IMG/VR virus record: IMGVR_UViG_3300021387_000025
Span: 1-64,000 of that record
Length of the DNA: 64,000 bases
Strand: one strand, 5' to 3'
Origin: a virus
Lineage: Duplodnaviria; Caudoviricetes
Part shown: one piece after another, positions 1 through 64,000 of the stretch
How positions within the stretch are numbered: the stretch's first letter is position 1
How the letters are laid out: each line of letters starts with the position of its first letter
Program-made: the position numbers and the translations under genes
Notes under the pieces: generated by a model
Told to the model about the DNA's origin: nothing
Seen by the model: only the letters and a program-made list of their open reading frames with translations
Database searches by the model: none

Positions 1-704
1 TCAATATCTATTAAATGAACATTTTCATTACTGAGTTGTAACCATAAAGCTTCATTAATTTCTTCATACTTTTCTTTGGAAACCTACTAATTAAAAATTT
101 GATATTCAGCATTAGAAATATTGTTACAGAACATACAATGTTTTGAATTAGTTACAAATCCGCAGAAGAAACAATCATTCAAATCGCGACATTTATAGCA
201 AAAAGAACTTTCCTCTAAATTTGAACAGGAATTAATATCCTTACTCCAACTAATATGATAACTATTAATTATATCCTGAGAAGTTTTTATATTTTCTGAA
301 TCAGCAACTCTATTACTATCATTAATATTTTTACTATTAACAATATTTTCACTTTGAACTATGTCAATACTTGACATTATTTCTTTACTGTCAATAACTT
401 TTTCTCCATTATTAACATATTTTGAATTTATAATATTATTACTATTATAAATCCAATAGCTGTCTTCAACATCATGACTTCTTAATATATGATCACTATA
501 AAGTATATTACAACGATCATTATATATTTTTAGTTCTTCATTATTAAAATTAAAATAATGGCGAGCAAAATAAAGATCATCATAGTCTAAATCTTTATCC
601 TATAACAGTTCTGTTAACAAGGCGCCGTCTGGATATTTTTTAATAACATCAAACCAATGTTTGTAAGCTTTTATTTTACTTAATAACTCAGCTGTTATTT
701 TCAT
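1..704 (-). CDS. Hexapeptide-repeat (S-x-x-I/V-x-x) beta-solenoid-like protein with a Cys-rich C-terminal part; runs off the window; TAG=Gln
   Basis: ATG at 704 (MKITAELLSKIK) is in frame with track ORF 87..377. In-frame TAGs near 600 and tandem TAG-TAG at 84-89 give IFN-QQ-VSKEKYEEI, and the frame stays open to the window edge. Confidence 0.7.
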
Positions 705-1068
705 TAACTTCTGTAAATGGTGTACGAATTACGTTCCCATCTTTATCCTCCGAATAATTAAATGGATATTTATGTTCATGCATTATATATTCCATTCTTG
801 TATTTAATAGTTTAATTAAAGCCATTGTAGCTTGATTATTTTCAAAATATGCCATGACATACCGTTTATTTTTTCCAATCAACTCCGCGCCAAGTTTATC
901 TCGGGCATATCTAAGATAATCAGCATAAGTTAAATTTAAAACTCTTGCTACAATTACGTTAAAAGAACCAGAAGTACCATTTGGAAATAAAAATAAATCG
1001 TGATTAAGCTGAATAACATATTTATTTTTGTAAAAAGGAGATTCATCTAAATAAAAATATTTTTTCAT
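688..1068 (-). CDS. Hypothetical protein
   Basis: Track ORF 688..1086. The ATG at 1068 overlaps the upstream TGA (ATGA), so it is the likelier start. Confidence 0.7.
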   Translation of the reverse strand: MKKYFYLDESPFYKNKYVIQLNHDLFLFPNGTSGSFNVIVARVLNLTYADYLRYARDKLGAELIGKNKRYVMAYFENNQATMALIKLLNTRMEYIMHEHKYPFNYSEDKDGNVIRTPFTEVNENNS

Positions 1069-1352
1069 ACTTCTAATTCCTTCCATAATTCGCGTATTTC
1101 TTGTTCTTCTTCAGGACTTAACACACATAAATCACCCCAATCATCTCCCTGAAAAATAGAACTATCAAATTCAGGAAGGGGTCTTTCAAACCGAATAAAA
1201 TTTGATTCATCAACTTCTGACCAATCCTTAATAACATATTTTTTAACTGTTGCAGGACTAAAACCTGTTGCTCTTGCTACAGCCGCATATGTCTTTAATT
1301 CGAGATATAAGCGATTTATTTCGCGAATTTCTTTTTGAGTTATTACAGTCAT
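1065..1352 (-). CDS. Small HTH-like DNA-binding protein
   Basis: TYAAVARATGFSPATVKKY resembles a helix-turn-helix. AAAGGAG SD and a sigma-A promoter lie upstream. Confidence 0.65.
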   Translation of the reverse strand: MTVITQKEIREINRLYLELKTYAAVARATGFSPATVKKYVIKDWSEVDESNFIRFERPLPEFDSSIFQGDDWGDLCVLSPEEEQEIRELWKELEV

Positions 1353-1380
1353 TTTTCGCTCCTTTATTATTTCTGACTAT

Positions 1381-1409
1381 ATTATATTAAAAATTTTAAA
1401 AAAATTCAA
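1381..1409 (-). promoter_or_regulatory. Sigma-A-type promoter
   Basis: TTGAAT-N17-TATAAT on the minus strand. Confidence 0.7.
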
Positions 1410-1513
1410 ATTTTAGAATTTTTCAAGATTTCTTCCTTATATAAACGCGCAAGCGCGCACGCGAATAATAAATTTTAAATTAAAAATCAAGTTTTTAAAA
1501 AAATAGTAAAAAT

Positions 1514-1542
1514 TTGAAAATCTAAAAATTATTTGATATAAT
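1514..1542 (+). promoter_or_regulatory. Sigma-A-type promoter with extended -10
   Basis: TTGAAA-N17-TATAAT with TGn before the -10; AAAGGAG SD before ATG 1569. Confidence 0.75.
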
Positions 1543-1568
1543 ATTTATATATAAAAAGGAGTGAAGTT

Positions 1569-1970
1569 ATGAATAAAAGTGAATTTGATTTATTAGACCG
1601 TATTGTCGATGTTACATATGTAAATCTTTATACTCTTTCTAAAGATACAAATATAATTCGATTATCAAAAGTAAATATTAAAAATGATAAACATTGGGCA
1701 TTATTAAATATTACCAGTCAAGTCTGTACTTTATTAGAACGTACAGCTTATTTAGATATGCCATTTTTTGATTATTTGAAAATGCAAATACGATTAAAAA
1801 ATAAAAAATTAAAATGGCATAAAAATAATGGTATTACTTGTGACCAATTTATTAATCATATTGAAGATGCTAATACTGAAATTTTAAGTAATCCATTTAT
1901 TGATATTACAAATAAATATTTTCCAAGAAAGGTAAAACATGAAAATTTACACAGACGGCGCGACAAGTAA
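1569..1970 (+). CDS. Hypothetical protein
   Basis: 133-aa ORF with promoter and SD. Confidence 0.7.
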   Translation: MNKSEFDLLDRIVDVTYVNLYTLSKDTNIIRLSKVNIKNDKHWALLNITSQVCTLLERTAYLDMPFFDYLKMQIRLKNKKLKWHKNNGITCDQFINHIEDANTEILSNPFIDITNKYFPRKVKHENLHRRRDK

Positions 1971-2385
1971 TAATGGCTATGAAGGTGCAAAAGGCGGCTG
2001 GGCGTGGGTTATTGTGAATGAAAACAATAAAATCGCCCACCAAGGTTATGGAACAGATCTAAATGTTACAAATAATCAATGTGAACTTATGGCTTTAATT
2101 GAAGCTTGTGAAGCGGCAGAACAAATTGGAGGAATTTTTGAGGTATATAGTGATTCTGCATATTGTATTAATTGCTATGAACAAAAATGGTATAAGAAAT
2201 GGCAAACTAATGGATGGGTAAACTCTAAAAAAGAACCAGTTGCTAATTCTTATTTATGGAAGCTATTAATTCCTTATTTTGAAAAATCTAATTTTAAATT
2301 TTATAAAGTAAAAGGCCATGCTGATGATAAATGGAACAATTACGTTGATCGCATGGCGGTGGAGGCAAAAAATTTAAATGGTTAA
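1939..2385 (+). CDS. rnhA: Ribonuclease HI
   Basis: IYTDGA, TNNQCEL, YSDSAY, VKGHA and NNYVDRMA RNase H motifs. Confidence 0.95.
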   Translation: MKIYTDGATSNNGYEGAKGGWAWVIVNENNKIAHQGYGTDLNVTNNQCELMALIEACEAAEQIGGIFEVYSDSAYCINCYEQKWYKKWQTNGWVNSKKEPVANSYLWKLLIPYFEKSNFKFYKVKGHADDKWNNYVDRMAVEAKNLNG

Positions 2386-3328
2386 TGTAATTATACCAGT
2401 ATATCATTCGCGTGAAACGTTACCAAATACTCTACTTTCATTATTAAATCAAACAACAAAAAATTTTTTTATTACGATAGTAAATGATTGTGATGGAGAA
2501 AATTATACAGATATAATAAATAAATTTACCAATGAGGGATTGCGCATTGTCTATCTGCCATTAGCAGAAAATGTTGGTCCAGGTTTAGCCCGACAAGCTG
2601 CAATGGATGCAGATAATACGTCTGAATTTTTTATGTTATGCGATTCAGATGACTTACTAATGCCGCAAGCAGTTGAATCATTATTAAGAAGCATCACTTT
2701 AAAAGAGCTAAACATCGTTGCTTCAAGTTTTTTACGACATGAAAAAGATCATAACTTGTTGCAAGACGTTACTGAAACAGCTATTACATGGTGTGCAGGT
2801 AAAATTTATCGAGCCGAATATCTTAAGAAAAATAATATACGTTTTCATCCCTATCTTAGATTAAATGAAGATTCATATTTTAATGTTGTTGCTTGGAATT
2901 CCACGCAAAAGCGCGGGCAATTAAATGAAGTCACAGTTTTAGTAATGGACAATACTAATTCATTAACTCGTAAAGAAGGACGTGAAAAATTTTTTATCAA
3001 AGGCTGGGAGCAATATATTTTATCTCAAGTTGACGGACTGCAAGAAATATATAAACAAACTCTCACGATGAATCCGTAGATCGCCGCAAGAACATTGGTA
3101 TATTTATATCACGAAACAATGATTGCTATGAGTCTAAATTTACCACTAAATCAATCAAAAATTTACTTAAAAAAATTAAATAAGCATTGGATGAATGAAT
3201 GTATGAACAAAGCAGAATTTTGGAGAGAAGTGGCTGCTAGTTGTCAGGGTGCAATTACATTTAATAACACAATAATTTTTCCAAAAATTAGCTTTGATGA
3301 ATGGTTAAAATGGGGTAAAGAAGAATGA
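2378..3328 (+). CDS. Family 2 glycosyltransferase (TAG=Gln at 3077-3079)
   Basis: VIIPVY, IVNDC, GPGLARQ, DSDD and NEDSYF GT-A motifs. Track ORFs 2378..3079 and 3095..3328 are in the same frame. Confidence 0.85.
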
Positions 3329-3861
3329 GTATTTTTATAGTAAATGGCGCGCCAGGTAGCGGTAAAACTACCTTTGAATATTTTGTAGATGAAGCAGCTT
3401 ACAGATATGGTTATTCTGTTTTTATTGATTCAACAATTAATTTTGTAAAGTAGATTGCGGCGATATGTGGCTGGAATGGAGATAAAACCCCTAAAAATCG
3501 AAAATTCTTGTCAGATTTAAAGGATTTATTAACTTCTTGGGATGATGTTCCAATTAAAAAAATTAAACAAAATTTAGAAAATTATAAATCTGAATTGAGA
3601 TTAAGTAATTTAGATTTCAATCATTACGGAATTATTTTTATAGACTCTAGAGAACCTCAAGAAATTAAACGATTATGCAAAGAATTAAATGCAAAATCAA
3701 TTTTAATTGATAGAAAAGATGTAGACAAAAATGCTGTCAATTCTAATCATGCGGATTCAGAAGTTTATAATTATGAATATGATATTGTTATTGATAATAA
3801 TGGAACATTATCTGATTTAAAGAAAAAAGCAATTACTTTTATAGAAAAAGACCTCGTATAA
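3325..3861 (+). CDS. Deoxynucleoside monophosphate kinase-like P-loop protein (TAG=Gln at 3451-3453)
   Basis: ATG 3325 overlaps the previous TGA. NGAPGSGKTT P-loop, GWNGDK..RKFL, IFIDSREP and IDNNG motifs. Confidence 0.85.
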
Positions 3862-3878
3862 AACGAGGTCTTCTTTTT
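3846..3878. terminator. Bidirectional intrinsic terminator
   Basis: AAAAGACCTCGT-ATAAA-ACGAGGTCTTCTTTT between convergent genes. Confidence 0.8.
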
Positions 3879-4314
3879 AATCTTCTTCTGCTAAATCTTG
3901 GTAAGAAATTGTATCAATTTCCCATTTACAGATCTCTTGATAAAGAAGCGTTGCATAACTATTACCTTTTAATTGTTTAACATAAATTTCATATGTCTTA
4001 TCTGCACTTTTTCTTTCATATAATGGAATTTTTTTCTAAGCTTGATATTTATAATAAATATTTTTTAAAGTGTTTCGGCATTGCTATCTTGATACCTCTT
4101 GAATAGCTTCAAAACCAGTGGCAAGTTTTTCAATATCAGCTTTAATAGCAGAAATATCCTCTGCCTAATGCTAATTTTCATCTTTTAAATCTTTGGTTTC
4201 TTTTGCAAATATACTTTTTATAGCTGCGCGGCCGCCTTTGGTGCAAAGTGTAATTAAAGAAATTGCAGAAAGCACAAGACCAATAATTGCAGCAATGTTT
4301 TTAATAGTTTCCAT
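3877..4314 (-). CDS. Putative holin-like membrane protein (4 TAG=Gln); absent from the ORF track
   Basis: METIKNIAAIIGLVLSAISLITLC transmembrane segment, then a coiled coil and a Y..LKGNSY motif like Gram-positive phage holin-type proteins. AAGGAGG SD; ends in TAA. Confidence 0.65.
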
Positions 4315-4345
4315 TAAGAGCCTCCTTATACCATTCCTCATAAAG

Positions 4346-4372
4346 AAGTAGAGAAAGCTCTCCTCTTATTTA
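4346..4372 (-). promoter_or_regulatory. Putative phage-specific (late) promoter TAAA-N17-CTACTT
   Basis: The same spacing recurs at 18507, 32206 and 50372. Lies about 32 nt upstream of the holin-like ATG. Confidence 0.6.
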
Positions 4373-4752
4373 AGTTTTTGATTCCTCCAAGCCTCGTCAT
4401 TATGAAATTTTGAACGAGCTAAAAATTTATCTTGAAACAAATCATCTAAAATTTGAATGTTTCCAATTTCCCAATATGGTATACAATAAATTTTTATATC
4501 ATTTGCAAGACAATAGGAGATTTTGCGTCTATCGCGCTCTTGTGCTTTGAGAAAATCAGAACGATTTGAATAGAATTGCTTTGTATATATATAATGCTGT
4601 GCGCCATTGACTTCTATAGCACACTTTTGAGTTGGAAGATAAAAATCAAATCTATATAAGCCATTATATAGATCTTTAAATTGTTTTTCCTATTCGAATT
4701 GTACGCCCGATTCAACAAGAATCGAGCGCACAACTTTTTCAAATGTACTCAT
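4366..4752 (-). CDS. DUF559/Vsr-like PD-(D/E)XK endonuclease (1 TAG=Gln)
   Basis: FE-Q-EKQF, YRFDFYLP, IEVNGAQHY, RDRRK..YC and IPYWE. The start overlaps the ligase stop. Confidence 0.8.
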
Positions 4753-5870
4753 CATTCAACTTGTTCTAAACCGCATTCCTCTGCTGTTTTATCACTCCTA
4801 ATTTGTTTTAAGCGTGGATGCCTAATTCCTGTAAATTTATTATTACCGTCTCGCATTAATTGCATTCCAGTAATTTCAGCCACTTTTCCTTTATAATTTT
4901 TCCAATTTTGAAGCATTTCTTCAGTTAATCCACTTAATGAACCAATAGGAACATATTTTTTATTATTTGAATTGTATAATCCAATAATAAAACTACCTGC
5001 CCATCCATGCCAATAAGGTTTAGTTACAGGTTCAATAGGTTCTCCATCACTATAATGTTTATAATAATCACCATTTAACTTTTCACCCGTCATAACATTT
5101 TCCCAATAGGGCCAAGTGGTGATTTCTTTTCCGCCATAAAGACGAGTGGGAGGATTAGCACCAAGAATAACAACGTCAATATTTTCTTGAAGCTCTTTTT
5201 TAACTTTAAATGTCTGGCGCGCAGGACGCTTACCAGGCTGATAGCATGTTCCTTTTTTAGTGATTACAATGCCTTCACCGCCTTCTGCGAGAATCGTCTG
5301 AAGCCGATTCCAAAGCTCAACTCCTTCGAAATATTCAGCCCACTCATGATAATTTTCGCCATAAGCCCGCCATCCGAGAATTAATTCTTCAACTCTATCT
5401 TCAATTGGCATCTTAAGATATGATTTTCCGTCATAAGCAAGAACATCAAATATATAATAATGAAGTTTTTCCCCGGCTTCTTGGCGCGCGATGGCTTTTT
5501 CTTTTAAGCACCCCATAATAGATGTTACATGATTAGAGCCTTCGTTATTTGGAAAATAGATTTCGCCAAGTAAACAAGTTCCATTTGGAAGATCATCAAA
5601 GAAAGACTGAAGCTGCGGAACCCACTCAATTTTGTTAAGATAATCGCCTGATACGCTTTTACTGCGCCCAAGTAATTCCATATTACCATCTTCATCTTTT
5701 ATAAATTTATAAAAAGCGCCATCCATCTTTCGCGCGCCAAGGTAGTCTCCAGAAAAAATAGCGTTGTGAACTTCTTTCTTTTTTCGATCTTCATCCCATG
5801 TCGAAGGCGGCGTCCAATACTTTTGTGCTGGAAGTTCGTGAAAATCAATATTATCAATATAACCCTTCAT
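4752..5870 (-). CDS. ATP-dependent DNA ligase
   Basis: RKMDG adenylation motif, LLGEIY, YIFDVL, EGIVI, KVK and IRHPR. SD before ATG 5870; no TAG. Confidence 0.9.
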   Translation of the reverse strand: MKGYIDNIDFHELPAQKYWTPPSTWDEDRKKKEVHNAIFSGDYLGARKMDGAFYKFIKDEDGNMELLGRSKSVSGDYLNKIEWVPQLQSFFDDLPNGTCLLGEIYFPNNEGSNHVTSIMGCLKEKAIARQEAGEKLHYYIFDVLAYDGKSYLKMPIEDRVEELILGWRAYGENYHEWAEYFEGVELWNRLQTILAEGGEGIVITKKGTCYQPGKRPARQTFKVKKELQENIDVVILGANPPTRLYGGKEITTWPYWENVMTGEKLNGDYYKHYSDGEPIEPVTKPYWHGWAGSFIIGLYNSNNKKYVPIGSLSGLTEEMLQNWKNYKGKVAEITGMQLMRDGNNKFTGIRHPRLKQIRSDKTAEECGLEQVE

Positions 5871-5898
5871 TATAATACTCCTTTCATTTTCTAAAATA

Positions 5899-5965
5899 AT
5901 TATACAATATTTTTTCAAAAAAATCAAATTTGAAACTTGAAAATTATTTGAAGTTTTGATATAAT
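5899..5965. promoter_or_regulatory. Back-to-back sigma-A-type promoters
   Basis: Minus strand TTGATT-N17-TATAAT (5899-5927); plus strand TTGAAA-N17-TATAAT (5937-5965). Confidence 0.75.
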
Positions 5966-5997
5966 GAAATTATAATAAATAATGGAGATTTAATAAA

Positions 5998-6969
5998 ATG
6001 ATATATTTATGTATTTTATGTGCAGTTTTAATAGTTGCTTTAATAATTGTTATTAATGTTTATAATAAAAATAAAAAAATTAATTTTGAATAGTATAAAG
6101 AAAAATATGCAGAATAGTTAAAATAGTAGTATGAAAGTATTATTACAGCGACTCATCAGACTGATTCAGAGCTAAAAACTAAAAAAGAAAAACTTAATTC
6201 AATTGAGAAAGAAATAGAATCAAAAGCTAAATTTAACAAAACAGTTCATCAAATGCGTGAGCAAGAATTGGACCGTTTAATTGAAGAAGAAAAGGAGCAT
6301 AAACTTGCATTAGTAGAACTTGAAGTTTAGGACTGGGCGGCCTCTGCGCAAGAAGTCGCAAGAGATAATTATAATTAGCTTTTAATTGATTAGGAAAGAG
6401 AAATTCGTACAAAGCAAGAACAGGTTAAATATTTAATTACATAGCTGGCAGAATAGCAATCTAAAATAGAAGCAGTAAATAAAGAAATTCTTCGAAGGCG
6501 CGCCATAGAAGAAAAACATGAATTTTATTGTATTTAGATTAGTGATAGTGCTAAAAATGATATAGCCATTTTAAATGAAATTAGACCAAAATTGTCAAAT
6601 CTTGAAATTTTTAACAAATTTATATATGATAATTATATTGCTAAACCAACAAAAGAAATGATTTAGAGAGTGCTAGCCGGTCGCAATCCATCTGGCATTT
6701 ATAAAATCACAAATATTGATACACACGAGTCTTATATAGGTAAATCTGTTAAAATTTCTGACAGATGGATTAATCATGTTAAGGGCGCGGTTGGTCTTAG
6801 CGGAATTGCAGAATCACAATTTCAACGAGCTTTAAAGAAATATGGAGTTGATAAATTTACTTGGGAAGTCTTAGAAGAAGTAAATAAAGATGAATTATCA
6901 GCCAGGGAAAAATATTGGATTACCTTTTATCAGACAAAAGAATATGGATATAATCAAAGGGAGGGTTAA
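5998..6969 (+). CDS. Membrane-anchored coiled-coil protein with a C-terminal GIY-YIG nuclease domain (11 TAG=Gln)
   Basis: MIYLCILCAVLIVALIIVINVY transmembrane helix, about 190 aa of E/K/Q-rich helical sequence, then GIYKITN..SYIGKS..RW..H..REKYWI..GYN. In frame with track ORF 6670..6969. Confidence 0.85.
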
Positions 6970-7979
6970 TGAATCTTTCAAAACTACAAGAACAAATTAT
7001 AAATTCAAAATATGACAGAATAGTTGTACTTTCAAGCGCGGCCAGCGGTAAAACTCGTTTGATGACGGAAAAAGTACGCCAATTATTACGAAATGGAGTC
7101 GATCCAAAAGAAATAGCTGTTATAACCTTTACAAACATGGCGGCCGCTGAGTTAAAAGAACGACTGGGAGAAGACTATAAAAGTGGTTTATTTGTCGGAA
7201 CCATTCACGCACTTGCTAATTATTTTTTACTATCTGCGGGGATTAATACTGGAGCTGTCTTAGATAACGAAGATTTTGATAAATTATTTTTTATGGTAAA
7301 ACAAAATTCAGCTTGTGTTAAGCACTTAGAATGGATTTTACTGGATGAAGCACAAGATTCTGATGAAATGCAATTTGAATTTTTATTTAAAATGATTAAT
7401 CCAAAGCATTTTTTTCTATGTGGCGACACAAAACAATGTATTTATCAGTTTAAAGGATCGGAGCCAGAATTGTTATTAGATCTTACAGAACAAGAAGATG
7501 TATATACATATAATATGAACGAAAACTATCGCAATGGTTCTAAAATTCTATCTTTCGCGCGCAAATTGATCCAACCAACAGGACAATGGGATACGTCAAT
7601 CCCTATGAGAGAAAATGAGGGAGAAGTATTTGAGACAAAATTTAATCCAAAAGGTATTATATATGAGATCAAAAAAGATCCTCAATACAATAATTGGGCA
7701 ATTTTATGTCGAACCAATAAACAAATTTCTCAAATCAGTGAGGTTTTAAGAGGTGCTGGGCTTCCATTCGAAACCTTCCGTCAAGGGGATCTAACTAAAG
7801 ATGAATTAGTTACAAAATTAAAAGAAAACACAATCAAAGTTTTAACAGTACATAGCGCGAAAGGATTGGAATGGAACAATGTAATTGTTTATGGAATGAA
7901 ATATTACAGTCCAGAAGAACGAAATGTTTGCTATGTCGCAGCAACAAGAGCAAGAGATCTGTTAATTTGGATAAAATAA
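6969..7979 (+). CDS. Compact UvrD/Rep-family SF1 helicase
   Basis: AASGKT, ITFTNMAA, GTIHA, LDEAQD, GDTKQCIYQF, ENYR, TVHSAKGLEW and YVAATRAR motifs; no TAG. Confidence 0.92.
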   Translation: MNLSKLQEQIINSKYDRIVVLSSAASGKTRLMTEKVRQLLRNGVDPKEIAVITFTNMAAAELKERLGEDYKSGLFVGTIHALANYFLLSAGINTGAVLDNEDFDKLFFMVKQNSACVKHLEWILLDEAQDSDEMQFEFLFKMINPKHFFLCGDTKQCIYQFKGSEPELLLDLTEQEDVYTYNMNENYRNGSKILSFARKLIQPTGQWDTSIPMRENEGEVFETKFNPKGIIYEIKKDPQYNNWAILCRTNKQISQISEVLRGAGLPFETFRQGDLTKDELVTKLKENTIKVLTVHSAKGLEWNNVIVYGMKYYSPEERNVCYVAATRARDLLIWIK

Positions 7980-8007
7980 AGGAGAGGCTTTAAGCCCCTC
8001 CTTTTTA
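7978..8007. terminator. Intrinsic terminator between convergent genes
   Basis: AAAGGAGAGGCTT-T-AAGCCCCTCCTTTTT. Confidence 0.75.
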
Positions 8008-8634
8008 TTATGGCGTATAACTTCCGTCTAAAATATCATCAATAGTCTCTGGCTAAATTGCACCAGGAATGTTTGCCCCATCTGATATTGTAGTAGTTGT
8101 AGTACCATTCTAATCTGTAATAGTTATTGTTGCTACACCATCGTTTTTTACAACATTCGCAGTCGGCGAATATCCATTTGTAACATTAAAAGTATTGGTA
8201 GTACTGTCCGTTAATGTAATTGTATACGTATCAGTTAAACCACTAGAACTAGTTTTAGAAATATTATCTATATTACTACCGGTATTACCTTTTTCACCCT
8301 TGGCCCCTCGAATCGAACCAGTAGTATAAGAAGTACCATCCGTAAAATTAATAGTTAAAGTATAATCCTAATTTAAAACTGCCGAAGAGATACCATTACC
8401 AGTATCACCTTTGTCGCCTTTATCACCCTTATTACCTTTTTCACCTTTATCTCCAACAGGTACTTCAAAATGGAAGTGCTTTCTTAGATATTCAACTATT
8501 GGTTCTGATCCAGGTGGTAACATCTCAATATCAGCAGTAAAGTCTAAAGATACTGGTCCAACAAAATTATCCATATTAAATTCAATTGGATTTGTATTAG
8601 ACTATATCGACATTGGTATAATTATATTATTCAT
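8008..8634 (-). CDS. Collagen-repeat tail fibre/appendage protein (4 TAG=Gln)
   Basis: GDKGEKGNKGDKGDKGDTG repeats and DYTLTINFTDG / TITITD-Q-NGTTT modules. Frame open from ATG 8634 to TAA 8008. Confidence 0.8.
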
Positions 8635-8939
8635 TGTATCACCCTGTTATGTAAATTATGATCTATGTTAATTATCTGAATGTCTGTTGAAGCACGGCTT
8701 CCATCATCATAGAAAAAATTTATTTGGCAATATAAACGACCTACTGGAATAGATAAAGTTTCTTCTTGAGTTAAGGAAACATAAATTGAGTCTGAATTAA
8801 TTTCTAATTCAGAATCGTCTTTTTCAATTAATGGATCTTTTTTATTCGCCGAAAAAGTTAAAATTACCTAGTCAGCAGTTGTTGGATCAAAATCTGGAGG
8901 AAAGGTAAAAGTAAAAGTAGGAGTTGTACCTTTATACAT
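8631..8939 (-). CDS. Small structural adaptor-like protein, MYKGTTPT type (1 TAG=Gln)
   Basis: GTTPTFTF...LTQEETL; AAGGAGG SD; TGA overlaps the next ATG. Confidence 0.7.
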
Positions 8940-8952
8940 TTAAAGACCTCCT

Positions 8953-9942
8953 TTAATCTATATATTTGCTTGAACAGAATCCATAAGTAGAACCAAATAT
9001 TACATAATCCCAAATTCGTCCATCACTGGCAGGCTTCTAATCACAAATTTGAACAATCGCACCTTTTGGCATAACCGTAAGACCTTTATAGAAAGCTCCG
9101 CATCCTTTTCTAAGCCAAAGATCAGTGGTTACCTTTCCTGTTTTTTGAGGAGATTTACGAAGAACATATTGCTTTTCAATCCAGCCTATATGCACATTTG
9201 CAATTTTAATTTGCCATCTATCTTTTCCCTCTCCAATCACTTCAAAGAGATTGGTTAAACCTAGCGCTGGCCAAGCTGCTAATAATGTAGAACCATTTTG
9301 ATCAGCGTATACTGGAACTGTTGCTTTACCATAAACTTCTCCAACCCATCCATCAAATGGAACTGGTTGCGGATTTGGATTTAATTCTGCCCACAATTGA
9401 GTTGTTGGTCCATAAGGAGAATAAGCACCTGTATAGTCTACAACACGACTTTCTCCAGATCTTTCCCAAGCACGATTTGAAATTGGCTCAAAGAGAATTC
9501 CTGCGCGACCTTCACGAATCGCTTTATCAGTTGATTCCCAACCGATGTGCATCGCAAGTCCGTTACCTACATCAAGGCCTATATGGCGGCCGGCACCACC
9601 CCAAGTAGTAAATAAAATTGAACCTGTTGGACCTGCTGCGAATGTATTATATTTTGAGCAATTATTAATTTGTCCGACTGAGTATTGATGATCTCCAGTA
9701 CAAACCCAACCAACAAAACCAGAGCAATCATCAGCCATGTGTCCAAGAGAATTCCGAACGATCTGGTTTTTCTCTTCAGCAGTGTAGCGCGCGAAGTAAG
9801 CCGGCTCTGCAGCAAAATAATTTCTAATTTGTGCTTCAGAAGTTAATCTAACATTCTTTGCACCATATAAATAAACATAATCATGCGATCTATAAGCCGC
9901 AATTGCTCTGTCAACAACCGTTGACCATTTTGTTTTTGCCAT
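8953..9942 (-). CDS. Endolysin: NlpC/P60-like peptidoglycan hydrolase with SH3b-like domains (TAG=Gln at 9037-9039)
   Basis: YLYGA, DCSGFV and HIGL catalytic motifs. Readthrough completes the last SH3b-like domain (WDYVIFGSTYGFCSSKYID). Confidence 0.8.
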
Positions 9943-10035
9943 TTTAGCCTCCTATAATATTTTTCATAATAGCTAATAATATGACTATTAAGCTATTAAA
10001 AATTAATTCTGGTAAATTAGAACTAATTTTAATTA

Positions 10036-11163
10036 TTAAGCAAAAGCTTTGACTAAGTAACTTCTATTACCAACAGCCACTGGAATTACACAAGAGCTAC
10101 TAGATACATAAGCTGTAGTCGATGAACGTGTGCATGCCCAGTATTGTCCAGCTTGCATAGCCACTACATATGTACTAATACTTGAATCATAACAAGTTCG
10201 ACGAAGAGTCTCGTTAGCATCTGTCACTAAAATAGTAGATGGTGTGAATCCAGGATTAAAACTCACATAATATAATGTTGATGGATTGCCTCCGGCATTA
10301 GTAGCACATGGAAAAGATCTTGTTGATGAAGCTGTGAGTGTTGCTGAATAAGCATATCTGATTCCGGCAGTCCCTGTAACGCTCCAAACGTTTGAACTGC
10401 CATTTGAAATTGATATAGTTACCCCACTCTTTATATTCGCGGCAGCCAAGTTTGACTATGATAGCGCGCCAAGAGTAATATTGGATGTAATATATTTTGG
10501 GGCAGACACAAGTGTTTGTGCAGAAGTGGTTGCATATTTTGCACCACCTGTTGACTAGTTAGGTATAGCACCAACTGTGATAGCTCCAGTGCAATAAGTA
10601 CCAGCACTAACAGCGGTTTGTGCAGAAGTAGAAGGAGTTACGGTAGTAGCTGCCTTAGTAGTTAATTGCTTGGTATTGCTTCCATTAACAGTAATTGTTC
10701 CTGCTGTTCCAGAACTTACATATCCAGCAGATACAGTAGGTGTAACTGATTTTGTTCCGCTATTAGACGCTGTAATTTTGCCAGCAGAATCAACACTAAT
10801 TGATGGTGCAACTGTAACTGTAGTTGCAGGTGTTGTTGCAGAACCGGATGATACCGATTTGCTTGCAGCTGAAGCATAATATCCAGCAGGTGCTGTCACA
10901 GTCGCGCCAGATGCTGTAAGATCCGTAGAAGATTTAGACGCTATTGTCCCTGTTGCTTGTGTGCCATCAGATGTATAAAATACTTTTGGACTTAATACAT
11001 CACTTGCGGTTGCAGTAGTATCGCTAATATCAATGCCAGCTTCTATGGCTTCAATATATTCTGGAAAATCATCAGCAGGAATTTCTTCGGTTGATCCAGT
11101 TTTTGCACGAATTGAATCAGCTATATCTGAAAATAAACTTGTTAAACTATTATGTACTGACAC
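10036..11163 (-). CDS. Ser/Thr-rich tail fibre-like protein (2 TAG=Gln)
   Basis: LTSLFSDIADSIRAKTG N-terminus, TATASDVLSPK and LAAANIKSGV motifs. Joins track ORFs 10555..11163 and 10036..10449. Confidence 0.75.
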
Positions 11164-11178
11164 TCTAGACCTCCATAT

Positions 11179-11844
11179 TTAATAAGAATTTCTCATTGCT
11201 CCTACAACTAAATTTGCCACATATTCGATGGCTGATTGAACGTCACTTCCGTAAACAGAGGCACCCGTCCACGGTATCTATCTTGCGTTTGGCACACCCG
11301 AAATATATCCTGTATCCACAGTATTTATTATATTATCAATTGTCTCATCTGATATTGAACTATAATTTGGTATTTTTCCGTCAGTTCTTACGTGATAATT
11401 TGTTCCATCATAAAATACCAAATATGTTCCAGCTGGCATTGTCCAATTTGAATCAGAAGATGGCAAACCATTAATATAAACAGGTATAGCACCTTTATTA
11501 TTTACATTTAAAGTAAATGCTCCAATAACAGTATTTGAATTAGTTAATGTTAACATAAAATACTAATTAGTAAGCAAGCTATAACCACTTAGTGATGCAG
11601 CCTTGTTTGGTGTTGCTGAACTAGAAGTACAATATGCAGAAGGTATTGTATCGGTATTAGTATCACTTGTCCAATAAACACTTGAACCATTACTTTTTAA
11701 TACTTGTCCATTGGTACCGGGACCATATGTTGTTCCACCTGAAGAAGTAGGAGCATTTATTGTTGTTAATTGCGCTTCATTACTGAATATTTCCCCAACA
11801 AACCGAGAAGGACCGGACACTAAAAGATCTTTTAATTGCGCCAT
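11179..11844 (-). CDS. Tail fibre-associated protein (2 TAG=Gln)
   Basis: Joins track ORFs 11563..11844 and 11278..11556 in frame. MAQLKDLLVSG start, GTNGQVLKSNG repeat, TAA at 11179. Confidence 0.75.
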
Positions 11845-11899
11845 AAATTTATCTCCTTTCTCTCATTTTTATTATAATCTAAAATTGTGGAAGTCAGAT

Positions 11900-12475
11900 T
11901 TAATATTCATATATTTGACCCCCTTCAACAACACTTAGTTTATTAAATCCAACTGGATCAAATCCTTCCCAAAAAGTATCTGAAATTAATTGCCCAGTTT
12001 TTGAAATAGAAATTTTATTTGTAGTATCTGTAATTTCTCTAAGACTTAAATGATAAATTTTTGCGGTCGCATTAGAGGCAGAACTACCACTCCAGTTATT
12101 TAAAATTCTTAATCTAATATAGGCTGTTTTATTTGAATTAGATGAAGAAATTACTTGATTTAAATTAACAGTACCTCTAACTCTTGTTTTGCTATGTGCA
12201 GTATTACTTGTACTTATTTGATAAATGCAACAAGAATTAGAACCAGTTGCCTTGTTTACATCATATCTTTCTATACCAATATAAAAATAATTTCCTGTAT
12301 CATTTTCATATGTAAAATCATATTCAAAGGTATGTGAAGGATCTTGTATTGGAATATATGCTTCTAAGGGTGCTGGCCAAATATGACCAATAAGAAGAAG
12401 ATAATTTTCTTCTAATTTTATAGATGTCCCATTTGTCTTTACAGAGCCGAGGCCTTGAAGAAGTTCTTGACTCAT
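11900..12475 (-). CDS. Hypothetical structural protein, beta-rich
   Basis: 191-aa ORF whose start overlaps the previous stop; lies in the fibre cluster. Confidence 0.65.
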   Translation of the reverse strand: MSQELLQGLGSVKTNGTSIKLEENYLLLIGHIWPAPLEAYIPIQDPSHTFEYDFTYENDTGNYFYIGIERYDVNKATGSNSCCIYQISTSNTAHSKTRVRGTVNLNQVISSSNSNKTAYIRLRILNNWSGSSASNATAKIYHLSLREITDTTNKISISKTGQLISDTFWEGFDPVGFNKLSVVEGGQIYEY

Positions 12476-14280
12476 ATCTCTACCACCTCCCTCGCATAAA
12501 CATTTCCTTTATTATCTATCGAAGCAGAAGTATTATATAATTCTTTTATATCATCGGCAGAAAGGGCTGTCGCATATACTCTAAAATCACTTTCTTGTCC
12601 ATTAAAATATGGTCCAGAAGGATTCATACCATTAGCTTCACATCCTAAAAATAATCTAGAACTATTTATATTATAATATATGCCATATGAAGTATAGGAT
12701 TTTGTTTGATATAATTCTCCATCTAAATAACAGCTACATCCAGTTGTTTCATATACATAAGTAAACATATGCCAGCCAGAAGTAATATCTGTTTTTAAAA
12801 TAGCCGCTCTTGAATTAGTATCAATATATGCTGTTGATGTTTGTCCAGCATTGGTATATACACATACTGAGAATGTTAATGAATTTGTTACAGTATTTTC
12901 AATATTAAATCCACCACCTTCAGTACACGAATATAATCTATGACCATTCCAAGAGGTCCAATCATTCATATAAGCCCAGATATTAACAGTAAGAGCGGTA
13001 GATCCCTATGCCATCCATTTATTATCATCAATTTTAATATATGATGAACTACCATTGAAATTTGCGGCCGTGCTATAACGAGGACTTGGACTAGACCATG
13101 CGATCGCATTAGCGGTCGCCACATGGTTATATCCAGAACAATCTTCAACTATATTTGAAATAAAACTGTCTGGAACCCAACCAGTAAATTCACTACCTTC
13201 TTCTACTTTCATATTCCACCAATTTATGGTTACGACTGTGCTACCATCACTATAAGAATTAGATCTTAATGAAATATACTACTATGAACTTGACAATGTA
13301 ATTGTCCATACGTGAGTATTACCAATTTTTCTATAATTATAATTTGAACTGTTTAAATTTATAGCGGTATCACGTTGACCATTCTACCAGTTTTTGCTAG
13401 TTCCAGTATTACAAACATAAGCCCACATAGTAAAATATTTATAACTTGGGTCAACACCGCCAGTATTATGAGCATTATTTAACGTACCATCACATTCTAC
13501 TGAAATTGTATATGTGGTAGATGGTTTCGCTTCAAAAGCACTATTGGTTATCCACTGATATCCATCTTTTGCAGATTTACTAGTAGTCCAAGGAGAAGAT
13601 TTTATATACGTATTTTTACAAGGTACTAAATTAGGATTACCTAATCCATTATTATCCAATTTATAATGCAACACAAGCCCGCGCGCAATTTCTTTTACTT
13701 CTTTTGCGGAAAGACAATGATCATAAATACGAAAATCATTTATATTTATATCTACTCCACTGTCACCAATCTAAAAATTACCGGTCTATATATAATGGTC
13801 TGTATAGACTCCTGTAGTATGCCCTACCAATGCACCATCTATATAAAAATCACTTGTTCCATTCAAATAACTAATACTAAAAGCAAGATGATGCCAAATT
13901 CCAACTGAAAAATCTTTGCCTGAATTAGAATTAGGGGAACCCGCAAACCACACTCCAACTTTAGTACAGTTAGTATAGAATTCTTGCCTAGAATATGTAT
14001 TAGTGCTTCCGTTAGTTGAATACCATCTAATTCCATCTAACCAATTTGTAGACCAGGCATTATTTACCCTAACCCAATAAGCAAACGACATTTCTTTTTT
14101 TCCAATCAGAGATGGAACGCTTATTGTATTAGTTATCTTTGTAAGTAATAGACTTGATTTACCAATTTTACTAGAAGTAGTGTCCCAACTATTATCACTA
14201 CCTATTCCATTTGTAATCACATTTGCCAATCCCTAATTTTTTAAATCCCCATCCAGGGGAAGCCAAACTTGTAAACTCAT
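12472..14280 (-). CDS. LamG/concanavalin A-like lectin-domain tail protein with two LamG domains (TAG=Gln)
   Basis: MSLQVWLPLDGDLKN-Q-G, WHHLAF..YIDG, NDFRIYDHCLS, WHMFT..YLDG and SDFRVYATALS. Four track ORFs lie in one frame. Confidence 0.85.
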
Positions 14281-14292
14281 TTAGCTACCCCC

Positions 14293-15237
14293 TTATGTGA
14301 ACACAAAATTCAAAACTTCTAAAGTAGCATCATATTCTAACTAAACTTTTTTAGTAGGAGTGGTTGCCCCACTGCCATTACCAATAGTAAGATCTTTTAC
14401 TACAGGTTGTTTGTCATACGCAGCCGCCTAAGTAGCAGCAACGTTTGCCCAATATATATCTGGCAACCTCGCAAAAGCAAAAGTACCTGATCCAATCGTA
14501 GACGCTGCCAAACTATTAATTGTATGAGTATGAGTCCCAGCAGCAGTAACATGCCCAGCCGCATCATAAGTAACATACGGTACGGCTAAAGTCGCGCCAG
14601 ATGTCGCTGAAGAAGTACCAGCTGTTCCAGCAGTGACCGAGGTTGCATGTCCAATAGTAAATGTGTCAGAACCTGCAGTAGAGCTATTGTTCGCCGCGAC
14701 CTAAATCCATTTATTTCCAGGATTTATTGTCAATAACTCATTATAAGTAGAAGATTCAGCAGTAGATGTATTTGGAGTAATTGCAGTTGTCGCTGTAGAA
14801 GCTGTACCAGCTTTAATTTTTCCAAATCCCGCATCACGATTATTTGTGTCATAATAAGCGTCACAAACCCATCTATTATCAGTAGTAGCTGTGCCACTTA
14901 TTTTTATGTCCCCAGCCTTATAATAAGTCATAAAAATGGATCTACCAGCGCCATAATGAGTAGTTAATCTACTAGTATGAATATAGCAATTTATAGCGCC
15001 AGTAGTAGTTTCATCATCTAACGTAAGATTAAGAGTTGCATTGCCGCTACCAGCATAAGGTAAATAATAATTAATAGTCAGACCAGAATATAATGCACTA
15101 ACGCCATGCAAATTACCGGTCCATGAACCAGTAACAGCGGTCTATGTGCCAATAACAGTGTATACGCCGCTTTTATAACTATCCTTTAAATCATAGCTTG
15201 TGCCATTCGGTAATTTAATTTTACTAATATTCGCCAT
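14293..15237 (-). CDS. Tail fibre-like protein (4 TAG=Gln)
   Basis: MANISKIKLPNGTSYDLKD start, YDAAGHVT motif and a C-terminal YDATLEVLNFVF. Includes track ORF 14701..15111. Confidence 0.8.
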
Positions 15238-15264
15238 TTATACCTCCTTTAATAGCGGTATAAA

Positions 15265-16641
15265 TTACTCGCCTTTAGTAACTGTAATTGATGTATCGCT
15301 CTTAAGAACTGTAACTTGATCCTTACTATTCCAAGCAACCGCGCCATTAGTTGCTGCCGCAGTTAAATAAGCGTTTGTCGCGCTACTTTCTACAACAGAA
15401 ACCTTACCGGTACCACTTGAAGTTCCCTTTGAAACAGTAATTGTGGGCTGTGTGATCGTAAAAGTAGAACCGGATCCAATAACATTTGCTGTACCATTAG
15501 CTGTAGCATCGGTAGCGACAGAAATGACACCAGTCCCAGCCGTTGCACCAGTCGCAAGAGCGATCGTAGGTTGCGTAACTGTAAAAGTAGCATCTGCGCC
15601 AATAACAGAATCTGTAGAAGAAGCACTAACATCAGTAGCTACCTCTGCCCCGCCACTAGTTGCAAGAGAGCCGGTCGCAAAAGTAGTTGCAGTAGAATTT
15701 TTAACGGGAACAGCTACATCTGAAAAAGTATATTGAGTTGTAGACTAAGTATTCATAGAAGCTGCCCCAATTGTTAAAACTTCATCAGTTACACTGCAAC
15801 CTTTCAACCAATCTGTATTATTAGTAGTTGCTGTACCGGCGCCAGTGGCTGTTGTCTAACTAGTTCCAGCAGTAGCTTTAGAAGCAGTAGTTGTGGTGCT
15901 ACCAACACCATAAATCGTACTTGTTGCCAAATGACTTTTTGTAGCACTTACGCCAGTAACAGCAGTTACAGTATCTTTAGAATTCCAAGTTGTGTTGGCC
16001 CCCGATGCGGTAGCTTTGATATTTGTTTTTGTAGCGCTCACTCCAGTCAATACTGTCTTTTGGTCTTTAGAATTCCAAGCTGTGTTCGCGCCAGTCGCAC
16101 TTGCGCCGATATAGTTCGTAGATTGGCTCAAAGATCCAACCACACTAACTGCGCCAGTTGAACTAGTCTCAGATGAAGAAAGCGTTACACTTGGCTGTGT
16201 AACTTTAAAAGTAGCATCACTACCAATTACTGTATCAGTTGACTTATTAAGAGTTACATTAGTAACGACACCAGACAAATCAATTAAAGTATCGCCAATC
16301 TTCTCCCAAGTTTTTGTACTTTCTCCAATAGTAACATATTCATCAAATAAATCTAATGTTCCAGCTTGAGTCTTGGAATAAATAAGATAAAACTTACCAA
16401 CAGTGTCCGTACCTGCCTCTAATGTACCAGTCGCGCTACTTGCGCCATTATTATAGTAAACAACCACTCCAGCAGGAATTGTAGCTAACTTCGCAGTCGT
16501 TGGCGCTGAAGTTGCAGCATATTCTGCAGCAGTCCATACAATGTTAAACGATACACCACCAGCGATCATCTATCTGGCTACAGCATCTTTTATATCATAT
16601 TCATTACCAGAGGGTAATTTAATTTTACTAATATCCGCCAT
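15265..16641 (-). CDS. Thr/Ser/Ala-rich repeat fibre protein (3 TAG=Gln)
   Basis: MADISKIKLPSGNEYDIKD start, three WNSKD repeats and three VIG..ATF.VTQP-type repeats. Confidence 0.8.
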
Positions 16642-16650
16642 TATTTCTCC

Positions 16651-17016
16651 TTAATTTCTGCTAAAAATTAAAGTTTCGCCCTATAATTCATCATTTAATA
16701 TTTCATAGGCGTCATCAATGTCAACTTTATGATTCCAAAATTGACGATCTTCATTACTAACATGAATTGAAGAATCGTTAATATGTGTTAATAATTTATC
16801 TCTTATATCGTCTCCCACAAATGGAAGATCCTGAACATAAGCCTTACCATCACCTATTTTAAGAGTAGGTATATTTATTACTGTTCCGTTTTGTTCAATC
16901 TACTACCCATCTAAATAAATAATAACTTCTCCTTCAAGTGGTATAAAGCCTCGCGCAGCATTCCAATTTGCAGTAGTATCTCTTTTTAATTTTATTCTTG
17001 TATTTATTGTACTCAT
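16651..17016 (-). CDS. Mtd/hyaluronidase N-terminal-like fibre anchor domain protein (3 TAG=Gln)
   Basis: RIKLKRDTTANW..PLEGE..KIGDG..DLPF and HV...DRQFWN motifs. Confidence 0.75.
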
Positions 17017-17038
17017 TTCATACCTCATAATATTACAA

Positions 17039-17839
17039 TTAAGTAATAACTGTAGTACTTGTGCCGCAATCTATTAACATTCCTTCTTCTATTGAAATTA
17101 CGTTATTCGTAATATCAATTCCATTTCCTGCTGCGTAAGTACTGCTATGGGCTGAAATATAATTAATTAAATCTGCCTGATCTGTTATATTTCCTGTAAT
17201 ATTTCCCCACTCAGCAGAAGTTTGAGTATTAGAAATAATTACTTTTCCCTATTGATTAATTGCTATAGATATTCCATCGCCGGCATTTTCAAAAGTAAGT
17301 TTACTTTGAATATTTAAATCTTCAAGACTACTATTCCCTTCTAAAGTTGTATTGTTTATTGATGGTTTATTAGTTAATGAATTATAATTAGTTGAGGCCA
17401 TACCATTAATTATTTCAAAATCTGTAACATGGCCATCTGTAAATGTTATTCTATAAGTATCGACCCTTACATTTTCATCAGTATAACGACTATTTATTTT
17501 TTCAATAAAAGCTATACCAATACCAATGTCTCCTTTTTCGCCCTTATCACCTTTTTCTCCCTTTTCGCCCTAAGATCCCTGCTCTCCCTGCGGGCCGGGT
17601 TCTCCTTTAGGTCCTTCTGGTCCCCTGATAGACACAGGATCAGGATTAGGTAAATTACCATCATTTGTCCAAGAAATAATTCCTTCCGAAGAAACATCTG
17701 GTATAAAAGTCGCGCCCTTGATGCCAGGAATGATTTCTGGCTTAAATTCTACCCCAGTGACTGGATCTTGAATTATATCTACTATCGTTTCTGGAGTATT
17801 CAAAATTTCAACTTCTACAAGCTAACGAGGCTTCTTCAT
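17039..17839 (-). CDS. Collagen-repeat fibre protein (3 TAG=Gln)
   Basis: GPEGPKGEPGPQGEQGS-Q-GEKGEKGDKG, NYNSLTNKPSIN, WGNITG and YAAGNGIDI motifs. Confidence 0.8.
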
Positions 17840-18166
17840 TTATCCCTCCTCTGGCTTACTAAATAACGTTGGATGCATTCGTAAGGTCACAATAGGAGTT
17901 TCAGGTATCGCGCCGCTTATTAATGTTATTTTTATATCCATATAAAACAATTCATTTTCGGCAAAAAGCCATGTATCTTCTTCTGTGAATGGTATTTCAA
18001 AAGTCTAACATTCATCATTATAAGTTACATCGCCTGGATAATTCTTAATTAGTATATCTGGGGCTAAATGGGATTTTTCCTATTTAAAAAGAAAAACAAT
18101 TGATTGAATATCTTCGCTGTTGAGTTTAATTCGAACGGGCAGGGTCGTCGTTGTTCCATTTTTCAT
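17840..18166 (-). CDS. Small structural adaptor-like protein, MKNGTT type (2 TAG=Gln)
   Basis: GTTTTLPV...FTEEDTWLF resembles 8631..8939 and likewise precedes a collagen gene. Confidence 0.65.
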
Positions 18167-18189
18167 TTGCGCCTCCCGCGATTAATTAA

Positions 18190-18393
18190 TCACAAAACTA
18201 TATTACCTGTTTCAGCATACCAGTTATTATCATTGCCCATATAATACGTGGCACCTTCTTTTAATACATAGACACGATCACCAAATAATGCTTTAATTTC
18301 CTAAAGATTGGATTCTTCCATAGCGTAGTATAATCGGTGCTGCGTATTTGCACGATTAAATGATTCAACTAAAATATAATCTGTTTCAGCCAT
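18190..18393 (-). CDS. Small hypothetical protein, first gene of the fibre/lysin operon (1 TAG=Gln)
   Basis: AAAGGAG SD; 67 aa; GDRVYVLKEGATYYM...W. Confidence 0.65.
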
Positions 18394-18408
18394 TATATTT
18401 CTCCTTTT

Positions 18409-18483
18409 AAAAAAATAAGGTATACGCATGGTATACCCTTCATTGAATAGCAAAAATTAACAAAAGTCGCGGTTACACCATGC
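18409..18483 (-). promoter_or_regulatory. Leader with an intrinsic terminator and a possible antiterminator
   Basis: Minus-strand AAGGGUAUAC-CAUGC-GUAUACCUU-AUUUUUUU just before the SD. Upstream GCAUGGUGUA is complementary to UAUACCAUGC. Confidence 0.55.
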
Positions 18484-18506
18484 TAATATTTAATCTTCCA
18501 TATATA

Positions 18507-18533
18507 AAGTAGAAAACATAAAAGAAAACTTTA
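18507..18533 (-). promoter_or_regulatory. Putative phage-specific (late) promoter TAAA-N17-CTACTT
   Basis: Motif at the head of the fibre/lysin operon. Confidence 0.6.
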
Positions 18534-18557
18534 AAAAGATGAAGAAATAAATGGAAT

Positions 18558-18586
18558 TTGACTTTTAAAAAATTTTTTAGTATACT
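18558..18586 (+). promoter_or_regulatory. Sigma-A-type promoter
   Basis: TTGACT-N17-TATACT; AAAGGAG SD before 18630. Confidence 0.75.
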
Positions 18587-18629
18587 ATTAATAGAAAATG
18601 GATAAATATCCTTTGAAAGGAGTTTTGAA

Positions 18630-19280
18630 ATGAATCAAAATTATGGAATTGATGATATTAAATCATTAGACTTTAGAGAAGGAGTTCGTGATTGGTGCGT
18701 ATATAAACATATATGTAAAATTACAAATAAAGTTTATATAGGACAAACCAATAATATTTCAACACGCTGGAAACCTTCTGCTTATAAAAACTGTACCAAA
18801 TTTTATAATGCCATTCAAAAATATGGTTGGGACAATTTTGACCATATTATTCTTGAGTCAAATTTAACATTACAAGAAGCTAACGAAAAAGAAACATATT
18901 ATATAGAATTATACAATTCTATTAATGACGGATATAATTTAAATTATGGTGGTTTGAATAAATTAGCTTCAGAAGAAACTAAAAAGAAAATGAGTGAGAC
19001 TCGTAAAGGAGTGCCGCACTCAAAAGAACATTCAGAAGCTATAAGTAAGGCACTAACTGGATATAAATAGTCAGAAGAGCATAAAAGAAATAATAGATTA
19101 GCTCAGCATCGTAAACCAGTTCAATGTATTGAAACTGGAGAAATCTATGATAGTTTAGCTGAAGCTGGTAGAAAAACTGGAATTTTACCAGAAACAATAA
19201 GTAGATAGATTAAAGGCAAACAAAAGACTACACAAGGATTACATTGGAGATTTATTGAAGATGAATTATACAGCGAATGA
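18630..19280 (+). CDS. GIY-YIG homing endonuclease with NUMOD-type C-terminal modules, fused to a GyrB-like 20-aa N-terminus (2 TAG=Gln)
   Basis: CVYKH..KVYIGQT..RW..GYNL, SEETKKKMS / HSKEH repeats and KPVQCIETGEIYDSLAEAGR..GLHWRF. TGA at 19278-19280. Confidence 0.85.
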
Positions 19281-21114
19281 TATAGTAAGCCTTAGCGCAG
19301 GACGCGCTTTTCGTGAAAAAATTGGAATGTATTTATCAGCGGATAGGCAAGAAGCTATTAATCTTGGACTTCGAGAATTAATTGTAAATGTTCAAGATGA
19401 ATATGAAGTATATAAACCAGAAAATCCATTACTTCATATTGAACTAAACACAAAAACACGAACAATTCAAGTTGCAGATAATATGCGCGGCATTCCTGTT
19501 GGTATTCGTGATGATGGTATTAATTCACTTACTGCCGCTTTTCTTATCCCTCATTCGGGCGGAAAACATACCGAGGGTGTATATTCTAGTGCTGTAGGTA
19601 TTAATGGCGAGGGATCAAAGATTGTTTGCCATACCGCAAAATGGCTTGAGGTAGAGGTATATCGTGATAAAAAACGATATACCCAAAGGTTTGAATCTGA
19701 TGATGAAGGCGCGCGAGCAGTAACTCAAATAATTGAACATGATCATCCTAATACACATACTGGTACTGTCATTACTTATGTACCAGATCCAAAGGTTTAT
19801 GGAGACATATTTATCGACATTGACAATTTACGAAAGACTCTTAATGAAATGTCAATGTTTTCTACTGGTTTATGTATTGAACTTTGCGTTGATGGACAAA
19901 CAGAAACTTTTTATTCAAAAAGTGGACTAATTGATGGACTTTCAAAAGAAAATCGTCTCTCAAAACCTTTTTCTTATCATTATGAAACAGATGACTGTAA
20001 AGTTGATTTAGCTTTACAGTGGGTGAGCAAGCACGGTGTTATTAAAGGCTATGCGAATAATTTATTTATGCCAGATGGCGGAGCATTTATTAGCGGTTTT
20101 AAATCTTCGTTAACACGAACATTTAATTCACTTGCAAAAACCAAGTATGACGGTGATACAATTAGAGACGTCTTAGATGGATTTGTTAGTGTAAAGGTTA
20201 AATTGGGTCAATTTACAAATCAGCAAAAGACGGCATTAGCAAATCCAGAGGCACGAACAGCCGCGTCTACAGCAATTAGTGACTGTTTAAAAGAGTTTGC
20301 GTTAAAAAGAAAAAATGATTTTGAACAAGTCATCGAATTGCTTCATAAAGTGGCTCGCGCTGAAGCTGCGGCTGAAAAGGCGCGCCAGCAAGTTTTAAAC
20401 GCGGTTAAAGAAGTCGAAAAGAACCAGAAAAAGAAAGTCTTTGCGTCAGATAAATTGAAGGATGCAGAATTTTTGGGAGAAAACTCAACTCTTTTAATTG
20501 TAGAAGGTGATAGTGCGATGGGCGGAATGGCTCAGGCGCGAGATTATACAAAATATGGACTTTTAGCTATTCGCGGTAAAATTATTAACTGTTTATCTAA
20601 CCCAGAAGAAAAAATCTTCCAAAATGAAGAAATTAAACTTTTACTTAGCGCAATGAATATTACGCCTGGTAAATATAATGCATCTAAGTTAAGATATGGA
20701 AAAATTGCCATTTGTACCGATGCAGACAGCGATGGCGGGCATATAGGACTTTTAATCATGGCGGCGCTTGCATATTTAGCACCGGAGTTTATAAAAGAGG
20801 GACGTCTTTGCTGGCTCCGTTCACCTTTATATATCATTGATAATAAAGGAAAAGAAACTTATTACTTCACTGATGAAGAATTTGATAAAGTTAGAAAAAC
20901 AGTCAAAGGCGTTGTGACAAGAGCAAAGGGGTTAGGCGAAATCCCGGCAGAAACAGCCCATGCATCTATGTTTACGCCCGAATTTCAAAGAATGGAAGTT
21001 TTACAGTATTCTGAAGACGCATTCGAGCTGTTATATAAGTTAATGGGAATTGATGTTGAGCCAAGAAAAGATTTTATTATGAAGAATATTGACTTTTCGG
21101 AGGTTAGAGAATGA
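19261..21114 (+). CDS. gyrB: Type IIA topoisomerase B subunit (GyrB/ParE)
   Basis: GMYL, ELIVN, DNMRGIP, HSGGK, VEGDSA, IRGKIIN, TDADSDG and KGLGE motifs; no TAG. Confidence 0.93.
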   Translation: MNYTANDIVSLSAGRAFREKIGMYLSADRQEAINLGLRELIVNVQDEYEVYKPENPLLHIELNTKTRTIQVADNMRGIPVGIRDDGINSLTAAFLIPHSGGKHTEGVYSSAVGINGEGSKIVCHTAKWLEVEVYRDKKRYTQRFESDDEGARAVTQIIEHDHPNTHTGTVITYVPDPKVYGDIFIDIDNLRKTLNEMSMFSTGLCIELCVDGQTETFYSKSGLIDGLSKENRLSKPFSYHYETDDCKVDLALQWVSKHGVIKGYANNLFMPDGGAFISGFKSSLTRTFNSLAKTKYDGDTIRDVLDGFVSVKVKLGQFTNQQKTALANPEARTAASTAISDCLKEFALKRKNDFEQVIELLHKVARAEAAAEKARQQVLNAVKEVEKNQKKKVFASDKLKDAEFLGENSTLLIVEGDSAMGGMAQARDYTKYGLLAIRGKIINCLSNPEEKIFQNEEIKLLLSAMNITPGKYNASKLRYGKIAICTDADSDGGHIGLLIMAALAYLAPEFIKEGRLCWLRSPLYIIDNKGKETYYFTDEEFDKVRKTVKGVVTRAKGLGEIPAETAHASMFTPEFQRMEVLQYSEDAFELLYKLMGIDVEPRKDFIMKNIDFSEVRE

Positions 21115-21413
21115 GTGATTTTGAATATTCTGCAAAAAAAATTAATAGATTAATAGAAGAATATAATCTTTCTCCAGTTATAATGAGCGGAGTTCATAAC
21201 GACCTAAAAAAGTTAAAGCCAATAATAGAAAAAATATATGATGAACATATCTTTAATCTTTCTTATTGGGAAAATGAATGTGCTTACCATGGTTGGGATT
21301 GGTCAAAAGATAATGGTAAAATGAAAAATATGGCGATTATTACTGATGAAATCACCAAAAAATTTTTAGAAATATACGCATTAATTTTATCAGGGTTAGG
21401 AGAAAAGATTTGA
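21111..21413 (+). CDS. Hypothetical protein
   Basis: ATGA overlap with gyrB; 100 aa. Confidence 0.65.
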   Translation: MSDFEYSAKKINRLIEEYNLSPVIMSGVHNDLKKLKPIIEKIYDEHIFNLSYWENECAYHGWDWSKDNGKMKNMAIITDEITKKFLEIYALILSGLGEKI

Positions 21414-21568
21414 AAAAAGAAGAAAATAAACAATGTCCTCTTTTCGATTTTTGTAATGCAAAAACCGCTATGTGTAGAGTGTGTTTGCCAGATGAAAGTT
21501 GTTACTGGTATAGATGGTTTAAAAAACTTATTGAAGAAAATGAACAAATATCAGAATTTAAAAAATGA
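21410..21568 (+). CDS. Small Cys-rich hypothetical protein
   Basis: TTG start overlaps the previous TGA; GGAG SD; CPLFDFC...CRVC...CYWY; 52 aa. Confidence 0.5.
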   Translation: MKKEENKQCPLFDFCNAKTAMCRVCLPDESCYWYRWFKKLIEENEQISEFKK

Positions 21569-21585
21569 AAAAATCATAGAAAAAC

Positions 21586-21614
21586 TTGATAAAATTTTAA
21601 ATTTATGATATTAT
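21586..21614 (+). promoter_or_regulatory. Sigma-A-type promoter
   Basis: TTGATA-N17-TATTAT. Confidence 0.6.
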
Positions 21615-21638
21615 TTAAAATAAAGAAAGGAGAAATAA

Positions 21639-21869
21639 ATGAAATTTCTATTAAATGGTTGCGATATTAGTTTTTATGCTGAAGCACCTGAAGATATTAC
21701 ATTAAAAGATTTATTGAAACAATGTGATAGGATAGTGCCTGATTGGTGTGCTTGTGGAATTTGTTCTAGCAACCATAAGGACGAATACACGGATATATAT
21801 ATTACTTATGACGATGTTTGGAAAGCAAATGAAAGGGTATGTTGTCAAATAAAGGAGCCGAATGAGTAA
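21639..21869 (+). CDS. Small Cys-rich hypothetical protein
   Basis: AAAGGAG SD; 76 aa. Confidence 0.65.
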   Translation: MKFLLNGCDISFYAEAPEDITLKDLLKQCDRIVPDWCACGICSSNHKDEYTDIYITYDDVWKANERVCCQIKEPNE

Positions 21870-24198
21870 TCTTGAACAAACCATTAATGATTCATTCATT
21901 CAATATGCGGGAGCGGTTCTTCAGAACCGCGCCCTTATTGATGTACGAGATGGATTAAAACCATCTGCTCGCCAGATCTTTTATTCAATGGCACTTCATA
22001 AACTCACAAGTAAAAATCCTCATAAGAAAACCATGAATGCTGTTGGTATGGCAATGGCAGATTTTTATATCCATGGCGATTCAAGCTGTGAAGGCGTCAT
22101 AATGCGTGCCGGCCAGCCTTTTGCTATGAGGTATCCACTTGTAGATGTAAAAGGTAATGCTGGTTCATTAATTGCAAGTGGAAACTGGGCCGCGCCACGT
22201 TATACGGAATCTCGTCTTTCAAAGTTAATGGATATTATGTTTGAAGATATTGACAAAGATACCATCTCTGAATGGCGTGATTCGTATGACAATACAAAAC
22301 AATATCCAGCCGTTTTACCAACAAAAGGTTTTTATAATATTGTTAATGGTACAACTGGTATTGGTGTTGGTATGGCATGTAGCGTACCTCAATTTAATTT
22401 AAAGGAATTAAATAATGCTCTTATATACCTCATTGATAATCCAGAATGTAGCTTCGATGACATCTACTGCGCTCCCGACTTTGCAACGGGCGCGATTCTA
22501 TATAATGAATCCGAAGTCAAACAATCAATGCGCGCCGGAACCGGTTTTGCCTGTAAATTGCGATCAGTCGTTGACTTCGACAGCAAGGAAAGATGCTTTG
22601 TTGTTACAGAGATTCCATATGGAGTATATACAAACACCATTTGTGGAGAGCTTGAAAAAATAATTGAATCAGATGAAAATCCTGGTATTGAACGATTTAA
22701 CGATTTAACTGGTAAGACGCCACTTATTAAAATCTATTTAGTGAAGAAAGCCAATCCTGATAAAGTCTTAAAATATCTTTTCAAAAATACGTCACTTCAA
22801 TCTTATTTTGGCATTAACTTTACAATGCTTGATAAAGGAAGATTTCCGAGGATCTTTACTTGGAAAGAAATGCTTCAAGCACACATTGATCACGAGAAAG
22901 AAGTTTATCGTCGTGGGTTTGAATTTGACTTAAAGAAGATCGAAAATCGTATTCATATTATTGATGGACTTTTGATTTGTCTTGCGCGCATTGAAGAAGT
23001 AGTACAGACAATTAAATCTTCTGCTTCTACGGCGGCCGCTATGTCTGCGTTATGCAAAAACTTTCTACTTGATGATGTTCAAGCAAAAGCGGTTTTGGAT
23101 ATGAAGCTTAGCCGTCTTGCTCATTTGGAAGTTAAAAAGCTTGAAGACGAACGCGAGAATTTATTAAATGAAAGCGATCGTATCCATAAAATTTTAGATA
23201 ATGAAATTCTATTTAATCAGGAGCTAAAAAATGGATGGACAGAAGTTGCAAGAGTATTTGGAGATGCTCGACGCACCAAAATTATCACCTTGGCAACAGA
23301 TGATGGTTCTGACCCTATTGAACAAAAAAGAATATCAGTCACTATATATAACAGCGCCACGCTTTATGGGCAAGAGTCTAATACACTCTATAGCCAGAAG
23401 CGTAATGGCGTTGGAACGAAGTTTAAACTCGGAAAAGGAGAATTCGCAGTTGACACTCTAACCGGCCAAAACACAGATACAATTTTATTCTTTACTTCAA
23501 GAGGTAATTTCTATTCTAAAAAAATGTCTGATATACCTTTAGAAGAAAAAGTGTATTTGTCTGAGACAGTCCACAATGAACATATTGTTGCGGCCGCCTT
23601 GTTAGATTCCTCCAATAAAAAGAAATATGTAATATTTGTTACTAAGAATGGAATACTTAAAAAATCTGAATTATCAGAATACAATTTATCCCGTAATACC
23701 GGAGCAATTGCAATCAAACTTGATCAAGGGGATGAAATAGTCTCAGTCCTTTTCGTAGATGATGAACGAATTGGTATTTCAACAGTGGGAGGACAATTTA
23801 TCATTATCTCAACAAAAGATATTAGACCAATTGGAAGAACCGCAAGGGGTGTTATTGGCATCAAACTTAACGAAGCCGACGAAGTTTGCTGTGCCCAAAG
23901 TATCAATCCCGATACAAGAGAAATTGTTTCCATTTCTACAGATGGATTTATTAAACGATCTCCTATTACAGAATTTAAGCTTACAGGGCGTGCGACCAAA
24001 GGAGTAAAAATTCAAAATACGGATTCACTTTGTGGTATTTTGCCCATTTCTAATCCATCAGACCTACTTGTCACATCTAACAACGCGCAGATACGTATTA
24101 GTATTAACGACGTTCCTCTTTTAGGACGTGGCGCGCAAGGAGTAAAAGCTTTAAAAATGTCTGAAAATTCAAAAATTGTGAATATTTCAGCCGTTTAA
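21862..24198 (+). CDS. gyrA: Type IIA topoisomerase A subunit (GyrA/ParC)
   Basis: DVRDGLKP, IHGDSS, AAPRYTE (catalytic Tyr), GIGVGMA and PDFATG. C-terminal beta-pinwheel repeats (GRTARGV, GRATKGV, GRGAQGV) and a GyrA-box-like QKRNGVG. No TAG. Confidence 0.93.
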   Translation: MSNLEQTINDSFIQYAGAVLQNRALIDVRDGLKPSARQIFYSMALHKLTSKNPHKKTMNAVGMAMADFYIHGDSSCEGVIMRAGQPFAMRYPLVDVKGNAGSLIASGNWAAPRYTESRLSKLMDIMFEDIDKDTISEWRDSYDNTKQYPAVLPTKGFYNIVNGTTGIGVGMACSVPQFNLKELNNALIYLIDNPECSFDDIYCAPDFATGAILYNESEVKQSMRAGTGFACKLRSVVDFDSKERCFVVTEIPYGVYTNTICGELEKIIESDENPGIERFNDLTGKTPLIKIYLVKKANPDKVLKYLFKNTSLQSYFGINFTMLDKGRFPRIFTWKEMLQAHIDHEKEVYRRGFEFDLKKIENRIHIIDGLLICLARIEEVVQTIKSSASTAAAMSALCKNFLLDDVQAKAVLDMKLSRLAHLEVKKLEDERENLLNESDRIHKILDNEILFNQELKNGWTEVARVFGDARRTKIITLATDDGSDPIEQKRISVTIYNSATLYGQESNTLYSQKRNGVGTKFKLGKGEFAVDTLTGQNTDTILFFTSRGNFYSKKMSDIPLEEKVYLSETVHNEHIVAAALLDSSNKKKYVIFVTKNGILKKSELSEYNLSRNTGAIAIKLDQGDEIVSVLFVDDERIGISTVGGQFIIISTKDIRPIGRTARGVIGIKLNEADEVCCAQSINPDTREIVSISTDGFIKRSPITEFKLTGRATKGVKIQNTDSLCGILPISNPSDLLVTSNNAQIRISINDVPLLGRGAQGVKALKMSENSKIVNISAV

Positions 24199-24201
24199 AG
24201 T

Positions 24202-24230
24202 TTGATTTTAAATTAAATTTTGTATATAAT
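24202..24230 (+). promoter_or_regulatory. Sigma-A-type promoter
   Basis: TTGATT-N17-TATAAT. Confidence 0.75.
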
Positions 24231-24337
24231 ATATACATAGAAAGTTAAGAAATAACTTTCAAATGTAGTTGGCCGCCCAACACAAATAAACAAATAAATA
24301 AAAAATAAAAAGAATTGGCGGAAAAAAGGAGAATATT

Positions 24338-24592
24338 ATGGTACTTAAAGAGAAGACTCAGGAAGCTTTTGATTTTATCAAGAATCATGGTGGCAGCTGC
24401 ACAACTGCTGAAATTATGAATGGCCTTGGCCTCGAGAAGATCGCGTCTGTTACTGGTCGCGTTAACTCGCTGGTGAAGAACGGTCTTGCTACGACAGAAG
24501 ATGGCGGAAAGACTGAAGAGGGTAGAAAGATCACAATTGTTACTCTTACTGAAGAGGGTCTTAACTACGTTCCGGAAGCTGATGCTGAATAA
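24338..24592 (+). CDS. Small winged-helix DNA-binding protein
   Basis: TTAEIMNGLG..ASVTGRVNSLVKNGL..VTLTEEG MarR-like wHTH pattern. Confidence 0.7.
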   Translation: MVLKEKTQEAFDFIKNHGGSCTTAEIMNGLGLEKIASVTGRVNSLVKNGLATTEDGGKTEEGRKITIVTLTEEGLNYVPEADAE

Positions 24593-24688
24593 TAGATAAT
24601 AATGCCCGTAGTTGCGGCTACGGGCAGAATTATCAAATTAACTTTAAAAAGATTTTAACGAGCAAACTTACAAAAAATAGGAGAAAAA

Positions 24689-25612
24689 ATGTTTAGACAG
24701 GCAGAAAATAAAGTAAAGATAGAAGGAATTCTCGCGGAAACAGATTTAAGATATAGCTCCTTCCAGAAGGATGGAAGGGATGTTGAGGCAATTGGTGGCT
24801 CTATTAAGGTTCTTGTCGATCAGCAGATTAACGGAGAAAATGAGACCTTAGAAGTCCCTGTTTATATGTTTTCGACTAAATATACAAAGGCTGGAAAAAT
24901 TAATCCCGCCTATGAGTCAATTGAGCGTGTAATGAAAGAATATGTATCTATTGCCGCTTGTGGCTCAAAGGAAAAGGCTGATAAGGTTCGTATTACAAGT
25001 GGTTCTATTCGTATGAATGAGTTTGTTGGACAGAATAAACAGATGGTTTCTCAGCCAAGAGTTCACGCTTCATTTGTAGGAAAGGCAACCGGTGAGTTTT
25101 CACCTTGTGCCACTTTTACAGTAGAATTTATGGTTTCAAATATTGCTCGCGCAGTAGATCGTGATGGAGTTGAACTTGATCCTCCAAAGTTAAATGTTCA
25201 GGGTATTGTACCTCAGTATACTGCGCCAGATGCAACAGTTATGAATGTTGATCTTGTTCCGATGGTAGCAACTTCACCTAATGTTATTAATGCAATTGAA
25301 GGCTATTGGAATGCAGGTGAATGTTTTAAGGCAAGTGGTCGTTTAAACTTTTCTTCTCGAACTGAAGAAGTTATTGAAGAAGTTGACTTTGGCGAGCCGC
25401 AGAAGTCTTATCGTACGATTAATGTAAGTGAATTTGTAATTACTGGTGGTTCTCAGGTTCCTCTTGACGGAGATCTTGCTTGGGAATATGAAGATATTAA
25501 AGCTGCAATGGCGGCAAGAAAAGCACGTTTAGAGGAAAGAAAAACTGCTCCAGTAGAAAAGAAAGTTCCTGTACAGCATGGCACAAAAGGATCACTTGAC
25601 CTCGGATTTTAA
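24689..25612 (+). CDS. Putative single-stranded DNA-binding protein
   Basis: NKVKIEG OB-fold-like start and a C-terminal DLGF tail. Sits before an AAA protein and the helicase/primase genes. Confidence 0.5.
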   Translation: MFRQAENKVKIEGILAETDLRYSSFQKDGRDVEAIGGSIKVLVDQQINGENETLEVPVYMFSTKYTKAGKINPAYESIERVMKEYVSIAACGSKEKADKVRITSGSIRMNEFVGQNKQMVSQPRVHASFVGKATGEFSPCATFTVEFMVSNIARAVDRDGVELDPPKLNVQGIVPQYTAPDATVMNVDLVPMVATSPNVINAIEGYWNAGECFKASGRLNFSSRTEEVIEEVDFGEPQKSYRTINVSEFVITGGSQVPLDGDLAWEYEDIKAAMAARKARLEERKTAPVEKKVPVQHGTKGSLDLGF

Positions 25613-25626
25613 TTGCGAGGTGAAAA

Positions 25627-26592
25627 ATGGCTATTGATATTTTAAGTATTCAACCAAGTGTTATTTCTCGTGATTTAAAAGGTAAATATGTTTTAATTTA
25701 TGGCGCGCCGAAGGTGGGTAAAACTTCCTTCGCCGCCAAGTTCAAGAAAAATTTGATCCTTGCATTTGAAATGGGTACCAATGCTCTTGATGGAGTATAT
25801 GTCCAGCCCATTCAAAAATGGAGTGATTTGAAATTGGTTGTGCGTCAGCTAGGAAATGCAAAAGCTCGTGAAATGTATGACACCATTACAATTGATACGG
25901 CTTCAATTGCTTATGATCTCTGTGAACAGTATGTCTGCGTACAGAATGGCGTGCAGAAAATTAGCGAAATCCCATGGGGCGCTGGATATTCAGCTGTCAA
26001 ACAAGAATTCGAGTCAACATTGCGCGCGATCACAATGTTGGGATATGGTTTAATTCTTATTGCTCATGAAGAGGTAAGAAAAGAAACCATTGATGATTCT
26101 GAAAAGGAATTTTACAAGCCAGCGCTTAATAAGCGGTGTTACGAAATTTGTAATAGACTTGTAGATGTAATTGGCTATATTGCTATTGAATGGGACGAAG
26201 ATGGTAATTCACATCGGTATCTTTATACACGTCAGACACCATATGTAATGGCTGGAAGTAGATTTAAGTATCTTGCGCCAAAGATTGAATTTGGTTATCA
26301 GCAGTTAGTTGATGCTATCGCTGAAGCAATCGAAAAGAGTGCGCAGTTAGACGGCGCAACAGTTGTAGATGAAGCCCCTGAAGTTCATATTGAAGAAAAA
26401 CTCGACTTTAATAAAATAAGGGCAGAAGCGCAAGCTTTATGGACAAAGCTGGTTAGTGAAAACGAAGAAAATGCAATAACAATTTTGAAGAAGATTGAAA
26501 TGACTATGGGTCATAAAATGAAACTTTCTGAGTTTACAGAAGATCAGACAGATCTTTTAGCTCTTGTAGTGGCAGAAATGCGAGAAATGTAA
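25627..26592 (+). CDS. AAA/P-loop NTPase (Sak4/AAA_24-like recombination protein)
   Basis: YGAPKVGKT, TITIDT, ILIAHE and DVIGY motifs. Confidence 0.8.
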   Translation: MAIDILSIQPSVISRDLKGKYVLIYGAPKVGKTSFAAKFKKNLILAFEMGTNALDGVYVQPIQKWSDLKLVVRQLGNAKAREMYDTITIDTASIAYDLCEQYVCVQNGVQKISEIPWGAGYSAVKQEFESTLRAITMLGYGLILIAHEEVRKETIDDSEKEFYKPALNKRCYEICNRLVDVIGYIAIEWDEDGNSHRYLYTRQTPYVMAGSRFKYLAPKIEFGYQQLVDAIAEAIEKSAQLDGATVVDEAPEVHIEEKLDFNKIRAEAQALWTKLVSENEENAITILKKIEMTMGHKMKLSEFTEDQTDLLALVVAEMREM

Positions 26593-26598
26593 TTTTTT

Positions 26599-26628
26599 GA
26601 GTGGGCAGAGTATACCTCTGCCCATTTT
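26599..26628 (+). terminator. Intrinsic terminator
   Basis: GAGTGGGCAGAG-TATAC-CTCTGCCCATTTT. Confidence 0.8.
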
Positions 26629-26631
26629 AAT

Positions 26632-26660
26632 TTGACTTTTCGTGAAAATTTTGATATAAT
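26632..26660 (+). promoter_or_regulatory. Sigma-A-type promoter with extended -10
   Basis: TTGACT-N17-TATAAT. Confidence 0.8.
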
Positions 26661-26693
26661 ATATTTAGAATAATATTGAAAGGAGAAAATTAA

Positions 26694-27224
26694 ATGGCTC
26701 ATGAAGTTCAATGTCGTTTATGTAAAGTAAGATTTGATACAGAAAAAGAACCATTTACTCTTATTGGTAAAAAATCATATTATCATCAAAAATGTTATAG
26801 TGCATGGGTAGAAAAAAGAAACGACGCAAAGATAAATGAAGATGAAGACTTTTGGAAAGAAAGTGTAATCGACTATCTATATCGAGACGTAAAAATGATA
26901 ATGGATTTTGCAAAGATCGAAAGTCAATGGAAAAACTTCACAAAACCAGATCGTAAAATGACTCCAAAAGGTATTTACTTTGCATTAAGATATTATTATG
27001 AAGTTCAGCACGGTGATAAAAATAAAGCACTCGGTGGAATTGGTATAGTTGCAAATATTTATGGTGACGCCGCGAGATATTGGACTGATTTAGAAAATAG
27101 AAAAGCAGGAACTATTGAAGCAATTATTGAACAAATTAAAGCTCGTGAAAACAGAGAAGTTATTCCTATCATTAAAAGAGAACAGACAAAAAATAAGTCA
27201 AAATTTAGTCTTGATGATGTATAA
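26694..27224 (+). CDS. Zn-finger hypothetical protein preceding the helicase
   Basis: CRLC...YYHQKC; strong SD. Confidence 0.7.
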   Translation: MAHEVQCRLCKVRFDTEKEPFTLIGKKSYYHQKCYSAWVEKRNDAKINEDEDFWKESVIDYLYRDVKMIMDFAKIESQWKNFTKPDRKMTPKGIYFALRYYYEVQHGDKNKALGGIGIVANIYGDAARYWTDLENRKAGTIEAIIEQIKARENREVIPIIKREQTKNKSKFSLDDV

Positions 27225-27233
27225 GGAGAAATA

Positions 27234-28790
27234 ATGGTCGATAAGTCTACAATTTTACAGATAATCGGCGCGCTCATGAAGCATCCTCAGTATTTAAGCG
27301 AAACTGATAAATATAATTTAACACCAGACGATTTTTATTATAGAATTGATAAATTCATATTCGTTGCGATTGATAGTTTATATCGAAATGGCGCGGAACG
27401 TATTCAACCGATTGATGTTGAAAATTATTTAAGTACAAATGCAAGTGCAAAAGTAATGTTCGATCAATTAAAAGGTATAGAATATCTCCAGGACGCAGAA
27501 TATTTATCAGAAGAATCAAACTTTCCATATTATTATAAAAGATTAAAAAAGTTCAATATCTTAGAAGTTTTTAAAAATAAGGGATTTAATGTAGAAGAAT
27601 TTTACGTTGAAAATCCTTTAACCCAGAAAGCTTTGGAAATAAATGAAAAGTTTGAGTCATTAGAAATTGATGATATTGTTAATGCAATTAAATCAAAGTT
27701 ATTAGGCGTTGAACGTGAATTTATCCAAAACGATACTACAGAAACTGTAAATGTATTTGATGGTATTAAAGATATTATCGAAGAAGCTGAAGGTCAAGTA
27801 GATGTAGGTATTCCTCTTCAAGGCGAAATTTTTAACGAAGTTTGCGCGGGCGCGAGAAAAGGAGTTTTTGTATTAAGATCAGCAGGATCTGGAACTGGTA
27901 AAACTCGTCAAGCAGTTGGTGATGCATGTTATATTGCTTTTCCTTTTAGATATGAAACCGAACAAGGAAAATGGATTCAGAGTGGCAGTGGGCGCAAAGT
28001 ATTATTTATTGCAACAGAGCAAAACGCAAAAGAAATTCAGAAAATGATACTTGCATATTTAACTGGATTTAATGAAACTAAATTTAGATATGGTGGATTT
28101 ACAAAAGAAGAACAATTAATAATTCGTCAAGCCTTATGGGTTTTGGAGCAATATCAAAATAATTTCTTTATTGTGCGTATGCCAAATCCAACCATTGAAT
28201 TGGTAAAAACATTAGTAAGAGAAAATGTATTGATGCACGATATTGAATATGTATTTTATGATTATATTCATATTTCTCCTTCTTTGTTGGCAGAATTTAA
28301 AGGATATAACTTAAGAAACGATGAAGTTTTATTAATGTTCTCGACGGCATTAAAAGATCTGGCAGTTGAGTTGAATGTTTTTATGATGTCTTCAACGCAG
28401 CTAAACGCAAAAGGTGATGATAATTCAAATATTAGAAATGAGGCTTCGTTGTCTGGATCGAGAAGTATTATTAATAAGGCTGATATAGGCGCAATCATGG
28501 CGCGGCCTACAAAAGAAGAATTAGAGTTCTTAAAGACAGAAGGCGGAATTTCGATTTTGCCAACTATGGTAACTGATATTTATAAAGTTAGAGCTGGTGA
28601 GTGGAATCAGGTTAGAATTTGGAGTGATGTAAATTTAGGAAATCTTCGTAAAAAAGATTTGTTTGTTACTGATGCGCGGATGGAAGTATTAAATGTCGGT
28701 ACTTCATATAAATATCAGCAGAATTGGGAAGATGAAGTTGTGCAAGAATATATTAAAGAATTGAAAGTGATAAATGGGCTGACCTTATGA
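27234..28790 (+). CDS. dnaB: DnaB-like replicative helicase
   Basis: SAGSGTGKT, LFIATEQ, VFYDYI, SSTQLN and KADIG motifs; no TAG. Confidence 0.9.
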   Translation: MVDKSTILQIIGALMKHPQYLSETDKYNLTPDDFYYRIDKFIFVAIDSLYRNGAERIQPIDVENYLSTNASAKVMFDQLKGIEYLQDAEYLSEESNFPYYYKRLKKFNILEVFKNKGFNVEEFYVENPLTQKALEINEKFESLEIDDIVNAIKSKLLGVEREFIQNDTTETVNVFDGIKDIIEEAEGQVDVGIPLQGEIFNEVCAGARKGVFVLRSAGSGTGKTRQAVGDACYIAFPFRYETEQGKWIQSGSGRKVLFIATEQNAKEIQKMILAYLTGFNETKFRYGGFTKEEQLIIRQALWVLEQYQNNFFIVRMPNPTIELVKTLVRENVLMHDIEYVFYDYIHISPSLLAEFKGYNLRNDEVLLMFSTALKDLAVELNVFMMSSTQLNAKGDDNSNIRNEASLSGSRSIINKADIGAIMARPTKEELEFLKTEGGISILPTMVTDIYKVRAGEWNQVRIWSDVNLGNLRKKDLFVTDARMEVLNVGTSYKYQQNWEDEVVQEYIKELKVINGLTL

Positions 28791-29833
28791 TTAATTATGC
28801 AGAAATCATTGAAAATTTAAAAGATGAAGATGTTTTTCATTTATTGGAAACGCTTGGCGGTGAACCTATTGACAAAGAAGAATATATTCTAAGTAGATCT
28901 ATTTGTCACCACGATGATCCTTCAGAGGGAAATTATAAACTTTATTATTATAAGAATACTCATATTTTTTATTGTTATAGTTCTTGTGGAAGCATGTCAA
29001 TTTTTAAGTTTCTACAGCATTATTATGAGACAAGACAAATTGAGTATGATTGGTATAACGATATTTTACAGGTCATCTTAAATTGCGCAGCGACTATTAC
29101 TGTCGGTACAGCAGCTTATCGAAGTCAGGCCGACAACTACCGGCCACAGAAAGTGCGTAAAGAATTGCCAACTTATCCGGAAGGATTATTAGAAATTTAT
29201 AGTAAATATTATCCTATTGAATGGTTAAAAGATTCGATTACGACTCGCGCGATGGATAAATACAATATCTTGTTTTCTCATTCTCAAAATAAAATTATTA
29301 TCCCTCATTATAATGTTCATGGAGAACTTGTTGGCATTAGAGGGCGCGCCCTCAATGAATGGGAAGTAGAAAACATTGGTAAATACGCGCCAGTTTGGAT
29401 TGAAGGTAAGTGTTATAGTCATCCACTTAGCTTGAATTTATATGGCTTAAATAAAACTTGGGAGAATATTAAGCGAACTGGCACTGTTTTTGTCTTTGAA
29501 TCAGAAAAGTCTGTTCTTCAATTTGAAAGTTTTGGCTCATGGAAAAATTTAGCTGTTGCGTCTTGCGGCAGTAATCTTAATAAGTTTCAAGTTGATCTTT
29601 TAATTCGGACTTGTCAAGTCAAGAATATTATAATTTGTTATGATAATGAAGAATTGAAAGGTGAGGATAAATATTTTAATAAATTATATAATATGTGTAA
29701 AAAATACACAAATTATTGTAATATGAGTTTTATTTATGATCGTGACCATTTGTCGCCAAAGAAAGCAAGTCCTAGTGATTGCGGCGAAGAAATATTTGAA
29801 AAATTATTAGAAAGGCGAGTTTTTGTTAAATGA
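28787..29833 (+). CDS. dnaG: DNA primase
   Basis: ICHH..CYSSCG Zn domain, IIIPH..VGIRGR, LYGL, FESEKS and CYDNE TOPRIM motifs. Confidence 0.85.
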   Translation: MINYAEIIENLKDEDVFHLLETLGGEPIDKEEYILSRSICHHDDPSEGNYKLYYYKNTHIFYCYSSCGSMSIFKFLQHYYETRQIEYDWYNDILQVILNCAATITVGTAAYRSQADNYRPQKVRKELPTYPEGLLEIYSKYYPIEWLKDSITTRAMDKYNILFSHSQNKIIIPHYNVHGELVGIRGRALNEWEVENIGKYAPVWIEGKCYSHPLSLNLYGLNKTWENIKRTGTVFVFESEKSVLQFESFGSWKNLAVASCGSNLNKFQVDLLIRTCQVKNIIICYDNEELKGEDKYFNKLYNMCKKYTNYCNMSFIYDRDHLSPKKASPSDCGEEIFEKLLERRVFVK

Positions 29834-30030
29834 AAGTAGTAGAAAAAGTATTAACATGCTCTAGTCTTTATGATGGTTACAATGGACCTGAAGAAATTGA
29901 TCATATAGTAGCTGATGATATAAATAATGGTTGGTATGTTACTTCTATTGATAAATTTGTGAGGCCATCAAGGTTTGGTTTAGAATCAGAAATTATTGCT
30001 ATTATTACACTAAGAAAGGAGTCTATATGA
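29830..30030 (+). CDS. Small hypothetical protein (paralogue of 30237..30431)
   Basis: Shares VEK..C..Y.G..G.E...ADDI.NG...IITLRKE with 30237..30431. Confidence 0.65.
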   Translation: MKVVEKVLTCSSLYDGYNGPEEIDHIVADDINNGWYVTSIDKFVRPSRFGLESEIIAIITLRKESI

Positions 30031-30236
30031 TAATTGTTAGATATAATTTAAATGATGATATTGATCAAGTAGCTGAGATATGTTATAGTCTCCGCGAACT
30101 CAATTTTAAAGATGAAAAAATTATCTTTGTCCCACAAGATTGGGATATCTTATTTAATTGTTCTATTGCTGATCTTTATTACTTCAAAAGTATGATTGAA
30201 AATGCAATTCACGACAAAGAAGTTGCGGAGGTATAA
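30027..30236 (+). CDS. Small hypothetical protein
   Basis: ATGA overlap and AAGGAG SD. Confidence 0.6.
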   Translation: MIIVRYNLNDDIDQVAEICYSLRELNFKDEKIIFVPQDWDILFNCSIADLYYFKSMIENAIHDKEVAEV

Positions 30237-30431
30237 ATGATAGTAGAAAAAACTTATAAATGTTGTACTTTTTATGAAGGTTGGCGTGGCATTGAAAATT
30301 TAACTTTAACATTGGCTGATGACATAAAAAATGGTTATCACATTGCGGGCATGGAGCGCAATTTTAGTATTTCGGTCAACACGGCAATAACCGAACCTGA
30401 TTTAATTATTACACTAAGAAAGGAACATTAA
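30237..30431 (+). CDS. Small hypothetical protein (paralogue of 29830..30030)
   Basis: GGAGG SD; shared motifs as above. Confidence 0.65.
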   Translation: MIVEKTYKCCTFYEGWRGIENLTLTLADDIKNGYHIAGMERNFSISVNTAITEPDLIITLRKEH

Positions 30432-32189
30432 ATGAAAGTAAGATTAAAGAACGAACCAATTAAATCAAATTATATTCCAGAGCTATTGAAGTCTCGTGGA
30501 ATTAATGATATAGATAAATTTTTGAATCCAACTTTTGAGGATGTAAGTTCCTGTTATAAGTTAGATAATATTAATGAAGGCGTTGATTTAATTTGGAATC
30601 TAAAGCCAGAAGCACGAATTGGATTGATTGTAGACTGTGATGTAGATGGATATACATCCGCTGCGATTATGTACCAGTTTTTAAAGCGTTTATATCCAAA
30701 AATTAATATTACTTCATACATCCATGATGGTAAAGCACATGGATTAGAAGAGCACTGGGAATGTATTCGCGATGAAAATTATGATTTAGTTATAATTCCA
30801 GACGCTGGCAGTAATGATTCTCAGTATGCAAAAGAAATAAATTGTCCAATTCTCGTAATTGACCATCATATTGTTGAAGACACAAACTTCGCCTCAAATA
30901 TGATAGTAATTAATAATCAATTGTCTTCAAATTATCCAAATAAAAGCTTATCTGGCGCGGGCATGGTATGGCAGTTTTGTTATGCTTTAGATCAAACCTT
31001 CCACGGTTCCGATGATTGGGTAATGGATTATGTTGATTTAGCGGCCCTTGGTATTTGCGCAGATATGATGAGCGGCCTTGAAATTGAAAATCAATGGTTC
31101 TGGCGTGAAGGCTTTTCTCACGTCCAAAATCCATTTTTTATGGCAATCGCGCTGAAATAGGCTTATTCCATTACCGGAAAAGTAGAATCTTCTTGGGGAG
31201 ATATTTTAGATGCTTTAAATCCGACTTCTGTTGCTTTTTATATAGTCCCCATGATTAATGCCATGGTGAGAGTTGGCACAGAAGAAGAAAAGGCTCGAAT
31301 GTTTCTTGCTTTTGTGAATGGACATACAATGGTTCCATGTAATAAACGTGGCGCAAAAGGCACAATGGAAGAAGCTTGTATTGAGTCTGTGCGCGAATGC
31401 GTAAATGCGCGATCAAAACAAAATAAAATAAAAGATAATGCAGTCGCGCATTTAGAGCAGAAAATTTTTAAACATGATTTACTTGAAAATAAAATTTTAT
31501 TTGTTAGACTTGATGATGATGATGATTTCCCAGCCGAATTAAATGGATTAGTTGCTATGCAACTTTCAGCTAAATATCATAAGCCAACTATTGTTGCCCG
31601 TCTAAATGATGAAGGTTATATCCGTGGTTCTTCTCGTGGTGTAAACAATTCAGAGTTAACATCATTTAAAAAATATATGGATTCTACTGGATTATTTGAG
31701 TACACTGCGGGCCATGACAACGCATGTGGTATTTCTATTCTTAATTCCAATTTATCTAAATTACATGAACAGGCCAATGTTGATTTGGCTGAATACAATT
31801 TTGGCGATGGATATTATGAAGTTAATTTTGAAAGACAAGCCTTATCTGAAGATTTAACTTCATTGATTGAAAGTATTGCAAATTATAAGTCTATTTGGTC
31901 ACAAGGCAATGACGAACCGTTAATTTATATCAAAGATCTCCATGTAACAAAAAAAGATATTCAAGTTATGGGTAAAGATAATTCAACCTTTAAAATTGTT
32001 AAAAACGGAATTACGTATATAAAATTTTTTGCGAAAGATATTATTAAAGAAATTCAAGATATTGATGCTTTAGATATTAAATGTGAAATTGTGGGTAAAG
32101 CTAATTTGAATAAGTGGATGGATAAAATCACACCTCAGATTATCATTGAACATATCAGTATCAAAGAAGATAAACTTTTAGATTTTTAA
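30432..32189 (+). CDS. recJ: RecJ-like DHH ssDNA exonuclease (TAG=Gln at 31158-31160)
   Basis: DCDVDG, IPDAG, IDHH, LSGAG and ADMM before the TAG; FYIVPMINAMVRVG, RGSSR and GHDNACG after it, in the same frame. Confidence 0.92.
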
Positions 32190-32205
32190 TGTGTCACCAT
32201 TTTAC

Positions 32206-32232
32206 TAATAATATTCAATCATTTTTCTACTT
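32206..32232 (+). promoter_or_regulatory. Putative phage-specific promoter TAAT-N17-CTACTT
   Basis: Motif variant about 32 nt upstream of ATG 32264. Confidence 0.5.
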
Positions 32233-32263
32233 TATATTAGAAAATAAAAGGAGAATATTTAAA

Positions 32264-33160
32264 ATGATAGATATGACTGGATGGAAAATGAGTGAACATG
32301 GTGTTCCAGATAGCAAATGGACTGTAATTAAATATGCTGGAAAATCTAAATGGCAATGTTAGTGTATATGTGGAAACTTATCTAATGTTGATGGCAGCAG
32401 TCTACGTCATGGAGGCAGTAAAAGTTGCGGAAAATGCGGCAGTAAGAAAACCAAAACAATAGATATGACTGGATGGAAAATGAGCGAACATGGAGTGCCT
32501 AATTCAAAAATAATAGTAATTAATTAGGCCCCATCTAAAGGTGGGCATGCTTTATGGGAGTGTAAATGTTCTTGTGGGAATCCAAAACATTTTATTGTCG
32601 ATGGTGGGAATTTACGTTCAGGACATACTTTAAGTTGCGGCTGCCTATATAAGGGAATTAATCATATCGACAGAAGTTATTAGTATATAAACAACATCTG
32701 GATAGGAAATAAAATTGGGGAAAATTAGCAAGGCAGTTATTTATATGATTGTATTTGTTTTTGTGGTAATCATTTTATTAGTGATGCAACAAGAATAATT
32801 AATGGTCATAAATAGTCTTGTGGTTGCTTACGATCTAAAGGAGAAGCTAAAATTAAAAAAATATTAGAAGAATTAAAAATTTCTTATGAACAAGAATATA
32901 ACCTCTTAGATTTAGTAGGGCCTCACGGTCAGCCAAGACGAATGGATTTTGCAATTTTTAACGATGATCAAACGATAAAATGTTTTATTGAATATCAAGG
33001 AGAATAGCACTATGATATAAATAACTCTTGGTATAGAGAATCGACAGATGAAGAAAAAAGAGAATATTGCAAATTAAAATCTATTCAATTAATTGAAATT
33101 CCTTACGTGGATTATGACAAACTTGATATTAATTATATAATAAAATTACTTGATTTTTAA
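32264..33160 (+). CDS. Putative free-standing homing endonuclease: three Cys-rich repeats plus a DUF559/Vsr-like nuclease domain (6 TAG=Gln); absent from the ORF track
   Basis: (W/Y)xCxCxCG...SCG repeated three times, SKGEAKI, RMDFAI, IEYQGE-Q-HY and KREYC..IEIPY. AAAGGAG SD. Confidence 0.85.
32267..32493 (+). repeat. Direct repeat of about 35 bp encoding IDMTGWKMSEHG
   Basis: ATAGATATGACTGGATGGAAAATGAG(T/C)GAACATGG at 32267 and 32459. Confidence 0.9.
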
Positions 33161-33178
33161 TAAAAATTATGGTATAAT
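33150..33178 (+). promoter_or_regulatory. Sigma-A-type promoter with extended -10
   Basis: TTGATT-N17-TATAAT; AAAGGAG SD before GTG 33201. Confidence 0.8.
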
Positions 33179-33200
33179 ATAATTATAAAATGAAAGGAGT

Positions 33201-36200
33201 GTGAAAAAATTGAACTATTGTGGCTCTCTCCATAACCATACGATGTATTCAAATTTACGCATTAGAGATTCAATTAATCGTGTTGATAAAATGATGGAGT
33301 ATGCTGAAAAATTAGGCCATACAGTAATTGGTTTTACGGACCACGAATTTGTCGGGTCTTGGGTGCAAATTGAAAAAGAAGCAAAAAAACATCCAAACTT
33401 AAAAGTTATTAGAGGTAATGAAATTTATTTAGTTAGAAATGGACTAAATAATTCAAATTATGTAGCCGGTGTAGATAAATATTATCACTTCTGTTTATAT
33501 GCTCGTGACCTAGTGGGCGCACATCAAATAATGGAAATTTCAACTCGCGCATGGTTAAGATCTTACATGGCGCGAGGCATGAGAAGAGTCCCAACTTATT
33601 ATCAAGATCTATTTGATATTATTGGTACAAATCCTGGTCATGTTATTGGATCAACAGCTTGTTTAGGTGGCGCGCTCCCTACTCAGATTTTAAGAGGTAC
33701 AGATCGATCTAAATTAGACAGATGGATTAATCAGATGGTAGATATTTTTGGAAAAGATAACTTCTATCTGGAAATGCAGCCAAGTCATAACAAAGATCAA
33801 ATTAAAGTCAATCGTGAATTATTTAAGTTTGCGAATTATCATGGATTAAATTATATTATTACAACTGATAGTCATTATTTAAAGAAAGAGGATCGAGTTA
33901 TTCATAAAGCATATTTAAATGCGCAAGATGGTGATCGTGAAGTTGATGAATTTTATGCAACTACATATATGATGAGTACAGAAGAACTTGAGTCATATAT
34001 GAAAGATTCTTTTGATGATATAGATATAATTCATGCAGCTTATAAGTCAATTCAAGATATAATTGATAAATGTGAAGATTATAGTATTTTAAAGCCTCTT
34101 CGTATCCCGAACTTAAAATGGAAGCCTGCATTAGCATGTTATACAGATTACGAAGAATGGTTTAAGAATATTCCGATGCTTCAAACTTTTTATGATTCAG
34201 AATACGAAGCAGATAGATATTTAGTTAATGCAATTATTGATGGTATTAAACTTCATTCAGATCTTCAGAATCAGCGCGCATATGATGAAATAAATGAAAA
34301 TTTACAGATGACTTGGGTTTCATCAGAAGTTAATAAAGCAAGATGGAGCGCATATTATCTTAATCTTCAACAGATTATTGATCTTTGTTGGGAAGCAGGA
34401 TCGATTGTAGGCCCGGGTCGTGGATCAGGTGTAGGTTTTATTTTGTTATATGTTTTAGGAATTACACAAATTAATCCGTTAAGAGAAACTACTCGTTGTT
34501 TTTCGTGGAGATTTTTGAATCCAGAACGTGTATCGGTTCTTGATGTAGACTTTGACATTGAGGGCGGCCGTCGCGCGCAAGTATTAAATAAGTTTAGAGA
34601 ATTTTACGGACAAGATAGAGTCGCAAACGTAGCAACTTTTAGAACTGAAAAGTCGAAGTCGGCAATTTTAACAGCAGCTCGTGGTTTAGGCATCGATGTT
34701 GATATCGCGCAGTATATTGCAAGTCTCATCCCCGCTGATCGAGGTATGTTAAGAACCTTAGATCAATGTATGTATGGTGATGAAGAAAATGATTGGCCAC
34801 CGATTAAACAGTTTGTAATTGAAATGACACAAAATTATCCAGAACTGTGGGAAGTGGCGCATAGTGTTGAAGGATTGGTTTGTGGTTCTGGCATTCATGC
34901 CGGTGGTGTTATTTTCGTTGACGAGCCTTTCACAAATTCAACAGGTTTGATGCGGGCGCCGGATGGTACAATTTGTACACAGTTTGAACTTCATGATGCA
35001 GAAGACGTAAGTCTTATTAAGTACGATGCTTTGTCAGTTGAAGCAATGGATAAAATTCATAATTGTATTGATCTTTTATGTGATTATGGATATGTCGAAC
35101 GAAAAAATAGCTTAAAAGAAACTTATGAAGATTTGATTGGAATTTATAAACTTGAAAGAGATAATCCTGAAATGTGGAAAATGGTTTGGAACCATGAAAT
35201 TAATTCGTTGTTCCAGATGGAAAAACAGTCAGGTATTAAAGGTATTGCAACGCTGAAGCCGACTTCGGTTGATGATTTAGCGATTTTGAACTCGACAATT
35301 CGTCTTATGGCGCAAGAGAAAGGCGGAGAAATGCCAACAGATAAGCTGGCGCGGTTCAAAACGGATCCGACTGAATGGGATAAGGAATTAGAAAAATATG
35401 GACTTGGCGCGAAAGAGAAGAAAATTTTAGAGCCAGTCTTAGGAATGTCATATGGACTTTGTATTGCTCAGGAACAGTTCATGGAACTTGTACAGTTGCC
35501 GGAATTGGGTGGATTTAGTCTTACATGGGCAGATAAACTTCGTAAGTCAATTGCAAAAAAGAACCCGAAAGAATATGAAGCATTAACCAAAGAATTTTAT
35601 GAGACAACAAAAGAGAAAGGCATTAATCAATTGTTTGCCCATTATGTTTGGGATGTATTGATTGCAATGTCTCGTGGATATGGTTTTAATCAGTCACACA
35701 CTCTTGCATATAGTTTAATTGCTCTTCAGGAAATGAATTTAGCTTATCACTATCCAATCATGTTTTGGAATTGTGCTTGTTTGATTAGCGATGCGGGCGG
35801 CAACGATGATGACGAAGAGGATGAAGAAGCGATCGAAGAACTTAAACATGAAGAAGTTTATTATAATGAAATGGAAGAGTTCAACGATGAAGAAGATGAA
35901 GCTGAAGATTCTTATGAAGAAGAAGATTGTGATGGGTATCCAGCAGAAGTAATCAAAACTTCTGAAGGAAGAAAAAAGAAAAAAGTAAAGTCAACTAATT
36001 ATGGAAAAATCGCGACAGCTATTGGTCGTATTAAAATGACTGGCGTAGAAGTAGCTCCCCCAGATATAAATCAATCAACTTTTACATTTTCTCCAGACAT
36101 TGAACATAATACGATTAGATATGGGTTGTCAGGTATTACGAGAATCGGTAATGATTTAGTAAATGAAATTATTGGCGGGCGGCCGTATAGTGGAATTAAT

Positions 36201-37193
36201 GACTTTTTAAATAGAATTAAAGTTAATAAAACTCAAATGATTAACTTGATTAAGTCAGGCGCATTTGATAGTTTTGGTAATCGAATGACGATTATGCAGA
36301 ATTATGTAAATGAGATTAGTGGCGCGAAGAAGCGTATCACTCTTCAGAATATGAAGATGTTGATTGATTTTGGTCTTATTCCCGATGAGTATGATCTAGA
36401 GCGCCGTGTATATAACTTCAATAAATATTTGAAAAAGATGAAGATGGGAGATTATTATGGACTGGATAATATCGCTTTTAATTTCTATAGTAATCGCTTT
36501 GACATTGATTTGTGTACTCCTTCTGATGATACTGATAGTGGTTTTAAAATCAAGCAAGTAAAGTGGGATGCGATTTATCAAAAATATATGGATCGAATTA
36601 GACCATATGTTCAAAAGCACAATAAAGAATTATTAGATGCAATAAATAAAAAGTTAACTCAAGATACTTGGGATAAATATTGTAAAGGTACAATCTCTCA
36701 TTGGGAAATGGAATCAATTTCTTGTTATCTTCATGAGCATGAATTAGCAAATCTTGATTATAAAAAATATGGATTTACTGAATTTTATGATATTGATGAA
36801 ACACCCGAGATTGAAAGATATATCCCAATAAAAGGAAAGATGATTCCAATTTTTAGACTTTATCGTATAGTAGGAACTGTTCTTGATCGCGATAAAGCAA
36901 AAAAGACAGTAACCTTGCTTACTCGAGATGGAGTTGTAACAGTTAAAATCTATGGAGGCGTTTTTGCTCAATATGATAAGCAGTTAAGTGAAAAAGACGC
37001 GACTGGACATAAACATGTAATTGAAAAAAGTATGTTCAGTAGAGGAAATATCATAATTGTTTGCGGTCTTCGTGATGGAGAAAACGAATTTAGAGCAAAA
37101 AAATATAGTAAAACTCCATATCACACAGTTGAACAAATTGTAAATATTGAAGGAGAACAAATTACGACACATAGTCGTTCTGCAGAAGCATAA
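33201..37193 (+). CDS. dnaE: DNA polymerase III alpha subunit (family C)
   Basis: LHNHTMYS, FTDH and TTDSHY PHP motifs; GPGRGS, RFLNPER, DVDFD, GIHAGGV and YGFNQSH. 1330 aa with no TAG. Confidence 0.96.
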   Translation: MKKLNYCGSLHNHTMYSNLRIRDSINRVDKMMEYAEKLGHTVIGFTDHEFVGSWVQIEKEAKKHPNLKVIRGNEIYLVRNGLNNSNYVAGVDKYYHFCLYARDLVGAHQIMEISTRAWLRSYMARGMRRVPTYYQDLFDIIGTNPGHVIGSTACLGGALPTQILRGTDRSKLDRWINQMVDIFGKDNFYLEMQPSHNKDQIKVNRELFKFANYHGLNYIITTDSHYLKKEDRVIHKAYLNAQDGDREVDEFYATTYMMSTEELESYMKDSFDDIDIIHAAYKSIQDIIDKCEDYSILKPLRIPNLKWKPALACYTDYEEWFKNIPMLQTFYDSEYEADRYLVNAIIDGIKLHSDLQNQRAYDEINENLQMTWVSSEVNKARWSAYYLNLQQIIDLCWEAGSIVGPGRGSGVGFILLYVLGITQINPLRETTRCFSWRFLNPERVSVLDVDFDIEGGRRAQVLNKFREFYGQDRVANVATFRTEKSKSAILTAARGLGIDVDIAQYIASLIPADRGMLRTLDQCMYGDEENDWPPIKQFVIEMTQNYPELWEVAHSVEGLVCGSGIHAGGVIFVDEPFTNSTGLMRAPDGTICTQFELHDAEDVSLIKYDALSVEAMDKIHNCIDLLCDYGYVERKNSLKETYEDLIGIYKLERDNPEMWKMVWNHEINSLFQMEKQSGIKGIATLKPTSVDDLAILNSTIRLMAQEKGGEMPTDKLARFKTDPTEWDKELEKYGLGAKEKKILEPVLGMSYGLCIAQEQFMELVQLPELGGFSLTWADKLRKSIAKKNPKEYEALTKEFYETTKEKGINQLFAHYVWDVLIAMSRGYGFNQSHTLAYSLIALQEMNLAYHYPIMFWNCACLISDAGGNDDDEEDEEAIEELKHEEVYYNEMEEFNDEEDEAEDSYEEEDCDGYPAEVIKTSEGRKKKKVKSTNYGKIATAIGRIKMTGVEVAPPDINQSTFTFSPDIEHNTIRYGLSGITRIGNDLVNEIIGGRPYSGINDFLNRIKVNKTQMINLIKSGAFDSFGNRMTIMQNYVNEISGAKKRITLQNMKMLIDFGLIPDEYDLERRVYNFNKYLKKMKMGDYYGLDNIAFNFYSNRFDIDLCTPSDDTDSGFKIKQVKWDAIYQKYMDRIRPYVQKHNKELLDAINKKLTQDTWDKYCKGTISHWEMESISCYLHEHELANLDYKKYGFTEFYDIDETPEIERYIPIKGKMIPIFRLYRIVGTVLDRDKAKKTVTLLTRDGVVTVKIYGGVFAQYDKQLSEKDATGHKHVIEKSMFSRGNIIIVCGLRDGENEFRAKKYSKTPYHTVEQIVNIEGEQITTHSRSAEA

Positions 37194-38347
37194 TGCCTGT
37201 ATTTGGAATTCACGATTACGATTTTTTTAATTATGAACACGTAATTCCCAATATAGATTGCGCGAAGTATTTAACTTATTATCGTAATCATTCGACCATC
37301 GCCGCTCTGGTTCCTCGTATGGAACCAGAGCGATATACAACTTTTATCGTCAGAAAAGAATATGATGATGGTTATTATCCTAAAGAGCTATTTTTACCAA
37401 ATGTTGAATTTGGCGGTCGAGTGTTTTCAGTTGAATAGACTAAGCCTCTACCACCAGAAATAGAAGCAACTATACCAAACATGCACGTTTATGATTAGTA
37501 TTATCCCTATTTTGGATAGTTAAAATCAGATAAAACAACTTTTTAGCGAATATTAAATTGCGCGCACATAAGATTAGCTCCAGACGGAGAAAATTTAATG
37601 ACGGTAGAAGAAACTGCACCTTATTTTTATAAAGGAATTACTGGCATATTCGCGCATGATTATGATTTAGCTGGATTAAAAGCATATGATCTAATAAGCG
37701 AAACGCAACGACGGCGCAAATTCATAGACCGAAATGAAATACATCCGTATCCATTTGGAAATAAATACCCTATTTAGCTTTATTCTTCTGATGAATTATA
37801 GAATTGGTTAAAGGTTGTAACCATTCCAAATGGACTTTTGTTAGAATACAATGGGCTTATGACCGATAGGGTCTTATATAATTTATGTCAGCAAAATAAA
37901 CGTATGGCGCGCCAAGTATATTATAATGTAACCCATGGATGTACCGACGAGAACGATTTTTTTATTAATAGAGCAAGAAAAATTTTTATCTAGACTTTAT
38001 TTTTACGAAAAGCTGGCATAAAAATTTTACTTAAATATGAAGATGGTTTTTTCAAAACTCCAGAATTAGAAAAATATATAGAATTATTAAATTGTTGGTT
38101 AAGTTTTTGTTATTTTGATGACTGCGCGCCCAAGTATCAAACATTATACCGCATTTGTAGATTAGACTCTTCTATGAAATACTTTAATTGGGCTTTCCGA
38201 ACTATAACTGTAACAGTAGAAGAAATGCGTTCTATTTTTCAATTCTTCCGAGAAAAAGATTATTCTATCTTTAAAATGTTTTATGAATGGGATTCTGTCA
38301 TTTATGAAGGAGGACGTTTTATTAATGAATGGACTAGAGATTCGTAA
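37193..38347 (+). CDS. Hypothetical protein with a radical-SAM-associated-like N-terminus but no CxxxCxxC (7 TAG=Gln)
   Basis: GIHDYD..IPNIDCAK..Y, FGGRVF and LPPEIEATIPN..Y. Frame open to TAA 38345-38347. Confidence 0.7.
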
Positions 38348-38516
38348 ACGTATAATTGAAAACAATAAATTAATTGCCGAGTAGCCTCACAACATCTTTG
38401 TGTTAAATCAAAAAATTCAAAAGCTACTTGACGAAAATCGCAGACTACAAGAACTGTGTCCCCACGAGTATGATGAAACTGGATTTTGTATTTATTGTGA
38501 CAAGGAGTATAAGTAA
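38325..38516 (+). CDS. Small coiled-coil/Zn-ribbon protein (1 TAG=Gln)
   Basis: AAGGAGG SD; LQELCPHEY..GFCIYCD. Confidence 0.65.
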
Positions 38517-38517
38517 A

Positions 38518-38736
38518 ATGGAAATAGTTTTATATTCTACACATTGCCCGAAGTGTAAAGTAATTGAAACAAAACTTAAACAAGCTAACTTGAATTACAC
38601 CGAAGTCGATGATGTAGAAGAGATGATTAAATTAGGTTTTAAAATGGCGCCGATCTTAAAAGTTGATAATGATATTTTAGATTTTGCAGCCGCAAATAAA
38701 TTCTTAAATGAGGTAAGAAAGAATGGCGTCAATTAA
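38518..38736 (+). CDS. Glutaredoxin/NrdH-like redoxin
   Basis: LYSTHCPKC..APIL.VD. AAGGAG SD before ATG 38518; the track start at 38428 is too early. Confidence 0.85.
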   Translation: MEIVLYSTHCPKCKVIETKLKQANLNYTEVDDVEEMIKLGFKMAPILKVDNDILDFAAANKFLNEVRKNGVN

Positions 38737-40645
38737 TGTACGATTAAACAAAAACTTTACAACTCAGTTTAATAAATTACAAGCTGAATACGGGGAAGAA
38801 TTTGCGCGCCTTAACGGTCTTGGAGACGAATAGCTTTCCTACACTGATTTCATTCAAAATTTTATTGACACAGAAACAGTTGCCGATGCTTCAATTGACA
38901 GTAATGCAAATGTCTCTTCCAAAGATATGCGTACGTTAATGAATGAAATGCCTAAGCCGCATCGTAAACTTTTAGCATATAACAAAATCTATTTTGAATT
39001 AAATAAAAAATATGGTTTTAAAACTGCTAATGAATGGCTTCGCGCAGAATGGAGTAAAGCACTTTATATGCACGATGCAGATACAGCCACATTTTTACAT
39101 TATTGTTTTGCATATGACTTAAAAGATTTAGCTGAGAAAGGATTATTCTTTTTAAATGGATTTAACTATGAAGCGCCGCAGCATTTATCGACTTTTGTTG
39201 ATTTTGTAAAAGAATTTATTAGTTTTGCAGCAAACCGCAGCTCCGGCGCGGTAGGTTTGCCTAACTTAATTCCTTATATGTATTACTTCTGGAAGAAAGA
39301 CTGTGAAAATGGATATGCAACAAAAGATGCTGATTACTATGCTCGTCAGCAGATTCAAAGATTCATTTATGCCGTTAACCAGCCTTATGTGCGTGATGGT
39401 ATGCAATCGGCCTTTACGAATGTCAGCGTATTTGACGGACCATATTTGGAAGCTTTGTTTGGCGGATCAGAGTTCCCCGATGGAACTTTTATGATTGATG
39501 AAATAGAAGAAATTAAAGAGTTCCAAAAAGTTTTTATGGAAGTGGTGGCAGATATTCGTCAAAAGAATATGTTTACCTTCCCCGTATTAACAATTTCACT
39601 CCTCAGGCAAAATCACAAATTTATTGATGAAGATTTTGCGCGGTGGGGTGTTGCGCATAATATGAAGTGGAATGATTCTAATCTTTTTATTGATGATAGT
39701 GTCACCTCTCTTTCAAACTGCTGCCGTTTAAAATCTAATATTGATGACTTAGGCTATTTCAATTCCATAGGTGGTACAGCACTCAAAGTTGGTAGTGTAA
39801 AAGTCTCTACCGTGAACCTCGCGCGCCTTGCATTAGAACACGACAATGAACAAGATTATCTTGTCGCACTTCGTGATTTAGTTGAGCTTGATTGTAAAGT
39901 TCTTGATGTTGTAAGACATATTATTGAAAGAAATGTTGAAAAAGGATTGCTTCCAAATTTTTCAAAAGGTTTAGTTGATTTTGAACATCTATATAATACA
40001 GTTGGCATTATTGGTGTTTATGAAACAATGAAAAAATTTGGATATACACGCCAAGACGAATTTGGTAACGTGTATTATACGCCAGCAGCAGACCAATTTG
40101 GAAAGAAGATCTTTGAAGTAATTCATCGTACTAAAGACCAATTTGCGCTTGATAAGAATTATAAAATCAATCTTGAACAAATTCCAGGCGAATCCTGCGC
40201 CGCTAAGTTCCAAAAAGCTGATGAATTATTGTTTGGTGATAAAGTAGTTGATGATCTACCGCTCTACGGAAATCAATTCATCCCGCTTGGCATTAAAACA
40301 ACAATTCAAGAAAGAATTAGAATTGCATCATTATTTGATTCTTATTGTAACGGTGGGTCAATCGCGCACATTAATATTGAAGCTCCATTTAATAATTTTG
40401 AAAAAGCTTGGAAAATGACTGAATATATTGCAGATCAGGGATTGACTTATTTTGCTTTCAATACAAAAATCCAAGCTTGTAAACATAATCACGCCTTCTA
40501 TGGAAAGATTTGTCCGTTATGTGGAGAACCAGTAGCCACTGAATATACTCGTGTAGTAGGATTCTATACTCCAATTCAGTCATGGTCAAAAGAACGCAAA
40601 GCAGAGTATAAAATGCGTGAGTGGGAGAATGTAAATGCTAATTAA
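38723..40645 (+). CDS. nrdD: Anaerobic (class III) ribonucleoside-triphosphate reductase (TAG=Gln at 38831-38833)
   Basis: ADASIDSNANV, YMHD, HYCFAY, QSAFTN, NCCRL, PGES, GGSI, CPLCG and TRVVGFY glycyl-radical motif. Confidence 0.93.
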
Positions 40646-41114
40646 AGGAATAAAAGATGAATGTATTGGTGATTTTAAAGAAATTGGGATGTTGATTGTG
40701 TTTCCAAATTGCAGCTTTAAATGCGATAAGGATTGCGGCCGCCCCATTTGCCAAAATTCTCACTTAGCAAATTCACCAGTAATAGAAGTGCCAATTGACA
40801 ATATAATTGAAAGATATTAGCAAAATCCTATCTCTACTTCATTAATTTGCGGTGGTCTAGAACCTTTTGATTCAATTCAAGATTTATATATGCTAATTGC
40901 AGATTTTCGTAAAGTTTCTAATGATCCAGTTGTAATATATACTGGGTATACTGAGGAAGAAGTAGAAAAAATATTAGGCTGGGCTTTTATAAAATGGTTA
41001 GGAAATCTTTATATTAAATATGGAAGATTTATTCCTGGTCAAGAGCCACATTTTGATGAAGTTTTAGGAATTAATTTAGCCAGTGATAATCAATATGGCA
41101 AATATTATGAATAA
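40635..41114 (+). CDS. nrdG: Anaerobic RNR activating enzyme (TAG=Gln at 40818-40820)
   Basis: CSFKC...CQN, GGLEPF, IYTGY, KYGRF and LASDNQ. Two track ORFs lie in the same frame. Confidence 0.9.
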
Positions 41115-41122
41115 GAGGTAAT

Positions 41123-41818
41123 ATGATTAGGGTTGAAAATATTGAAGTTTGGGGTTTTGAGCATGCCATTCGTGGTATGCGCAACCCCATGAATAGTTGG
41201 GATAAGAGTGACAGCTATATGTGCGATGAGAAACATTGTGGCGGAAAATGTTGTCGTGAGGATATGATTGACGAAAAGGATTGTACTCAGCCTGATGGAT
41301 ATCATGTAGGTAAAAATGATTTGGGCCTAATGAAGAGGCTATATAAAGCTGGAACAGAGCATAGAAAGTATTTACGTCAGATTTTCGTCAGCATGGATAT
41401 AACTGCTCCGTTATATTGGTGGAAAGAATTCGATACTTACAAAGTTGGTACAACAGCTAACTCGTGTTCTACCATGCATAAGATTGCGGCAAAAGAATTT
41501 GAATTAGATGATTTTAGTCATGAACATATAGAAGTTGGAATGTCTTCAGATATTTGGCTTAATTGTTTTTATCAAACTATTGACGTATTAAATATTGCAA
41601 GAGAAGAATATTTAAAAACCAAAAATAAAGATTATTGGTGGCAGATGATTCAGCTACTTCCATCTTCTTATAATCAAAAAAGAACCATAACCATGAATTA
41701 TGAAAATGTAATTTCCATGCTTCATCAGCGCGAAGGTCACAAACTTGATGAATGGAATACTCTTCTCAAAGAATTCAGAGAAAAATTACCATATATAAAA
41801 GAAATCACTGAAATTTGA
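41123..41818 (+). CDS. thyX: ThyX-like flavin-dependent thymidylate synthase family protein
   Basis: HRKYLRQI, APLYWWKEFDTY, SCSTMH, LLPSSY, MNYE and R.GHKLDEW motifs; nucleotide-metabolism context. Confidence 0.65.
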   Translation: MIRVENIEVWGFEHAIRGMRNPMNSWDKSDSYMCDEKHCGGKCCREDMIDEKDCTQPDGYHVGKNDLGLMKRLYKAGTEHRKYLRQIFVSMDITAPLYWWKEFDTYKVGTTANSCSTMHKIAAKEFELDDFSHEHIEVGMSSDIWLNCFYQTIDVLNIAREEYLKTKNKDYWWQMIQLLPSSYNQKRTITMNYENVISMLHQREGHKLDEWNTLLKEFREKLPYIKEITEI

Positions 41819-41843
41819 AAAATTAAAAAATTTTTGATATAAT
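41815..41843 (+). promoter_or_regulatory. Sigma-A-type promoter with extended -10
   Basis: TTGAAA-N17-TATAAT. Confidence 0.75.
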
Positions 41844-41872
41844 TATAATATAAAATTAAGAGAGGTGCAGAA

Positions 41873-42085
41873 ATGTTACTTGAAACAACTCAGAAATTTG
41901 CAGTAGATACTGAAGTCAAAGCTAAGGACATGATTGAGGCTTTTCGCGCGGAAGCTGAGACAAAAGGATATACAGTTAAGAAGGCTGGATATGAATATAA
42001 AGTAAAAAAGGCAAAGGGTGAAATTATTGGAGAACGTTGGGTAGTAAGTGTAACTCAAGTATTTGGAACTCTTTGGGAGGAATAA
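41873..42085 (+). CDS. Small hypothetical protein
   Basis: GAGG SD; 70 aa. Confidence 0.7.
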   Translation: MLLETTQKFAVDTEVKAKDMIEAFRAEAETKGYTVKKAGYEYKVKKAKGEIIGERWVVSVTQVFGTLWEE

Positions 42086-42978
42086 TGAAAGAAGATAAAA
42101 TTATCAGCTTAGAAGAAGTTAAAGAGCTTAGTAAAGTATTAGATTCTACCTTCCCCACAGAAGAAAATTCAAATGAATCAGATATGAGTACATTGATGAT
42201 AAATCTGCTAAATATGCCTGACGAACAATTTGATCTTATAGCGCCAGGAGTATTGGAAGGTTTTGAGCGTTCAGTCAATAACCCAAATAATAGAATTGCA
42301 TTCGCGCAAGCAATGAATTCTCTTGGATATACTGCAGATGATATGGTAGAAAGTATTGATGAAATTACAAAATCCATTGATGCTGTTGATGTTATACCAG
42401 TCATGAAAAAAGATTTCTTAAAAAAGTTAATTGGTATTTTATTTAATACTATTAATGAAACTGAAGGAATTGCAAAACGATATATTTCCATTCCAATTGA
42501 ATTATGTCACGAAAATGCAAAAGTTCCACAATACGCGCATGTCAGTGATAGTGGAGTCGATGTATATGCTCTTGAAGATATAACAATTCATCCAGGAGAA
42601 ACAGTACTTGTTCCAACGGGTATAAAAGTAGCATTGCCGCCGGGATATGAAATTCAGGTTCGTCCAAAGAGCGGCCGCGCACTTAAAACAAAACTTAGAG
42701 TTGCCAATACGCCTGGTACAATTGATAGTGGATATCGTGACGAAATTAAAGTTATAATTGAAAATATTGAGCCTTCAATTAAAAACATGACAGTTGATGA
42801 TAATGGACGCGTAACTTCTGTTTTATTTGGATCTGATTACTTTATAGGAAAAGGTGAGAAATTTTGTCAGTTGGTACTTTCGGAAGTACCTAAAATGGCG
42901 TTCTATAGAGTTGATTCAATTAAAGAGGTTGATGAAATAGACCGTGGAGGTGGATTTGGTTCTACTGGACTAAAATAA
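42085..42978 (+). CDS. dut: Trimeric dUTPase with a long N-terminal extension
   Basis: DSGVDV, RPKSG, GTIDSGYRDEI, EKFCQLV and RGGGFGSTG motifs. GGAGG SD before ATG 42085. Confidence 0.92.
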   Translation: MKEDKIISLEEVKELSKVLDSTFPTEENSNESDMSTLMINLLNMPDEQFDLIAPGVLEGFERSVNNPNNRIAFAQAMNSLGYTADDMVESIDEITKSIDAVDVIPVMKKDFLKKLIGILFNTINETEGIAKRYISIPIELCHENAKVPQYAHVSDSGVDVYALEDITIHPGETVLVPTGIKVALPPGYEIQVRPKSGRALKTKLRVANTPGTIDSGYRDEIKVIIENIEPSIKNMTVDDNGRVTSVLFGSDYFIGKGEKFCQLVLSEVPKMAFYRVDSIKEVDEIDRGGGFGSTGLK

Positions 42979-42990
42979 TCCAAAACGTAA

Positions 42991-43710
42991 ATGGCAAAAA
43001 TTACAATAGAATAGATAGCACAAGAATTAGAATAGGACTCTTGGAAAGTTATATCAACTACTTATACAAATTTAAATGAGTAGATGGAATTTAAATGTTC
43101 TGAAGGTCATTCAGTTTATACTAGCTGGGGCAAATTGCGTGTAAAGCGCGAATGCCCCATTTGTAAAGCCAATAAATTTAAAAATGTAAAACCAATTATT
43201 ATTGAAAAAAATAAAAATGTCAATAGAATTTTAGCACTCGATCAAGCCAGTCATATTTGTGGATATTCAATTTATGACGATGGAAAATTGATCACATATG
43301 GCATTTTTGAAACCAAAACTCAAAATGAAGATACTCGCATTCATGAAGTTAAAGAGTGGTTAATTTCCATGATAGATAATTATTAGCCAGATGTTATTGG
43401 AATTGAAGGCATTTAGTATCAGCAATCATTTGGTGTAACTACTTTTTAGGTGCTGGCGCGATTATAGGGAGTTTTGATTGAGGAGTGTTTAGATTAGAAG
43501 ATTCCTTATGAGATTTGTCCTACAAATACATGGCGCGCCTACTGTGGAGTAAAAGGCCGTACTCGAAGCGATAAGAAAATGTCGATGTAGACTTTGGTTA
43601 AAAAATGGTTTGATATTAGTGTGAGTGATGATTGCGCTGATGCAATTGGAATTGGAAAATATGTTGCTGAAAGGCATTAGAAAAAAACTGAAATTGTCAG
43701 TTGGGAGTGA
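42991..43710 (+). CDS. ruvC: RuvC-like Holliday junction resolvase with an N-terminal Zn ribbon (10 TAG=Gln)
   Basis: CSEGH..CPIC, then ILALDQAS..GYS, Y-Q-PDVIGIEGI-Q, LARL-Q-GV, PTNTWR and DDCADAIGIG. Confidence 0.88.
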
Positions 43711-43712
43711 AG

Positions 43713-43931
43713 ATGGCAGAGATACAAAAACCTACAACTATGTTGATGGATGAATTTAAAGAGAAATTTGTTGAACTTTTGAATAACTCACAACTTCCTG
43801 CTTGGGTTTTGATTTATTTAATTGAACCTTATGTTTAGGAACTCAAACAGGTTGAACAACGAGTAAAAATTGAAGAACGTGAAGAATACGAAAAAACTTT
43901 GAAAGAAGCAGAAGAAAAGACGGAGAATTAA
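43713..43931 (+). CDS. Small hypothetical coiled-coil protein (1 TAG=Gln)
   Basis: GGAG SD; 72 aa; ends in TAA within the terminator loop. Confidence 0.65.
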
Positions 43932-43947
43932 ATTCTCCGTCTTTTTT
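43916..43947. terminator. Bidirectional intrinsic terminator at the junction of the convergent replication and structural blocks
   Basis: AAAAGACGGAGAATT-A-AATTCTCCGTCTTTT. Confidence 0.85.
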
Positions 43948-44089
43948 ATTTAAGTTCATCTTTGATTATAATGGCGCTAAGGATAAGCGGAAGAATTAAT
44001 AAAATTGCTTCATTTGAATATCATTTAACGCAAAGGAATGCATAAGCTAAGAAGCCTAGAATGTAAATTATATAAATTAAAATATTCAT

Positions 44090-44383
44090 TTAAATCTCTA
44101 CGTTGCTATTTTCTTCGGGATAAGAAATATCAATATTTGTTCCAGCCTCTTCGCCATCATATGTCCCTTCATCAATTGCATTGATCATCTATCTTGCGTA
44201 CCGTCTTGCCTCAAGAACTTCTTGATACTGTTCCACATCATCTCCAAGAAGCTGAGCTTCCATTGCTTTAATCACCACATAATCAGTGACTGACAAGAAT
44301 GCTTCGTAATACTCTCGTGTAGAATGTCGGTATTTTGGGAGTGTTCCGAGTGCGTATTTTTCTACTAAAAGTTCAGATATCAT
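44090..44383 (-). CDS. Small tail-fibre-associated (chaperone-like) protein (1 TAG=Gln)
   Basis: LSVTDYVVIKAME...R..AR-Q-MIN pattern; AAGGAGG SD. Confidence 0.7.
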
Positions 44384-44392
44384 ATAACCTCC

Positions 44393-47300
44393 TTATGAAT
44401 ATGTTCCAATTGCTATTACATCTATATACACATTACAAGTGGTTGAGTTAGCACCAACTCTTTCGACGCAAGCCGTCCCACCTGACGTGGCACTTGGCGC
44501 TGAGCTTCCAGCTGTCGCCCAACAGGTCTGATTTCCACCAGCTCCGCCAGAAGAACTAACTGTATATGCTCGATATGAAACTGTTGGAATTGCATTAAAT
44601 GCATAATACCAATTTCCAATATCAACCTCTGATTGAGATTCATATATCGGAGTAATCCACAATTTATCTAAAGTCATTGTTTTGGACACCCTTTTCCATG
44701 CTATCTAAATCTTTCTAGTGGAATCCGTAATAGTATTGTTTAAGAATCGTATGCATCCACTCGTAGAGTTTCCATATGCTCTGATAATTCCGGCAGGTGG
44801 ATATTCAGTATTTTGAAACGTTAGACCTAATGTACCATTCAAACTAAACTAATTAGTCCCCGCTGTATGCGCTGAATTCCACGCGGCGCAAGAAAGTCCT
44901 CCGTAAAGAAGCTGTAACTCCAAACCCTGTGAATTTGGTGCATATAACCTAATTCCTCCAGCATTTACGTATGTTTGCCCATTATCATATGAATTAGTAA
45001 TTGTAAGTACCCTTGTAAATAAATTTGTACCGGTTGACATGCCATCGTTCCGAGAAATATTAATAGTTCCACCAGTAATGTTTGCACTATTTGATGAAAG
45101 ACTATTAGCTATTAAATCTCCAGTATTAGTAACCTTAAAAACACCCTTTCCAAGTGCTATTCCATCAGTTCCAACATAAACACCGTTGTGAGTTGTATCC
45201 GACAATGAGGTCATACCATTATACATTGAATTACTTGAAAGGGTTAATCCTCCAATCGTGCCACTAGATGTATATAAAGTCCCCCAAATAATAGCATTGC
45301 TAGCCTAAAGAAGGCCCGCAGATGATACTTTAAAACCAGTAGCTCCACTCGCAGGACTGCTCCCGATTGTTCCATCTTTGGCAACATAAATTCCCATATC
45401 AGGCTTATTATTAAGATCATCAAAGGAGCCACTCGTTGCAACAGCAGATAATCCATTTATACTACTACTGTCAATCTTCACATCTGGCTATAATGTTAAC
45501 GACCTTGCTACAATATCACCAGTAATCTATAAATTACCATCATCAGTTGCTTTAAAAACAGGAACTACTGCATTATCAATATAGCTATTAATCTATAATC
45601 CATATTCATGAGTAGTATTATTTAAATGCCCAAGTCTTATTTTTTCATAAGAAATCGGCGCGCCGCCTTGCGTTGTATAAGTTGTCTATACAATAACACC
45701 TTCTTTATTAAATCTTACATAACGATCTTTATCATACATCTATCCAGCATTTGGATCGATTGAGAACGAATCATAAGCAGTAATGCCATCTTTATCCCAC
45801 TTAAAGGCAATTGCTGATTCGCCTTCTAGATTATTATCCATATCCCCAACAATTGTAATCTTTTTGGTATCAATTGAACCACTTGATAAATACTAAACAC
45901 CAACTCCATCGCCGCGCACTGCATTATTCCAAGTTTCGCCACCATTAGTAGTAATAAAAATACCGCCAGAGGTAATTTTTACTTGTTCACTAGTATTTGC
46001 CATATTTGTAACGGTAATACCCTAATCATCCGTAACGACAGAATTATTAATTGATGATCTATTTAATGCATTGTTATTTGCTTTTACTGATGAAGCTAAA
46101 ATATCAGTTTTAATTGTTCCGTCTGATTCAATTATATTAGAAACCTTATTGTATGCGCCAACCGTATATTGTAACGATTGCGTTTGAGCCGTAATTCTTT
46201 GGAATAAATCTTCAAATTGTGTTCGATAATTCTATACTGTAAAGCTATCCTTAGAAGGTTCATCAAAATTATAATTAATTTCTGTAATTACAACTTTTTC
46301 ACGATAAGGAGTTTTTACAAACTAATCACGATCATAAACCTAAATATATCCAAAGAAATCAGTATCTTCAACATAACTAATGTCACCCAGTCTAAAGTCT
46401 TTAATCTTAAAATCTTCAAGACTTGTTAATCGCATAACTGCAATATTATATGAAACTTTTGGACGCGAAGAAGTATAAGCCACAGAATTAGCATCAAGAT
46501 AATATAAATTATCATCATAATATTTCTAATCGGTCCACGACCCTTCAGAAATAAAATGAGCATATTTTTTATTAAACAAATCTGTTTTTAGTTTAATGTA
46601 TTCTTTATACTAATCCATCTATTGCTAATTAGCTTTGATTGTCTAATCATATGTAGCAATTACAGTATTTAATTTACTAACCTAATCTTGATAATAATTT
46701 ACTAATTGTGTTTGTGATTCAATCGCGGCAACATGACCTTTTAATTCAGGACTACTACCAATATACTACGCAATAAAAGCCTAAGTTCCTGTTGAATTAT
46801 AGGTTTTCATGCCAGCCATATTAGTAATCCAAGCCTGATTGTCTCTAATCTCTACGCCCGCCGCCTCAATCGCAGTCTTATAAACGTTTACTAGTCCTTC
46901 ATCTTTGTTTTTAGCAATTAAATAATTAGCAGTTTCTTCTGCTAGTCGGGCATACTCAGTATTCCAAAAATGTAAATTTGCATAAAAAGCTTGCGTGTCT
47001 TGATAAGTACCATGACGACTATAGAGGTCTTTATTTAATTCCGCGCCATCCATCATTTTATGATTGACATAATAATCAAAATTTAAAACATAATCAATCT
47101 ATGGATAATTAAATTTACTTCGCGAAATGCGGCAAGTACCATTTTCACCAAACTCATTATTATTTTCTAAAACAATTGTTTTAGTTACAATCTAACTAGA
47201 TTCAATAGTTCTTGAAATGGACTATAAATCAATACCATAAACAAAGCCAATTCCACGATCTTCACCTGCTTCGCGCCGAATAGTAATATATTTTTTAGGA

Positions 47301-49285
47301 CGAACCTACACTTTTCCTGGCTCAACTTCTACAATCTCTTGCTCAATCTTACCAGTTTCATCATGCCTAACATCAAATCGAATCCAGCACTCAAAGGTCT
47401 CAGCAATTGTCTGCAATATATTAAAACGATTAGATTGTTTTATATTAATAGATCTCACTTTAGAATAATTGTCATTATACTTCTATACTAAAGTAATTCC
47501 CTACTTGTTCCAATCTTCAAATCCACTATATAAATAATTTATTGTATTATTTTTAACAACAAAATAATTATACACTGTATTGATAATACCAGTCTTATCT
47601 AATTCACCAGGGTATAGCATATTACCCTAATGATCTTTAACAACTTTAAAAAGTTGAATTTCTTCAATATATCGCGCAGAAGTATTTGCTGTTTGAGTAA
47701 TAAATAATCCAATTCCATATCTGTAAATATCAGAACCGGTAAAACCATTTGTACAGGTTAATTTAAATTCCACCCAATTTTCGCTACCGCTGATTGGAGG
47801 AGTCACAGGATCTACTCTAAAAAAAGTAATACCAGTTGGCTATTTACTTCCAATAGTCGAATTAAATTGATACTGTCGTACTAATGGCGCTAAATTTAAA
47901 TTTGATGAATCACAATAACTATAAGCACCATTTATTAACTACTTTGCTTTTATGCGAACGTAGTAAACTTCACCTTGTTTACACTCTTCTTGAAAATGTT
48001 GACTATTAGAGTGAAATGCATCGTTATAATAAAATCTTGTGGAATTCCCAGCTGCGGGAATAGTCAAATACACAATACGAGTTTCTGCTGTGGAAGCTGT
48101 CACTGGATAAACAGTTAAACTAACTGGATACTCAGTAGGTGCTTCCCAGCCGGTAGTTGAAATAAATGCTGTGCCATTGGCGATTAAATTAGTCGCATAA
48201 AGCGCATCACCAAATTCACTACCGATTGATTCATAAACAATATCGCCTACTTCAACCTAGCCAGCATATTGTCCACTAGGATTAACTGCAGTTACTGTAT
48301 GAACATAACAACTTTTACCACTGACTGGCTCAATTGAATTAATCGGTTCAGAAACTAAACGATTAGCGCGGTATTGAGTAGAAATATAATTATATTGAAT
48401 GCTACCAATTGTCTAATTATCAACTACAAAAGTTAATATTTCATTTGTTATAGAGCAATTACAAGAGCTAATTTCATAACAATCTGCCTAAACTAACATC
48501 TCAGTCTAAGCCAATTTTGAATATTTTTGCTCTGGATCATAAGCAAAATATAATGGGCTAATTGTAGTAGATGGCGTTTGGATACTATTATTAATAAAAT
48601 CTGCTAATTGAGGATAATAAATCAAAATTTTTGTTGGCTTATTATCAATGGTAGATGGTATATTAACTGACTAAGAGGTTTGCATATTAGTCGCTGTAAA
48701 ACCTGATGTCAATTCAATTTCAAATACAGCTTCCTCATTAAACTGTTGAATATTATCTGTACTGCCTAAAGTCCATTCAGTTCCTTCAATAGTCCGTTCT
48801 ACCAACTCAGAAACAGTGCCTTGATTGCCACCTGTTACATTATTTAATGTTAAATCATCATCAAATATTAAATTAAAACCAGTTTTTGCCAATTCATTAA
48901 TATTAGCGTCTTCACACTAATAAATTACTGTTTTTCCGTTAGATGATTCTTGAATATTTTTGATAACTAAATCATACCAATTATTCAGCCATAGTACTTT
49001 AATTTTTCGTTCGTTAACTAATAAAGTTATAAATGAATTGTCGTAATCTTCTCCAGTTACTTCGTCATGATAACGATAATACATTTTAAAGGAAAAAGTT
49101 ACTTTTCCATTTACATTACAAATTAACTTTGGCTCAATAGCGCGGCAATCAGCTGTCATGGTATCAGATCCAATCACAGCAATTTTTTCTTCTTCATAAT
49201 GCCCAGGAACTAAATTCCCATTGATTTCTTGTTCAGGAATAAATATATCTTCCCATACAGAAATCTCATATTTATCTTTTGCCAT
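44393..49285 (-). CDS. Large tail-tip/baseplate hub-spike protein of about 1630 aa (many TAG=Gln)
   Basis: Five track ORFs (48917, 48671, 46781, 44849, 44393) share one frame, and the gaps I translated contain only TAG. Follows the distal tail gene. Confidence 0.8.
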
Positions 49286-49296
49286 CTAAACCTCCA

Positions 49297-50343
49297 TTAA
49301 TAATACAGATAATCATATTCTATTTTACAATTGTCCACTACTGAAGAGCGAGCAACATTAATTTTTATATAATCACAATAGTCAACTAATTCTTCCGCAG
49401 TAAGTGGGTCTGGATCTTGGGTTATAGGAATTTTAAAAAATGTACCACTTGATATATATTTATTATAAAGTGTGCCAGTTTTATTATTATTCGCATCAAT
49501 ACCATAAACTAAATTAGTTGCTGTATCTACAACAAGCCGAGTATCTCCACTGTCCATAATCAAACCAGTAAAATTTAATTGTGCCAAAGATACATCTCCA
49601 ACAGAAGAGGTGGCTGGTTTATTTTCACCTTTGACACGATGCACCATTTCCAAACTTAAATCTGAAGGAACAACATCATGGTCAATAATAACTTTAAAAT
49701 CTGTTGGAACGTCTCCTGGATTATAGACAAATCGCGCAGCTACATTCCCATTATCTAAACTACTAATATTTTTTAATTCATTCATCTACGCTTGACTAAG
49801 AAGATGAACAGAATCATACCATTCATCAATATTTGGATAATTAATTTCATCTTCTTCAAGCAAATCATAAATTTTAAAGTTATCTCTCGCATAAGGTACA
49901 TAGCTTATAAACTAGAAAGTAATTTCACCTTTATGCACGCGAAGTTTTTCAAAGAAAGTGTCTCCACCTGCCTGAACTGGTTTTTCTCTAAAGGTTAAAT
50001 ATTTAATTTGCGGCGGCGCCTGTAATTTAACCCTATATTTTTTATAAGGGACCTCATCAAGCACAAGCCAATCTTCTGCTTTGCCATTAAAAATCTATCT
50101 AATCTGACGTAACTAAGTTTCACTCAAATCATCAAAAGCACATTGAATAGTAAAAGTTCTCTAACTATAAAAAGAGTCCCAATAATAGGTACCATCACCG
50201 CCAGGTATTTTAGAAGTTGTATCGGTAAAATTAGGGATAGAAACATCATTATATCTATCGCCATCACTTACCCTATACAAACCTAAATCGCGACTATGAT
50301 GTTCCCCAAATTGAAACCCAAGATAATCTCCATAGTATTTCAT
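49297..50343 (-). CDS. Distal tail (Dit-like) protein (TAG=Gln)
   Basis: GFQFGEHHSRDLG, IPGGDG.YY, LVLDEVPYK.Y, PYA and YNPGDV motifs. Directly follows the tape measure gene. Confidence 0.8.
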
Positions 50344-50371
50344 TTTATTTCTCCTTTTAATTCCTAAAATT

Positions 50372-50398
50372 AAGTAGAAAAAACTAAAAACTTTTTTA
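50372..50398 (-). promoter_or_regulatory. Putative phage-specific (late) promoter TAAA-N17-CTACTT
   Basis: About 29 nt upstream of the Dit ATG. Confidence 0.6.
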
Positions 50399-50406
50399 TG
50401 ATTCTG

Positions 50407-50426
50407 GGGCCTCATAAGAGGCCCCT
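50407..50426. terminator. Hairpin after the tape measure gene
   Basis: GGGGCCTC-ATAA-GAGGCCCC; the U-tract on the minus strand is weak. Confidence 0.5.
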
Positions 50427-50431
50427 TTAAA

Positions 50432-53400
50432 TTATCTCATCAAACTAATTGCGTTAACATTTCGATACTCCGCGGCATCGTAAATTTGTTTTTTAATACG
50501 CTCTGCAAGTTGATCAACATCATAATCAGAATCAATTTCTGCCTGAATATCAATATCAAAATAATTATCTCCACCGGTCTACGCCGCAGTCTTTGTACTA
50601 GAAGTATTCTTTAAGATGGACGCAAGAATGTCTTTTAATGCAATAAAGTTCTATGTGTCAGCCGCATTCAACACCATCTCTGGACGTGATTTTGTACCAT
50701 CTAACCATGCGGGACCAGTAAAGTCTGCTAAACCACCTTGCTTATATGCTTGGAATGAATACAATGGAGTACCGTTTTGATGAACAGCAGTATAACCAAT
50801 TTGTCCATTTGGTAATTTAATTTTATACCAGCCATAATCACCATAACCAATAACATCAAAAGATTGTCCTTTTTCAGTATGACCAATTACGTTATTACCA
50901 TAGGCAACTGAACTTCTGACATTAACCCAACCATAAGTATTAGTAATACGTCCTAATTTAGCAGGTTCACTATTTTTAGGAGTCTACTGTGGAGTTGTAG
51001 CAGCAGGAGTAGAAGTAGTGGCTTTTGCTGGAGTAGTGGCAGAAGTAGTACTTGTTGTCGTCGTTGCAGGACGTGCTGCCTATGTAGTATTGGTAGCTTT
51101 TAACGAATAAGCCTATTTATTATAATCCCAATACAAATCTCCATCAGTATAAGTTTTCTTAGTCTTACTGTCATACCATGTTCCAGTTTTAGCATCATAC
51201 GTCAATGTTGTACCATCGTTTAAAGTCAATTTACCAGAACTAGATTTTGCTTCTGCCAATGTATAGTTTTGTAAGCCTTGAATTGCAATTGCAATTTCCT
51301 TAGTAATATCTTCGGTCCACTAGAAAGACTTTAATTTACTAAGCGCCTGGAAATTAGCATCTTCTTTTAATAACTAATAAAGATCACTTTCAACTTTAAT
51401 CTTTCCATTGGCATCAAATGCGCCCGATAGCTTAGATTCAACATCTGTCCAGAACATACCATAACGCTTTTCATGCTCCAACAAATCTTTTAATAGATCA
51501 ATCTGCGCTTGACGCTATTGTTCCGCGCGAGTTGCTTCCTCTTGCATTTCTTGGATGGTTTGATCAATAATCATATCTTGATAAGATTGCTGGTCATTGC
51601 TAATTTCTTTTTGAAGCTTAAGAATCTCTAAATCATTCGCGCCAGAGGTGTCGCGCTGAAGATATGCAAGCCGCATTTCTTTATCACGAATATCCTGTTC
51701 CTTTTCAGTATTTTCACGAGCTTGACGTTCTTTAGCAACCTCATCTTGAATTGCCGTTATCGTTTTGTTGGCCGCATCAGTAATTGAAGAATTAATATTT
51801 TCCAATGCTTCAATTTCTGCTTCACGGCGCGCTACCAATGCGTCATAAACTTTTTGTTCAAAATTGAGATATTCTTCTTTACCGCGATCTTGAATTTCAA
51901 TTAACTGATCATTAATTTCTTCAATAGCATCTTCTGTATCTACAATTTCTCCTTGAAGTTCTTCAAGACGCGACACATATTGTTCAACTGCTTTGCCAAG
52001 GTTTTCATCTACGATTTGATCAATTGCGTCATAATCAATTTGAACTGTATTAGTGCTTAAATCATAACTTGCATACCGAGTCGCGCCAACTGCGCCGAGA
52101 GTAGTGATGTTACCTTCACTATCTTCATATTTTTCATTTGCGACGTTTTGAACTTGGCGTTGACGACCAGCCAACATTTGTTTTTGAAGAGCAAGTTGCT
52201 GTTTTAAAGATGCTGTCTCGCGAAGAGTATTTTCTACGAGATCGCTAGCTGTCTTGGTATGATCTTTGAGCATATCTTCATAACGATGTTCAAGACGTTC
52301 GCGCTCACGAAGAGCAGTATTGATTTTTTGTTGAAGGTTATAAAGTTCATCATAGGGATTGAGCCATTGATTTGATTTTTCTTCTTTTCCAGAACCTCCC
52401 GAACCAGAACCGGATTTAGAACCACCGGAGCCTCTAGATCCATAATTCTATAATCCAGAAAAATCAGGTTTAGGATAATCTTTAGTAATAGGCTCCCACG
52501 TCATTTCATAAATAGGCACTCCTATTGTTCCACTTGTAATCTATTGATTTATATTATTCCATGCCTCTCCATAATTTAACTAATTAATCTTACTTGCTTT
52601 TGGAACCACAATCTATTGCACACCAGCCTATTTGTATGATTGTTTCAACCCCATATTTGCAGAGATTGCTTTACCCGCTTCACCAGAAGCATTAATCATT
52701 TTATTTAAGCCGTCTCTAAATTGATCAAGTTCCCACATAGCTTCTACAGTCAAATCTGGAAATTCCTCTAAAGTCTGCTAAAACCACTCTCTAAAAGTAA
52801 GGGTTTCTTCAGTAGCATTAGTTGGATCCAAAACAAAATCAATAATTGCCTATTTTCTTGTAATTTCTATCAATTCTGAAATTCTTGAATATGCAGCTTC
52901 TTGTTCTTGTACATTATCACTAACTAACTAAGTTAATAAGCCTTCAATTTCTGTTCCTTGGAAAAATTCATCATTTAGTTCACCAACAACTCCAAAAATT
53001 TCTTGTAAGGTACCTTTAAGATTTTCAAACTATTTAAACTACTCTGAACTTAATTCAAAACTTACCCCTTTTCCAAGCGGACCATTCTCCCCAAATAAAT
53101 TACTCCAATCTTTTGAGGTATCAATAAGTTTTTTCATGTTAGTGTTAACAATGACATATTGTGCAGCAATTTCATGAGCTGAATCAATCTCATTTTCTTG
53201 TACCTTACCAAGTCGAATTAATTCATCAGCATAAGCTTTTACTTCATTTGGGTCTAATCCTTTTTTAGACACCTCAGAATAAACTTTAGTCAATCTGCCA
53301 ACCTAAGAAGCTGCTAAACTATCAAAATCTCCTCCAATGAAATTTTCCAATACATCTTGTGGAATAACACTAGAAGCTTTGGAAAGAATTGCATTTTTGT

Positions 53401-56400
53401 ATTTTTCAGCTCCAGTATTTGCAAAATTGCTTACAAGCTGATCCAGAGTCTATTCTGCTAATAATCCAATTTCATCTAAATCATCGTATTTTTCTAATTC
53501 CTTCAAGTACTAAGGATTTCGCGCTGCCATGTCTTGAATAGCAGTTACCCACTCCTCAGCAGTCGCATCTGATAATTTAGCAATAAATTGAGGTAGCATT
53601 TCATTAGATAGTCCATCTATACCAAGTAAACTTAAATCAATGTCCTAATCAGTAGCTCGCTAAATAATTTCATTTAAATATTCTTTATCAGTTAAAGTGT
53701 CTTGGTAAGTACCCTTTATCTAACCATACTCATCATATATGTTTCTTGTAATGGCCTTACCGTCTAAGCCAGCTGTTAATCCAAAAATCGCAGCCTTAGT
53801 TTCAGACTATTCACGACCCCTACCTAACAAATCATTTGTTTGATTATTAATAGCAGTAACAATATTATCTAATTTATCACCAATATAAAGATATGAACCA
53901 TCTTCACGATATGTAAATTCAGATACATTAACTCCAGCTTCAACTAATTTATCATAATCATCTTTTGAGAAATTACGATTCTATTCACCATTACGAATAT
54001 TATTTGCTAATTTAACTAAATCTGGTAACTATTCAGAAAGTTTTTCAACATCAATTGTTGCTAATGAGTGTGCACGATTTTTAATTAATTCAATAAAGCT
54101 ATCAAAATCTTGTTCTGCTCCCGATAAATCAAAACCTAAACTTATTAATGTTTCTTTAAAACTATCAACATCTTCTTCAGAATTTAAGGCTACAGTAGAA
54201 AATGCTCCTACTACTTTTTCTAATTTTTCAACATCTTCAGTTACATCTGTGCCTATTAAGTTTCCTAACCTTTCAATAATTTCCACGCCAAAGGCACCAT
54301 CATCAGCAGGAACATACTACTGTAATTGTTTAGCAAAAGAATCGATTGTACTTGAAGCAAACTAATCAGTAGCATCTTTAAAATTCTAATTATTTAAACT
54401 ATTATAAGCATTATCAATTGAAGTCTGTGCAACAATAATACTTGTAGCAAATTCTTTTGCCCATTCTCCATATTTTTCTTGCCCACCTAATGCCGCCTAT
54501 TCAGCAGGACTTAAACTATCCCAATATGCCTTAATCGCTCGCGCTAACGGAGAATTTGCATCCTAAAGATCTTGTATATTAGCATCTTTTAAGCCTTGTA
54601 TAATGTTATCCTCAGTAAGGCTATTAAGTTTTTCATAAATGCTATCTAAATCAGACTATTTTAAGTTTTCCCCGGTTTTTCCTTGAAACGCTTTGGCAAC
54701 GGTACCTTCTAATCCAGCTATAGTCTTTGTGTATGACTCCAATTCTTTCGCAGCTTTATTAGCAGTGCGCCACGATGCAAAAGCATTTTTTACATCATCG
54801 TCAGCCAAACCTTTTGTTTTTCCGTTTAAATCAAATTTACCATTATAAGTATTGTAACTAGTAATACCATAAGTCTCTCTTAAAAAATTTTTATAATCTT
54901 CTTCAACGTTAGCGTCTCCACTCTATTTCTATCGCTGCAGGCCATTCTTTAAATTTTCACGTTCTTCCTTGTACATATCAGAAAAACGAGAACCATTGTC
55001 AAGAAAATTCTAAGCATATTCTTGTGCATCCTCGTCTAAGTCAGTTAATGATAATGCTAACCCTCCTAGAGCAGTCCCAAAGCTATCTAATTGAGCGTTA
55101 ATTGAAATTAAACTTTCTCCTTGTTTAGCTATCTCATCAAAATCTAAAATGCCACCATAAAGCTTCTCTTCAATACCAAAATTATCCTTAACATACTGAT
55201 AAAGCTATTCATTATTACGAATTAGACCTTCTGCAACGGCAACAGCAATTGTATCAGTTTGTTCATCAGTTAATGCTGATTCAAGATGTGTAATTCCATC
55301 CTGATCACGAGTTTCTACACTAAGATCCATGACGGATCGAGGCTCTATTAAAAATGCCTATTCTCTTAAATTATTTATATTTGCGCCAATCTAACTAATA
55401 TTTCCTAAATTTTCGCGGGATTGATAATCTGTCATAATAGCATCGTAATTAGTAATTCTTAAAACGCCATTATCATTTTCAATCTATAATTCTTTATATT
55501 GATTTAATAACTCTAATACTTCTTGATTATTAGCACGAACTGCTTCAGTCCATTCTTTAGTACCTTCAATTAATTCATCTATTTTACTTGCAGATTCAGC
55601 TAAATCTTCATAGCTTTCTCTTAAAGTATTGACAGCTTCAGTCGCTTGATTAGCTGCCTCGCTTGCCGATTCTAAAGTGGCTTTAGTTCGTTCTGCGGCC
55701 TCGGTAGGAGTTTCAATTACTTCAGTCAATATCGTAATTAATGCAATTATTGCACTAATAATTGCCGCAATCCAACCAATAATCGGAATATTCCAAATTG
55801 TTTCAGAAACTTCAATTCCAAATATTTTAAATGCATTAGCTACCATCGGTAAAATTGAGCCAACACTCATTAATGCAACACCTATCGTTTTTAAGACTTT
55901 TGTTGTACCGTTAGACTACCCAGAAACTTTTTCAATTATAGTTCCTAAACCTAGTAGTGTCGATCCAATTCCCATCATAGCTGTCTAAGTAATATTTAAA
56001 GCTTGTTGCTAGTTTTTAAATGTCACTCCTAATTTATCAGCCTATTCTCCAGTAATTGACATCTAAATTCCTGCTTCTTTAGCTTCTTGAGTATATTTGG
56101 CTAAACTTTCAGCATCAGTAATAGCTGATTTTTCTAACTTCTTAAAAATTTTTAATTGCTATTCATTTAATATATTTTCATCAACCGACTATAAAGCAGT
56201 ATCAAAAATATTTTGTATGTTGTTTTGATTTAAATTAAAATCTATATCACTTAAATCAACTGTTTTTAATCCAAGCTAGCCAGCACTTAATTTAGATGAA
56301 AATTTCTTTGCTAACCAATCTTTGATATTTCCAAATTTATCTTTAATTCCTTCTGCTAAATTTTCTCCAACGTTTTTACCAATTTTAGTAATAGCAGACT

Positions 56401-58855
56401 TCTCACCTCTAAAAGCCATTCCCAGTTGAGCAATGTAACCTTTAATACCACTTTCTGGATTACCAAAAAAACTATTAAATAATGAACGCCCTAATTTTAA
56501 TCCACCAACAGAAATGCCAATTGCGGCGATCGACTTCAGTAATCCATTACCACCACTAATAGTATCAATAACTTTATTAAGAGCATTAATCAAACCAGTT
56601 AACATATCAACCGCACCCTTAATAATATCACTATTAGTAATAGACATCAAAAATTGATCCCAAGCATTTTTTAACTTAGTCAATTTTGTTTCTAAAGATT
56701 CAAGTGTTTTGTTATATTGCTCAGTAGCCGCACCATTAGCATCTTGCGCAGCAGCAGTCAACTCCTATGTACGTCTATAGTCTGACATAAGAGCAATAAA
56801 ACGAGACTGCTGACGAGAACCGGCCGCCATAGTCGCGATATATCTTTGTTGAACGATATCTAAGTCATCCCACTTAGAAGCCAATTCCATAAAAATTTCG
56901 TCAAGACCTTTTTGCCCAACCAGGAACTCATTCAAATTAATTCCAGCTGTCCTTAAAGCCTTAGAAACTTTATTAACATCGATTTCTTCGCCTTCTTCAT
57001 CAGTTCCAAGTAATTCGCCCTTTGAATATAAGTCTTTAACTTCAGAAAAACGTGCAACAACAGTCTTTAATGCAGTACCAGCAGTTTCTGCAGATTCACG
57101 AGTGGTTTCAATAATTTGTGCCAAAAACGCCGCGGTATTTTCAAATTGCATATTTGCAGAATTAGCAAGAGAAGCAACCTTAGTCATAGCTACTGAAATT
57201 TCATCAACATCAGAAGCAGAAATCGCAGCCAGTTTAGAATAAACATCTGCAATATTGTCAGCATTAGCCTCGTTAATTTCCATGTTGAAACCACGAAGAG
57301 CATTGGTTACACGGTCGGTTGCCTCTGCCGCATCAAGTCCAGCAATACGCGCCATTCTTAATGTAGCATTTGTAACTGCCATAACTTCGTTAGTTTTTAA
57401 ACCTTGCTGATAATAAAGGGTAGACGCTTCATAAACATCGTGGATAGATACACCAAGCTCGTTTGCACGTTTTGTGTACTCAGGTAACTTAGTCCACATG
57501 TCTCCAACGGAAAATTCAGTAACAACAGCGGTTTCAGTCATGACTTTATCAAGATCTTTAACCGTATCCATGGCAGAGCGAATAGCTCGTTTAAATAATC
57601 TTACAGCATTTCCAATAGAAAAGAATTGTAATATATTATTACGCATCTGATCTAATTGTTTAGCCGATTCAGACATTTCATGAATAGAACCGCTAGCTTG
57701 ATCAAATCCCCTAACAGCTTCTTCGCTTGCTGAACGAGAGGCAACCAAAGCTTCATTAATTTTTTCAATTGTTTCTGTGGCTCCGGCGCCGCCCTTAGCT
57801 CTAATCTCTTCTATCTTTTCTTCTAATATTTCAAAAGAAGTTATACTCTCAGGATCAATACCAAATTTATCCCAAGGTACATCAGTCATCTTCAATAATG
57901 AATCTTTGACCTTTTCAAAGGCGTCGCTTTTTACTTGGGCTAAATTATCATTTAATTCTTTAAGTCGAGTTTTTGCAGATTCAGACTACTTTCCTAAATC
58001 TTCAACCGCTCTTGAAGCTTTATCTAAATTTGAGCTATCTGATCTAGCATTAGATAATTCAGTTTTTAATTCTTCCTATTTTTTTCGCGCTTGAGCTAAT
58101 TCTTCATAAGCCTATGTAAGATCCTACACTTCTTTAACTTCTGGCAGTGTCCCATTTCTCTAAGCTTTATCATACGCTGCTTTCCAGCCAGATTTAGTTC
58201 CAGACTTATTTTTATACTCAGCTTTAAATTCTTCTTCAGTCTAAACTCTAGTTTTTACTTCTTTTTCAGCTAATTCAATAATTCTTTCTCTTTCTTGAAC
58301 AAGCTTTTTTGTTTCATTAATTTCCTGTTGAATTTCTTCAACAGCACGATTTTTTGAAACTCGATCATTATATAAGCTCTATAATTCGGTTTGTTTTCTT
58401 AAATCTTTTTCTAATTTCTCTGCCGCCGCAGCCTACTCACGAACAGCTTTTGCAGCTTTACCAATATTACTTTCAGAATTATTTAACTCACGATTATAAT
58501 CTTTAATAATCTTTGTTAATTTATCTAAACTTTTTTGATCTGCATCAAGTAATTTATTCTGAACTTTACTTGACGAAATACGATTGTTTAATTGCTGCCA
58601 CAAACTTCCAATTCGATCAAAACTTTTTGCAACCGACTTTTCATCAACAATACTTAATTCTTTATTTCCTGTTTTATTCTAAATGTTTTTAATCTCTGAT
58701 TCTAAATTTGCAAAAAGATTTTTAAAATCGTCTTTCATGCCATCTGTCAAACTTAGTTTTGACAATTCAATTCTGACTTTATTAATTTCATTCTAAAAGC
58801 CAGTAATATTAGCACCAATATCAATAGTGGCTTTTATCGTAGTGTCCCTTGGCAT
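50432..58855 (-). CDS. Tail tape measure protein of about 2807 aa (many TAG=Gln)
   Basis: Six track ORFs share one frame. TMP core (LDKVMTETAVV, ETAGTALKT, AGSRQQSRF), a hydrophobic stretch, a C-terminal SH3b-like domain and YKQGGLADFTGPAWLDG..PEMVL. Confidence 0.9.
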
Positions 58856-58869
58856 TCTTTTCCTCCAAT

Positions 58870-58903
58870 AAAAAAATCGGCATTAACTTTCATTAATGCC
58901 GAA
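58870..58903 (-). terminator. Intrinsic terminator
   Basis: Minus-strand TCGGCATTAA-TGAAAG-TTAATGCCGA-TTTTTTT. Confidence 0.75.
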
Positions 58904-58910
58904 ATTCCTA

Positions 58911-59693
58911 TTATAAGTCGCTTTCTATATCATCGCTTAAAAAGTACATTTCACTTACATAAGCATCCGTTCTCGACCCCACTGGCATGCCCACACCTTT
59001 AAACACTCCAACTAATGGAGAAGCTTGTGAACCCAGCTTTATAGATAAATCCGACATCAATTTAAGTTTTGGAATTTTTATAATTCCAGTTACGACCTTA
59101 CCCGTTTCATCATCTTTTATACGGGTGCGGCCCTCTAAACTAACAAATCCATTTAAAAGCCGTTGTCCAATGCGGCATACCTTTGCTCCATTCGTATAAT
59201 TATAAGTATATGTAACAATTAGCTCTTGATAAGGTTTCTATGCAGTAATTATATCCTAATTTATATAATAATAAATTGGTAAGCCAGTTTCTTTATCATA
59301 TACAAATAAGTCACCAGATGGAATATTTTTTAATTTTGCATGTCTATCTTCATCACTTTCTACTTCTTCATAGGCGCTAATCTAAATTGGAGTTTCATCT
59401 TCTTCAATCAGCATTTTTGAATTATACATTAAACTAAATTGATCTTTTGAAAAAACTCCCTATGAAAAAGTAAGATTTAGTTCTCTTGTTGTTTCCCAAA
59501 AAACGTGCGCTCGATTATCAAAACCACCTCGCGCGGCCACATAATCTTTTACTTCATTTAATCCTGCAATTTGAATTTTATCAAATCGCGCCAATACTTC
59601 TCCTTCCTAAATAATCCTCTTAGGGGTCTCTATATCATAAGTAGATTTTATGAACACGTTCTCGAAATCTTTGAAGCTAAACTGTTCACTCAT
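58911..59693 (-). CDS. Divergent paralogue of the major tail protein (TAG=Gln); absent from the ORF track
   Basis: AARGGFDN..VFWETTRELNLTFS-Q-GVFS aligns with DARGGKGN..VTWDYGKEITVSIEDALFS, and IPKLKL aligns with IPKAKM. AAGGAG SD. Confidence 0.75.
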
Positions 59694-59708
59694 TTCCTCT
59701 CCTTAAAC

Positions 59709-59738
59709 AAAAAGCGGAGGAAGCAAGCCTCCTCCGCC
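59709..59738 (-). terminator. Intrinsic terminator after the major tail gene
   Basis: Minus-strand GCGGAGGAGGC-TT-GCTTCCTCCGC-TTTTT. Confidence 0.8.
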
Positions 59739-59758
59739 TAATATGCAATATTTACTTA

Positions 59759-60658
59759 TTATGCTTCAAGGTCATACTGCACAAGTTTCATCATATCGCC
59801 ATCTTCTGGACGAAGAACTGTAAGGTTCATATTGAATACAGAAGGATCGCCTTCAGCTTCAAGAGTAATTGTCTGTTCAGCAGTCATCTTAGCCTTCGGG
59901 ATGATGAACTGGAAGAACTGATCCTTACCAGTAACATCTGAACGAGCATATGTATCGCCCTGAATATAGTATGTGCCTGGGAACGAATCACCAGAAATGG
60001 TAATTGTCTTTGTAGTAGCCTTTACCCAGTAAGTAAACATAAACTTGTGTCCAGCATAAGCGCCAGTGCCGTCTTGCTGACCTGTGCTATACAGAGCCTT
60101 TAAGTCACTAGCTGTAAAAGCTTCATCGAGCACTGTTCCATCTTCGTCATATAACTTAGATGCCGCGCCAGTAATACTGAAACTAATTTGATTATCAAGC
60201 GCAACCATACCAACAGGAGCGACTGCATCAGGACCAATATAAAGCTTTGCACGCTTACTACCTTCATTAACGTCATAAATATCTGCCGTTACATAACTTA
60301 CTGCAGCTTTGGTGTAGCCTTCAGCGTTCTGGCCCATACGAATTACAGCTGTCTTCATAATATAACCGCCAGCGCCCTGAGCAACAGTGCCATCGCCAAG
60401 CATGATAGACATGGACTTCGGGCTAAACAGCGCATCTTCAATACTAACTGTGATTTCCTTACCGTAATCCCAAGTTACAAGTTTCGGATTACCTTTACCA
60501 CCGCGGGCGTCAACCTGCTCAGCAGTTTGCTCGATGGTAGAAACCTTTAAGGTATCAAGGTAAAGTACGGGTTTGCCAGGAGTACCATCTGGATTGATCT
60601 CATACATGGTTACGTCAGCAACTTCCTTAATACCATAACGATCAAGAATACTAGCCAT
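59759..60658 (-). CDS. Major tail tube protein
   Basis: Located between the neck genes and the TMP, with high-expression-type codon usage and its own terminator. ARGGKGN and EGDPSVF motifs; no TAG. Confidence 0.8.
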   Translation of the reverse strand: MASILDRYGIKEVADVTMYEINPDGTPGKPVLYLDTLKVSTIEQTAEQVDARGGKGNPKLVTWDYGKEITVSIEDALFSPKSMSIMLGDGTVAQGAGGYIMKTAVIRMGQNAEGYTKAAVSYVTADIYDVNEGSKRAKLYIGPDAVAPVGMVALDNQISFSITGAASKLYDEDGTVLDEAFTASDLKALYSTGQQDGTGAYAGHKFMFTYWVKATTKTITISGDSFPGTYYIQGDTYARSDVTGKDQFFQFIIPKAKMTAEQTITLEAEGDPSVFNMNLTVLRPEDGDMMKLVQYDLEA

Positions 60659-60680
60659 TCTTTAAATAGCCTCCTTATTT

Positions 60681-61412
60681 TTAATCATCTAAATTTCTAA
60701 TCCAATATTTTGGTTTTACTTTTTTGCTATCTGCGCCCGCTAACAAACTACGAATATCTATATCGTATTTTTCTTTCTCTTGATATGTGGCCAAAAGAAT
60801 AGGGATCGCTGCATAGCTTAACTCTCCAATATTAAGTGGATTTAATCCATAACCCATACAACAAATTGATGAAATTGTGGATAATAAATTTAACCCCAAA
60901 CCCTTTTTAGCTTTAACACGATCACGATAACGTGCTTTAGCTTTCATAGCCTTAATTCGAGGATTTTCATCTGGATTCGGCGGTTCAATTGGTTTTCCTC
61001 CAATTGATTCTCTTATTAAATTCTAAAAATCAAAATAATCTTCTTCTTTCAAAAGACGAAGACTTTCTATTGACTTCGTTCCAGAAACACTTCCAATTAA
61101 AATCTATTTCTGTTCAAATAAATAAGTTACTTCTTCGTGTAAAAAGAAAAATAAAGCTTTATCTAATAATTCCTTAAACTACTAATTATTATAAGCGTTA
61201 TTTAGCAAATATTCAAAAGGAGTTAATAATTCTTTTAAATCAATTCCTCTTTCAACATATTCATCTTCTATTTCTTCCTAAGAAAAAGTTAATAATTTCA
61301 TGTACAAATAATATTCGTGATTAAGAGCGATGTCGCGAACTTTTGGCGGATAAATATAACAAATATCTTTAAAATTAACTGGCTCACCAAAATAAAAAGC
61401 TAAATTATTCAT
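60681..61412 (-). CDS. Tail/neck-region hypothetical protein (TAG=Gln)
   Basis: ATG 61412 is in frame with track ORF 60681..60947. IYPPKV..I and a C-terminal LAGAD....YW. Confidence 0.75.
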
Positions 61413-61893
61413 AATCCTCCATTACAAAAGTCATTTCATAACAAGAAATTTCTTCAGTAATAAAATTTAAATCAAATCCAACATGCTCTAATCTACCAAT
61501 ACCATTTATAACTTTATGATTTAAAGATTTTAAAATTTCTCCCATAATACAAAAAGGTCTTAAATTTGTGTCTTTAATAAACCACTATGTCAAAGGGACA
61601 AATACTTCAATACATAATGTAATATTATTAAATTCATCATTTGACCTATCTGCAGAAGCTCTAACAACTCTAAGAGAAATTAAACTCTAAGCTGTTTCTT
61701 TTGGGCCAACACGAGGAACTACTTTAATTAATTTTTCAAAGATTTCATCTTCAATCTGTGTCTGAGTTAAATCTTCTTTTGATAAAGGATCTTTATCAGA
61801 ATAATATAATAATTTTAATAATTGCTAGTTAGCCTATAATCTATTTACAATCTTCTAAAGATTAATACCTAATTCACCTAAATTACGAACCAT
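61405..61893 (-). CDS. Putative tail terminator/neck protein (TAG=Gln); absent from the ORF track
   Basis: LLKLLYY..DPL and LRPF.IMGEI..L..GIG; GGAGG SD. Confidence 0.7.
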
Positions 61894-62623
61894 CGCGCGC
61901 CTCCTACACTCCATACTTCAACCAATAAAAATCTTTTGGATCATCGCTTTCTGTTTCTTCTGGCGGAGGGGTTAAATCATATTCATAAATAGGATCGATA
62001 GTTACATATTCAACTCCTTTAGAAGATTGAATATCATAACCTGTAACGCGATAATATTCTTGTAAAGGTTTCTCACCTACGATTAAATAATCATCTTTTC
62101 GAAGATAAGGAGTAGTTGGTAAAATAAAAAAGCTCGATTTTAAATTTTCCGTATAAAGTGTGTCCATACGGCTTCGAGATTTTAATTCATCTTTTAGCAT
62201 ATTGTCTTCTTGACCATACAAATAAGCCCAAGACTTATGTTCTTTTTTATCCCGTCCGGTCCACTTCAAAAAATGGGTCATATGTAACATAATATAACGA
62301 TTATATCCACTAGCTTTTATTTTTTCTAAATAATAAACCATCCAAGGTTCTTCAATATCATCTTTATCTGGAAGCCATAAAACAGTTCCAGATGGAATAT
62401 TTACATTTACACGGGTTAATAAATAATGTAAAGTTTTTGTATCATCCTATTTATACTTTTCAAAACTACCAATTTGAGTTTCACCTTCCCAATCAAACTC
62501 TATTAAATATACACTTTTAGATAAATAATACTCAAAGCCTATTTCTCTTTTTTTCTAAATGCGAGACTAATAATCATTTCCATATCGAGAAAGTCGATGC
62601 GAGTAAATATCCAAGTATTTCAT
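61883..62623 (-). CDS. Putative head-closure/neck protein (TAG=Gln)
   Basis: ATG 62623 is in frame with track ORF 61904..62341; readthrough continues to TAA 61883. Confidence 0.7.
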
Positions 62624-62625
62624 TA

Positions 62626-62910
62626 TTACACCTCGCTATTAAGAAGATCCACTAAATCAGAGCTGCCAAGAAGATTCATACAATCAAAAATAGTTTTTCG
62701 AAAGTATTTATAATTTAAATACCTAAGAGAATGAATCTTATGCATTAGTGTTAAATAATTAATTGTCCATTCTTCTTCTGGTACATTAAATAATTCGGTG
62801 ACAATGCTATCTAAAAAAGATTCCCATTGTCCTTTATTTTCAAACTCACAAAGCAAACCAAATAATTTATTTTTTAATCGGTTAATATAACCTTCTTCGA
62901 TAGGAGTCAT
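62626..62910 (-). CDS. Hypothetical protein in the head-tail region
   Basis: ATGA overlap; 94 aa. Confidence 0.7.
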   Translation of the reverse strand: MTPIEEGYINRLKNKLFGLLCEFENKGQWESFLDSIVTELFNVPEEEWTINYLTLMHKIHSLRYLNYKYFRKTIFDCMNLLGSSDLVDLLNSEV

Positions 62911-63335
62911 TCTTGATCTGCCAAATGTCGATATTCAAACGGTTTCTTATTTACTGACCGATAATAAATAGCTTCTAAGCGTCTCGCATTGGCTTGTTCG
63001 GCGGCCAGCATCTGATTAAATTTATCAATTAAGTTTGCTTGTGAAAAATCACGTTCTACATATAATGGTTTCACATTTTCCCATGTTAAAATGGTACGAT
63101 TTAACCATTCACATTTCATATAAGCTGCCAATATTTGAATTTCATCATTTGTTAAATCATCTTCAAAACCGCAACTTGTATACTCTAAAGAGACTCTAGG
63201 AAATTTAAAGCGCATAATTGCAGCTTGCAATAAAGAAAAAAGATCCTATCTTAATTCTCCTTCATCCCAGTCTTCCCATTCATCTTCTAAAATTTTGCTT
63301 AAAAAAGCATCATAAACCACATCAAAAGAAGTCAT
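62907..63335 (-). CDS. Putative head-tail adaptor protein (1 TAG=Gln)
   Basis: MTSFDVVYDAFLSKI..., LTNDEIQILA.YM..EW and DFSQAN; AAGGAGG SD. Confidence 0.75.
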
Positions 63336-63336
63336 A

Positions 63337-63810
63337 TTATGCCTCCTTATTCTGCGCGCTTAAACGGATGGCCTGAATAATATCACGACCACAAAGCTCC
63401 TTTAAGAATTCTGCTTTATCAAAATCAGCAAGCCTATTAGCAACTGCATAATCTGCTAATTGCACAATCTGCTCATAACTTAATTTTTTAACTTTCTCTT
63501 TAAACTCTTTCAAAGAAAGATTTACCATATAACGTCTACGCTCTTTATCATTCAGCACGATAATGTTCACTGGCTCTGCCGCATCTTCAGGCTCAAGTCC
63601 AAGCTCCTGCTTTTCTTTCATGTCCTCAATATACAACATACCAGTATCAATCATATATTTAAAACCGCGGTCATACATTAACTGCTCTAAAATTTCTGAG
63701 TCAACGGCATAGGTAGCGCCCTGTGCAATCCATTCATGCCGGAAAGGAATTTCACGAACTTCTACTAAAATAGAACCACGGATAGTACTCACAATATTAA
63801 TTTTACTCAT
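63337..63810 (-). CDS. Hypothetical protein following the capsid gene
   Basis: 157-aa ORF with AAGGAG SD. Confidence 0.75.
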   Translation of the reverse strand: MSKINIVSTIRGSILVEVREIPFRHEWIAQGATYAVDSEILEQLMYDRGFKYMIDTGMLYIEDMKEKQELGLEPEDAAEPVNIIVLNDKERRRYMVNLSLKEFKEKVKKLSYEQIVQLADYAVANRLADFDKAEFLKELCGRDIIQAIRLSAQNKEA

Positions 63811-63839
63811 TAAAAAATTCTCCTTTTACTCCTTTTAAT

Positions 63840-63873
63840 TAAAAATGGGAGAGGGAGTTAGTCCCTCTCCCTT
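63840..63873 (-). terminator. Intrinsic terminator after the capsid gene
   Basis: Minus-strand GGGAGAGGGA-CTAAC-TCCCTCTCCC-CATTTTT. Confidence 0.8.
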
Positions 63874-63883
63874 ATGATTATCC

Positions 63884-64000
63884 TCAGATATTTTCGTAAG
63901 GATTATAATATGTCTGGTCAACGCCAGTGTTCTTGTAAACACCCCAGTTATAGTGTGTAAGAATTGCGCAACCCATTTTCTTGTAAGCATAAACTTCAAG
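63884..64000 (-). CDS. C-terminus of the probable major capsid protein (partial)
   Basis: LEVYAYKKMGCAILTHYNWGVYKN..., followed by a terminator and then head-tail genes. Confidence 0.6.
   Translation of the reverse strand, partial: LEVYAYKKMGCAILTHYNWGVYKNTGVDQTYYNPYENI

What the first reader, a model, noticed from the sequence alone, without database searches (positions are those of the whole stretch)
3325..60658. Three-tier amber gating: TAG-free replisome, single-TAG dNTP supply, TAG-rich late and toxic genes
Seen in sequence: there are no TAGs in DnaE (1330 aa), GyrA, GyrB, DnaB, primase, the SSB-like protein, the AAA protein, ligase, the UvrD-like helicase, RNase H, ThyX or dUTPase, together more than 5,500 codons with many CAA/CAG. 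There is exactly one TAG in NrdD (codon 37), NrdG, the dNMP kinase, RecJ, the glycosyltransferase and the lysin. There are 4-11 in the holin, RuvC, the membrane GIY-YIG protein and the 32264 endonuclease, and many in most minor tail proteins. Inference: TAG-free genes are translated by the unmodified host immediately, while the others need a later phage-driven code switch, which gives a translational timer. Lysis and structural gene gating has been proposed before (Borges et al. 2022). The single-codon locks on nucleotide-supply enzymes inside an otherwise TAG-free region are the less familiar part.
Basis: partly seen in the sequence, partly recalled or inferred. Interest (0 to 1): 0.8.

Follow-up and report, generated by a model that had tools for sequence, protein, structure and literature searches.

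The report
Two-class amber codon use in phage
This 120-kb rumen/gut phage reads the stop codon TAG as glutamine, keeps TAG out of its replication genes and its most abundant virion proteins and uses it freely elsewhere; this is a known pattern, and the single TAGs in nucleotide-supply genes look like tolerated strays rather than conserved locks.

Summary
The counts are right. TAG never ends a gene. The listed replication genes hold no in-frame TAG over about 5,600 codons, though TAG is common in their other two frames. NrdD, NrdG, RecJ, the kinase, the glycosyltransferase and the putative lysin hold one each. RuvC, the homing endonucleases and the tail genes hold many. TAG means glutamine, and the genome carries one tRNA(CUA).

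Three tiers are not supported in this genome. A two-class binomial mixture (about 3% and 38% of Gln codons) fits best. One low rate predicts 40/9/2 genes with 0/1/2+ TAGs, exactly as observed.

The single TAG sites are not conserved: NrdD site 0 of 80 relatives, NrdG 0 of 79, RecJ 1 of 35. Of TAG-recoded relatives, 26 of 32 NrdD and 29 of 31 NrdG genes are TAG-free.

Pooled over relatives, the supply operon is leakier than the core replisome (about 2% against 0.35%). That is a graded tolerance, not a lock.

The major capsid, scaffold-like and major tail proteins are late genes yet TAG-free in nearly all recoded relatives, so timing alone does not explain TAG avoidance.

The timer model and endonuclease gating are already published (Borges et al.). 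This scan has noted amber-gated nucleases on other phage DNA before.

The parts
1939..2385 (+). RNase H, 0 TAG
   Evidence: Pfam RNase_H E=6e-27; codon counts
2378..3328 (+). Family-2 glycosyltransferase, 1 TAG (codon 234, 3077-3079)
   Evidence: Pfam Glycos_transf_2 E=7e-21
3325..3861 (+). Putative dNMP kinase, 1 TAG (codon 43, 3451-3453). It has only 3 Gln sites, so its class cannot be assigned.
   Evidence: phrog_139 E=8e-12; weak Pfam DNMK hit; posterior for the low class 0.16
3877..4341 (-).
4366..4755 (-). Homing-endonuclease-like fragment, 1 TAG here; the family is TAG-rich in relatives (18 TAG against 22 CAA/CAG)
   Evidence: phrog_559/9084
4752..5927 (-). ATP-dependent DNA ligase, 0 TAG; no TAG against 52 CAA/CAG in recoded relatives
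5998..6969 (+). GIY-YIG nuclease with an N-terminal TM segment, 11 TAG; all 7 recoded orthologs carry TAG
6969..7979 (+). UvrD-like helicase, 0 TAG here but TAG-rich in relatives (20 TAG against 43 CAA/CAG), so its class is not fixed
8953..9942 (-). Putative endolysin (weak NlpC/P60 and SH3_3 matches), 1 TAG at codon 302
18630..19280 (+). GIY-YIG endonuclease ahead of gyrB, 2 TAG
19255..24198 (+). GyrB (19255-21114) and GyrA (21862-24198), 0 TAG; no TAG against 133 and 182 CAA/CAG in recoded relatives
24689..29833 (+).
30432..32189 (+). RecJ-like exonuclease, 1 TAG (codon 243, 31158-31160). The site is CAA/CAG in 29 of 35 relatives. The family is bimodal: 13 of 23 TAG-free, others with up to 16 TAG.
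32189..33160 (+). HNH homing endonuclease between recJ and dnaE, 6 TAG
   Evidence: phrog_374/559
33201..37193 (+). DnaE-type polymerase, 1330 aa, 0 TAG among 44 Gln codons; 3 TAG against 1342 CAA/CAG in recoded relatives
37193..38347 (+). Unknown 384-aa protein, 7 TAG
38428..42978 (+). Nucleotide-supply operon:
- thioredoxin-like gene (38428-38736, 0 TAG)
- NrdD (38723-40645, TAG at 38831)
- NrdG (40635-41114, TAG at 40818)
- unknown phrog_6721 protein (41123-41818, 0 TAG; not confirmed as ThyX)
- dUTPase (42037-42978, 0 TAG)
42991..43710 (+). RuvC-like resolvase, 10 TAG; every recoded ortholog carries 1-9 TAG
43913..43947 (.). Two-way terminator-like hairpin between the rightward early block and the leftward tail genes
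44393..58855 (-). Tail genes: 1634-aa tail protein (37 TAG), Dit (49297-50415, 5 TAG), 2807-aa tape-measure-size protein (59 TAG)
58911..59693 (-). Distant paralogue of the tail tube protein, 5 TAG; 51 TAG against 50 CAA/CAG in relatives
59759..60658 (-). Major tail (tube) protein: a late gene with 0 TAG and a CAG preference (9 CAG, 3 CAA); 11 of 12 recoded orthologs are TAG-free
   Evidence: phrog_2729; annotated major tail / tail tube homologs
63884..64000 (-). 3' end of the major capsid gene (whole gene G000:C1:63884-64954 = L081:3884-4954): 0 TAG, 13 CAG and 2 CAA; no TAG against 247 CAA/CAG in 20 recoded relatives

Best explanation
The phage reads TAG as glutamine through its own tRNA(CUA). 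Its genes fall into two classes.

In one class TAG behaves as a near-neutral synonym of CAA/CAG and makes up about 38% of Gln codons. This class holds most tail, packaging and connector genes, RuvC and the homing endonucleases.

In the other class TAG is purged to about 3% or less. This class holds two kinds of gene. The first kind must be made before or without the suppressor: replisome, gyrase, ligase and nucleotide supply. The second kind is made in very large amounts: major capsid, scaffold-like and major tail proteins.

The single TAGs in nrdD, nrdG, recJ and the kinase are short-lived strays inside the purged class. In this genome they do make full-length protein depend on the suppressor tRNA. 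That is an effect of the codon, not a conserved, selected lock.

Purging is graded. It is strictest for the core replisome (about 0.35% of Gln sites), about six times weaker for the supply operon (about 2%), and weakest near the 5' ends of genes.

Shown here: the codon counts, the meaning of TAG, conservation of class, and turnover of sites. Inferred: the selective causes (timing, amount, position).
For: - TAG means Gln. 1408 of 3643 residues aligned to this genome's TAGs are Q, and the substitution-profile likelihood favours Q by about 3000 log units. NrdD codon 37 is Q in 77 of 80 relatives.
- A tRNA(CUA) is present at 119240-119327. No release factor or GlnRS-type synthetase was found.
- Two classes fit best: BIC is 496 for K=1, 362 for K=2 and 371 for K=3.
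- In the low class, 40/9/2 genes have 0/1/2+ TAGs, against 40.1/9.1/1.8 expected at a single rate of 2.7%.
- Avoidance is frame-specific: 0 against 99 and 89 TAGs in the three frames.
- Class is conserved: rho is 0.67 with the closest relative. Only 25 of 150 TAG sites are shared with it, and none of the singletons in nrdD, nrdG, recJ or the 62907 gene.
- In 67 TAG-recoded loci the TAG to CAA/CAG counts are GyrA/GyrB 0:315, MCP 0:247, scaffold-like 0:110, MTP 1:90, DnaE 3:1342, NrdD 7:601 (26 of 32 TAG-free) and NrdG 2:182 (29 of 31 TAG-free). TAG fractions are 0.47 for RuvC, 0.32 for terminase and 0.26 for portal.
- Stray single TAGs also occur in DnaE, DnaB, primase and AAA_24 of relatives.
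- Graded leak: the supply operon has at least one TAG in 17 of 36 loci, against 5 of 18 for DnaB/primase/DnaE, although it has about half as many Gln sites. Counting events per Gln site gives p = 0.007.
- Amount axis: the tail-tube paralogue pair sits in one operon, and one copy is TAG-free while the other is TAG-rich, here and in relatives. TAG fraction falls as the CAG share rises (rho -0.51).
- The +4 base after in-frame TAG resembles that after CAA/CAG and differs from that after true TAA stops.
Against: - No expression data exist, so 'early', 'late' and 'abundant' are inferred from homology and gene order.
- The supply genes carry more TAG than the replisome in three data sets: this genome (p = 0.008), relatives (p = 0.008), and phAss-1, where nrdG and thyX each have one 5'-proximal TAG while DnaE, GyrA, GyrB, ligase and AAA have none. 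A weak third level therefore cannot be dismissed.
- Stray TAGs in NrdD cluster in the first 50 codons in six lineages. A regulatory gate would also predict this.
- Relatives are metagenomic contigs and are not independent, so pooled p-values are inflated.
- Class assignment uses the same counts that it then tests.
Confidence: 0.7

Rival explanations
1. Adaptive single-codon locks. One TAG, usually near the 5' end, is selected in nucleotide-supply genes to delay or throttle them until the suppressor tRNA is charged. The site is free to move, so only its presence is selected.
For: - The supply operon carries TAG more often than the replisome here, in relatives and in phAss-1.
- NrdD has six independent TAG gains within its first 50 codons: 7 TAG to 88 Gln codons there against 1 to 536 elsewhere, p = 1e-5.
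- In phAss-1, nrdG has a TAG at codon 39 and thyX at codon 22, both inside the real coding sequence, and two tRNA-Sup genes lie directly upstream of nrdD.
- Other reports of this scan describe conserved 5' TAGs in resolvase genes of other recoded phages (not checked by me).
Against: - Presence is not conserved. 26 of 32 NrdD, 29 of 31 NrdG and 14 of 19 dUTPase orthologs in recoded relatives have no TAG, and 19 of 36 loci have none in the whole operon. By contrast every RuvC ortholog and all 7 orthologs of the 5998 GIY-YIG endonuclease carry TAG.
- None of this genome's sites is shared even with a relative at 93% NrdD identity.
- A single low rate reproduces the number of singletons.
- Replisome genes of relatives carry the same kind of stray TAG.
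Confidence: 0.12
2. No selection on timing at all. TAG simply accumulates in fast-evolving or AT-rich genes since a recent change of code, and conserved genes have not yet acquired it.
For: - TAG fraction correlates weakly with GC (rho -0.29).
- A preprint on infant gut phages reports that genes with in-frame TAG mutate more, and suggests fast evolution predicts recoding (10.1101/2023.08.07.552389).
- TAG sites turn over quickly.
Against: - Protein identity to the closest relative does not predict TAG fraction (rho -0.04).
- Terminase (91% identical to the closest relative) is TAG-rich, while primase (69%), GyrB (55%) and dUTPase (63%) are TAG-free.
- GC explains only 9.5% of the deviance.
- The same genes stay TAG-free across relatives down to about 60% identity, and partly in phAss-1.
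Confidence: 0.07
3. Mosaic origin. The TAG-free genes (replication module, capsid, tail tube) were recently imported from standard-code phages and have not yet acquired TAG.
For: - Capsid and tail-tube genes have higher GC (0.44-0.45) than the genome (0.36).
- Relatives with no sign of TAG recoding around nrdD exist, at up to 88% NrdD identity.
Against: - The capsid gene is TAG-free in all 20 recoded relatives, which span 62-97% identity, and also in phAss-1 at about 33-36% identity. This is long-term maintenance, not a recent import.
- TAG-free and TAG-rich genes alternate within single operons (59759 against 58911; dnaE against 32189 and 37193).
Confidence: 0.04

Closest known systems
Stop-codon recoding as a translational timer of late and lytic phage genes (Borges et al., bioRxiv 10.1101/2021.08.26.457843; published 2022)
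   Same: - TAG is read as Gln through a phage suppressor tRNA.
- Replication genes are compatible with the standard code.
- Structural and lysis-type genes and a homing endonuclease set among early genes are recoded.
- Close relatives differ in code.
   Different: - No code-change module (release factor or synthetase) was found here.
- The putative endolysin is TAG-poor.
- The tail tube and capsid genes are TAG-free here, whereas a tail tube family was preferentially recoded in their crAss-like set.
- The paper describes no graded leak and no 5' skew of stray TAGs.
phAss-1 / proposed Phassvirus group of TAG-recoded gut siphophages (Babkin et al. 2023, PMC10607447; OQ749652.1)
   Same: - 120-136 kb genomes with a DnaE polymerase and a large tRNA array that includes tRNA-Sup(CTA).
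- The capsid protein is homologous (33% by tblastn).
- TerL and the tape measure carry TAG, while MCP and DnaE do not.
   Different: - It is a distant genus, with 30-45% identity for shared proteins.
- NrdD and NrdG are barely alignable.
- RuvC and portal are TAG-free and RecJ is TAG-rich in phAss-1.
- It has three suppressor tRNAs, two of them directly upstream of nrdD.
Translational delay of phage homing endonucleases (T4 I-TevI, made only from late transcripts because early transcripts hide the ribosome site; from my own knowledge, not checked here)
   Same: Nuclease genes embedded among early genes are kept silent until late by a block on translation.
   Different: Here the block would be in-frame TAG codons that need a suppressor tRNA, not RNA structure.

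Membership tests
TAG-to-Gln (code 15) recoded phage | In-frame TAG inside conserved genes, and TAG never used as a stop | tested here: met
   323 in-frame TAGs; all stops are TAA or TGA
TAG-to-Gln (code 15) recoded phage | TAG aligns with glutamine in homologs | tested here: met
   Q is the best candidate by about 3000 log-likelihood units; conserved-Q columns in NrdD, RuvC and the 37193 protein
TAG-to-Gln (code 15) recoded phage | Phage-encoded suppressor tRNA with anticodon CUA | tested here: met
   ARAGORN finds tRNA(cta) at 119240-119327, 88 nt, with a long variable arm
Borges-type translational timer | Early and replication genes free of the recoded codon; late and lytic genes rich in it | tested here: met
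   Two-class mixture, conserved in relatives. Exception: capsid, scaffold-like and tail tube genes are late but TAG-free.
Borges-type translational timer | TAG-containing proteins appear only after the suppressor tRNA is expressed | not testable with these tools
   Needs time-course proteomics or Ribo-seq in a cultured host; no host is known
Borges-type translational timer | Code-change module (release factor and/or aaRS beside the suppressor tRNA; seen in some clades only) | tested here: not met
   No RF-1 domain and no tRNA-synt_1c domain in the complete genome
Conserved single-codon amber gate | At least one TAG kept in the gene in most recoded relatives | tested here: not met
   Orthologs with a TAG: NrdD 6 of 32, NrdG 2 of 31, dUTPase 5 of 19. 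RuvC: 20 of 20.
Conserved single-codon amber gate | Position of the TAG conserved | tested here: not met
   NrdD site 0 of 80, NrdG site 0 of 79, RecJ site 1 of 35; none shared with the closest relative
Conserved single-codon amber gate | TAG placed near the 5' end | tested here: inconclusive
   Met for NrdD across lineages and for phAss-1 nrdG and thyX. Not met for this genome's RecJ, glycosyltransferase or lysin. Relaxed selection near the 5' end predicts the same skew.
phAss-1-like phage group | Shared hallmark proteins (MCP, TerL, DnaE, tape measure) and gene content | tested here: met
   23 proteins match at 21-46% identity, including MCP, TerL, portal, DnaE and GyrA/B. No tree was built, so membership of the published clade is not shown.

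The most novel reading that the evidence does not exclude
In-frame TAG carries a real cost per codon in this phage group, probably through competition with host release factor 1. That cost shapes codon choice along three axes, not only timing.
- When the protein is needed: replisome genes are purged more strictly than dNTP-supply genes.
- How much is made: capsid, scaffold-like and tail tube genes are TAG-free, while their low-copy paralogue and neighbours are TAG-rich.
- Where in the gene the codon lies: in purged genes, stray TAGs survive almost only near the 5' end, with six independent gains in the first 50 codons of nrdD.

A stronger version is that the recurrent 5' TAG in nrdD is a selected attenuator.
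Probability: 0.35. Interest if true: 0.55.

Novelty: new member of a known kind. Interest (0 to 1): 0.3.

Why it matters
The finding mostly re-derives a published model on a new phage, from a large uncultured rumen/gut group distantly related to phAss-1. Its value is as a well-replicated test case. Hundreds of related contigs, recoded and apparently not, allow selected gates (RuvC, homing endonucleases: always TAG-bearing) to be told apart from tolerated strays (nrdD, nrdG: mostly TAG-free).

It also shows that 'TAG-free' cannot be read as 'early', because the most abundant virion proteins are TAG-free too. This matters for anyone inferring phage expression timing from codon maps.

If the graded, position-dependent cost holds in other groups, it would give a way to measure how efficient natural amber suppression is during infection.

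Tried and rejected
- A single-sequence AlphaFold model of the capsid candidate was useless (pLDDT 34), and PDB sequence searches found nothing. The capsid call rests instead on gene order, the Atlas YonB/major-capsid cluster and homology to the phAss-1 gene region.
- The sigma-70 and terminator scans were at chance level and could not define transcription units.
Two of the matches abut start codons, so I did not use it.
- My ORF-coverage test flags some relatives as TGA-recoded, but it also flags this genome's own 80-100 kb region of small genes. I treat that class as unverified.
- No suppressor tRNA lies near nrdD, the capsid gene or gyrA in the relatives' loci.
- The base after TAG gave no signal that separates the singletons.
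- Because the tRNA has a long variable arm, I considered that TAG might encode Ser, Leu or Tyr. The alignments reject this.

Full report
**What the DNA is.** The window is the first 64 kb of a complete 119,955-bp virus record with direct terminal repeats, 36% GC. It encodes a DnaE-type polymerase, gyrase, DnaB, primase, RecJ, ligase, NrdD/NrdG and dUTPase. It also encodes a siphovirus-type virion module:
- terminase, portal and a scaffold-like protein;
- a capsid protein of the YonB family;
- connectors and a tail tube protein;
- a 2807-aa tape-measure-size protein, Dit and a 1634-aa tail protein.

Twenty-nine tRNA genes lie at 104-119 kb, among them one tRNA(CUA). The nearest cultured phages are SPbeta-like (DnaE about 36%). 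The nearest described recoded phage is phAss-1 (capsid 33%). IMG/VR holds several hundred related contigs.

**Check of the observation.** Using ORFs bounded by TAA/TGA, every figure in the finding was reproduced.
- TAG never terminates a gene.
- The twelve named 'TAG-free' genes total about 5,640 codons and 187 CAA/CAG with no TAG.
- In a similar set (those twelve plus the major tail gene), TAG appears 99 and 89 times in the two other frames, so the avoidance is specific to the reading frame.
- Variation among genes in TAG/(TAG+CAA+CAG) is extreme (G = 344, 99 df, p = 1e-28).

Three labels did not hold up.
- The 41123 protein has no Thy1 match, and the genome has no Thy1 domain.
- The 'holin' is only a small protein with one TM-like segment.
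- The 'lysin' rests on weak NlpC/P60 and SH3 matches.

**What TAG means.** The tRNA(CUA) has a long variable arm, so I tested alternatives to Gln. In alignments to 240 related loci, 1408 of 3643 residues opposite this genome's TAGs are Q, followed by E, K and R. A substitution-profile likelihood favours Q over every other residue by about 3000 log units. NrdD codon 37 is CAA/CAG in 77 of 80 relatives. TAG is glutamine. No release factor or GlnRS-type enzyme is encoded.

**Two tiers or three, within this genome.**
- A binomial mixture over 100 genes prefers two classes with TAG shares of 0.03 and 0.38 (BIC 362). One class gives BIC 496 and three give 371.
- The extra class splits the TAG-rich group. 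It does not separate 'zero' from 'one'.
- In the low class, 40, 9 and 2 genes have 0, 1 and 2 or more TAGs. A single rate of 2.7% predicts 40.1, 9.1 and 1.8.
- NrdG (6 Gln sites) and the kinase (3 Gln sites) are too small to classify.
- GC content explains 9.5% of the deviance.

I fetched 240 loci around nrdD, the capsid gene and gyrA. Sixty-seven show TAG recoding.
- Site conservation fails. The NrdD site is TAG in 0 of 80 relatives, the NrdG site in 0 of 79 and the RecJ site in 1 of 35.
- The closest near-complete relative (NrdD 93%, capsid 96% identical) shares 25 of this genome's 150 TAGs. It shares none of the singletons in nrdD, nrdG, recJ or the 62907 gene.
- Presence also fails. Among recoded relatives 26 of 32 NrdD, 29 of 31 NrdG and 14 of 19 dUTPase genes have no TAG. 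All 20 RuvC orthologs and all 7 orthologs of the 5998 nuclease carry TAG.
- Stray single TAGs also occur in DnaE, DnaB, primase and AAA_24 of relatives.
- Class itself is conserved (rho 0.67 between this genome and its closest relative). It is unrelated to protein divergence (rho -0.04).
- Some families switch class. The UvrD-like helicase is TAG-rich in relatives. RecJ is bimodal. In phAss-1, RuvC and portal are TAG-free and RecJ has six TAGs.

**What survives of the middle tier.**
- Pooled over recoded relatives, the supply genes carry TAG at 16:953 (TAG to CAA/CAG), against 14:2244 for replisome genes without the helicase (p = 0.008).
- Counting distinct alignment columns as events gives 14 against 11 (p = 0.007). 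Per ortholog the difference is not significant (16% against 12%, p = 0.39).
- Per locus, 17 of 36 have at least one TAG somewhere in the operon, against 5 of 18 for DnaB/primase/DnaE. The operon has about half as many Gln sites.
- phAss-1, whose NrdD and NrdG are barely alignable with these, has one TAG in nrdG (codon 39, just after the CxxxCxxC motif) and one in thyX (codon 22).
- phAss-1 has no TAG in DnaE, GyrA, GyrB, ligase or AAA. It has two suppressor tRNAs directly upstream of nrdD.

So the supply operon is purged about 20-fold relative to the free class, and the core replisome about 100-fold. This is a gradient of tolerance. Half of the relatives have no TAG in the operon at all.

**TAG-free late genes.**
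- The major tail protein (59759-60658) has no TAG, and 11 of 12 recoded orthologs are TAG-free.
- The capsid gene has no TAG against 247 CAA/CAG in 20 recoded relatives.
- The scaffold-like gene has none against 110.
- Their operon neighbours, a distant paralogue of the tail tube protein (58911-59693, 5 TAG), terminase and portal are all TAG-rich.
- The TAG-free late genes prefer CAG and have higher GC. Across genes, TAG share falls as CAG share rises (rho -0.51).
- The phAss-1 paper implies the same for MCP and DnaE against TerL and the tape measure, and the phAss-1 sequence confirms it.

A pure timer does not predict this. A cost per TAG that matters most for proteins made in hundreds of copies does. 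That reading is an inference.

**Position effect.**
- In TAG-poor families, 10 of 29 independent stray TAGs fall in the first tenth of the family's Gln sites (p = 3e-4). The 444 events in TAG-rich families show at most a slight excess there (14% in the first tenth; KS p = 0.15).
- NrdD drives much of the signal. Six lineages gained a TAG within codons 13-50, a conserved and truly coding stretch, against one gain elsewhere. The counts are 7 TAG to 88 Gln codons against 1 to 536, p = 1e-5.
- A few events at codons 3-9 of other genes may lie upstream of the true start codon.
- Both a regulatory gate and weaker selection against short abortive products predict this skew, so I cannot separate them.

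**Comparison with what is known.** Borges et al. already describe standard-code replication genes, recoded structural and lysis genes, a recoded homing endonuclease inside an early gene, and the timer model. A later preprint raises the evolutionary-rate confound. That confound does not explain the pattern here. Other reports of this scan describe conserved 5' TAGs in resolvase and nuclease genes of other recoded phages. I did not check them, but the RuvC result here agrees with them.

**Verdict.** The first and third tiers are a known phenomenon in a new phage. The second tier, read as 'locks', is not supported. Three modest, untested additions remain: graded purging, TAG-free abundant virion proteins, and the 5' skew of stray TAGs.

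**Limits.**
- Genes were called as longest ORFs.
- Orthologs were mapped by BLAST segments.
- The contigs are related to one another, so pooled p-values overstate significance.
- There are no expression data.

Noticed in passing
G000:C1:119240-119327 (L083:19240-19327), minus strand: The only tRNA(CUA) is 88 nt long with a long variable arm and G73, although TAG is decoded as glutamine. Another report of this scan covers it.
   Followed up: partly
window 38723-38872 (NrdD codons 1-50) and loci L001, L026, L064, L068, L069, L073: Six independent lineages carry a TAG within the first 50 codons of nrdD, and only one carries a TAG elsewhere in the 640-codon gene. Stray TAGs in DnaE lie at codons 3, 54 and 158 of 1330.
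   Followed up: partly
L245:9684-12610 (phAss-1, OQ749652.1 59684-62610): In phAss-1 two tRNA-Sup(CTA) genes sit directly upstream of nrdD on the same strand. nrdG has a TAG at codon 39 and thyX at codon 22, and the GenBank coding sequences of both are truncated because the record is annotated in the standard code.
   Followed up: partly
window 58911-60658, minus strand: Two distant paralogues of the tail tube family lie side by side. The upstream copy is TAG-free and CAG-rich and the downstream copy has 5 TAGs. The contrast is kept in relatives (1 TAG to 90 CAA/CAG against 51 to 50).
   Followed up: yes
window 6969-7979 and 30432-32189: The UvrD-like helicase is TAG-free here but TAG-rich in relatives. 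RecJ ranges from 0 to 16 TAGs among relatives. A gene family can therefore switch class.
   Followed up: partly
No Thy1 domain was found anywhere in the genome.
   Followed up: yes
loci L002, L008, L014-L016 and others; L005, L044, L051-L059: Relatives with up to 88% NrdD identity show no sign of TAG recoding around nrdD. Some loci look TGA-recoded by ORF coverage, but the same test misfires on this genome's own 80-100 kb region, so that class is unverified.
   Followed up: partly
window 43913-43947: A strong two-way terminator-like hairpin (14-16 pairs) lies where the rightward replication/nucleotide block meets the leftward tail genes.
   Followed up: no
window 8953-9942: The putative endolysin is TAG-poor (1 TAG in 12 Gln codons, near the 3' end), unlike the strongly recoded lysis enzymes reported for crAss-like phages. 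A second wall-degrading candidate with an SLT domain at G000:C1:114991-115833 has 7 TAGs.
   Followed up: no

What the first reader, a model, noticed from the sequence alone, without database searches (positions are those of the whole stretch)
5937..7979. Amber-locked membrane-anchored GIY-YIG nuclease coupled to a TAG-free UvrD-like helicase
Seen in sequence: a sigma-A promoter drives a 323-aa protein made of a transmembrane helix, a long coiled coil and a GIY-YIG domain. All 11 TAGs lie between the anchor and the nuclease domain, and the stop overlaps the helicase start (TAATG). Before recoding, only a 31-aa membrane peptide could be made. A membrane anchor is not expected in a homing endonuclease. 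Inference: a membrane-tethered nuclease/helicase pair, transcribed early but armed only after the code switch, for host DNA degradation, superinfection exclusion or tethering of phage DNA. This is the best candidate here for an undescribed two-gene system.
Basis: partly seen in the sequence, partly recalled or inferred. Interest (0 to 1): 0.8.

Follow-up and report, generated by a model that had tools for sequence, protein, structure and literature searches.

The report
Membrane-anchored phage nuclease with partner helicase
A large group of gut and rumen phages carries a conserved two-gene unit, a DNA-cutting enzyme tethered to the inner face of the cell membrane plus a small DNA-unwinding helicase; it has the same layout as the recently described bacterial anti-phage nuclease SNIPE but is not related to it, and its job is still unknown.

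Summary
ORF 5998-6969 encodes 323 aa with 11 in-frame TAGs at the stated places. It overlaps a TAG-free 336-aa UvrD-like helicase gene by TAATG and sits behind the best sigma-70-type promoter of the region.

The protein is real and conserved. The region before the nuclease alone finds 969 protein clusters. Of 126 full-length hits, 121 have an N-terminal membrane helix (N-out, C-in). The nuclease is I-TevI-like and keeps all catalytic residues.

The helicase link is strong. 77 of 80 helicase-anchored phage loci have the nuclease gene next door, and five of them have the gene order swapped. In relatives the pair lies in the replication module (ligase, pair, gyrB, gyrA).

The "amber lock" is only partly supported. 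At least 48 of 62 pairs have no TAG. The absence of TAG from the nuclease domain is not significant and is not conserved. In 12 of 14 recoded relatives, though, the nuclease gene is richer in TAG than the helicase gene.

The closest known system is SNIPE/PD-lambda-1, which shares the architecture but failed every homology test, so this is an analogue and not a member. I found no paper on this family. First readers of this scan noted the same pair in another genome.

Function is inferred, not shown: a membrane-confined nick-and-unwind module.

The parts
5937..5965 (+). Sigma-70-type promoter with extended -10 (TTGAAA, 17 nt, TG-n-TATAAT) for the two-gene operon
   Evidence: Best match in 4500-9000, 11 of 12 plus TG. 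The motif class occurs 31 times in the genome against 0 for the control. Near-consensus promoters sit upstream of the gene in most relatives.
5984..5987 (+). GGAG ribosome-binding site, 10 nt before the ATG of the nuclease gene
   Evidence: Read directly from the sequence.
5998..6969 (+). Gene for the 323-aa membrane-anchored GIY-YIG nuclease (TAG = Gln, 11 TAG)
   Evidence: Full-length homologues run down to about 32% identity.
5998..6063 (+). N-terminal transmembrane helix (residues 1-22), followed by a Lys-rich stretch. Predicted topology: N terminus outside, the rest cytoplasmic
   Evidence: Kyte-Doolittle 3.37. 121 of 126 family representatives have such a helix. K+R averages 0.13 before the helix and 4.2 in the 12 residues after it.
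6064..6510 (+). Long helical stalk (to residue 171), probably a coiled coil. Its membrane-proximal half is variable; the motif E-V-x-E-W-A-x-S-A-Q-E is conserved at residues 108-119
   Evidence: AlphaFold2 gives one helix for 2-171, with pLDDT above 90 over residues 50-150. Heptad contrast, conservation.
6448..6690 (+). Family-specific conserved helical domain (residues 151-231) that forms one compact predicted unit with the nuclease domain. It matches no Pfam model
   Evidence: Alignment A2 has 65% mean column identity. Its profile finds 969 clusters. The model of residues 151-323 has pLDDT 89.8 and pTM 0.82. No Pfam hit.
6691..6966 (+). I-TevI-type GIY-YIG catalytic domain (residues 232-323). 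Y235, Y246, G248, R256, H260, E304 and N319 are invariant
   Evidence: Pfam E 3.4e-6. The A1 profile matches I-TevI at E 2e-11. VIA-align 2 Z 14.0, rmsd 2.0 over 90 residues. Invariant columns.
6958..6965 (+). AGGGAGGG ribosome-binding site of the helicase gene, lying inside the last codons (Q-R-E-G) of the nuclease gene
   Evidence: Sequence. GGAGG-like sites precede the helicase ATG in nearly all relatives.
6969..7979 (+). Gene for a compact 336-aa UvrD/Rep/PcrA-like SF1 helicase, TAG-free
   Evidence: Pfam UvrD-helicase 2.5e-35, UvrD_C 1.1e-22. PDB Rep, GajB and UvrD at about 1e-22. Invariant Walker A, DEAQD and motif VI columns.
7978..8004 (.). GC-rich stem-loop followed by a T run. A likely two-way terminator between the operon and the convergent tail-fibre block
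   Evidence: Terminator scan, 12 pairs. RNA fold -14.3 kcal/mol, z -2.0.

Best explanation
What is shown:
- 5937-8004 is a self-contained two-gene operon that belongs to the DNA replication and metabolism module of phAss-1-like siphophages. These phages probably infect Firmicutes.
- Gene 1 encodes a single-pass membrane protein whose whole functional part faces the cytoplasm. It has a long helical stalk of roughly 20 nm, a conserved helical adaptor domain, and an intact I-TevI-type GIY-YIG nuclease that lacks the C-terminal DNA-binding region a homing endonuclease needs.
- Gene 2 encodes a minimal UvrD-like helicase.

What is inferred:
- The two act as a membrane-confined nick-and-unwind unit. 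The tethered nuclease nicks or cuts only DNA that comes to the inner face of the membrane.
- The most likely target is the DNA of a competing phage as it is injected, as SNIPE does for bacteria.
- The helicase would load at the break and unwind the DNA so that exonucleases can destroy it.
- Tethering would keep the enzyme away from the phage's own replicating DNA.

On the TAG codons:
- In TAG-recoded members such as this one, the full-length nuclease can be made only once the phage's tRNA-Sup(CUA) works. The helicase has its own ribosome-binding site and no TAG, so it is not delayed.
- This delay is a lineage-specific overlay, not part of the system.
For: - Architecture and topology are conserved across hundreds of clusters.
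- Catalytic residues are invariant and the fold matches I-TevI.
- The protein ends with the catalytic domain.
- Gene adjacency holds in 23 of 23 nuclease-anchored loci and 77 of 80 helicase-anchored loci, and survives an order swap.
- The operon has its own promoter and terminator. The helicase has its own ribosome-binding site.
- The pair lies between ligase and gyrB/gyrA in relatives.
- SNIPE experiments show what a membrane anchor on a GIY-YIG nuclease does. It prevents self-cleavage and restricts cutting to DNA being injected. The TM-less form is toxic (PMC13190303).
- TAG bias: 115 TAG to 204 CAA/CAG in the nuclease genes against 20 to 166 in the helicase genes of 14 recoded relatives.
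Against: - No experiment exists on any member.
- Exclusion and defence genes are usually sporadic, fast-evolving accessories. This pair is a near-core gene pair in a fixed place in the replication module, and its adaptor and nuclease domains are strongly conserved.
- SNIPE needs no helicase.
- TAG-rich coding suggests late production in recoded phages, whereas exclusion functions are usually early.
- Three relatives keep the helicase without the nuclease, so the helicase has a role of its own.
- The family shows no homology with SNIPE, so the analogy rests on architecture alone.
Confidence: 0.35

Rival explanations
1. Host-chromosome degradation or nucleotide scavenging, as with T4 endonuclease II. 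The nuclease nicks host DNA and the helicase unwinds from the nicks. The phage RecJ-like exonuclease (30432-32189) and others then recycle the nucleotides for the phage's own Pol III-type replisome.
For: - The pair lies in the nucleotide and DNA-metabolism module, next to RNase H, a dNMP-kinase-like gene, ligase, RecJ, NrdD and gyrase.
- It is near-core in the clade.
- T4 EndoII is the second-best structural match: Z 9.0, rmsd 3.0 over 104 residues.
Against: - A membrane tether would keep the enzyme away from most of the nucleoid.
- No evidence was found that the phage marks its own DNA. There is no thymidylate-synthase-like hydroxymethylase, and the family-2 glycosyltransferase is not of a known DNA-modifying type.
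- Host shut-off nucleases act early, but here the gene is TAG-rich.
Confidence: 0.25
2. A replication, recombination or DNA-maturation factor working at the membrane. The stalked nuclease would make nicks or resolve branches in phage DNA held at the membrane (compare phi29 p16.7, a TM + coiled-coil + DNA-binding organiser). The UvrD-like helicase would load at those nicks, as PcrA does at Rep-made nicks on rolling-circle plasmids.
For: - Fixed position between ligase and gyrase, and strong purifying selection on the adaptor and nuclease domains.
- The obligate helicase partner.
- The genome has direct terminal repeats, so it must process concatemers.
- Late (TAG-rich) expression would fit a maturation role.
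- The phi29 and PcrA comparisons come from general knowledge, not from a tool.
Against: - The phage has a DnaB-type replicative helicase and a full replisome.
- Three lineages have lost the nuclease but kept the helicase, so it is not essential for replication.
- No origin-like or nick-site repeats were looked for or seen.
Confidence: 0.22
3. The TAG pattern is a neutral by-product and not a gate. TAG simply accumulates in the fast-evolving, Gln/Lys/Glu-rich stalk, where changes to Gln are tolerated. The well-conserved helicase changes too slowly to gain TAG.
For: - TAG positions differ between relatives. The nuclease domain carries TAG in 9 of 14 and the helicase in 6 of 14.
- Within this gene the N-versus-C difference is not significant, p = 0.09.
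- Most family members have no TAG at all.
Against: - Per Gln-class codon the bias is large and recurrent: 36% against 11%, with nuclease above helicase in 12 of 14.
- Genes in this genome are bimodal, either TAG-free or TAG-rich, and this tracks function.
- TAGs cluster just after the anchor, including a TAG-TAG pair at residues 43-44.
Confidence: 0.4
4. It is a mobile homing endonuclease, or a soluble 99-aa GIY-YIG enzyme made from an internal start near 6658-6670, and the upstream frame is not really coding.
For: - The catalytic domain is closest to homing endonucleases.
- A table-11 ORF, 6670-6969, exists.
Against: - The full-length frame is conserved in hundreds of clusters, including at least 48 pairs with no TAG.
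- There is no DNA-binding tail after the catalytic domain.
- Synteny is fixed.
- 0 of 23 relatives have a ribosome-binding site before Met221, which is Leu in the distant clade.
Confidence: 0.03

Closest known systems
SNIPE (PD-lambda-1), a bacterial and prophage anti-phage nuclease (Saxton et al., Nature 2026, PMC13190303)
   Same: The domain order and topology are the same: N-terminal transmembrane helix with a tiny outside tail, an elongated cytoplasmic region, and a C-terminal nuclease of the GIY-YIG superfamily. The conservation gradient is also the same, with a variable membrane-proximal part and a conserved nuclease.
   Different: - There is no detectable homology: hhalign probability 6.6% for the whole protein and 0.2% for the middle domain.
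- There is no DUF4041.
- The nuclease is I-TevI-type (PF01541). SNIPE relatives carry the T5orf172/MUG113 type.
- The PD-Lambda-1 model matches only the anchor and stalk of one member, at E 0.077.
- This gene lies in the replication module of large phages, not in defence islands or prophage cargo sites.
- It is almost always paired with a helicase, which SNIPE lacks.
I-TevI and related GIY-YIG homing endonucleases of phages
   Same: The catalytic domain matches at 30% identity, Z 14.0, rmsd 2.0 over 90 residues, with all catalytic residues kept.
   Different: - No linker or C-terminal DNA-binding domain.
- An N-terminal membrane anchor and stalk instead.
- Not mobile: position and partner are fixed across relatives down to about 32% identity.
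T4 endonuclease II (DenA)
   Same: A phage-encoded GIY-YIG enzyme that is not a homing endonuclease. It is the second-best fold match, Z 9.0.
   Different: DenA is soluble and has no helicase partner. Sequence identity is only 12%.
Gabija (GajA nuclease + GajB UvrD-like helicase)
   Same: A nuclease paired with a UvrD-like helicase. The helicase here scores best against GajB models, E 8.9e-51.
   Different: - The nuclease partner is GIY-YIG with a membrane anchor, not an OLD/TOPRIM ATPase-nuclease.
- The helicase is about 160 residues shorter than GajB.
- The pair is encoded by a phage.
Stop-codon recoding as a timer for late genes (Borges et al., bioRxiv 10.1101/2021.08.26.457843)
   Same: A nuclease gene inside an early-type transcript is rich in recoded stops, while replication genes avoid them. 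That paper proposes the same logic for a TGA-rich intron endonuclease of Agate phages.
   Different: Here the recoded codon is TAG (read as Gln), the gene is a conserved membrane nuclease, and the contrast lies between two genes of a single operon.

Membership tests
SNIPE / PD-lambda-1 | N-terminal transmembrane anchor, with the rest of the protein cytoplasmic | tested here: met
   A hydrophobic helix lies within the first 60 residues in 121 of 126 representatives. The positive-inside bias is 0.13 against 4.2 K+R. Topology is predicted, not measured.
SNIPE / PD-lambda-1 | DUF4041 (PF13250) middle domain | tested here: not met
   No PF13250 hit in P0001 at E up to 0.1, none among the families listed for 48 members at E up to 1, and none in the six frames of the whole phage genome. 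Genuine SNIPE relatives all carry PF13250. hhalign of the middle domain against the SNIPE alignment gives probability 0.2%.
SNIPE / PD-lambda-1 | T5orf172/MUG113-type nuclease domain (PF10544, PF13455) | tested here: not met
   PF10544 finds nothing in this genome at E up to 1 but does find phage T5. The domain here matches PF01541 and I-TevI instead.
SNIPE / PD-lambda-1 | Match to the full-length PADLOC PD-Lambda-1 model, or profile-profile homology | tested here: not met
   E 0.077, covering only residues 4-145 of P0001. The model is not among the 25 families most often matched by the 48 members. hhalign of A1 against A5 gives probability 6.6%, in the stalk only.
SNIPE / PD-lambda-1 | Cleaves phage DNA during injection and is harmless to resident DNA while tethered | not testable with these tools
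   Needs expression, phage challenge and localisation experiments.
GIY-YIG nuclease superfamily | GIY and YIG motifs plus the catalytic Arg, His/Tyr, Glu and Asn on the alpha/beta fold | tested here: met
   Y235, Y246, G248, R256, H260, E304 and N319 are invariant in 48 sequences. PF01541 hits all 48 of 48. Fold matches.
GIY-YIG homing endonuclease (I-TevI type) | Flexible linker and C-terminal sequence-specific DNA-binding domain | tested here: not met
   The protein ends at residue 323, right after the catalytic domain. All conserved extra sequence is N-terminal.
GIY-YIG homing endonuclease (I-TevI type) | Mobile: sporadic presence, inserted in or beside a target gene or intron | tested here: not met
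   The neighbourhood is the same in 77 of 80 helicase-anchored loci, and synteny with ligase and gyrase is conserved. True endonuclease insertions do occur between the two genes in some relatives.
UvrD/Rep/PcrA SF1A helicases (gene 2) | Conserved helicase motifs in RecA-like domains 1A and 2A | tested here: met
   PF00580 2.5e-35, PF13361 1.1e-22. Rep, UvrD and PcrA at about 1e-18 to 1e-22. Invariant GK(T/S), DEAQD, and H-S-x-K-G ... T-R-A columns.
UvrD/Rep/PcrA SF1A helicases (gene 2) | Accessory 1B and 2B domains | tested here: inconclusive
   336 aa against 650-720 aa. The matches cover residues 3-95 and 121-266 of the query against 3-106 and 222-380 of UvrD/Rep. This suggests both insertions are missing or minimal, but no structure was predicted for the helicase.
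Gabija | GajA (OLD-family ATPase/TOPRIM nuclease) next to GajB | tested here: not met
   The only neighbour in the operon is the GIY-YIG protein, and no GajA model hit it.

The most novel reading that the evidence does not exclude
A phage-encoded weapon that evolved independently of SNIPE. A stalked, membrane-tethered GIY-YIG nuclease works with a dedicated minimal UvrD-like helicase to destroy DNA at the membrane, either rival phage DNA entering an already infected cell or membrane-attached host DNA. In TAG-recoded phages its production is gated by the genetic-code switch. This would be a near-core function of a whole clade of gut and rumen siphophages, and a second, convergent solution to telling self from non-self DNA by location.
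Probability: 0.3. Interest if true: 0.8.

Novelty: new variant of a known kind. Interest (0 to 1): 0.6.

Why it matters
SNIPE showed in 2026 that anchoring an unspecific nuclease to the membrane lets a cell tell incoming DNA from its own DNA by location alone. This family has the same layout but arose separately. It is carried by the phages themselves, sits in their replication module, and almost never appears without a small helicase.

If it excludes rival phages, it would show viruses using the same spatial trick against each other. If it acts on host or phage DNA, it would be a new kind of membrane-bound DNA-processing step in Gram-positive phage infection.

The family is very large (969 clusters at 50% identity) and has no name or Pfam model for its middle domain, so one experiment would annotate thousands of genes. 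The two genes of one operon also offer a clean natural test of whether stop-codon recoding times protein production.

Tried and rejected
- **Homing endonuclease reading.** Rejected: no DNA-binding tail and fixed synteny.
- **Internal start at 6658-6670.** Rejected: no ribosome-binding site in 0 of 23 relatives, and the Met is not conserved.
- **SNIPE membership.** Rejected after Pfam, PADLOC and hhalign tests.
- **First attempts to get a SNIPE sequence failed.**
  - Phage T5 has T5orf172 but no DUF4041.
  - tblastn with the T5 domain gave only T5-like phages.
  - The phage 186 int-cI region in E. coli genomes gave other cargo, DUF2511.
  - It worked at last through a MAG handle and a phylum-wide PADLOC search.
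- **The first genome-contig scan found no family member.** This was a limit of the two peptide patterns used. The helicase scan later found one 128.6-kb contig in a 'Bacilli' MAG that carries the pair. It is probably a binned phage.
- **ESM Atlas** returned only unnamed viral GIY-YIG clusters.
- **Fold search of the middle domain** gave only generic helical hairpins below Z 5. This does not show that the fold is new.
- **DNA modification as a self-marker.** No thymidylate-synthase-like gene was found, which is not conclusive.
- **Timing of the suppressor tRNA** could not be settled. No consensus extended -10 promoter lies upstream of it.
- **Literature.** Full-text searches found nothing on this family.
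Full report
**1. The observation**

With TAG read as Gln, 5998-6969 is an open frame of 323 codons. It has 11 TAGs at residues 32, 40, 43, 44, 111, 127, 132, 149, 153, 180 and 223. Under table 11 the frame ends after 31 residues, and the only standard ORF left is a 99-aa piece from GTG 6670.

The TAA stop shares its last A with the ATG of a 336-codon ORF, 6969-7979, that has no TAG.

TAG = Gln is supported inside this gene itself. Residue 180 is a TAG here and is Gln in at least 90% of 48 homologues, many from TAG-free genes.

The window is the first 64 kb of a complete 119,955-bp phage genome with direct terminal repeats. The only GenBank phage whose match extends beyond the GIY-YIG domain is phAss-1, of the 'Caudoviricetes code 15 clade'. 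That group is described as siphovirus-like, with probable Clostridia hosts (PMC10607447).

**2. Signals around the genes**

- TTGAAA-17-TATAAT with an upstream TG at 5937-5965 is the best promoter-like site between 4500 and 9000.
- The pattern TTGAMW-N14-15-TGNTATAAT occurs 31 times in the genome and 0 times for the reversed control. Most copies lie in the early region at 73-84 kb, and four lie in this window in front of operons.
- Most relatives have a near-consensus promoter 16-96 nt before the gene.
- A GGAG lies 10 nt before the ATG.
- The helicase has its own AGGGAGGG site inside the last codons of gene 1. Nearly all relatives have a GGAGG-like site there too. So the helicase can be translated even when ribosomes stop at codon 32 of gene 1.
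- A 12-pair stem-loop with a T run (7978-8004) closes the operon against the convergent tail-fibre genes.

**3. The protein**

- Residues 1-22 are strongly hydrophobic.
- AlphaFold2 with 48 sequences gives one helix for residues 2-171, two helices at 183-226, and an alpha/beta domain at 232-316. Mean pLDDT is 83.7.
- The stalk has no Pro or Gly, is rich in Glu, Lys and Gln, and has moderate heptad periodicity: 9 of 300 shuffles reach the observed value. A coiled coil is likely but not shown.
- Residues 151-323 modelled alone form one compact unit, with pLDDT 89.8 and pTM 0.82.
- The C-terminal domain matches the I-TevI catalytic domain:
  - profile E 2e-11;
  - Foldseek E 6e-5;
  - VIA-align 2 Z 14.0, rmsd 2.0 over 90 residues.
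- T4 EndoII comes next at Z 9.0.
- The residues that make a GIY-YIG active site are invariant: Y235, Y246, G248, R256, H260, E304 and N319.
- The chain ends with the catalytic domain, so the DNA-binding tail of homing endonucleases is absent.

**4. It is a large family with a fixed architecture**

- A word-indexed search found 637 clusters at 90% identity. The best 120 are 291-348 aa apart from two shorter fragments, and nearly all start with a hydrophobic helix.
- A profile of the middle domain alone (residues 151-231, no nuclease, no anchor) finds 969 clusters at 50% identity with E up to 1e-3, and 309 with E up to 1e-10.
- Among the 126 listed hits of at least 290 aa, 121 have a transmembrane helix in the first 60 residues. 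At least 113 have the GIY...YIG motif near the C terminus.
- Basic residues average 0.13 before the helix and 4.2 in the 12 residues after it. The N-terminal tail averages 2 residues. This predicts N-out, C-in, so the nuclease faces the cytoplasm.
- The middle domain matches no Pfam model. Its fold matches are only generic helical hairpins.

**5. The helicase link**

- Anchored on the nuclease, 23 of the 24 IMG/VR loci retain DNA after the gene, and all 23 have the helicase next.
- Anchored on the helicase, which is an independent scan, 74 of 80 loci have the middle-domain gene on the same strand beside it. Three more show its C-terminal part at a contig edge.
- In about ten loci one extra gene lies between the two. 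Where I checked, it was an HNH or GIY-YIG endonuclease.
- In five loci the order is reversed: the helicase comes first and a 260-aa anchor-stalk-middle-nuclease protein starts 5 nt after it. Adjacency that survives rearrangement argues for a functional link.
- Three loci have the helicase without the nuclease. One of them has a 170-aa anchor-plus-helix protein in its place.
- The helicase has all SF1A motifs. It is about half the length of UvrD, apparently without the 1B and 2B insertions. That last point is inferred from the matched ranges.

**6. Genomic setting**

In most relatives the order is RNase H, glycosyltransferase, dNMP-kinase-like, HNH, ligase (opposite strand), nuclease, helicase, gyrB, gyrA.

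In this genome a 10-kb block of tail-fibre and virion genes (8008-18166, minus strand) separates the helicase from gyrB.

The phage has its own DnaB-type helicase, Pol III alpha, RecJ-like exonuclease, ligase and NrdD. So the pair is part of the DNA-metabolism core and not a typical moron.

**7. The amber question**

- Genes in the window fall into two classes. Replication genes have no TAG. Virion genes use TAG for 30-100% of Gln-class codons.
- Gene 1 belongs to the TAG-rich class: 11 of 22, and 3.4 TAG per 100 codons, the second highest in the window. The helicase belongs to the TAG-free class, 0 of 15. Fisher p = 0.0009.
- Inside gene 1, the lack of TAG in the nuclease domain (0 of 4 Gln) is not significant, p = 0.09. 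Residues 1-31 have no Gln at all.
- Among 62 distinct full-length pairs from relatives, 48 have no TAG in either gene. In some of these genomes TAG is plainly a stop.
- In the 14 pairs with TAG:
  - every nuclease gene has TAG (2 to 16);
  - 8 helicase genes have none;
  - the nuclease gene exceeds the helicase gene in 12 of 14 (sign test p = 0.013, not corrected for shared ancestry);
  - pooled counts are 115 TAG to 204 CAA/CAG against 20 to 166;
  - TAG lies inside the nuclease domain in 9 of 14.
- Whether that bias is selected or only tolerated cannot be told from sequence.
- The suppressor tRNA(CUA) heads a 29-tRNA array at 119,240-119,327 on the minus strand, with no consensus extended -10 promoter before it. 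Its timing is unknown.
- The idea that in-frame stops delay a nuclease encoded in an early transcript is already in the literature for TGA-recoded Agate phages (bioRxiv 10.1101/2021.08.26.457843).

**8. Comparison with SNIPE**

SNIPE (PD-lambda-1) has a transmembrane helix, DUF4041 and a GIY-YIG nuclease, with N-out, C-in topology. The anchor prevents self-cleavage, and the enzyme cuts phage DNA during injection (PMC13190303).

I tested membership directly.
- PF13250 gives no hit in this protein, none among the families listed for 48 homologues, and none in the whole genome.
- PF10544 gives no hit.
- The PADLOC PD-Lambda-1 model touches only the anchor and stalk of one member, at E 0.077.
- I then fetched true SNIPE relatives from Firmicutes genomes. 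I confirmed that 120 of their homologues carry PF10544, PF13455 and PF13250.
- I aligned 25 of them and compared profiles. The probability is 6.6% for the whole protein, in the stalk only, and 0.2% for the middle domain.
- The family is therefore an analogue of SNIPE and not a member.

**9. Mechanism**

Shown:
- a conserved, membrane-anchored, cytoplasm-facing protein with an intact nuclease site;
- a conserved helicase partner;
- one operon with a host-type promoter.

Inferred:
- the anchor confines an otherwise untargeted I-TevI-type nickase or nuclease to DNA at the membrane;
- the helicase extends the damage from the nick.

I rank the possible targets as follows:
1. exclusion of incoming rival DNA (0.35);
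2. host DNA degradation (0.25);
3. a replication or maturation role at the membrane (0.22).

The near-core status and strong conservation argue against a typical arms-race gene. The anchor and the SNIPE precedent argue for spatial self/non-self discrimination. None of these readings is excluded.

**10. Verdict**

This is a real, very widespread and unnamed phage gene pair. Its 'amber lock' is a lineage-specific overlay, and its claim of novelty must be read against SNIPE.

Two first-reader notes of this scan describe the same pair in another genome. I saw no follow-up on them.

Noticed in passing
L003-L025 helicase C termini; window 7950-7979: Most relatives' helicases end in a basic tail that finishes with an aromatic and often an acidic residue (for example ...KKKKSKTVNWE or ...RRTYF). 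It looks like a short docking peptide. The window's helicase stops about 12-20 residues earlier (...LIWIK) and lacks it.
   Followed up: no
L005 6865-7753; L010; L025 4322-4585; L034, L039, L041, L071, L072, L090, L097, L110, L111: In about ten relatives an extra gene of about 0.9-1.1 kb sits between the nuclease and helicase genes. Where checked it is an HNH or GIY-YIG homing endonuclease. The junction of the pair appears to be a recurrent landing site.
   Followed up: partly
window 8008-18166 (minus strand): A 10-kb block of collagen-like tail-fibre and virion genes lies between the helicase and gyrB. In most relatives gyrB follows the helicase within 0.3-3 kb, so this genome has a rearrangement or insertion here.
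   Followed up: partly
window 3877-4341 (minus strand): A 154-aa protein with a hydrophobic helix (residues 15-33), a coiled-coil stretch weakly like DivIC (E 7e-4) and 4 TAGs. It is conserved next to the HNH and ligase genes in several relatives. This is a second small membrane protein of unknown role in the same module.
   Followed up: no
window 8953-9942 (minus strand): A 329-aa protein with a weak C-terminal SH3_3 match (E 1.3e-3), possibly a cell-wall-binding lysis or tail enzyme.
   Followed up: no
genome 1514, 5937, 26632, 41815 versus 73509-84502: There are two flavours of extended -10 promoter. The 25 sites at 73.5-84.5 kb all have TTGAC at -35, nearly all as TTGACA. The sites in front of DNA-metabolism operons in this window have TTGAAA or TTGACT. 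These may be a strong early class and a weaker class.
   Followed up: partly
L026 4415-19327 (genome 104.4-119.3 kb, minus strand): An array of 29 tRNA genes. The TAG-reading tRNA (anticodon CTA, called Pyl by ARAGORN) is the first gene of the array, at 119,240-119,327.
   Followed up: partly
L115 (contig CAKPNG010000001.1, 128,615 bp, 'uncultured Bacilli' MAG from a Hadza gut sample): This phage-sized contig in a bacterial MAG carries the nuclease-helicase pair (3274-3993 and 4001-5053). It is probably a phage genome binned with its host, which would be a weak host hint towards Bacilli/Firmicutes.
   Followed up: partly
L060 1781-2293: At the position of the nuclease gene, one relative has a 170-aa protein with a membrane helix and a highly charged helix but no nuclease domain. 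It may be a decayed or alternative partner of the helicase.
   Followed up: no
L001 (phAss-1, OQ749652.1) 5485-6465: In the GenBank record of phAss-1 this gene is annotated as two separate hypothetical proteins (5485-5625 and 6031-6465), because the 8 in-frame TAGs were not read through. There it is followed by a small ORF and two tRNA-Sup(CTA) genes rather than by the helicase.
   Followed up: partly

Follow-up and report, generated by a model that had tools for sequence, protein, structure and literature searches.

How does a gyrB gene come to lie behind an endonuclease gene that itself starts like gyrB? We addressed this question for a rumen phage with TAG recoding, an uncultured host, and a genome of about 120 kb, using a 64,000-nucleotide stretch of this genome (the window) and related loci. 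The initial annotation had proposed that a homing endonuclease captured the start of gyrB, with a duplicated GyrB N-terminus and a 7-nt repeat at the junction. We observed a mosaic locus with defined boundaries that recurs elsewhere, retains intact motifs, and carries TAG codons aligned with glutamine. We consider it likely that the locus holds a homing cassette of the gene-end-replacing kind, and that the mobile unit is probably a free-standing GIY-YIG endonuclease gene together with the ~1.1-kb type A ATPase/transducer module that follows it.

The endonuclease gene and its gyrB-like leader

The endonuclease gene and its start signals comprise these features of the window:

18558..18586, + strand: predicted sigma-70-like promoter (TTGACT, 17 nt, TATACT; 10/12 matches)
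18616..18622, + strand: Shine-Dalgarno sequence AAAGGAG, 7 nt upstream of the start codon (ATG at 18630)
18630..18689, + strand: stub corresponding to type B gyrB codons 1–20, in frame with the endonuclease (by similarity to locus L040)
18630..19280, + strand: ORF of the endonuclease, ending with TGA at 19278–19280; 216 codons when TAG is counted as Gln
18693..18938, + strand: GIY-YIG catalytic domain, residues 22–103 (Pfam)
19068..19070, + strand: in-frame TAG at codon 147, directly ahead of the C-terminal module (Q in 29/30 homologues; CAA in L072)
19077..19256, + strand: C-terminal module, presumed to bind DNA, residues 150–209, ending in a G.HWRF motif
19206..19208, + strand: in-frame TAG at codon 193 (Q in 26/30 homologues; CAA in L072)

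The ORF at 18630 opens with MNQNYGIDDIKSLDFREGVR, and its 3' end overlaps the start of gyrB by 20 nt. It matched Pfam GIY-YIG (PF01541; E=1.3e-8, 35.4 bits against a cutoff of 22.6) over residues 22–103 and the PHROG 314 'homing endonuclease' family (E=2e-45) over residues 22–211; residue 22 was the start of every endonuclease family model matched. Residues Y25, Y36, G38, R46, E88, and N103 of the GIY-YIG domain showed no variation among 36 homologues. The C-terminal module and its terminal G.HWRF motif are conserved family-wide, and the C-terminal 60 amino acids matched PHROG 314, PHROG 4538, and PDB 8b6e (E about 1e-3), with NUMOD3 scoring 18.1 bits, under its 20.4 cutoff. By analogy with I-TevI-type enzymes, we presume that this module binds DNA. 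In a cultured-phage collection, no relative of the locus turned up; the only matches were 97 nt long and to endonucleases of Staphylococcus phages.

The two in-frame TAG codons reported in the initial annotation are present. The phage is TAG-to-Gln recoded (code 15), as judged by TAG at Gln positions and a tRNA(CUA) gene at genome positions 119240–119327; one 2807-codon ORF, for example, contains 59 TAGs, and gyrB and gyrA contain 0. This tRNA has a long variable arm, which is unusual for a Gln tRNA. The two TAGs would probably delay production of the full-length enzyme until the phage tRNA(CUA) is made, and delayed production via recoded stops has been proposed for an intron endonuclease (Borges et al., bioRxiv 10.1101/2021.08.26.457843).

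As the initial annotation had suggested, the leader of the endonuclease resembles a GyrB N-terminus: 18 of its 20 residues are identical to the GyrB N-terminus of the endonuclease-free locus L040, and at the sequence level this resemblance is far above chance. The leader of P0002, whose endonuclease is 97% identical to that of the window, matches L040 at 20/20 positions. Endonuclease-free relatives with a gyrB opening ..YGIDDIKSL.., which had been predicted, occur in L028, L040, and L043/44. The stub DNA is 83% identical to L040 (18616–18685) and 97% identical to L043/44 (18637–18673). Homology to the type B phage L040 covers the region upstream of the endonuclease and runs through codon 19–20, and over the 2 kb upstream of the stub the only homology was to this phage. 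L040 carries AAAGGAG at the same place ahead of its gyrB start, and the position of the predicted promoter corresponds to its gyrB upstream region. Judged by this correspondence, the putative promoter at 18558..18586 would have belonged to gyrB before it came to precede the endonuclease. Unfused relatives of the endonuclease in L072 and L094 have a Shine-Dalgarno sequence and start of their own (GTG in L072), unlike the window enzyme. The stub would now give the endonuclease its promoter, Shine-Dalgarno sequence, and ATG, in agreement with the earlier proposal that it took over the gyrB start signals.

Two gyrB allele classes at one locus

The DNA behind the endonuclease gene contains these features:

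19246..19249, + strand: GGAG, the likely gyrB Shine-Dalgarno sequence carried by the cassette, within the endonuclease HWRF codons and 11 nt before the gyrB ATG
19261..20350, + strand: ATPase and transducer domains of a type A gyrB (about codons 1–363), the putative imported module
20351..21114, + strand: conserved gyrB 3' part (Toprim and tail; by identity and Pfam), the proposed downstream homology arm
21862..24198, + strand: gyrA (context), the partner subunit, lacking TAG (Pfam DNA_topoisoIV, E=3e-106)

Related loci fell into two gyrB classes, with type B starting M..YGIDDIKSLDFREGVR-TRIQMYLG and type A starting MNYTANDIVSLSAGRAFR-EKIGMYLS. The classes are 15–47% identical to each other over residues 1–360 and 85–100% identical thereafter. 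The downstream gyrB of the window opens at 19261 with MNYTANDIVSLSAGRAFR and belongs to type A as far as about nt 20350: per 40-residue block, the module is 57–100% identical to type A loci and only 15–47% identical to type B. DNA homology to eight type B loci starts at 20347–20359, and from there the gyrB 3' part is 75–81% identical in nucleotide sequence to type B loci, with about residues 361–520 being 85–100% identical in amino acids to both classes. The replaced front of gyrB and the remainder of gyrB plus gyrA have discordant histories: residues 1–360 are closest to L001–L019, residues after 360 are closest to the type B loci L028, L038, and L040, and gyrA is closest to type B phages (residues 1–250 are 97% identical to L038 and 90% to L040). 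The layout is that of a replaced gene end, with a remnant of the native end upstream and a foreign type A module joined to the conserved 3' part downstream.

The N-terminal 360 residues of the window gyrB matched ParE/GyrB 43K fragments in the PDB (4url, E=1e-34); the ExxxNxxD, DNxRG, GGK, and Q-x-K loop motifs all aligned; and Pfam DNA_gyraseB and Toprim scored above their cutoffs, with the GyrB C-terminus at 28.9 bits, slightly under 29.8. Type A and type B modules are both bona fide GyrB N-terminal fragments. The downstream gene has a complete type A N-terminus with a Shine-Dalgarno sequence and ATG, identical to that of endonuclease-free relatives, and L072, L005, L094, and L161 have the same CAT TGG AGR layout 7–8 nt ahead of gyrB.

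The gapless alignment noted previously between the leader and the downstream gyrB start holds, with 7/17 residues identical. We rejected in-situ duplication of the gyrB start because the two copies come from deeply diverged allele classes, each found elsewhere; the locus instead places a resident type B stub beside a foreign type A allele. The suggestion that the endonuclease arrived with a divergent gyrB 5' end stands insofar as that end belongs to a different allele class, but its extent is about 360 codons rather than about 20. In no endonuclease-linked gyrB allele is the CAR codon of RIQMYLG present; these alleles read RIN, (I/V)P, or KIG there, a pattern consistent with target-site immunity.

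The arrangement recurs. GyrB-type leaders on the endonuclease are carried by about 35 protein clusters; L161, from a different study, is a second complete example of leader, endonuclease, and type A gyrB, and L081 has leader and endonuclease. Wherever downstream sequence is available, members of the endonuclease family sit immediately ahead of gyrB. The leader, which could in principle have been foreign to GyrB or have occurred away from gyrB, matches GyrB and has gyrB-linked carriers. Short-leader and unfused endonuclease relatives also exist. Because the C-terminal tail of the endonuclease overlaps the gyrB start, it can stand in for the class of the downstream gyrB, and on this basis we read type A versus non-A for 23 versus 5 fused forms and 7 versus 36 unfused forms (Fisher p = 6e-8, with rows that are not phylogenetically independent). 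The tails of the five exceptional fused forms give no sign of a type A start and count against the cassette reading. Endonuclease bodies that are 93–97% identical bear leaders that are just 56–78% identical, and the resident type B alleles that these leaders match also differ (Spearman rho 0.37); such variety on near-identical bodies would be expected if the recipient's start is kept at each transfer. A further point against the cassette reading is that fused forms were not monophyletic on a quick, incomplete tree, with at least 3 changes forced; fusion has happened repeatedly, or else recombination takes place among the endonuclease genes.

A candidate homing cassette and its alternatives

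A type B stub, type B-like flanks, and a type A gyrB front together suggest that the cassette replaced the resident front half. We infer cleavage, allele specificity, the direction of transfer, and timing from sequence comparisons, as follows. During mixed infection, the endonuclease would cut a sensitive type B gyrB, probably near codons 18–27 (GVRTRIQMYLG). The upstream side of the break would pair with the donor's type B stub and promoter, the downstream side would be resected as far as the conserved Toprim-coding region, and repair would copy the endonuclease and type A module into the recipient, the imported end presumably being resistant and the native allele sensitive. The recipient would retain its own first ~20 gyrB codons, now in frame with the endonuclease. 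In becoming fused, the endonuclease would have lost its own first 4–5 codons, Shine-Dalgarno sequence, and start, and would therefore depend on the old gyrB promoter, Shine-Dalgarno sequence, and ATG. The new gyrB would be translated from its own ATG, with GGAG inside the last conserved codons of the endonuclease, making splicing unnecessary. Because the start is borrowed from gyrB and a replacement front half is brought along, the endonuclease could remain whole without an intron. Against this model, the upstream homology arm would be short (a stub of about 60 nt plus a variable promoter region), and use of the downstream arm would need about 1 kb of resection. The sampled loci are 75–85% identical in nucleotide sequence to the window flanks and none is near-identical, so the proposed transfer is not recent, and the direction we propose depends on which loci happen to be sampled.

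Ordinary phage mosaicism, with the endonuclease as a chance-fused and possibly inactive passenger that does not drive the exchange, could produce a similar locus. Endonuclease-free type A loci are numerous, the sampled relatives have only the flank identity given above, and some endonuclease-free loci switch between classes exactly at the gyrB start: the type A locus L004 agrees with L052 and L078, both type B, through codon 3 and then changes type, and L059 compared with L002/L010 shows the same kind of switch. These clean switches mean that ordinary recombination could contribute, although the L004 pattern would also be the expected residue of endonuclease loss after invasion. Passenger status fits poorly with an endonuclease family strictly linked to the gyrB start and invariant in its catalytic residues, with near-identical endonucleases behind different leaders, which indicate recent repeated movement, with the strong association of fusion with type A, and with the difference at one conserved codon between endonuclease-linked and endonuclease-free alleles; we therefore regard this explanation as unlikely, though deserving of some weight. 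An assembly chimera of two phages, one type B and one type A, merits next to no credence. Metagenome contigs do break at the junction, and L005 begins exactly there, but the same layout is present in L161, in an independent bovine-gut contig that spans the junction and covers 18597–19168, and in the leader-carrying P0002 and P0003, which come from other sources.

Another reading makes the leader exon 1 of gyrB, joined to EKIGMYLS via a group I intron, translational bypassing, or DNA excision at TTCGTGA, which occurs at these positions:

18685..18691, + strand: TTCGTGA copy 1, incidental, on the (V/F)-R-(D/E) codons of the stub
19310..19316, + strand: TTCGTGA copy 2, incidental, in the same codon register of the type A start

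The initial annotation placed both copies correctly, and removing the 625 nt between them would indeed read ...GVR-EKIGMYLS in frame. The heptamer is nonetheless not a feature of the junction. It occurs 15 times in the window (a third copy lies at 19505), it falls on homologous (V/F)-R-(D/E) codons of both gyrB starts, and it is missing from the equivalent junctions of L161 and L081/L005; on the grounds that it is common in the window and not conserved at other junctions, we discarded it as a target-site duplication or microhomology junction. An Rfam search of 18000–20000 with E up to 10 found no group I intron or other relevant RNA family, the endonuclease ORF fills the whole interval, and the downstream gyrB is complete, and we likewise rejected an intron-encoded endonuclease. 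Excision is predicted to join a type B leader to a type A body at R20; this joint was found in 0 of about 25 endonuclease-free type A alleles, and contigs from four DNA runs contained no joint skipping 18692–19316, which is weak evidence given their patchy coverage. Joining of a gyrB exon is thus very improbable. A captured GyrB arm might alternatively be kept for endonuclease function, for example docking on the GyrB ATPase domain. Leader residues Y5, I10, S12, L13, and F15 showed no variation among 30 fused forms, and Tyr5 and Ile10 of L040 align with Tyr5 and Ile10 of E. coli GyrB, arm residues that complete the partner's ATP site in the GyrB 43K structure. Re-sampling of the leader from functional resident genes at each transfer would explain this conservation equally well, the leader is a low-confidence coil in the predicted structure of the fused enzyme (pLDDT about 59), residues G18, V19, and R20 near the junction are degenerate in P0005, P0007, P0015, and P0026, and there are short-leader and unfused relatives; a retained arm function is decidedly improbable. 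A domain-replacement drive that spreads in phage populations, destroying one version of the gyrase ATPase domain and installing a ~30%-identical one, with the GyrB arm additionally docking on or poisoning competitor GyrB, strikes us as quite improbable.

Known systems and implications

The proposed homing cassette has partial precedents, and it draws support from the yeast WHO elements and fungal mitochondrial mORFs, whose layout it mirrors at a 5' end. In the WHO elements of Torulaspora and Lachancea (Coughlan et al., 2020; PMC7282813), as here, the endonuclease gene adjoins an essential gene, a resistant replacement gene end is carried (resistance being presumed here), the displaced old end stays as a fragment that forms a homology arm, and the target gene is chimeric, with parts of discordant histories. 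WHO elements replace the 3' end of FBA1 and leave the old fragment unexpressed, whereas in the phage locus it is the 5' end that is exchanged, and the endonuclease N-terminus is translated from the old fragment; the WHO enzyme is intein-like and resides in a yeast host, compared to a GIY-YIG enzyme in a phage; and WHO alleles are 85% identical in nucleotide sequence, compared to about 360 codons replaced at about 30% identity. The mORFs of fungal mitochondria (Allomyces atp6; Glomus atp6, atp9, cox2, and nad3; PMC3630166) likewise combine an endonuclease ORF (LAGLIDADG, or GIY-YIG in atp9) with a foreign gene end, leave the native end behind the endonuclease ORF, and involve no intron, but they replace C-termini of tens of codons rather than an N-terminal half with capture of the start signals.

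Among phages, the T-even Seg/Mob enzymes (reviewed in PMC2988022) are free-standing, with intronless homing and marker exclusion. Like the window enzyme, they join a GIY-YIG domain to a C-terminal DNA-binding module (presumed here) and are encoded next to the target, and they spread by double-strand-break repair with co-conversion of flanks, as we propose here. Seg genes, in contrast, are intergenic with their own starts and no fusion to a target stub, and what is co-converted with them is a set of allelic polymorphisms, not a domain class of its own. The intronless endonuclease genes mobA in T4 gene 39/60 and mobE in Aeh1 nrdA (PMC2988022) are inserted, as here, in a type II topoisomerase or other essential gene; those insertions split the target into two polypeptides, whereas gyrB stays in one piece because the element would have brought a full replacement front half. 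Borges et al. (bioRxiv 10.1101/2021.08.26.457843) described an endonuclease with in-frame recoded stops in an early, otherwise recoding-free replication gene region, as in the window, although their case combines a group I intron with TGA and ours a free-standing fused ORF with TAG. The literature that we covered, incompletely, on homing endonucleases with gyrB or gyrase in phages does not describe the present arrangement.

For annotation, the first gyrB-like start in such loci belongs to the endonuclease, and gene callers using the standard code cut the endonuclease gene off at TAG. The locus also offers a testable system, in which a single enzyme meets two naturally occurring allele classes and the target is predicted to lie near codons 18–27. 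If our model is correct, a homing endonuclease can transfer two entire enzymatic domains of an essential gene from one phage to another, beyond a few flanking polymorphisms, and can live off the promoter and start codon of its target gene. Homing by gene-end replacement, as in yeast WHO elements and fungal mORFs, would then extend to bacteriophages and there to a gene's 5' end, providing a concrete mechanism for sharp domain-level mosaicism in phage replication genes.

Identity and recurrence of the GyrB-derived leader

The endonuclease gene lies 5′ of gyrB and gyrA, which encode a type IIA topoisomerase, and occupies the following interval.

18630-19280, + strand: endonuclease ORF, starting with MNQNYGIDDIKSLDFREGVR and preceded at a distance of seven nt by AAAGGAG; 216 codons with TAG read as Gln

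The ORF stops with TGA at 19278-19280, giving a 20-nt overlap with gyrB (617 codons, starting at 19261 with MNYTANDIVSLSAGRAFR). Pfam and PHROGs assign residues 22-211 to the GIY-YIG homing endonucleases, and the models of neither collection cover residues 1-21. A scan of viral contigs yielded 80 related gyrB loci, whose N-termini form two classes: type A, starting M(N/T/S)YTANDIVSLSAGRAFR-EKIGMYLSADRQ (~25 loci and the gyrB of the window), and type B, starting M..YGI(D/N)(D/E)I(K/Q)SL(D/S)F(R/K)EGVR-(T/E)RIQMYLGSDD, with variants (~55 loci). The first 20 endonuclease residues are type B. They are identical at 18 of 20 positions to the GyrB start of the endonuclease-free phage L040, and P0002, an endonuclease of a different data set with 97% identity to this one, has a leader that matches L040 at all 20; in a PDB search, Tyr5 and Ile10 of L040 aligned with their E. 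coli GyrB counterparts, likewise Tyr5 and Ile10. These matches confirm the proposal of the initial annotation that the leader is a genuine GyrB N-terminus. The endonuclease-free relatives with gyrB starting ..YGIDDIKSL.. that it predicted were found, and we did not encounter the opposite outcome, a leader lacking GyrB homologues on endonucleases unlinked to gyrB. In every related locus with downstream sequence available, gyrB immediately follows the endonuclease gene of this family, whose conserved HWRF codons (CAT TGG AGR) place a GGAG shortly ahead of the gyrB ATG.

Protein searches retrieved ~35 clusters with a type B leader of 18-22 aa, all joined at ...GVR-x-WC(V/I)YKH, and a few with short leaders of 6-8 aa. 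Unfused members carry an SD and a start codon of their own; in locus L072, GGAG is followed by GTG and the protein begins MEQQTWCVYKH. The complete order of leader, endonuclease, and type A gyrB was found once more, in locus L161 of a different study; L081 contains promoter, leader, and endonuclease, and 18597-19168 is covered by a 576-nt contig of an independent run on bovine gut. Because the same architecture recurs in these independent data and in the ~35 leader clusters, an assembly artefact is excluded. The contig of another locus, L005, begins at position 1 with the exact stub–endonuclease junction (TAAGATCT-TGG), and its near-relative L081 ends within the endonuclease; these ends suggest assembly-graph branching, with several leader variants in those samples.

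Limits of the insert

Block-wise comparison of types A and B gave 15-47% identity over GyrB residues 1-360, the ATPase and transducer domains, and 85-100% identity from ~residue 361 on, and in DNA alignments of the window with eight different type B loci, homology sets in sharply at 20347-20359. Each of the two N-terminal modules is a true GyrB/ParE fragment in which the ATPase motifs are present (E = 1e-34 and 5e-47 against PDB). Upstream of the endonuclease, 16502-18685 (through codon 19) is homologous to type B phage L040 and has no homology to type A loci, save a 69-nt match in L004 near 16585-16653. The best matches of the gyrB 3′ part and of gyrA are type B phages, with GyrA residues 1-250 being 97% identical to L038 and 90% identical to L040. 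Homology to related endonuclease genes (L072 and L005) begins at 18692. Taken together, the A/B identity boundary, the flank matches, and this onset place the limits of the insert at ~18690 and ~20350. The insert comprises an endonuclease gene without its first codons plus the front half of a type A gyrB, in a type B-like backbone that has retained its first 20 gyrB codons.

The coordinates of the region were as first described, including TTCGTGA at 18685-18691 and 19310-19316, and the original observation stands except for the significance attached to this heptamer as a 7-nt junction repeat. TTCGTGA occurs 15 times in the window (one copy is at 19505), has no second copy at the L161 or L081/L005 junctions, and the allele expected from its excision was found in none of the endonuclease-free type A loci; we therefore reject it as part of the mechanism. 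The two copies fall on homologous (V/F)-R-(D/E) codons of both gyrB starts. Splicing or bypassing is very unlikely: Rfam gave no intron match in 18000-20000 at E up to 10, an ORF fills the interval, and gyrB downstream is complete at its N-terminus and equipped with an SD and ATG, as it is in endonuclease-free relatives. No contig joined across the interval was present in four DNA runs, in which coverage was patchy. In loci L088 and L089 (4045-6574), the 3′ half of gyrB is in three pieces with ~360 and ~270 nt between them that contain no ORF, the first break falling within the Toprim DxD region; these interruptions, which had no Rfam match at E < 0.01, may be ORF-less introns or other inserts.

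Homing cassette or passenger endonuclease

As a readout of the downstream allele, we used the C-terminal tail of the endonuclease, which overlaps the gyrB start. Type A tails numbered 23 versus 5 in fused forms and 7 versus 36 in unfused forms (Fisher p = 6e-8, with rows that are not phylogenetically independent). Endonuclease bodies can be 93-97% identical, yet their leaders are 56-78% identical and match different resident type B alleles (leader versus body identity, Spearman rho 0.37), a result predicted by retention of the recipient's own start each time a cassette, comprising the endonuclease and the following ~1.1-kb type A ATPase/transducer module, arrives. Catalytic residues are invariant in the homologue alignment. 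The junction-adjacent G18, V19, and R20 are degenerate in some fused forms, and distal leader positions are invariant, a pattern that would fit crossovers inside the leader. Fused forms clustered but were not monophyletic in a quick tree; either fusion recurred or endonuclease genes recombine. Endonuclease-free type B alleles encode RIQMYLG (CAR ATG TAT CTT GG), and the Gln position, directly after the fusion point, differs in every endonuclease-linked allele. Type B alleles that follow an unfused endonuclease have RIN or (I/V)P, and type A alleles have KIG. The codon at this position is a candidate recognition and immunity site, identified among loci that are related.

The A/B exchange could also reflect ordinary mosaicism in which the endonuclease is merely a passenger, a reading supported mainly by two loci, L004 and L059, where the exchange is found with no endonuclease present. 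As far as ATGAGTTA, the type A locus L004 is nearly identical to type B L052 and L078, and the change of type follows codon 3; over L004 2380-2600, near-identity to both extends through the gyrB SD and 3-4 initial codons before the switch. Comparison of L059 1-260 with L002, L010, and L018 revealed a similar switch. The sequence of L004 is exactly what would remain if stub and endonuclease were deleted between two similar gyrB starts. We regard the passenger reading as unlikely and consider homing of the cassette the probable explanation; the core of the earlier interpretation, that an endonuclease invaded gyrB together with a divergent gyrB 5′ end, stands, with corrections.

Expression, recoding, and relation to known systems

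No in-frame start separates the leader from the GIY-YIG strand in the window, and translation of the endonuclease therefore depends on the former gyrB ATG. A minus-strand terminator-like hairpin (18417-18439) separates the tail-fibre genes from the predicted endonuclease promoter. In a near-identical relative sampled in an independent run on bovine gut, 102 nt of the window interval 18494-18597 are missing, a deletion that removes promoter-like hexamers and ends ~30 nt before the endonuclease ATG; thus, the promoter region varies among close relatives. In several relatives, other and more distant GIY-YIG endonuclease genes immediately follow gyrB and precede gyrA: L017 (5718-7514), L018 (3903-4178), L036 (5912-6172), L065 (5691-5945), and L068 (5891-6172). 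The topoisomerase operon is thus a hot spot of such genes; unlike these relatives, the window has three small ORFs there (21111-21869).

The complete contig is a phage genome of 119,955 bp with 29 tRNA genes, and TAG frequently encodes an amino acid (one ORF of 2807 codons, for example, contains 59 TAGs), with none in gyrB or gyrA. Homologues have Gln at the positions of the two endonuclease TAGs in 29/30 and 26/30 cases, and L072 has CAA at both. Read with the standard code, the protein would stop after residue 146, ahead of the C-terminal module (residues 150-209). Delayed production of full-length endonuclease is plausible, and such a delay has been proposed for an intron endonuclease (Borges et al., bioRxiv 10.1101/2021.08.26.457843). 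The sole tRNA(CUA), at C1:119240-119327 (−) of the genome contig and outside the window, is 88 nt long and has a long variable arm and type II shape, which is unusual for a Gln acceptor, although the checked TAGs align with Gln.

The favoured mechanism is the mirror image of that of yeast WHO elements, in which the endonuclease gene travels with a resistant FBA1 3′ end and the displaced native end serves as a homology arm (PMC7282813). The arrangement also mirrors fungal mitochondrial mORFs, which bring foreign C-termini of atp6, atp9, cox2, and nad3 (PMC3630166). Enzyme type and the proposed repair pathway are shared with the T-even Seg endonucleases, and the target is of the type hit by the insertion of mobA in T4, a topoisomerase gene (PMC2988022). 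Our literature searches found no description of such an arrangement in phages. Compared to these systems, the cassette would replace the 5′ end of its target and exchange a strongly diverged pair of domains spanning ~360 codons; the target gene is not split, and the native remnant would be translated as the endonuclease N-terminus and supply its expression signals.
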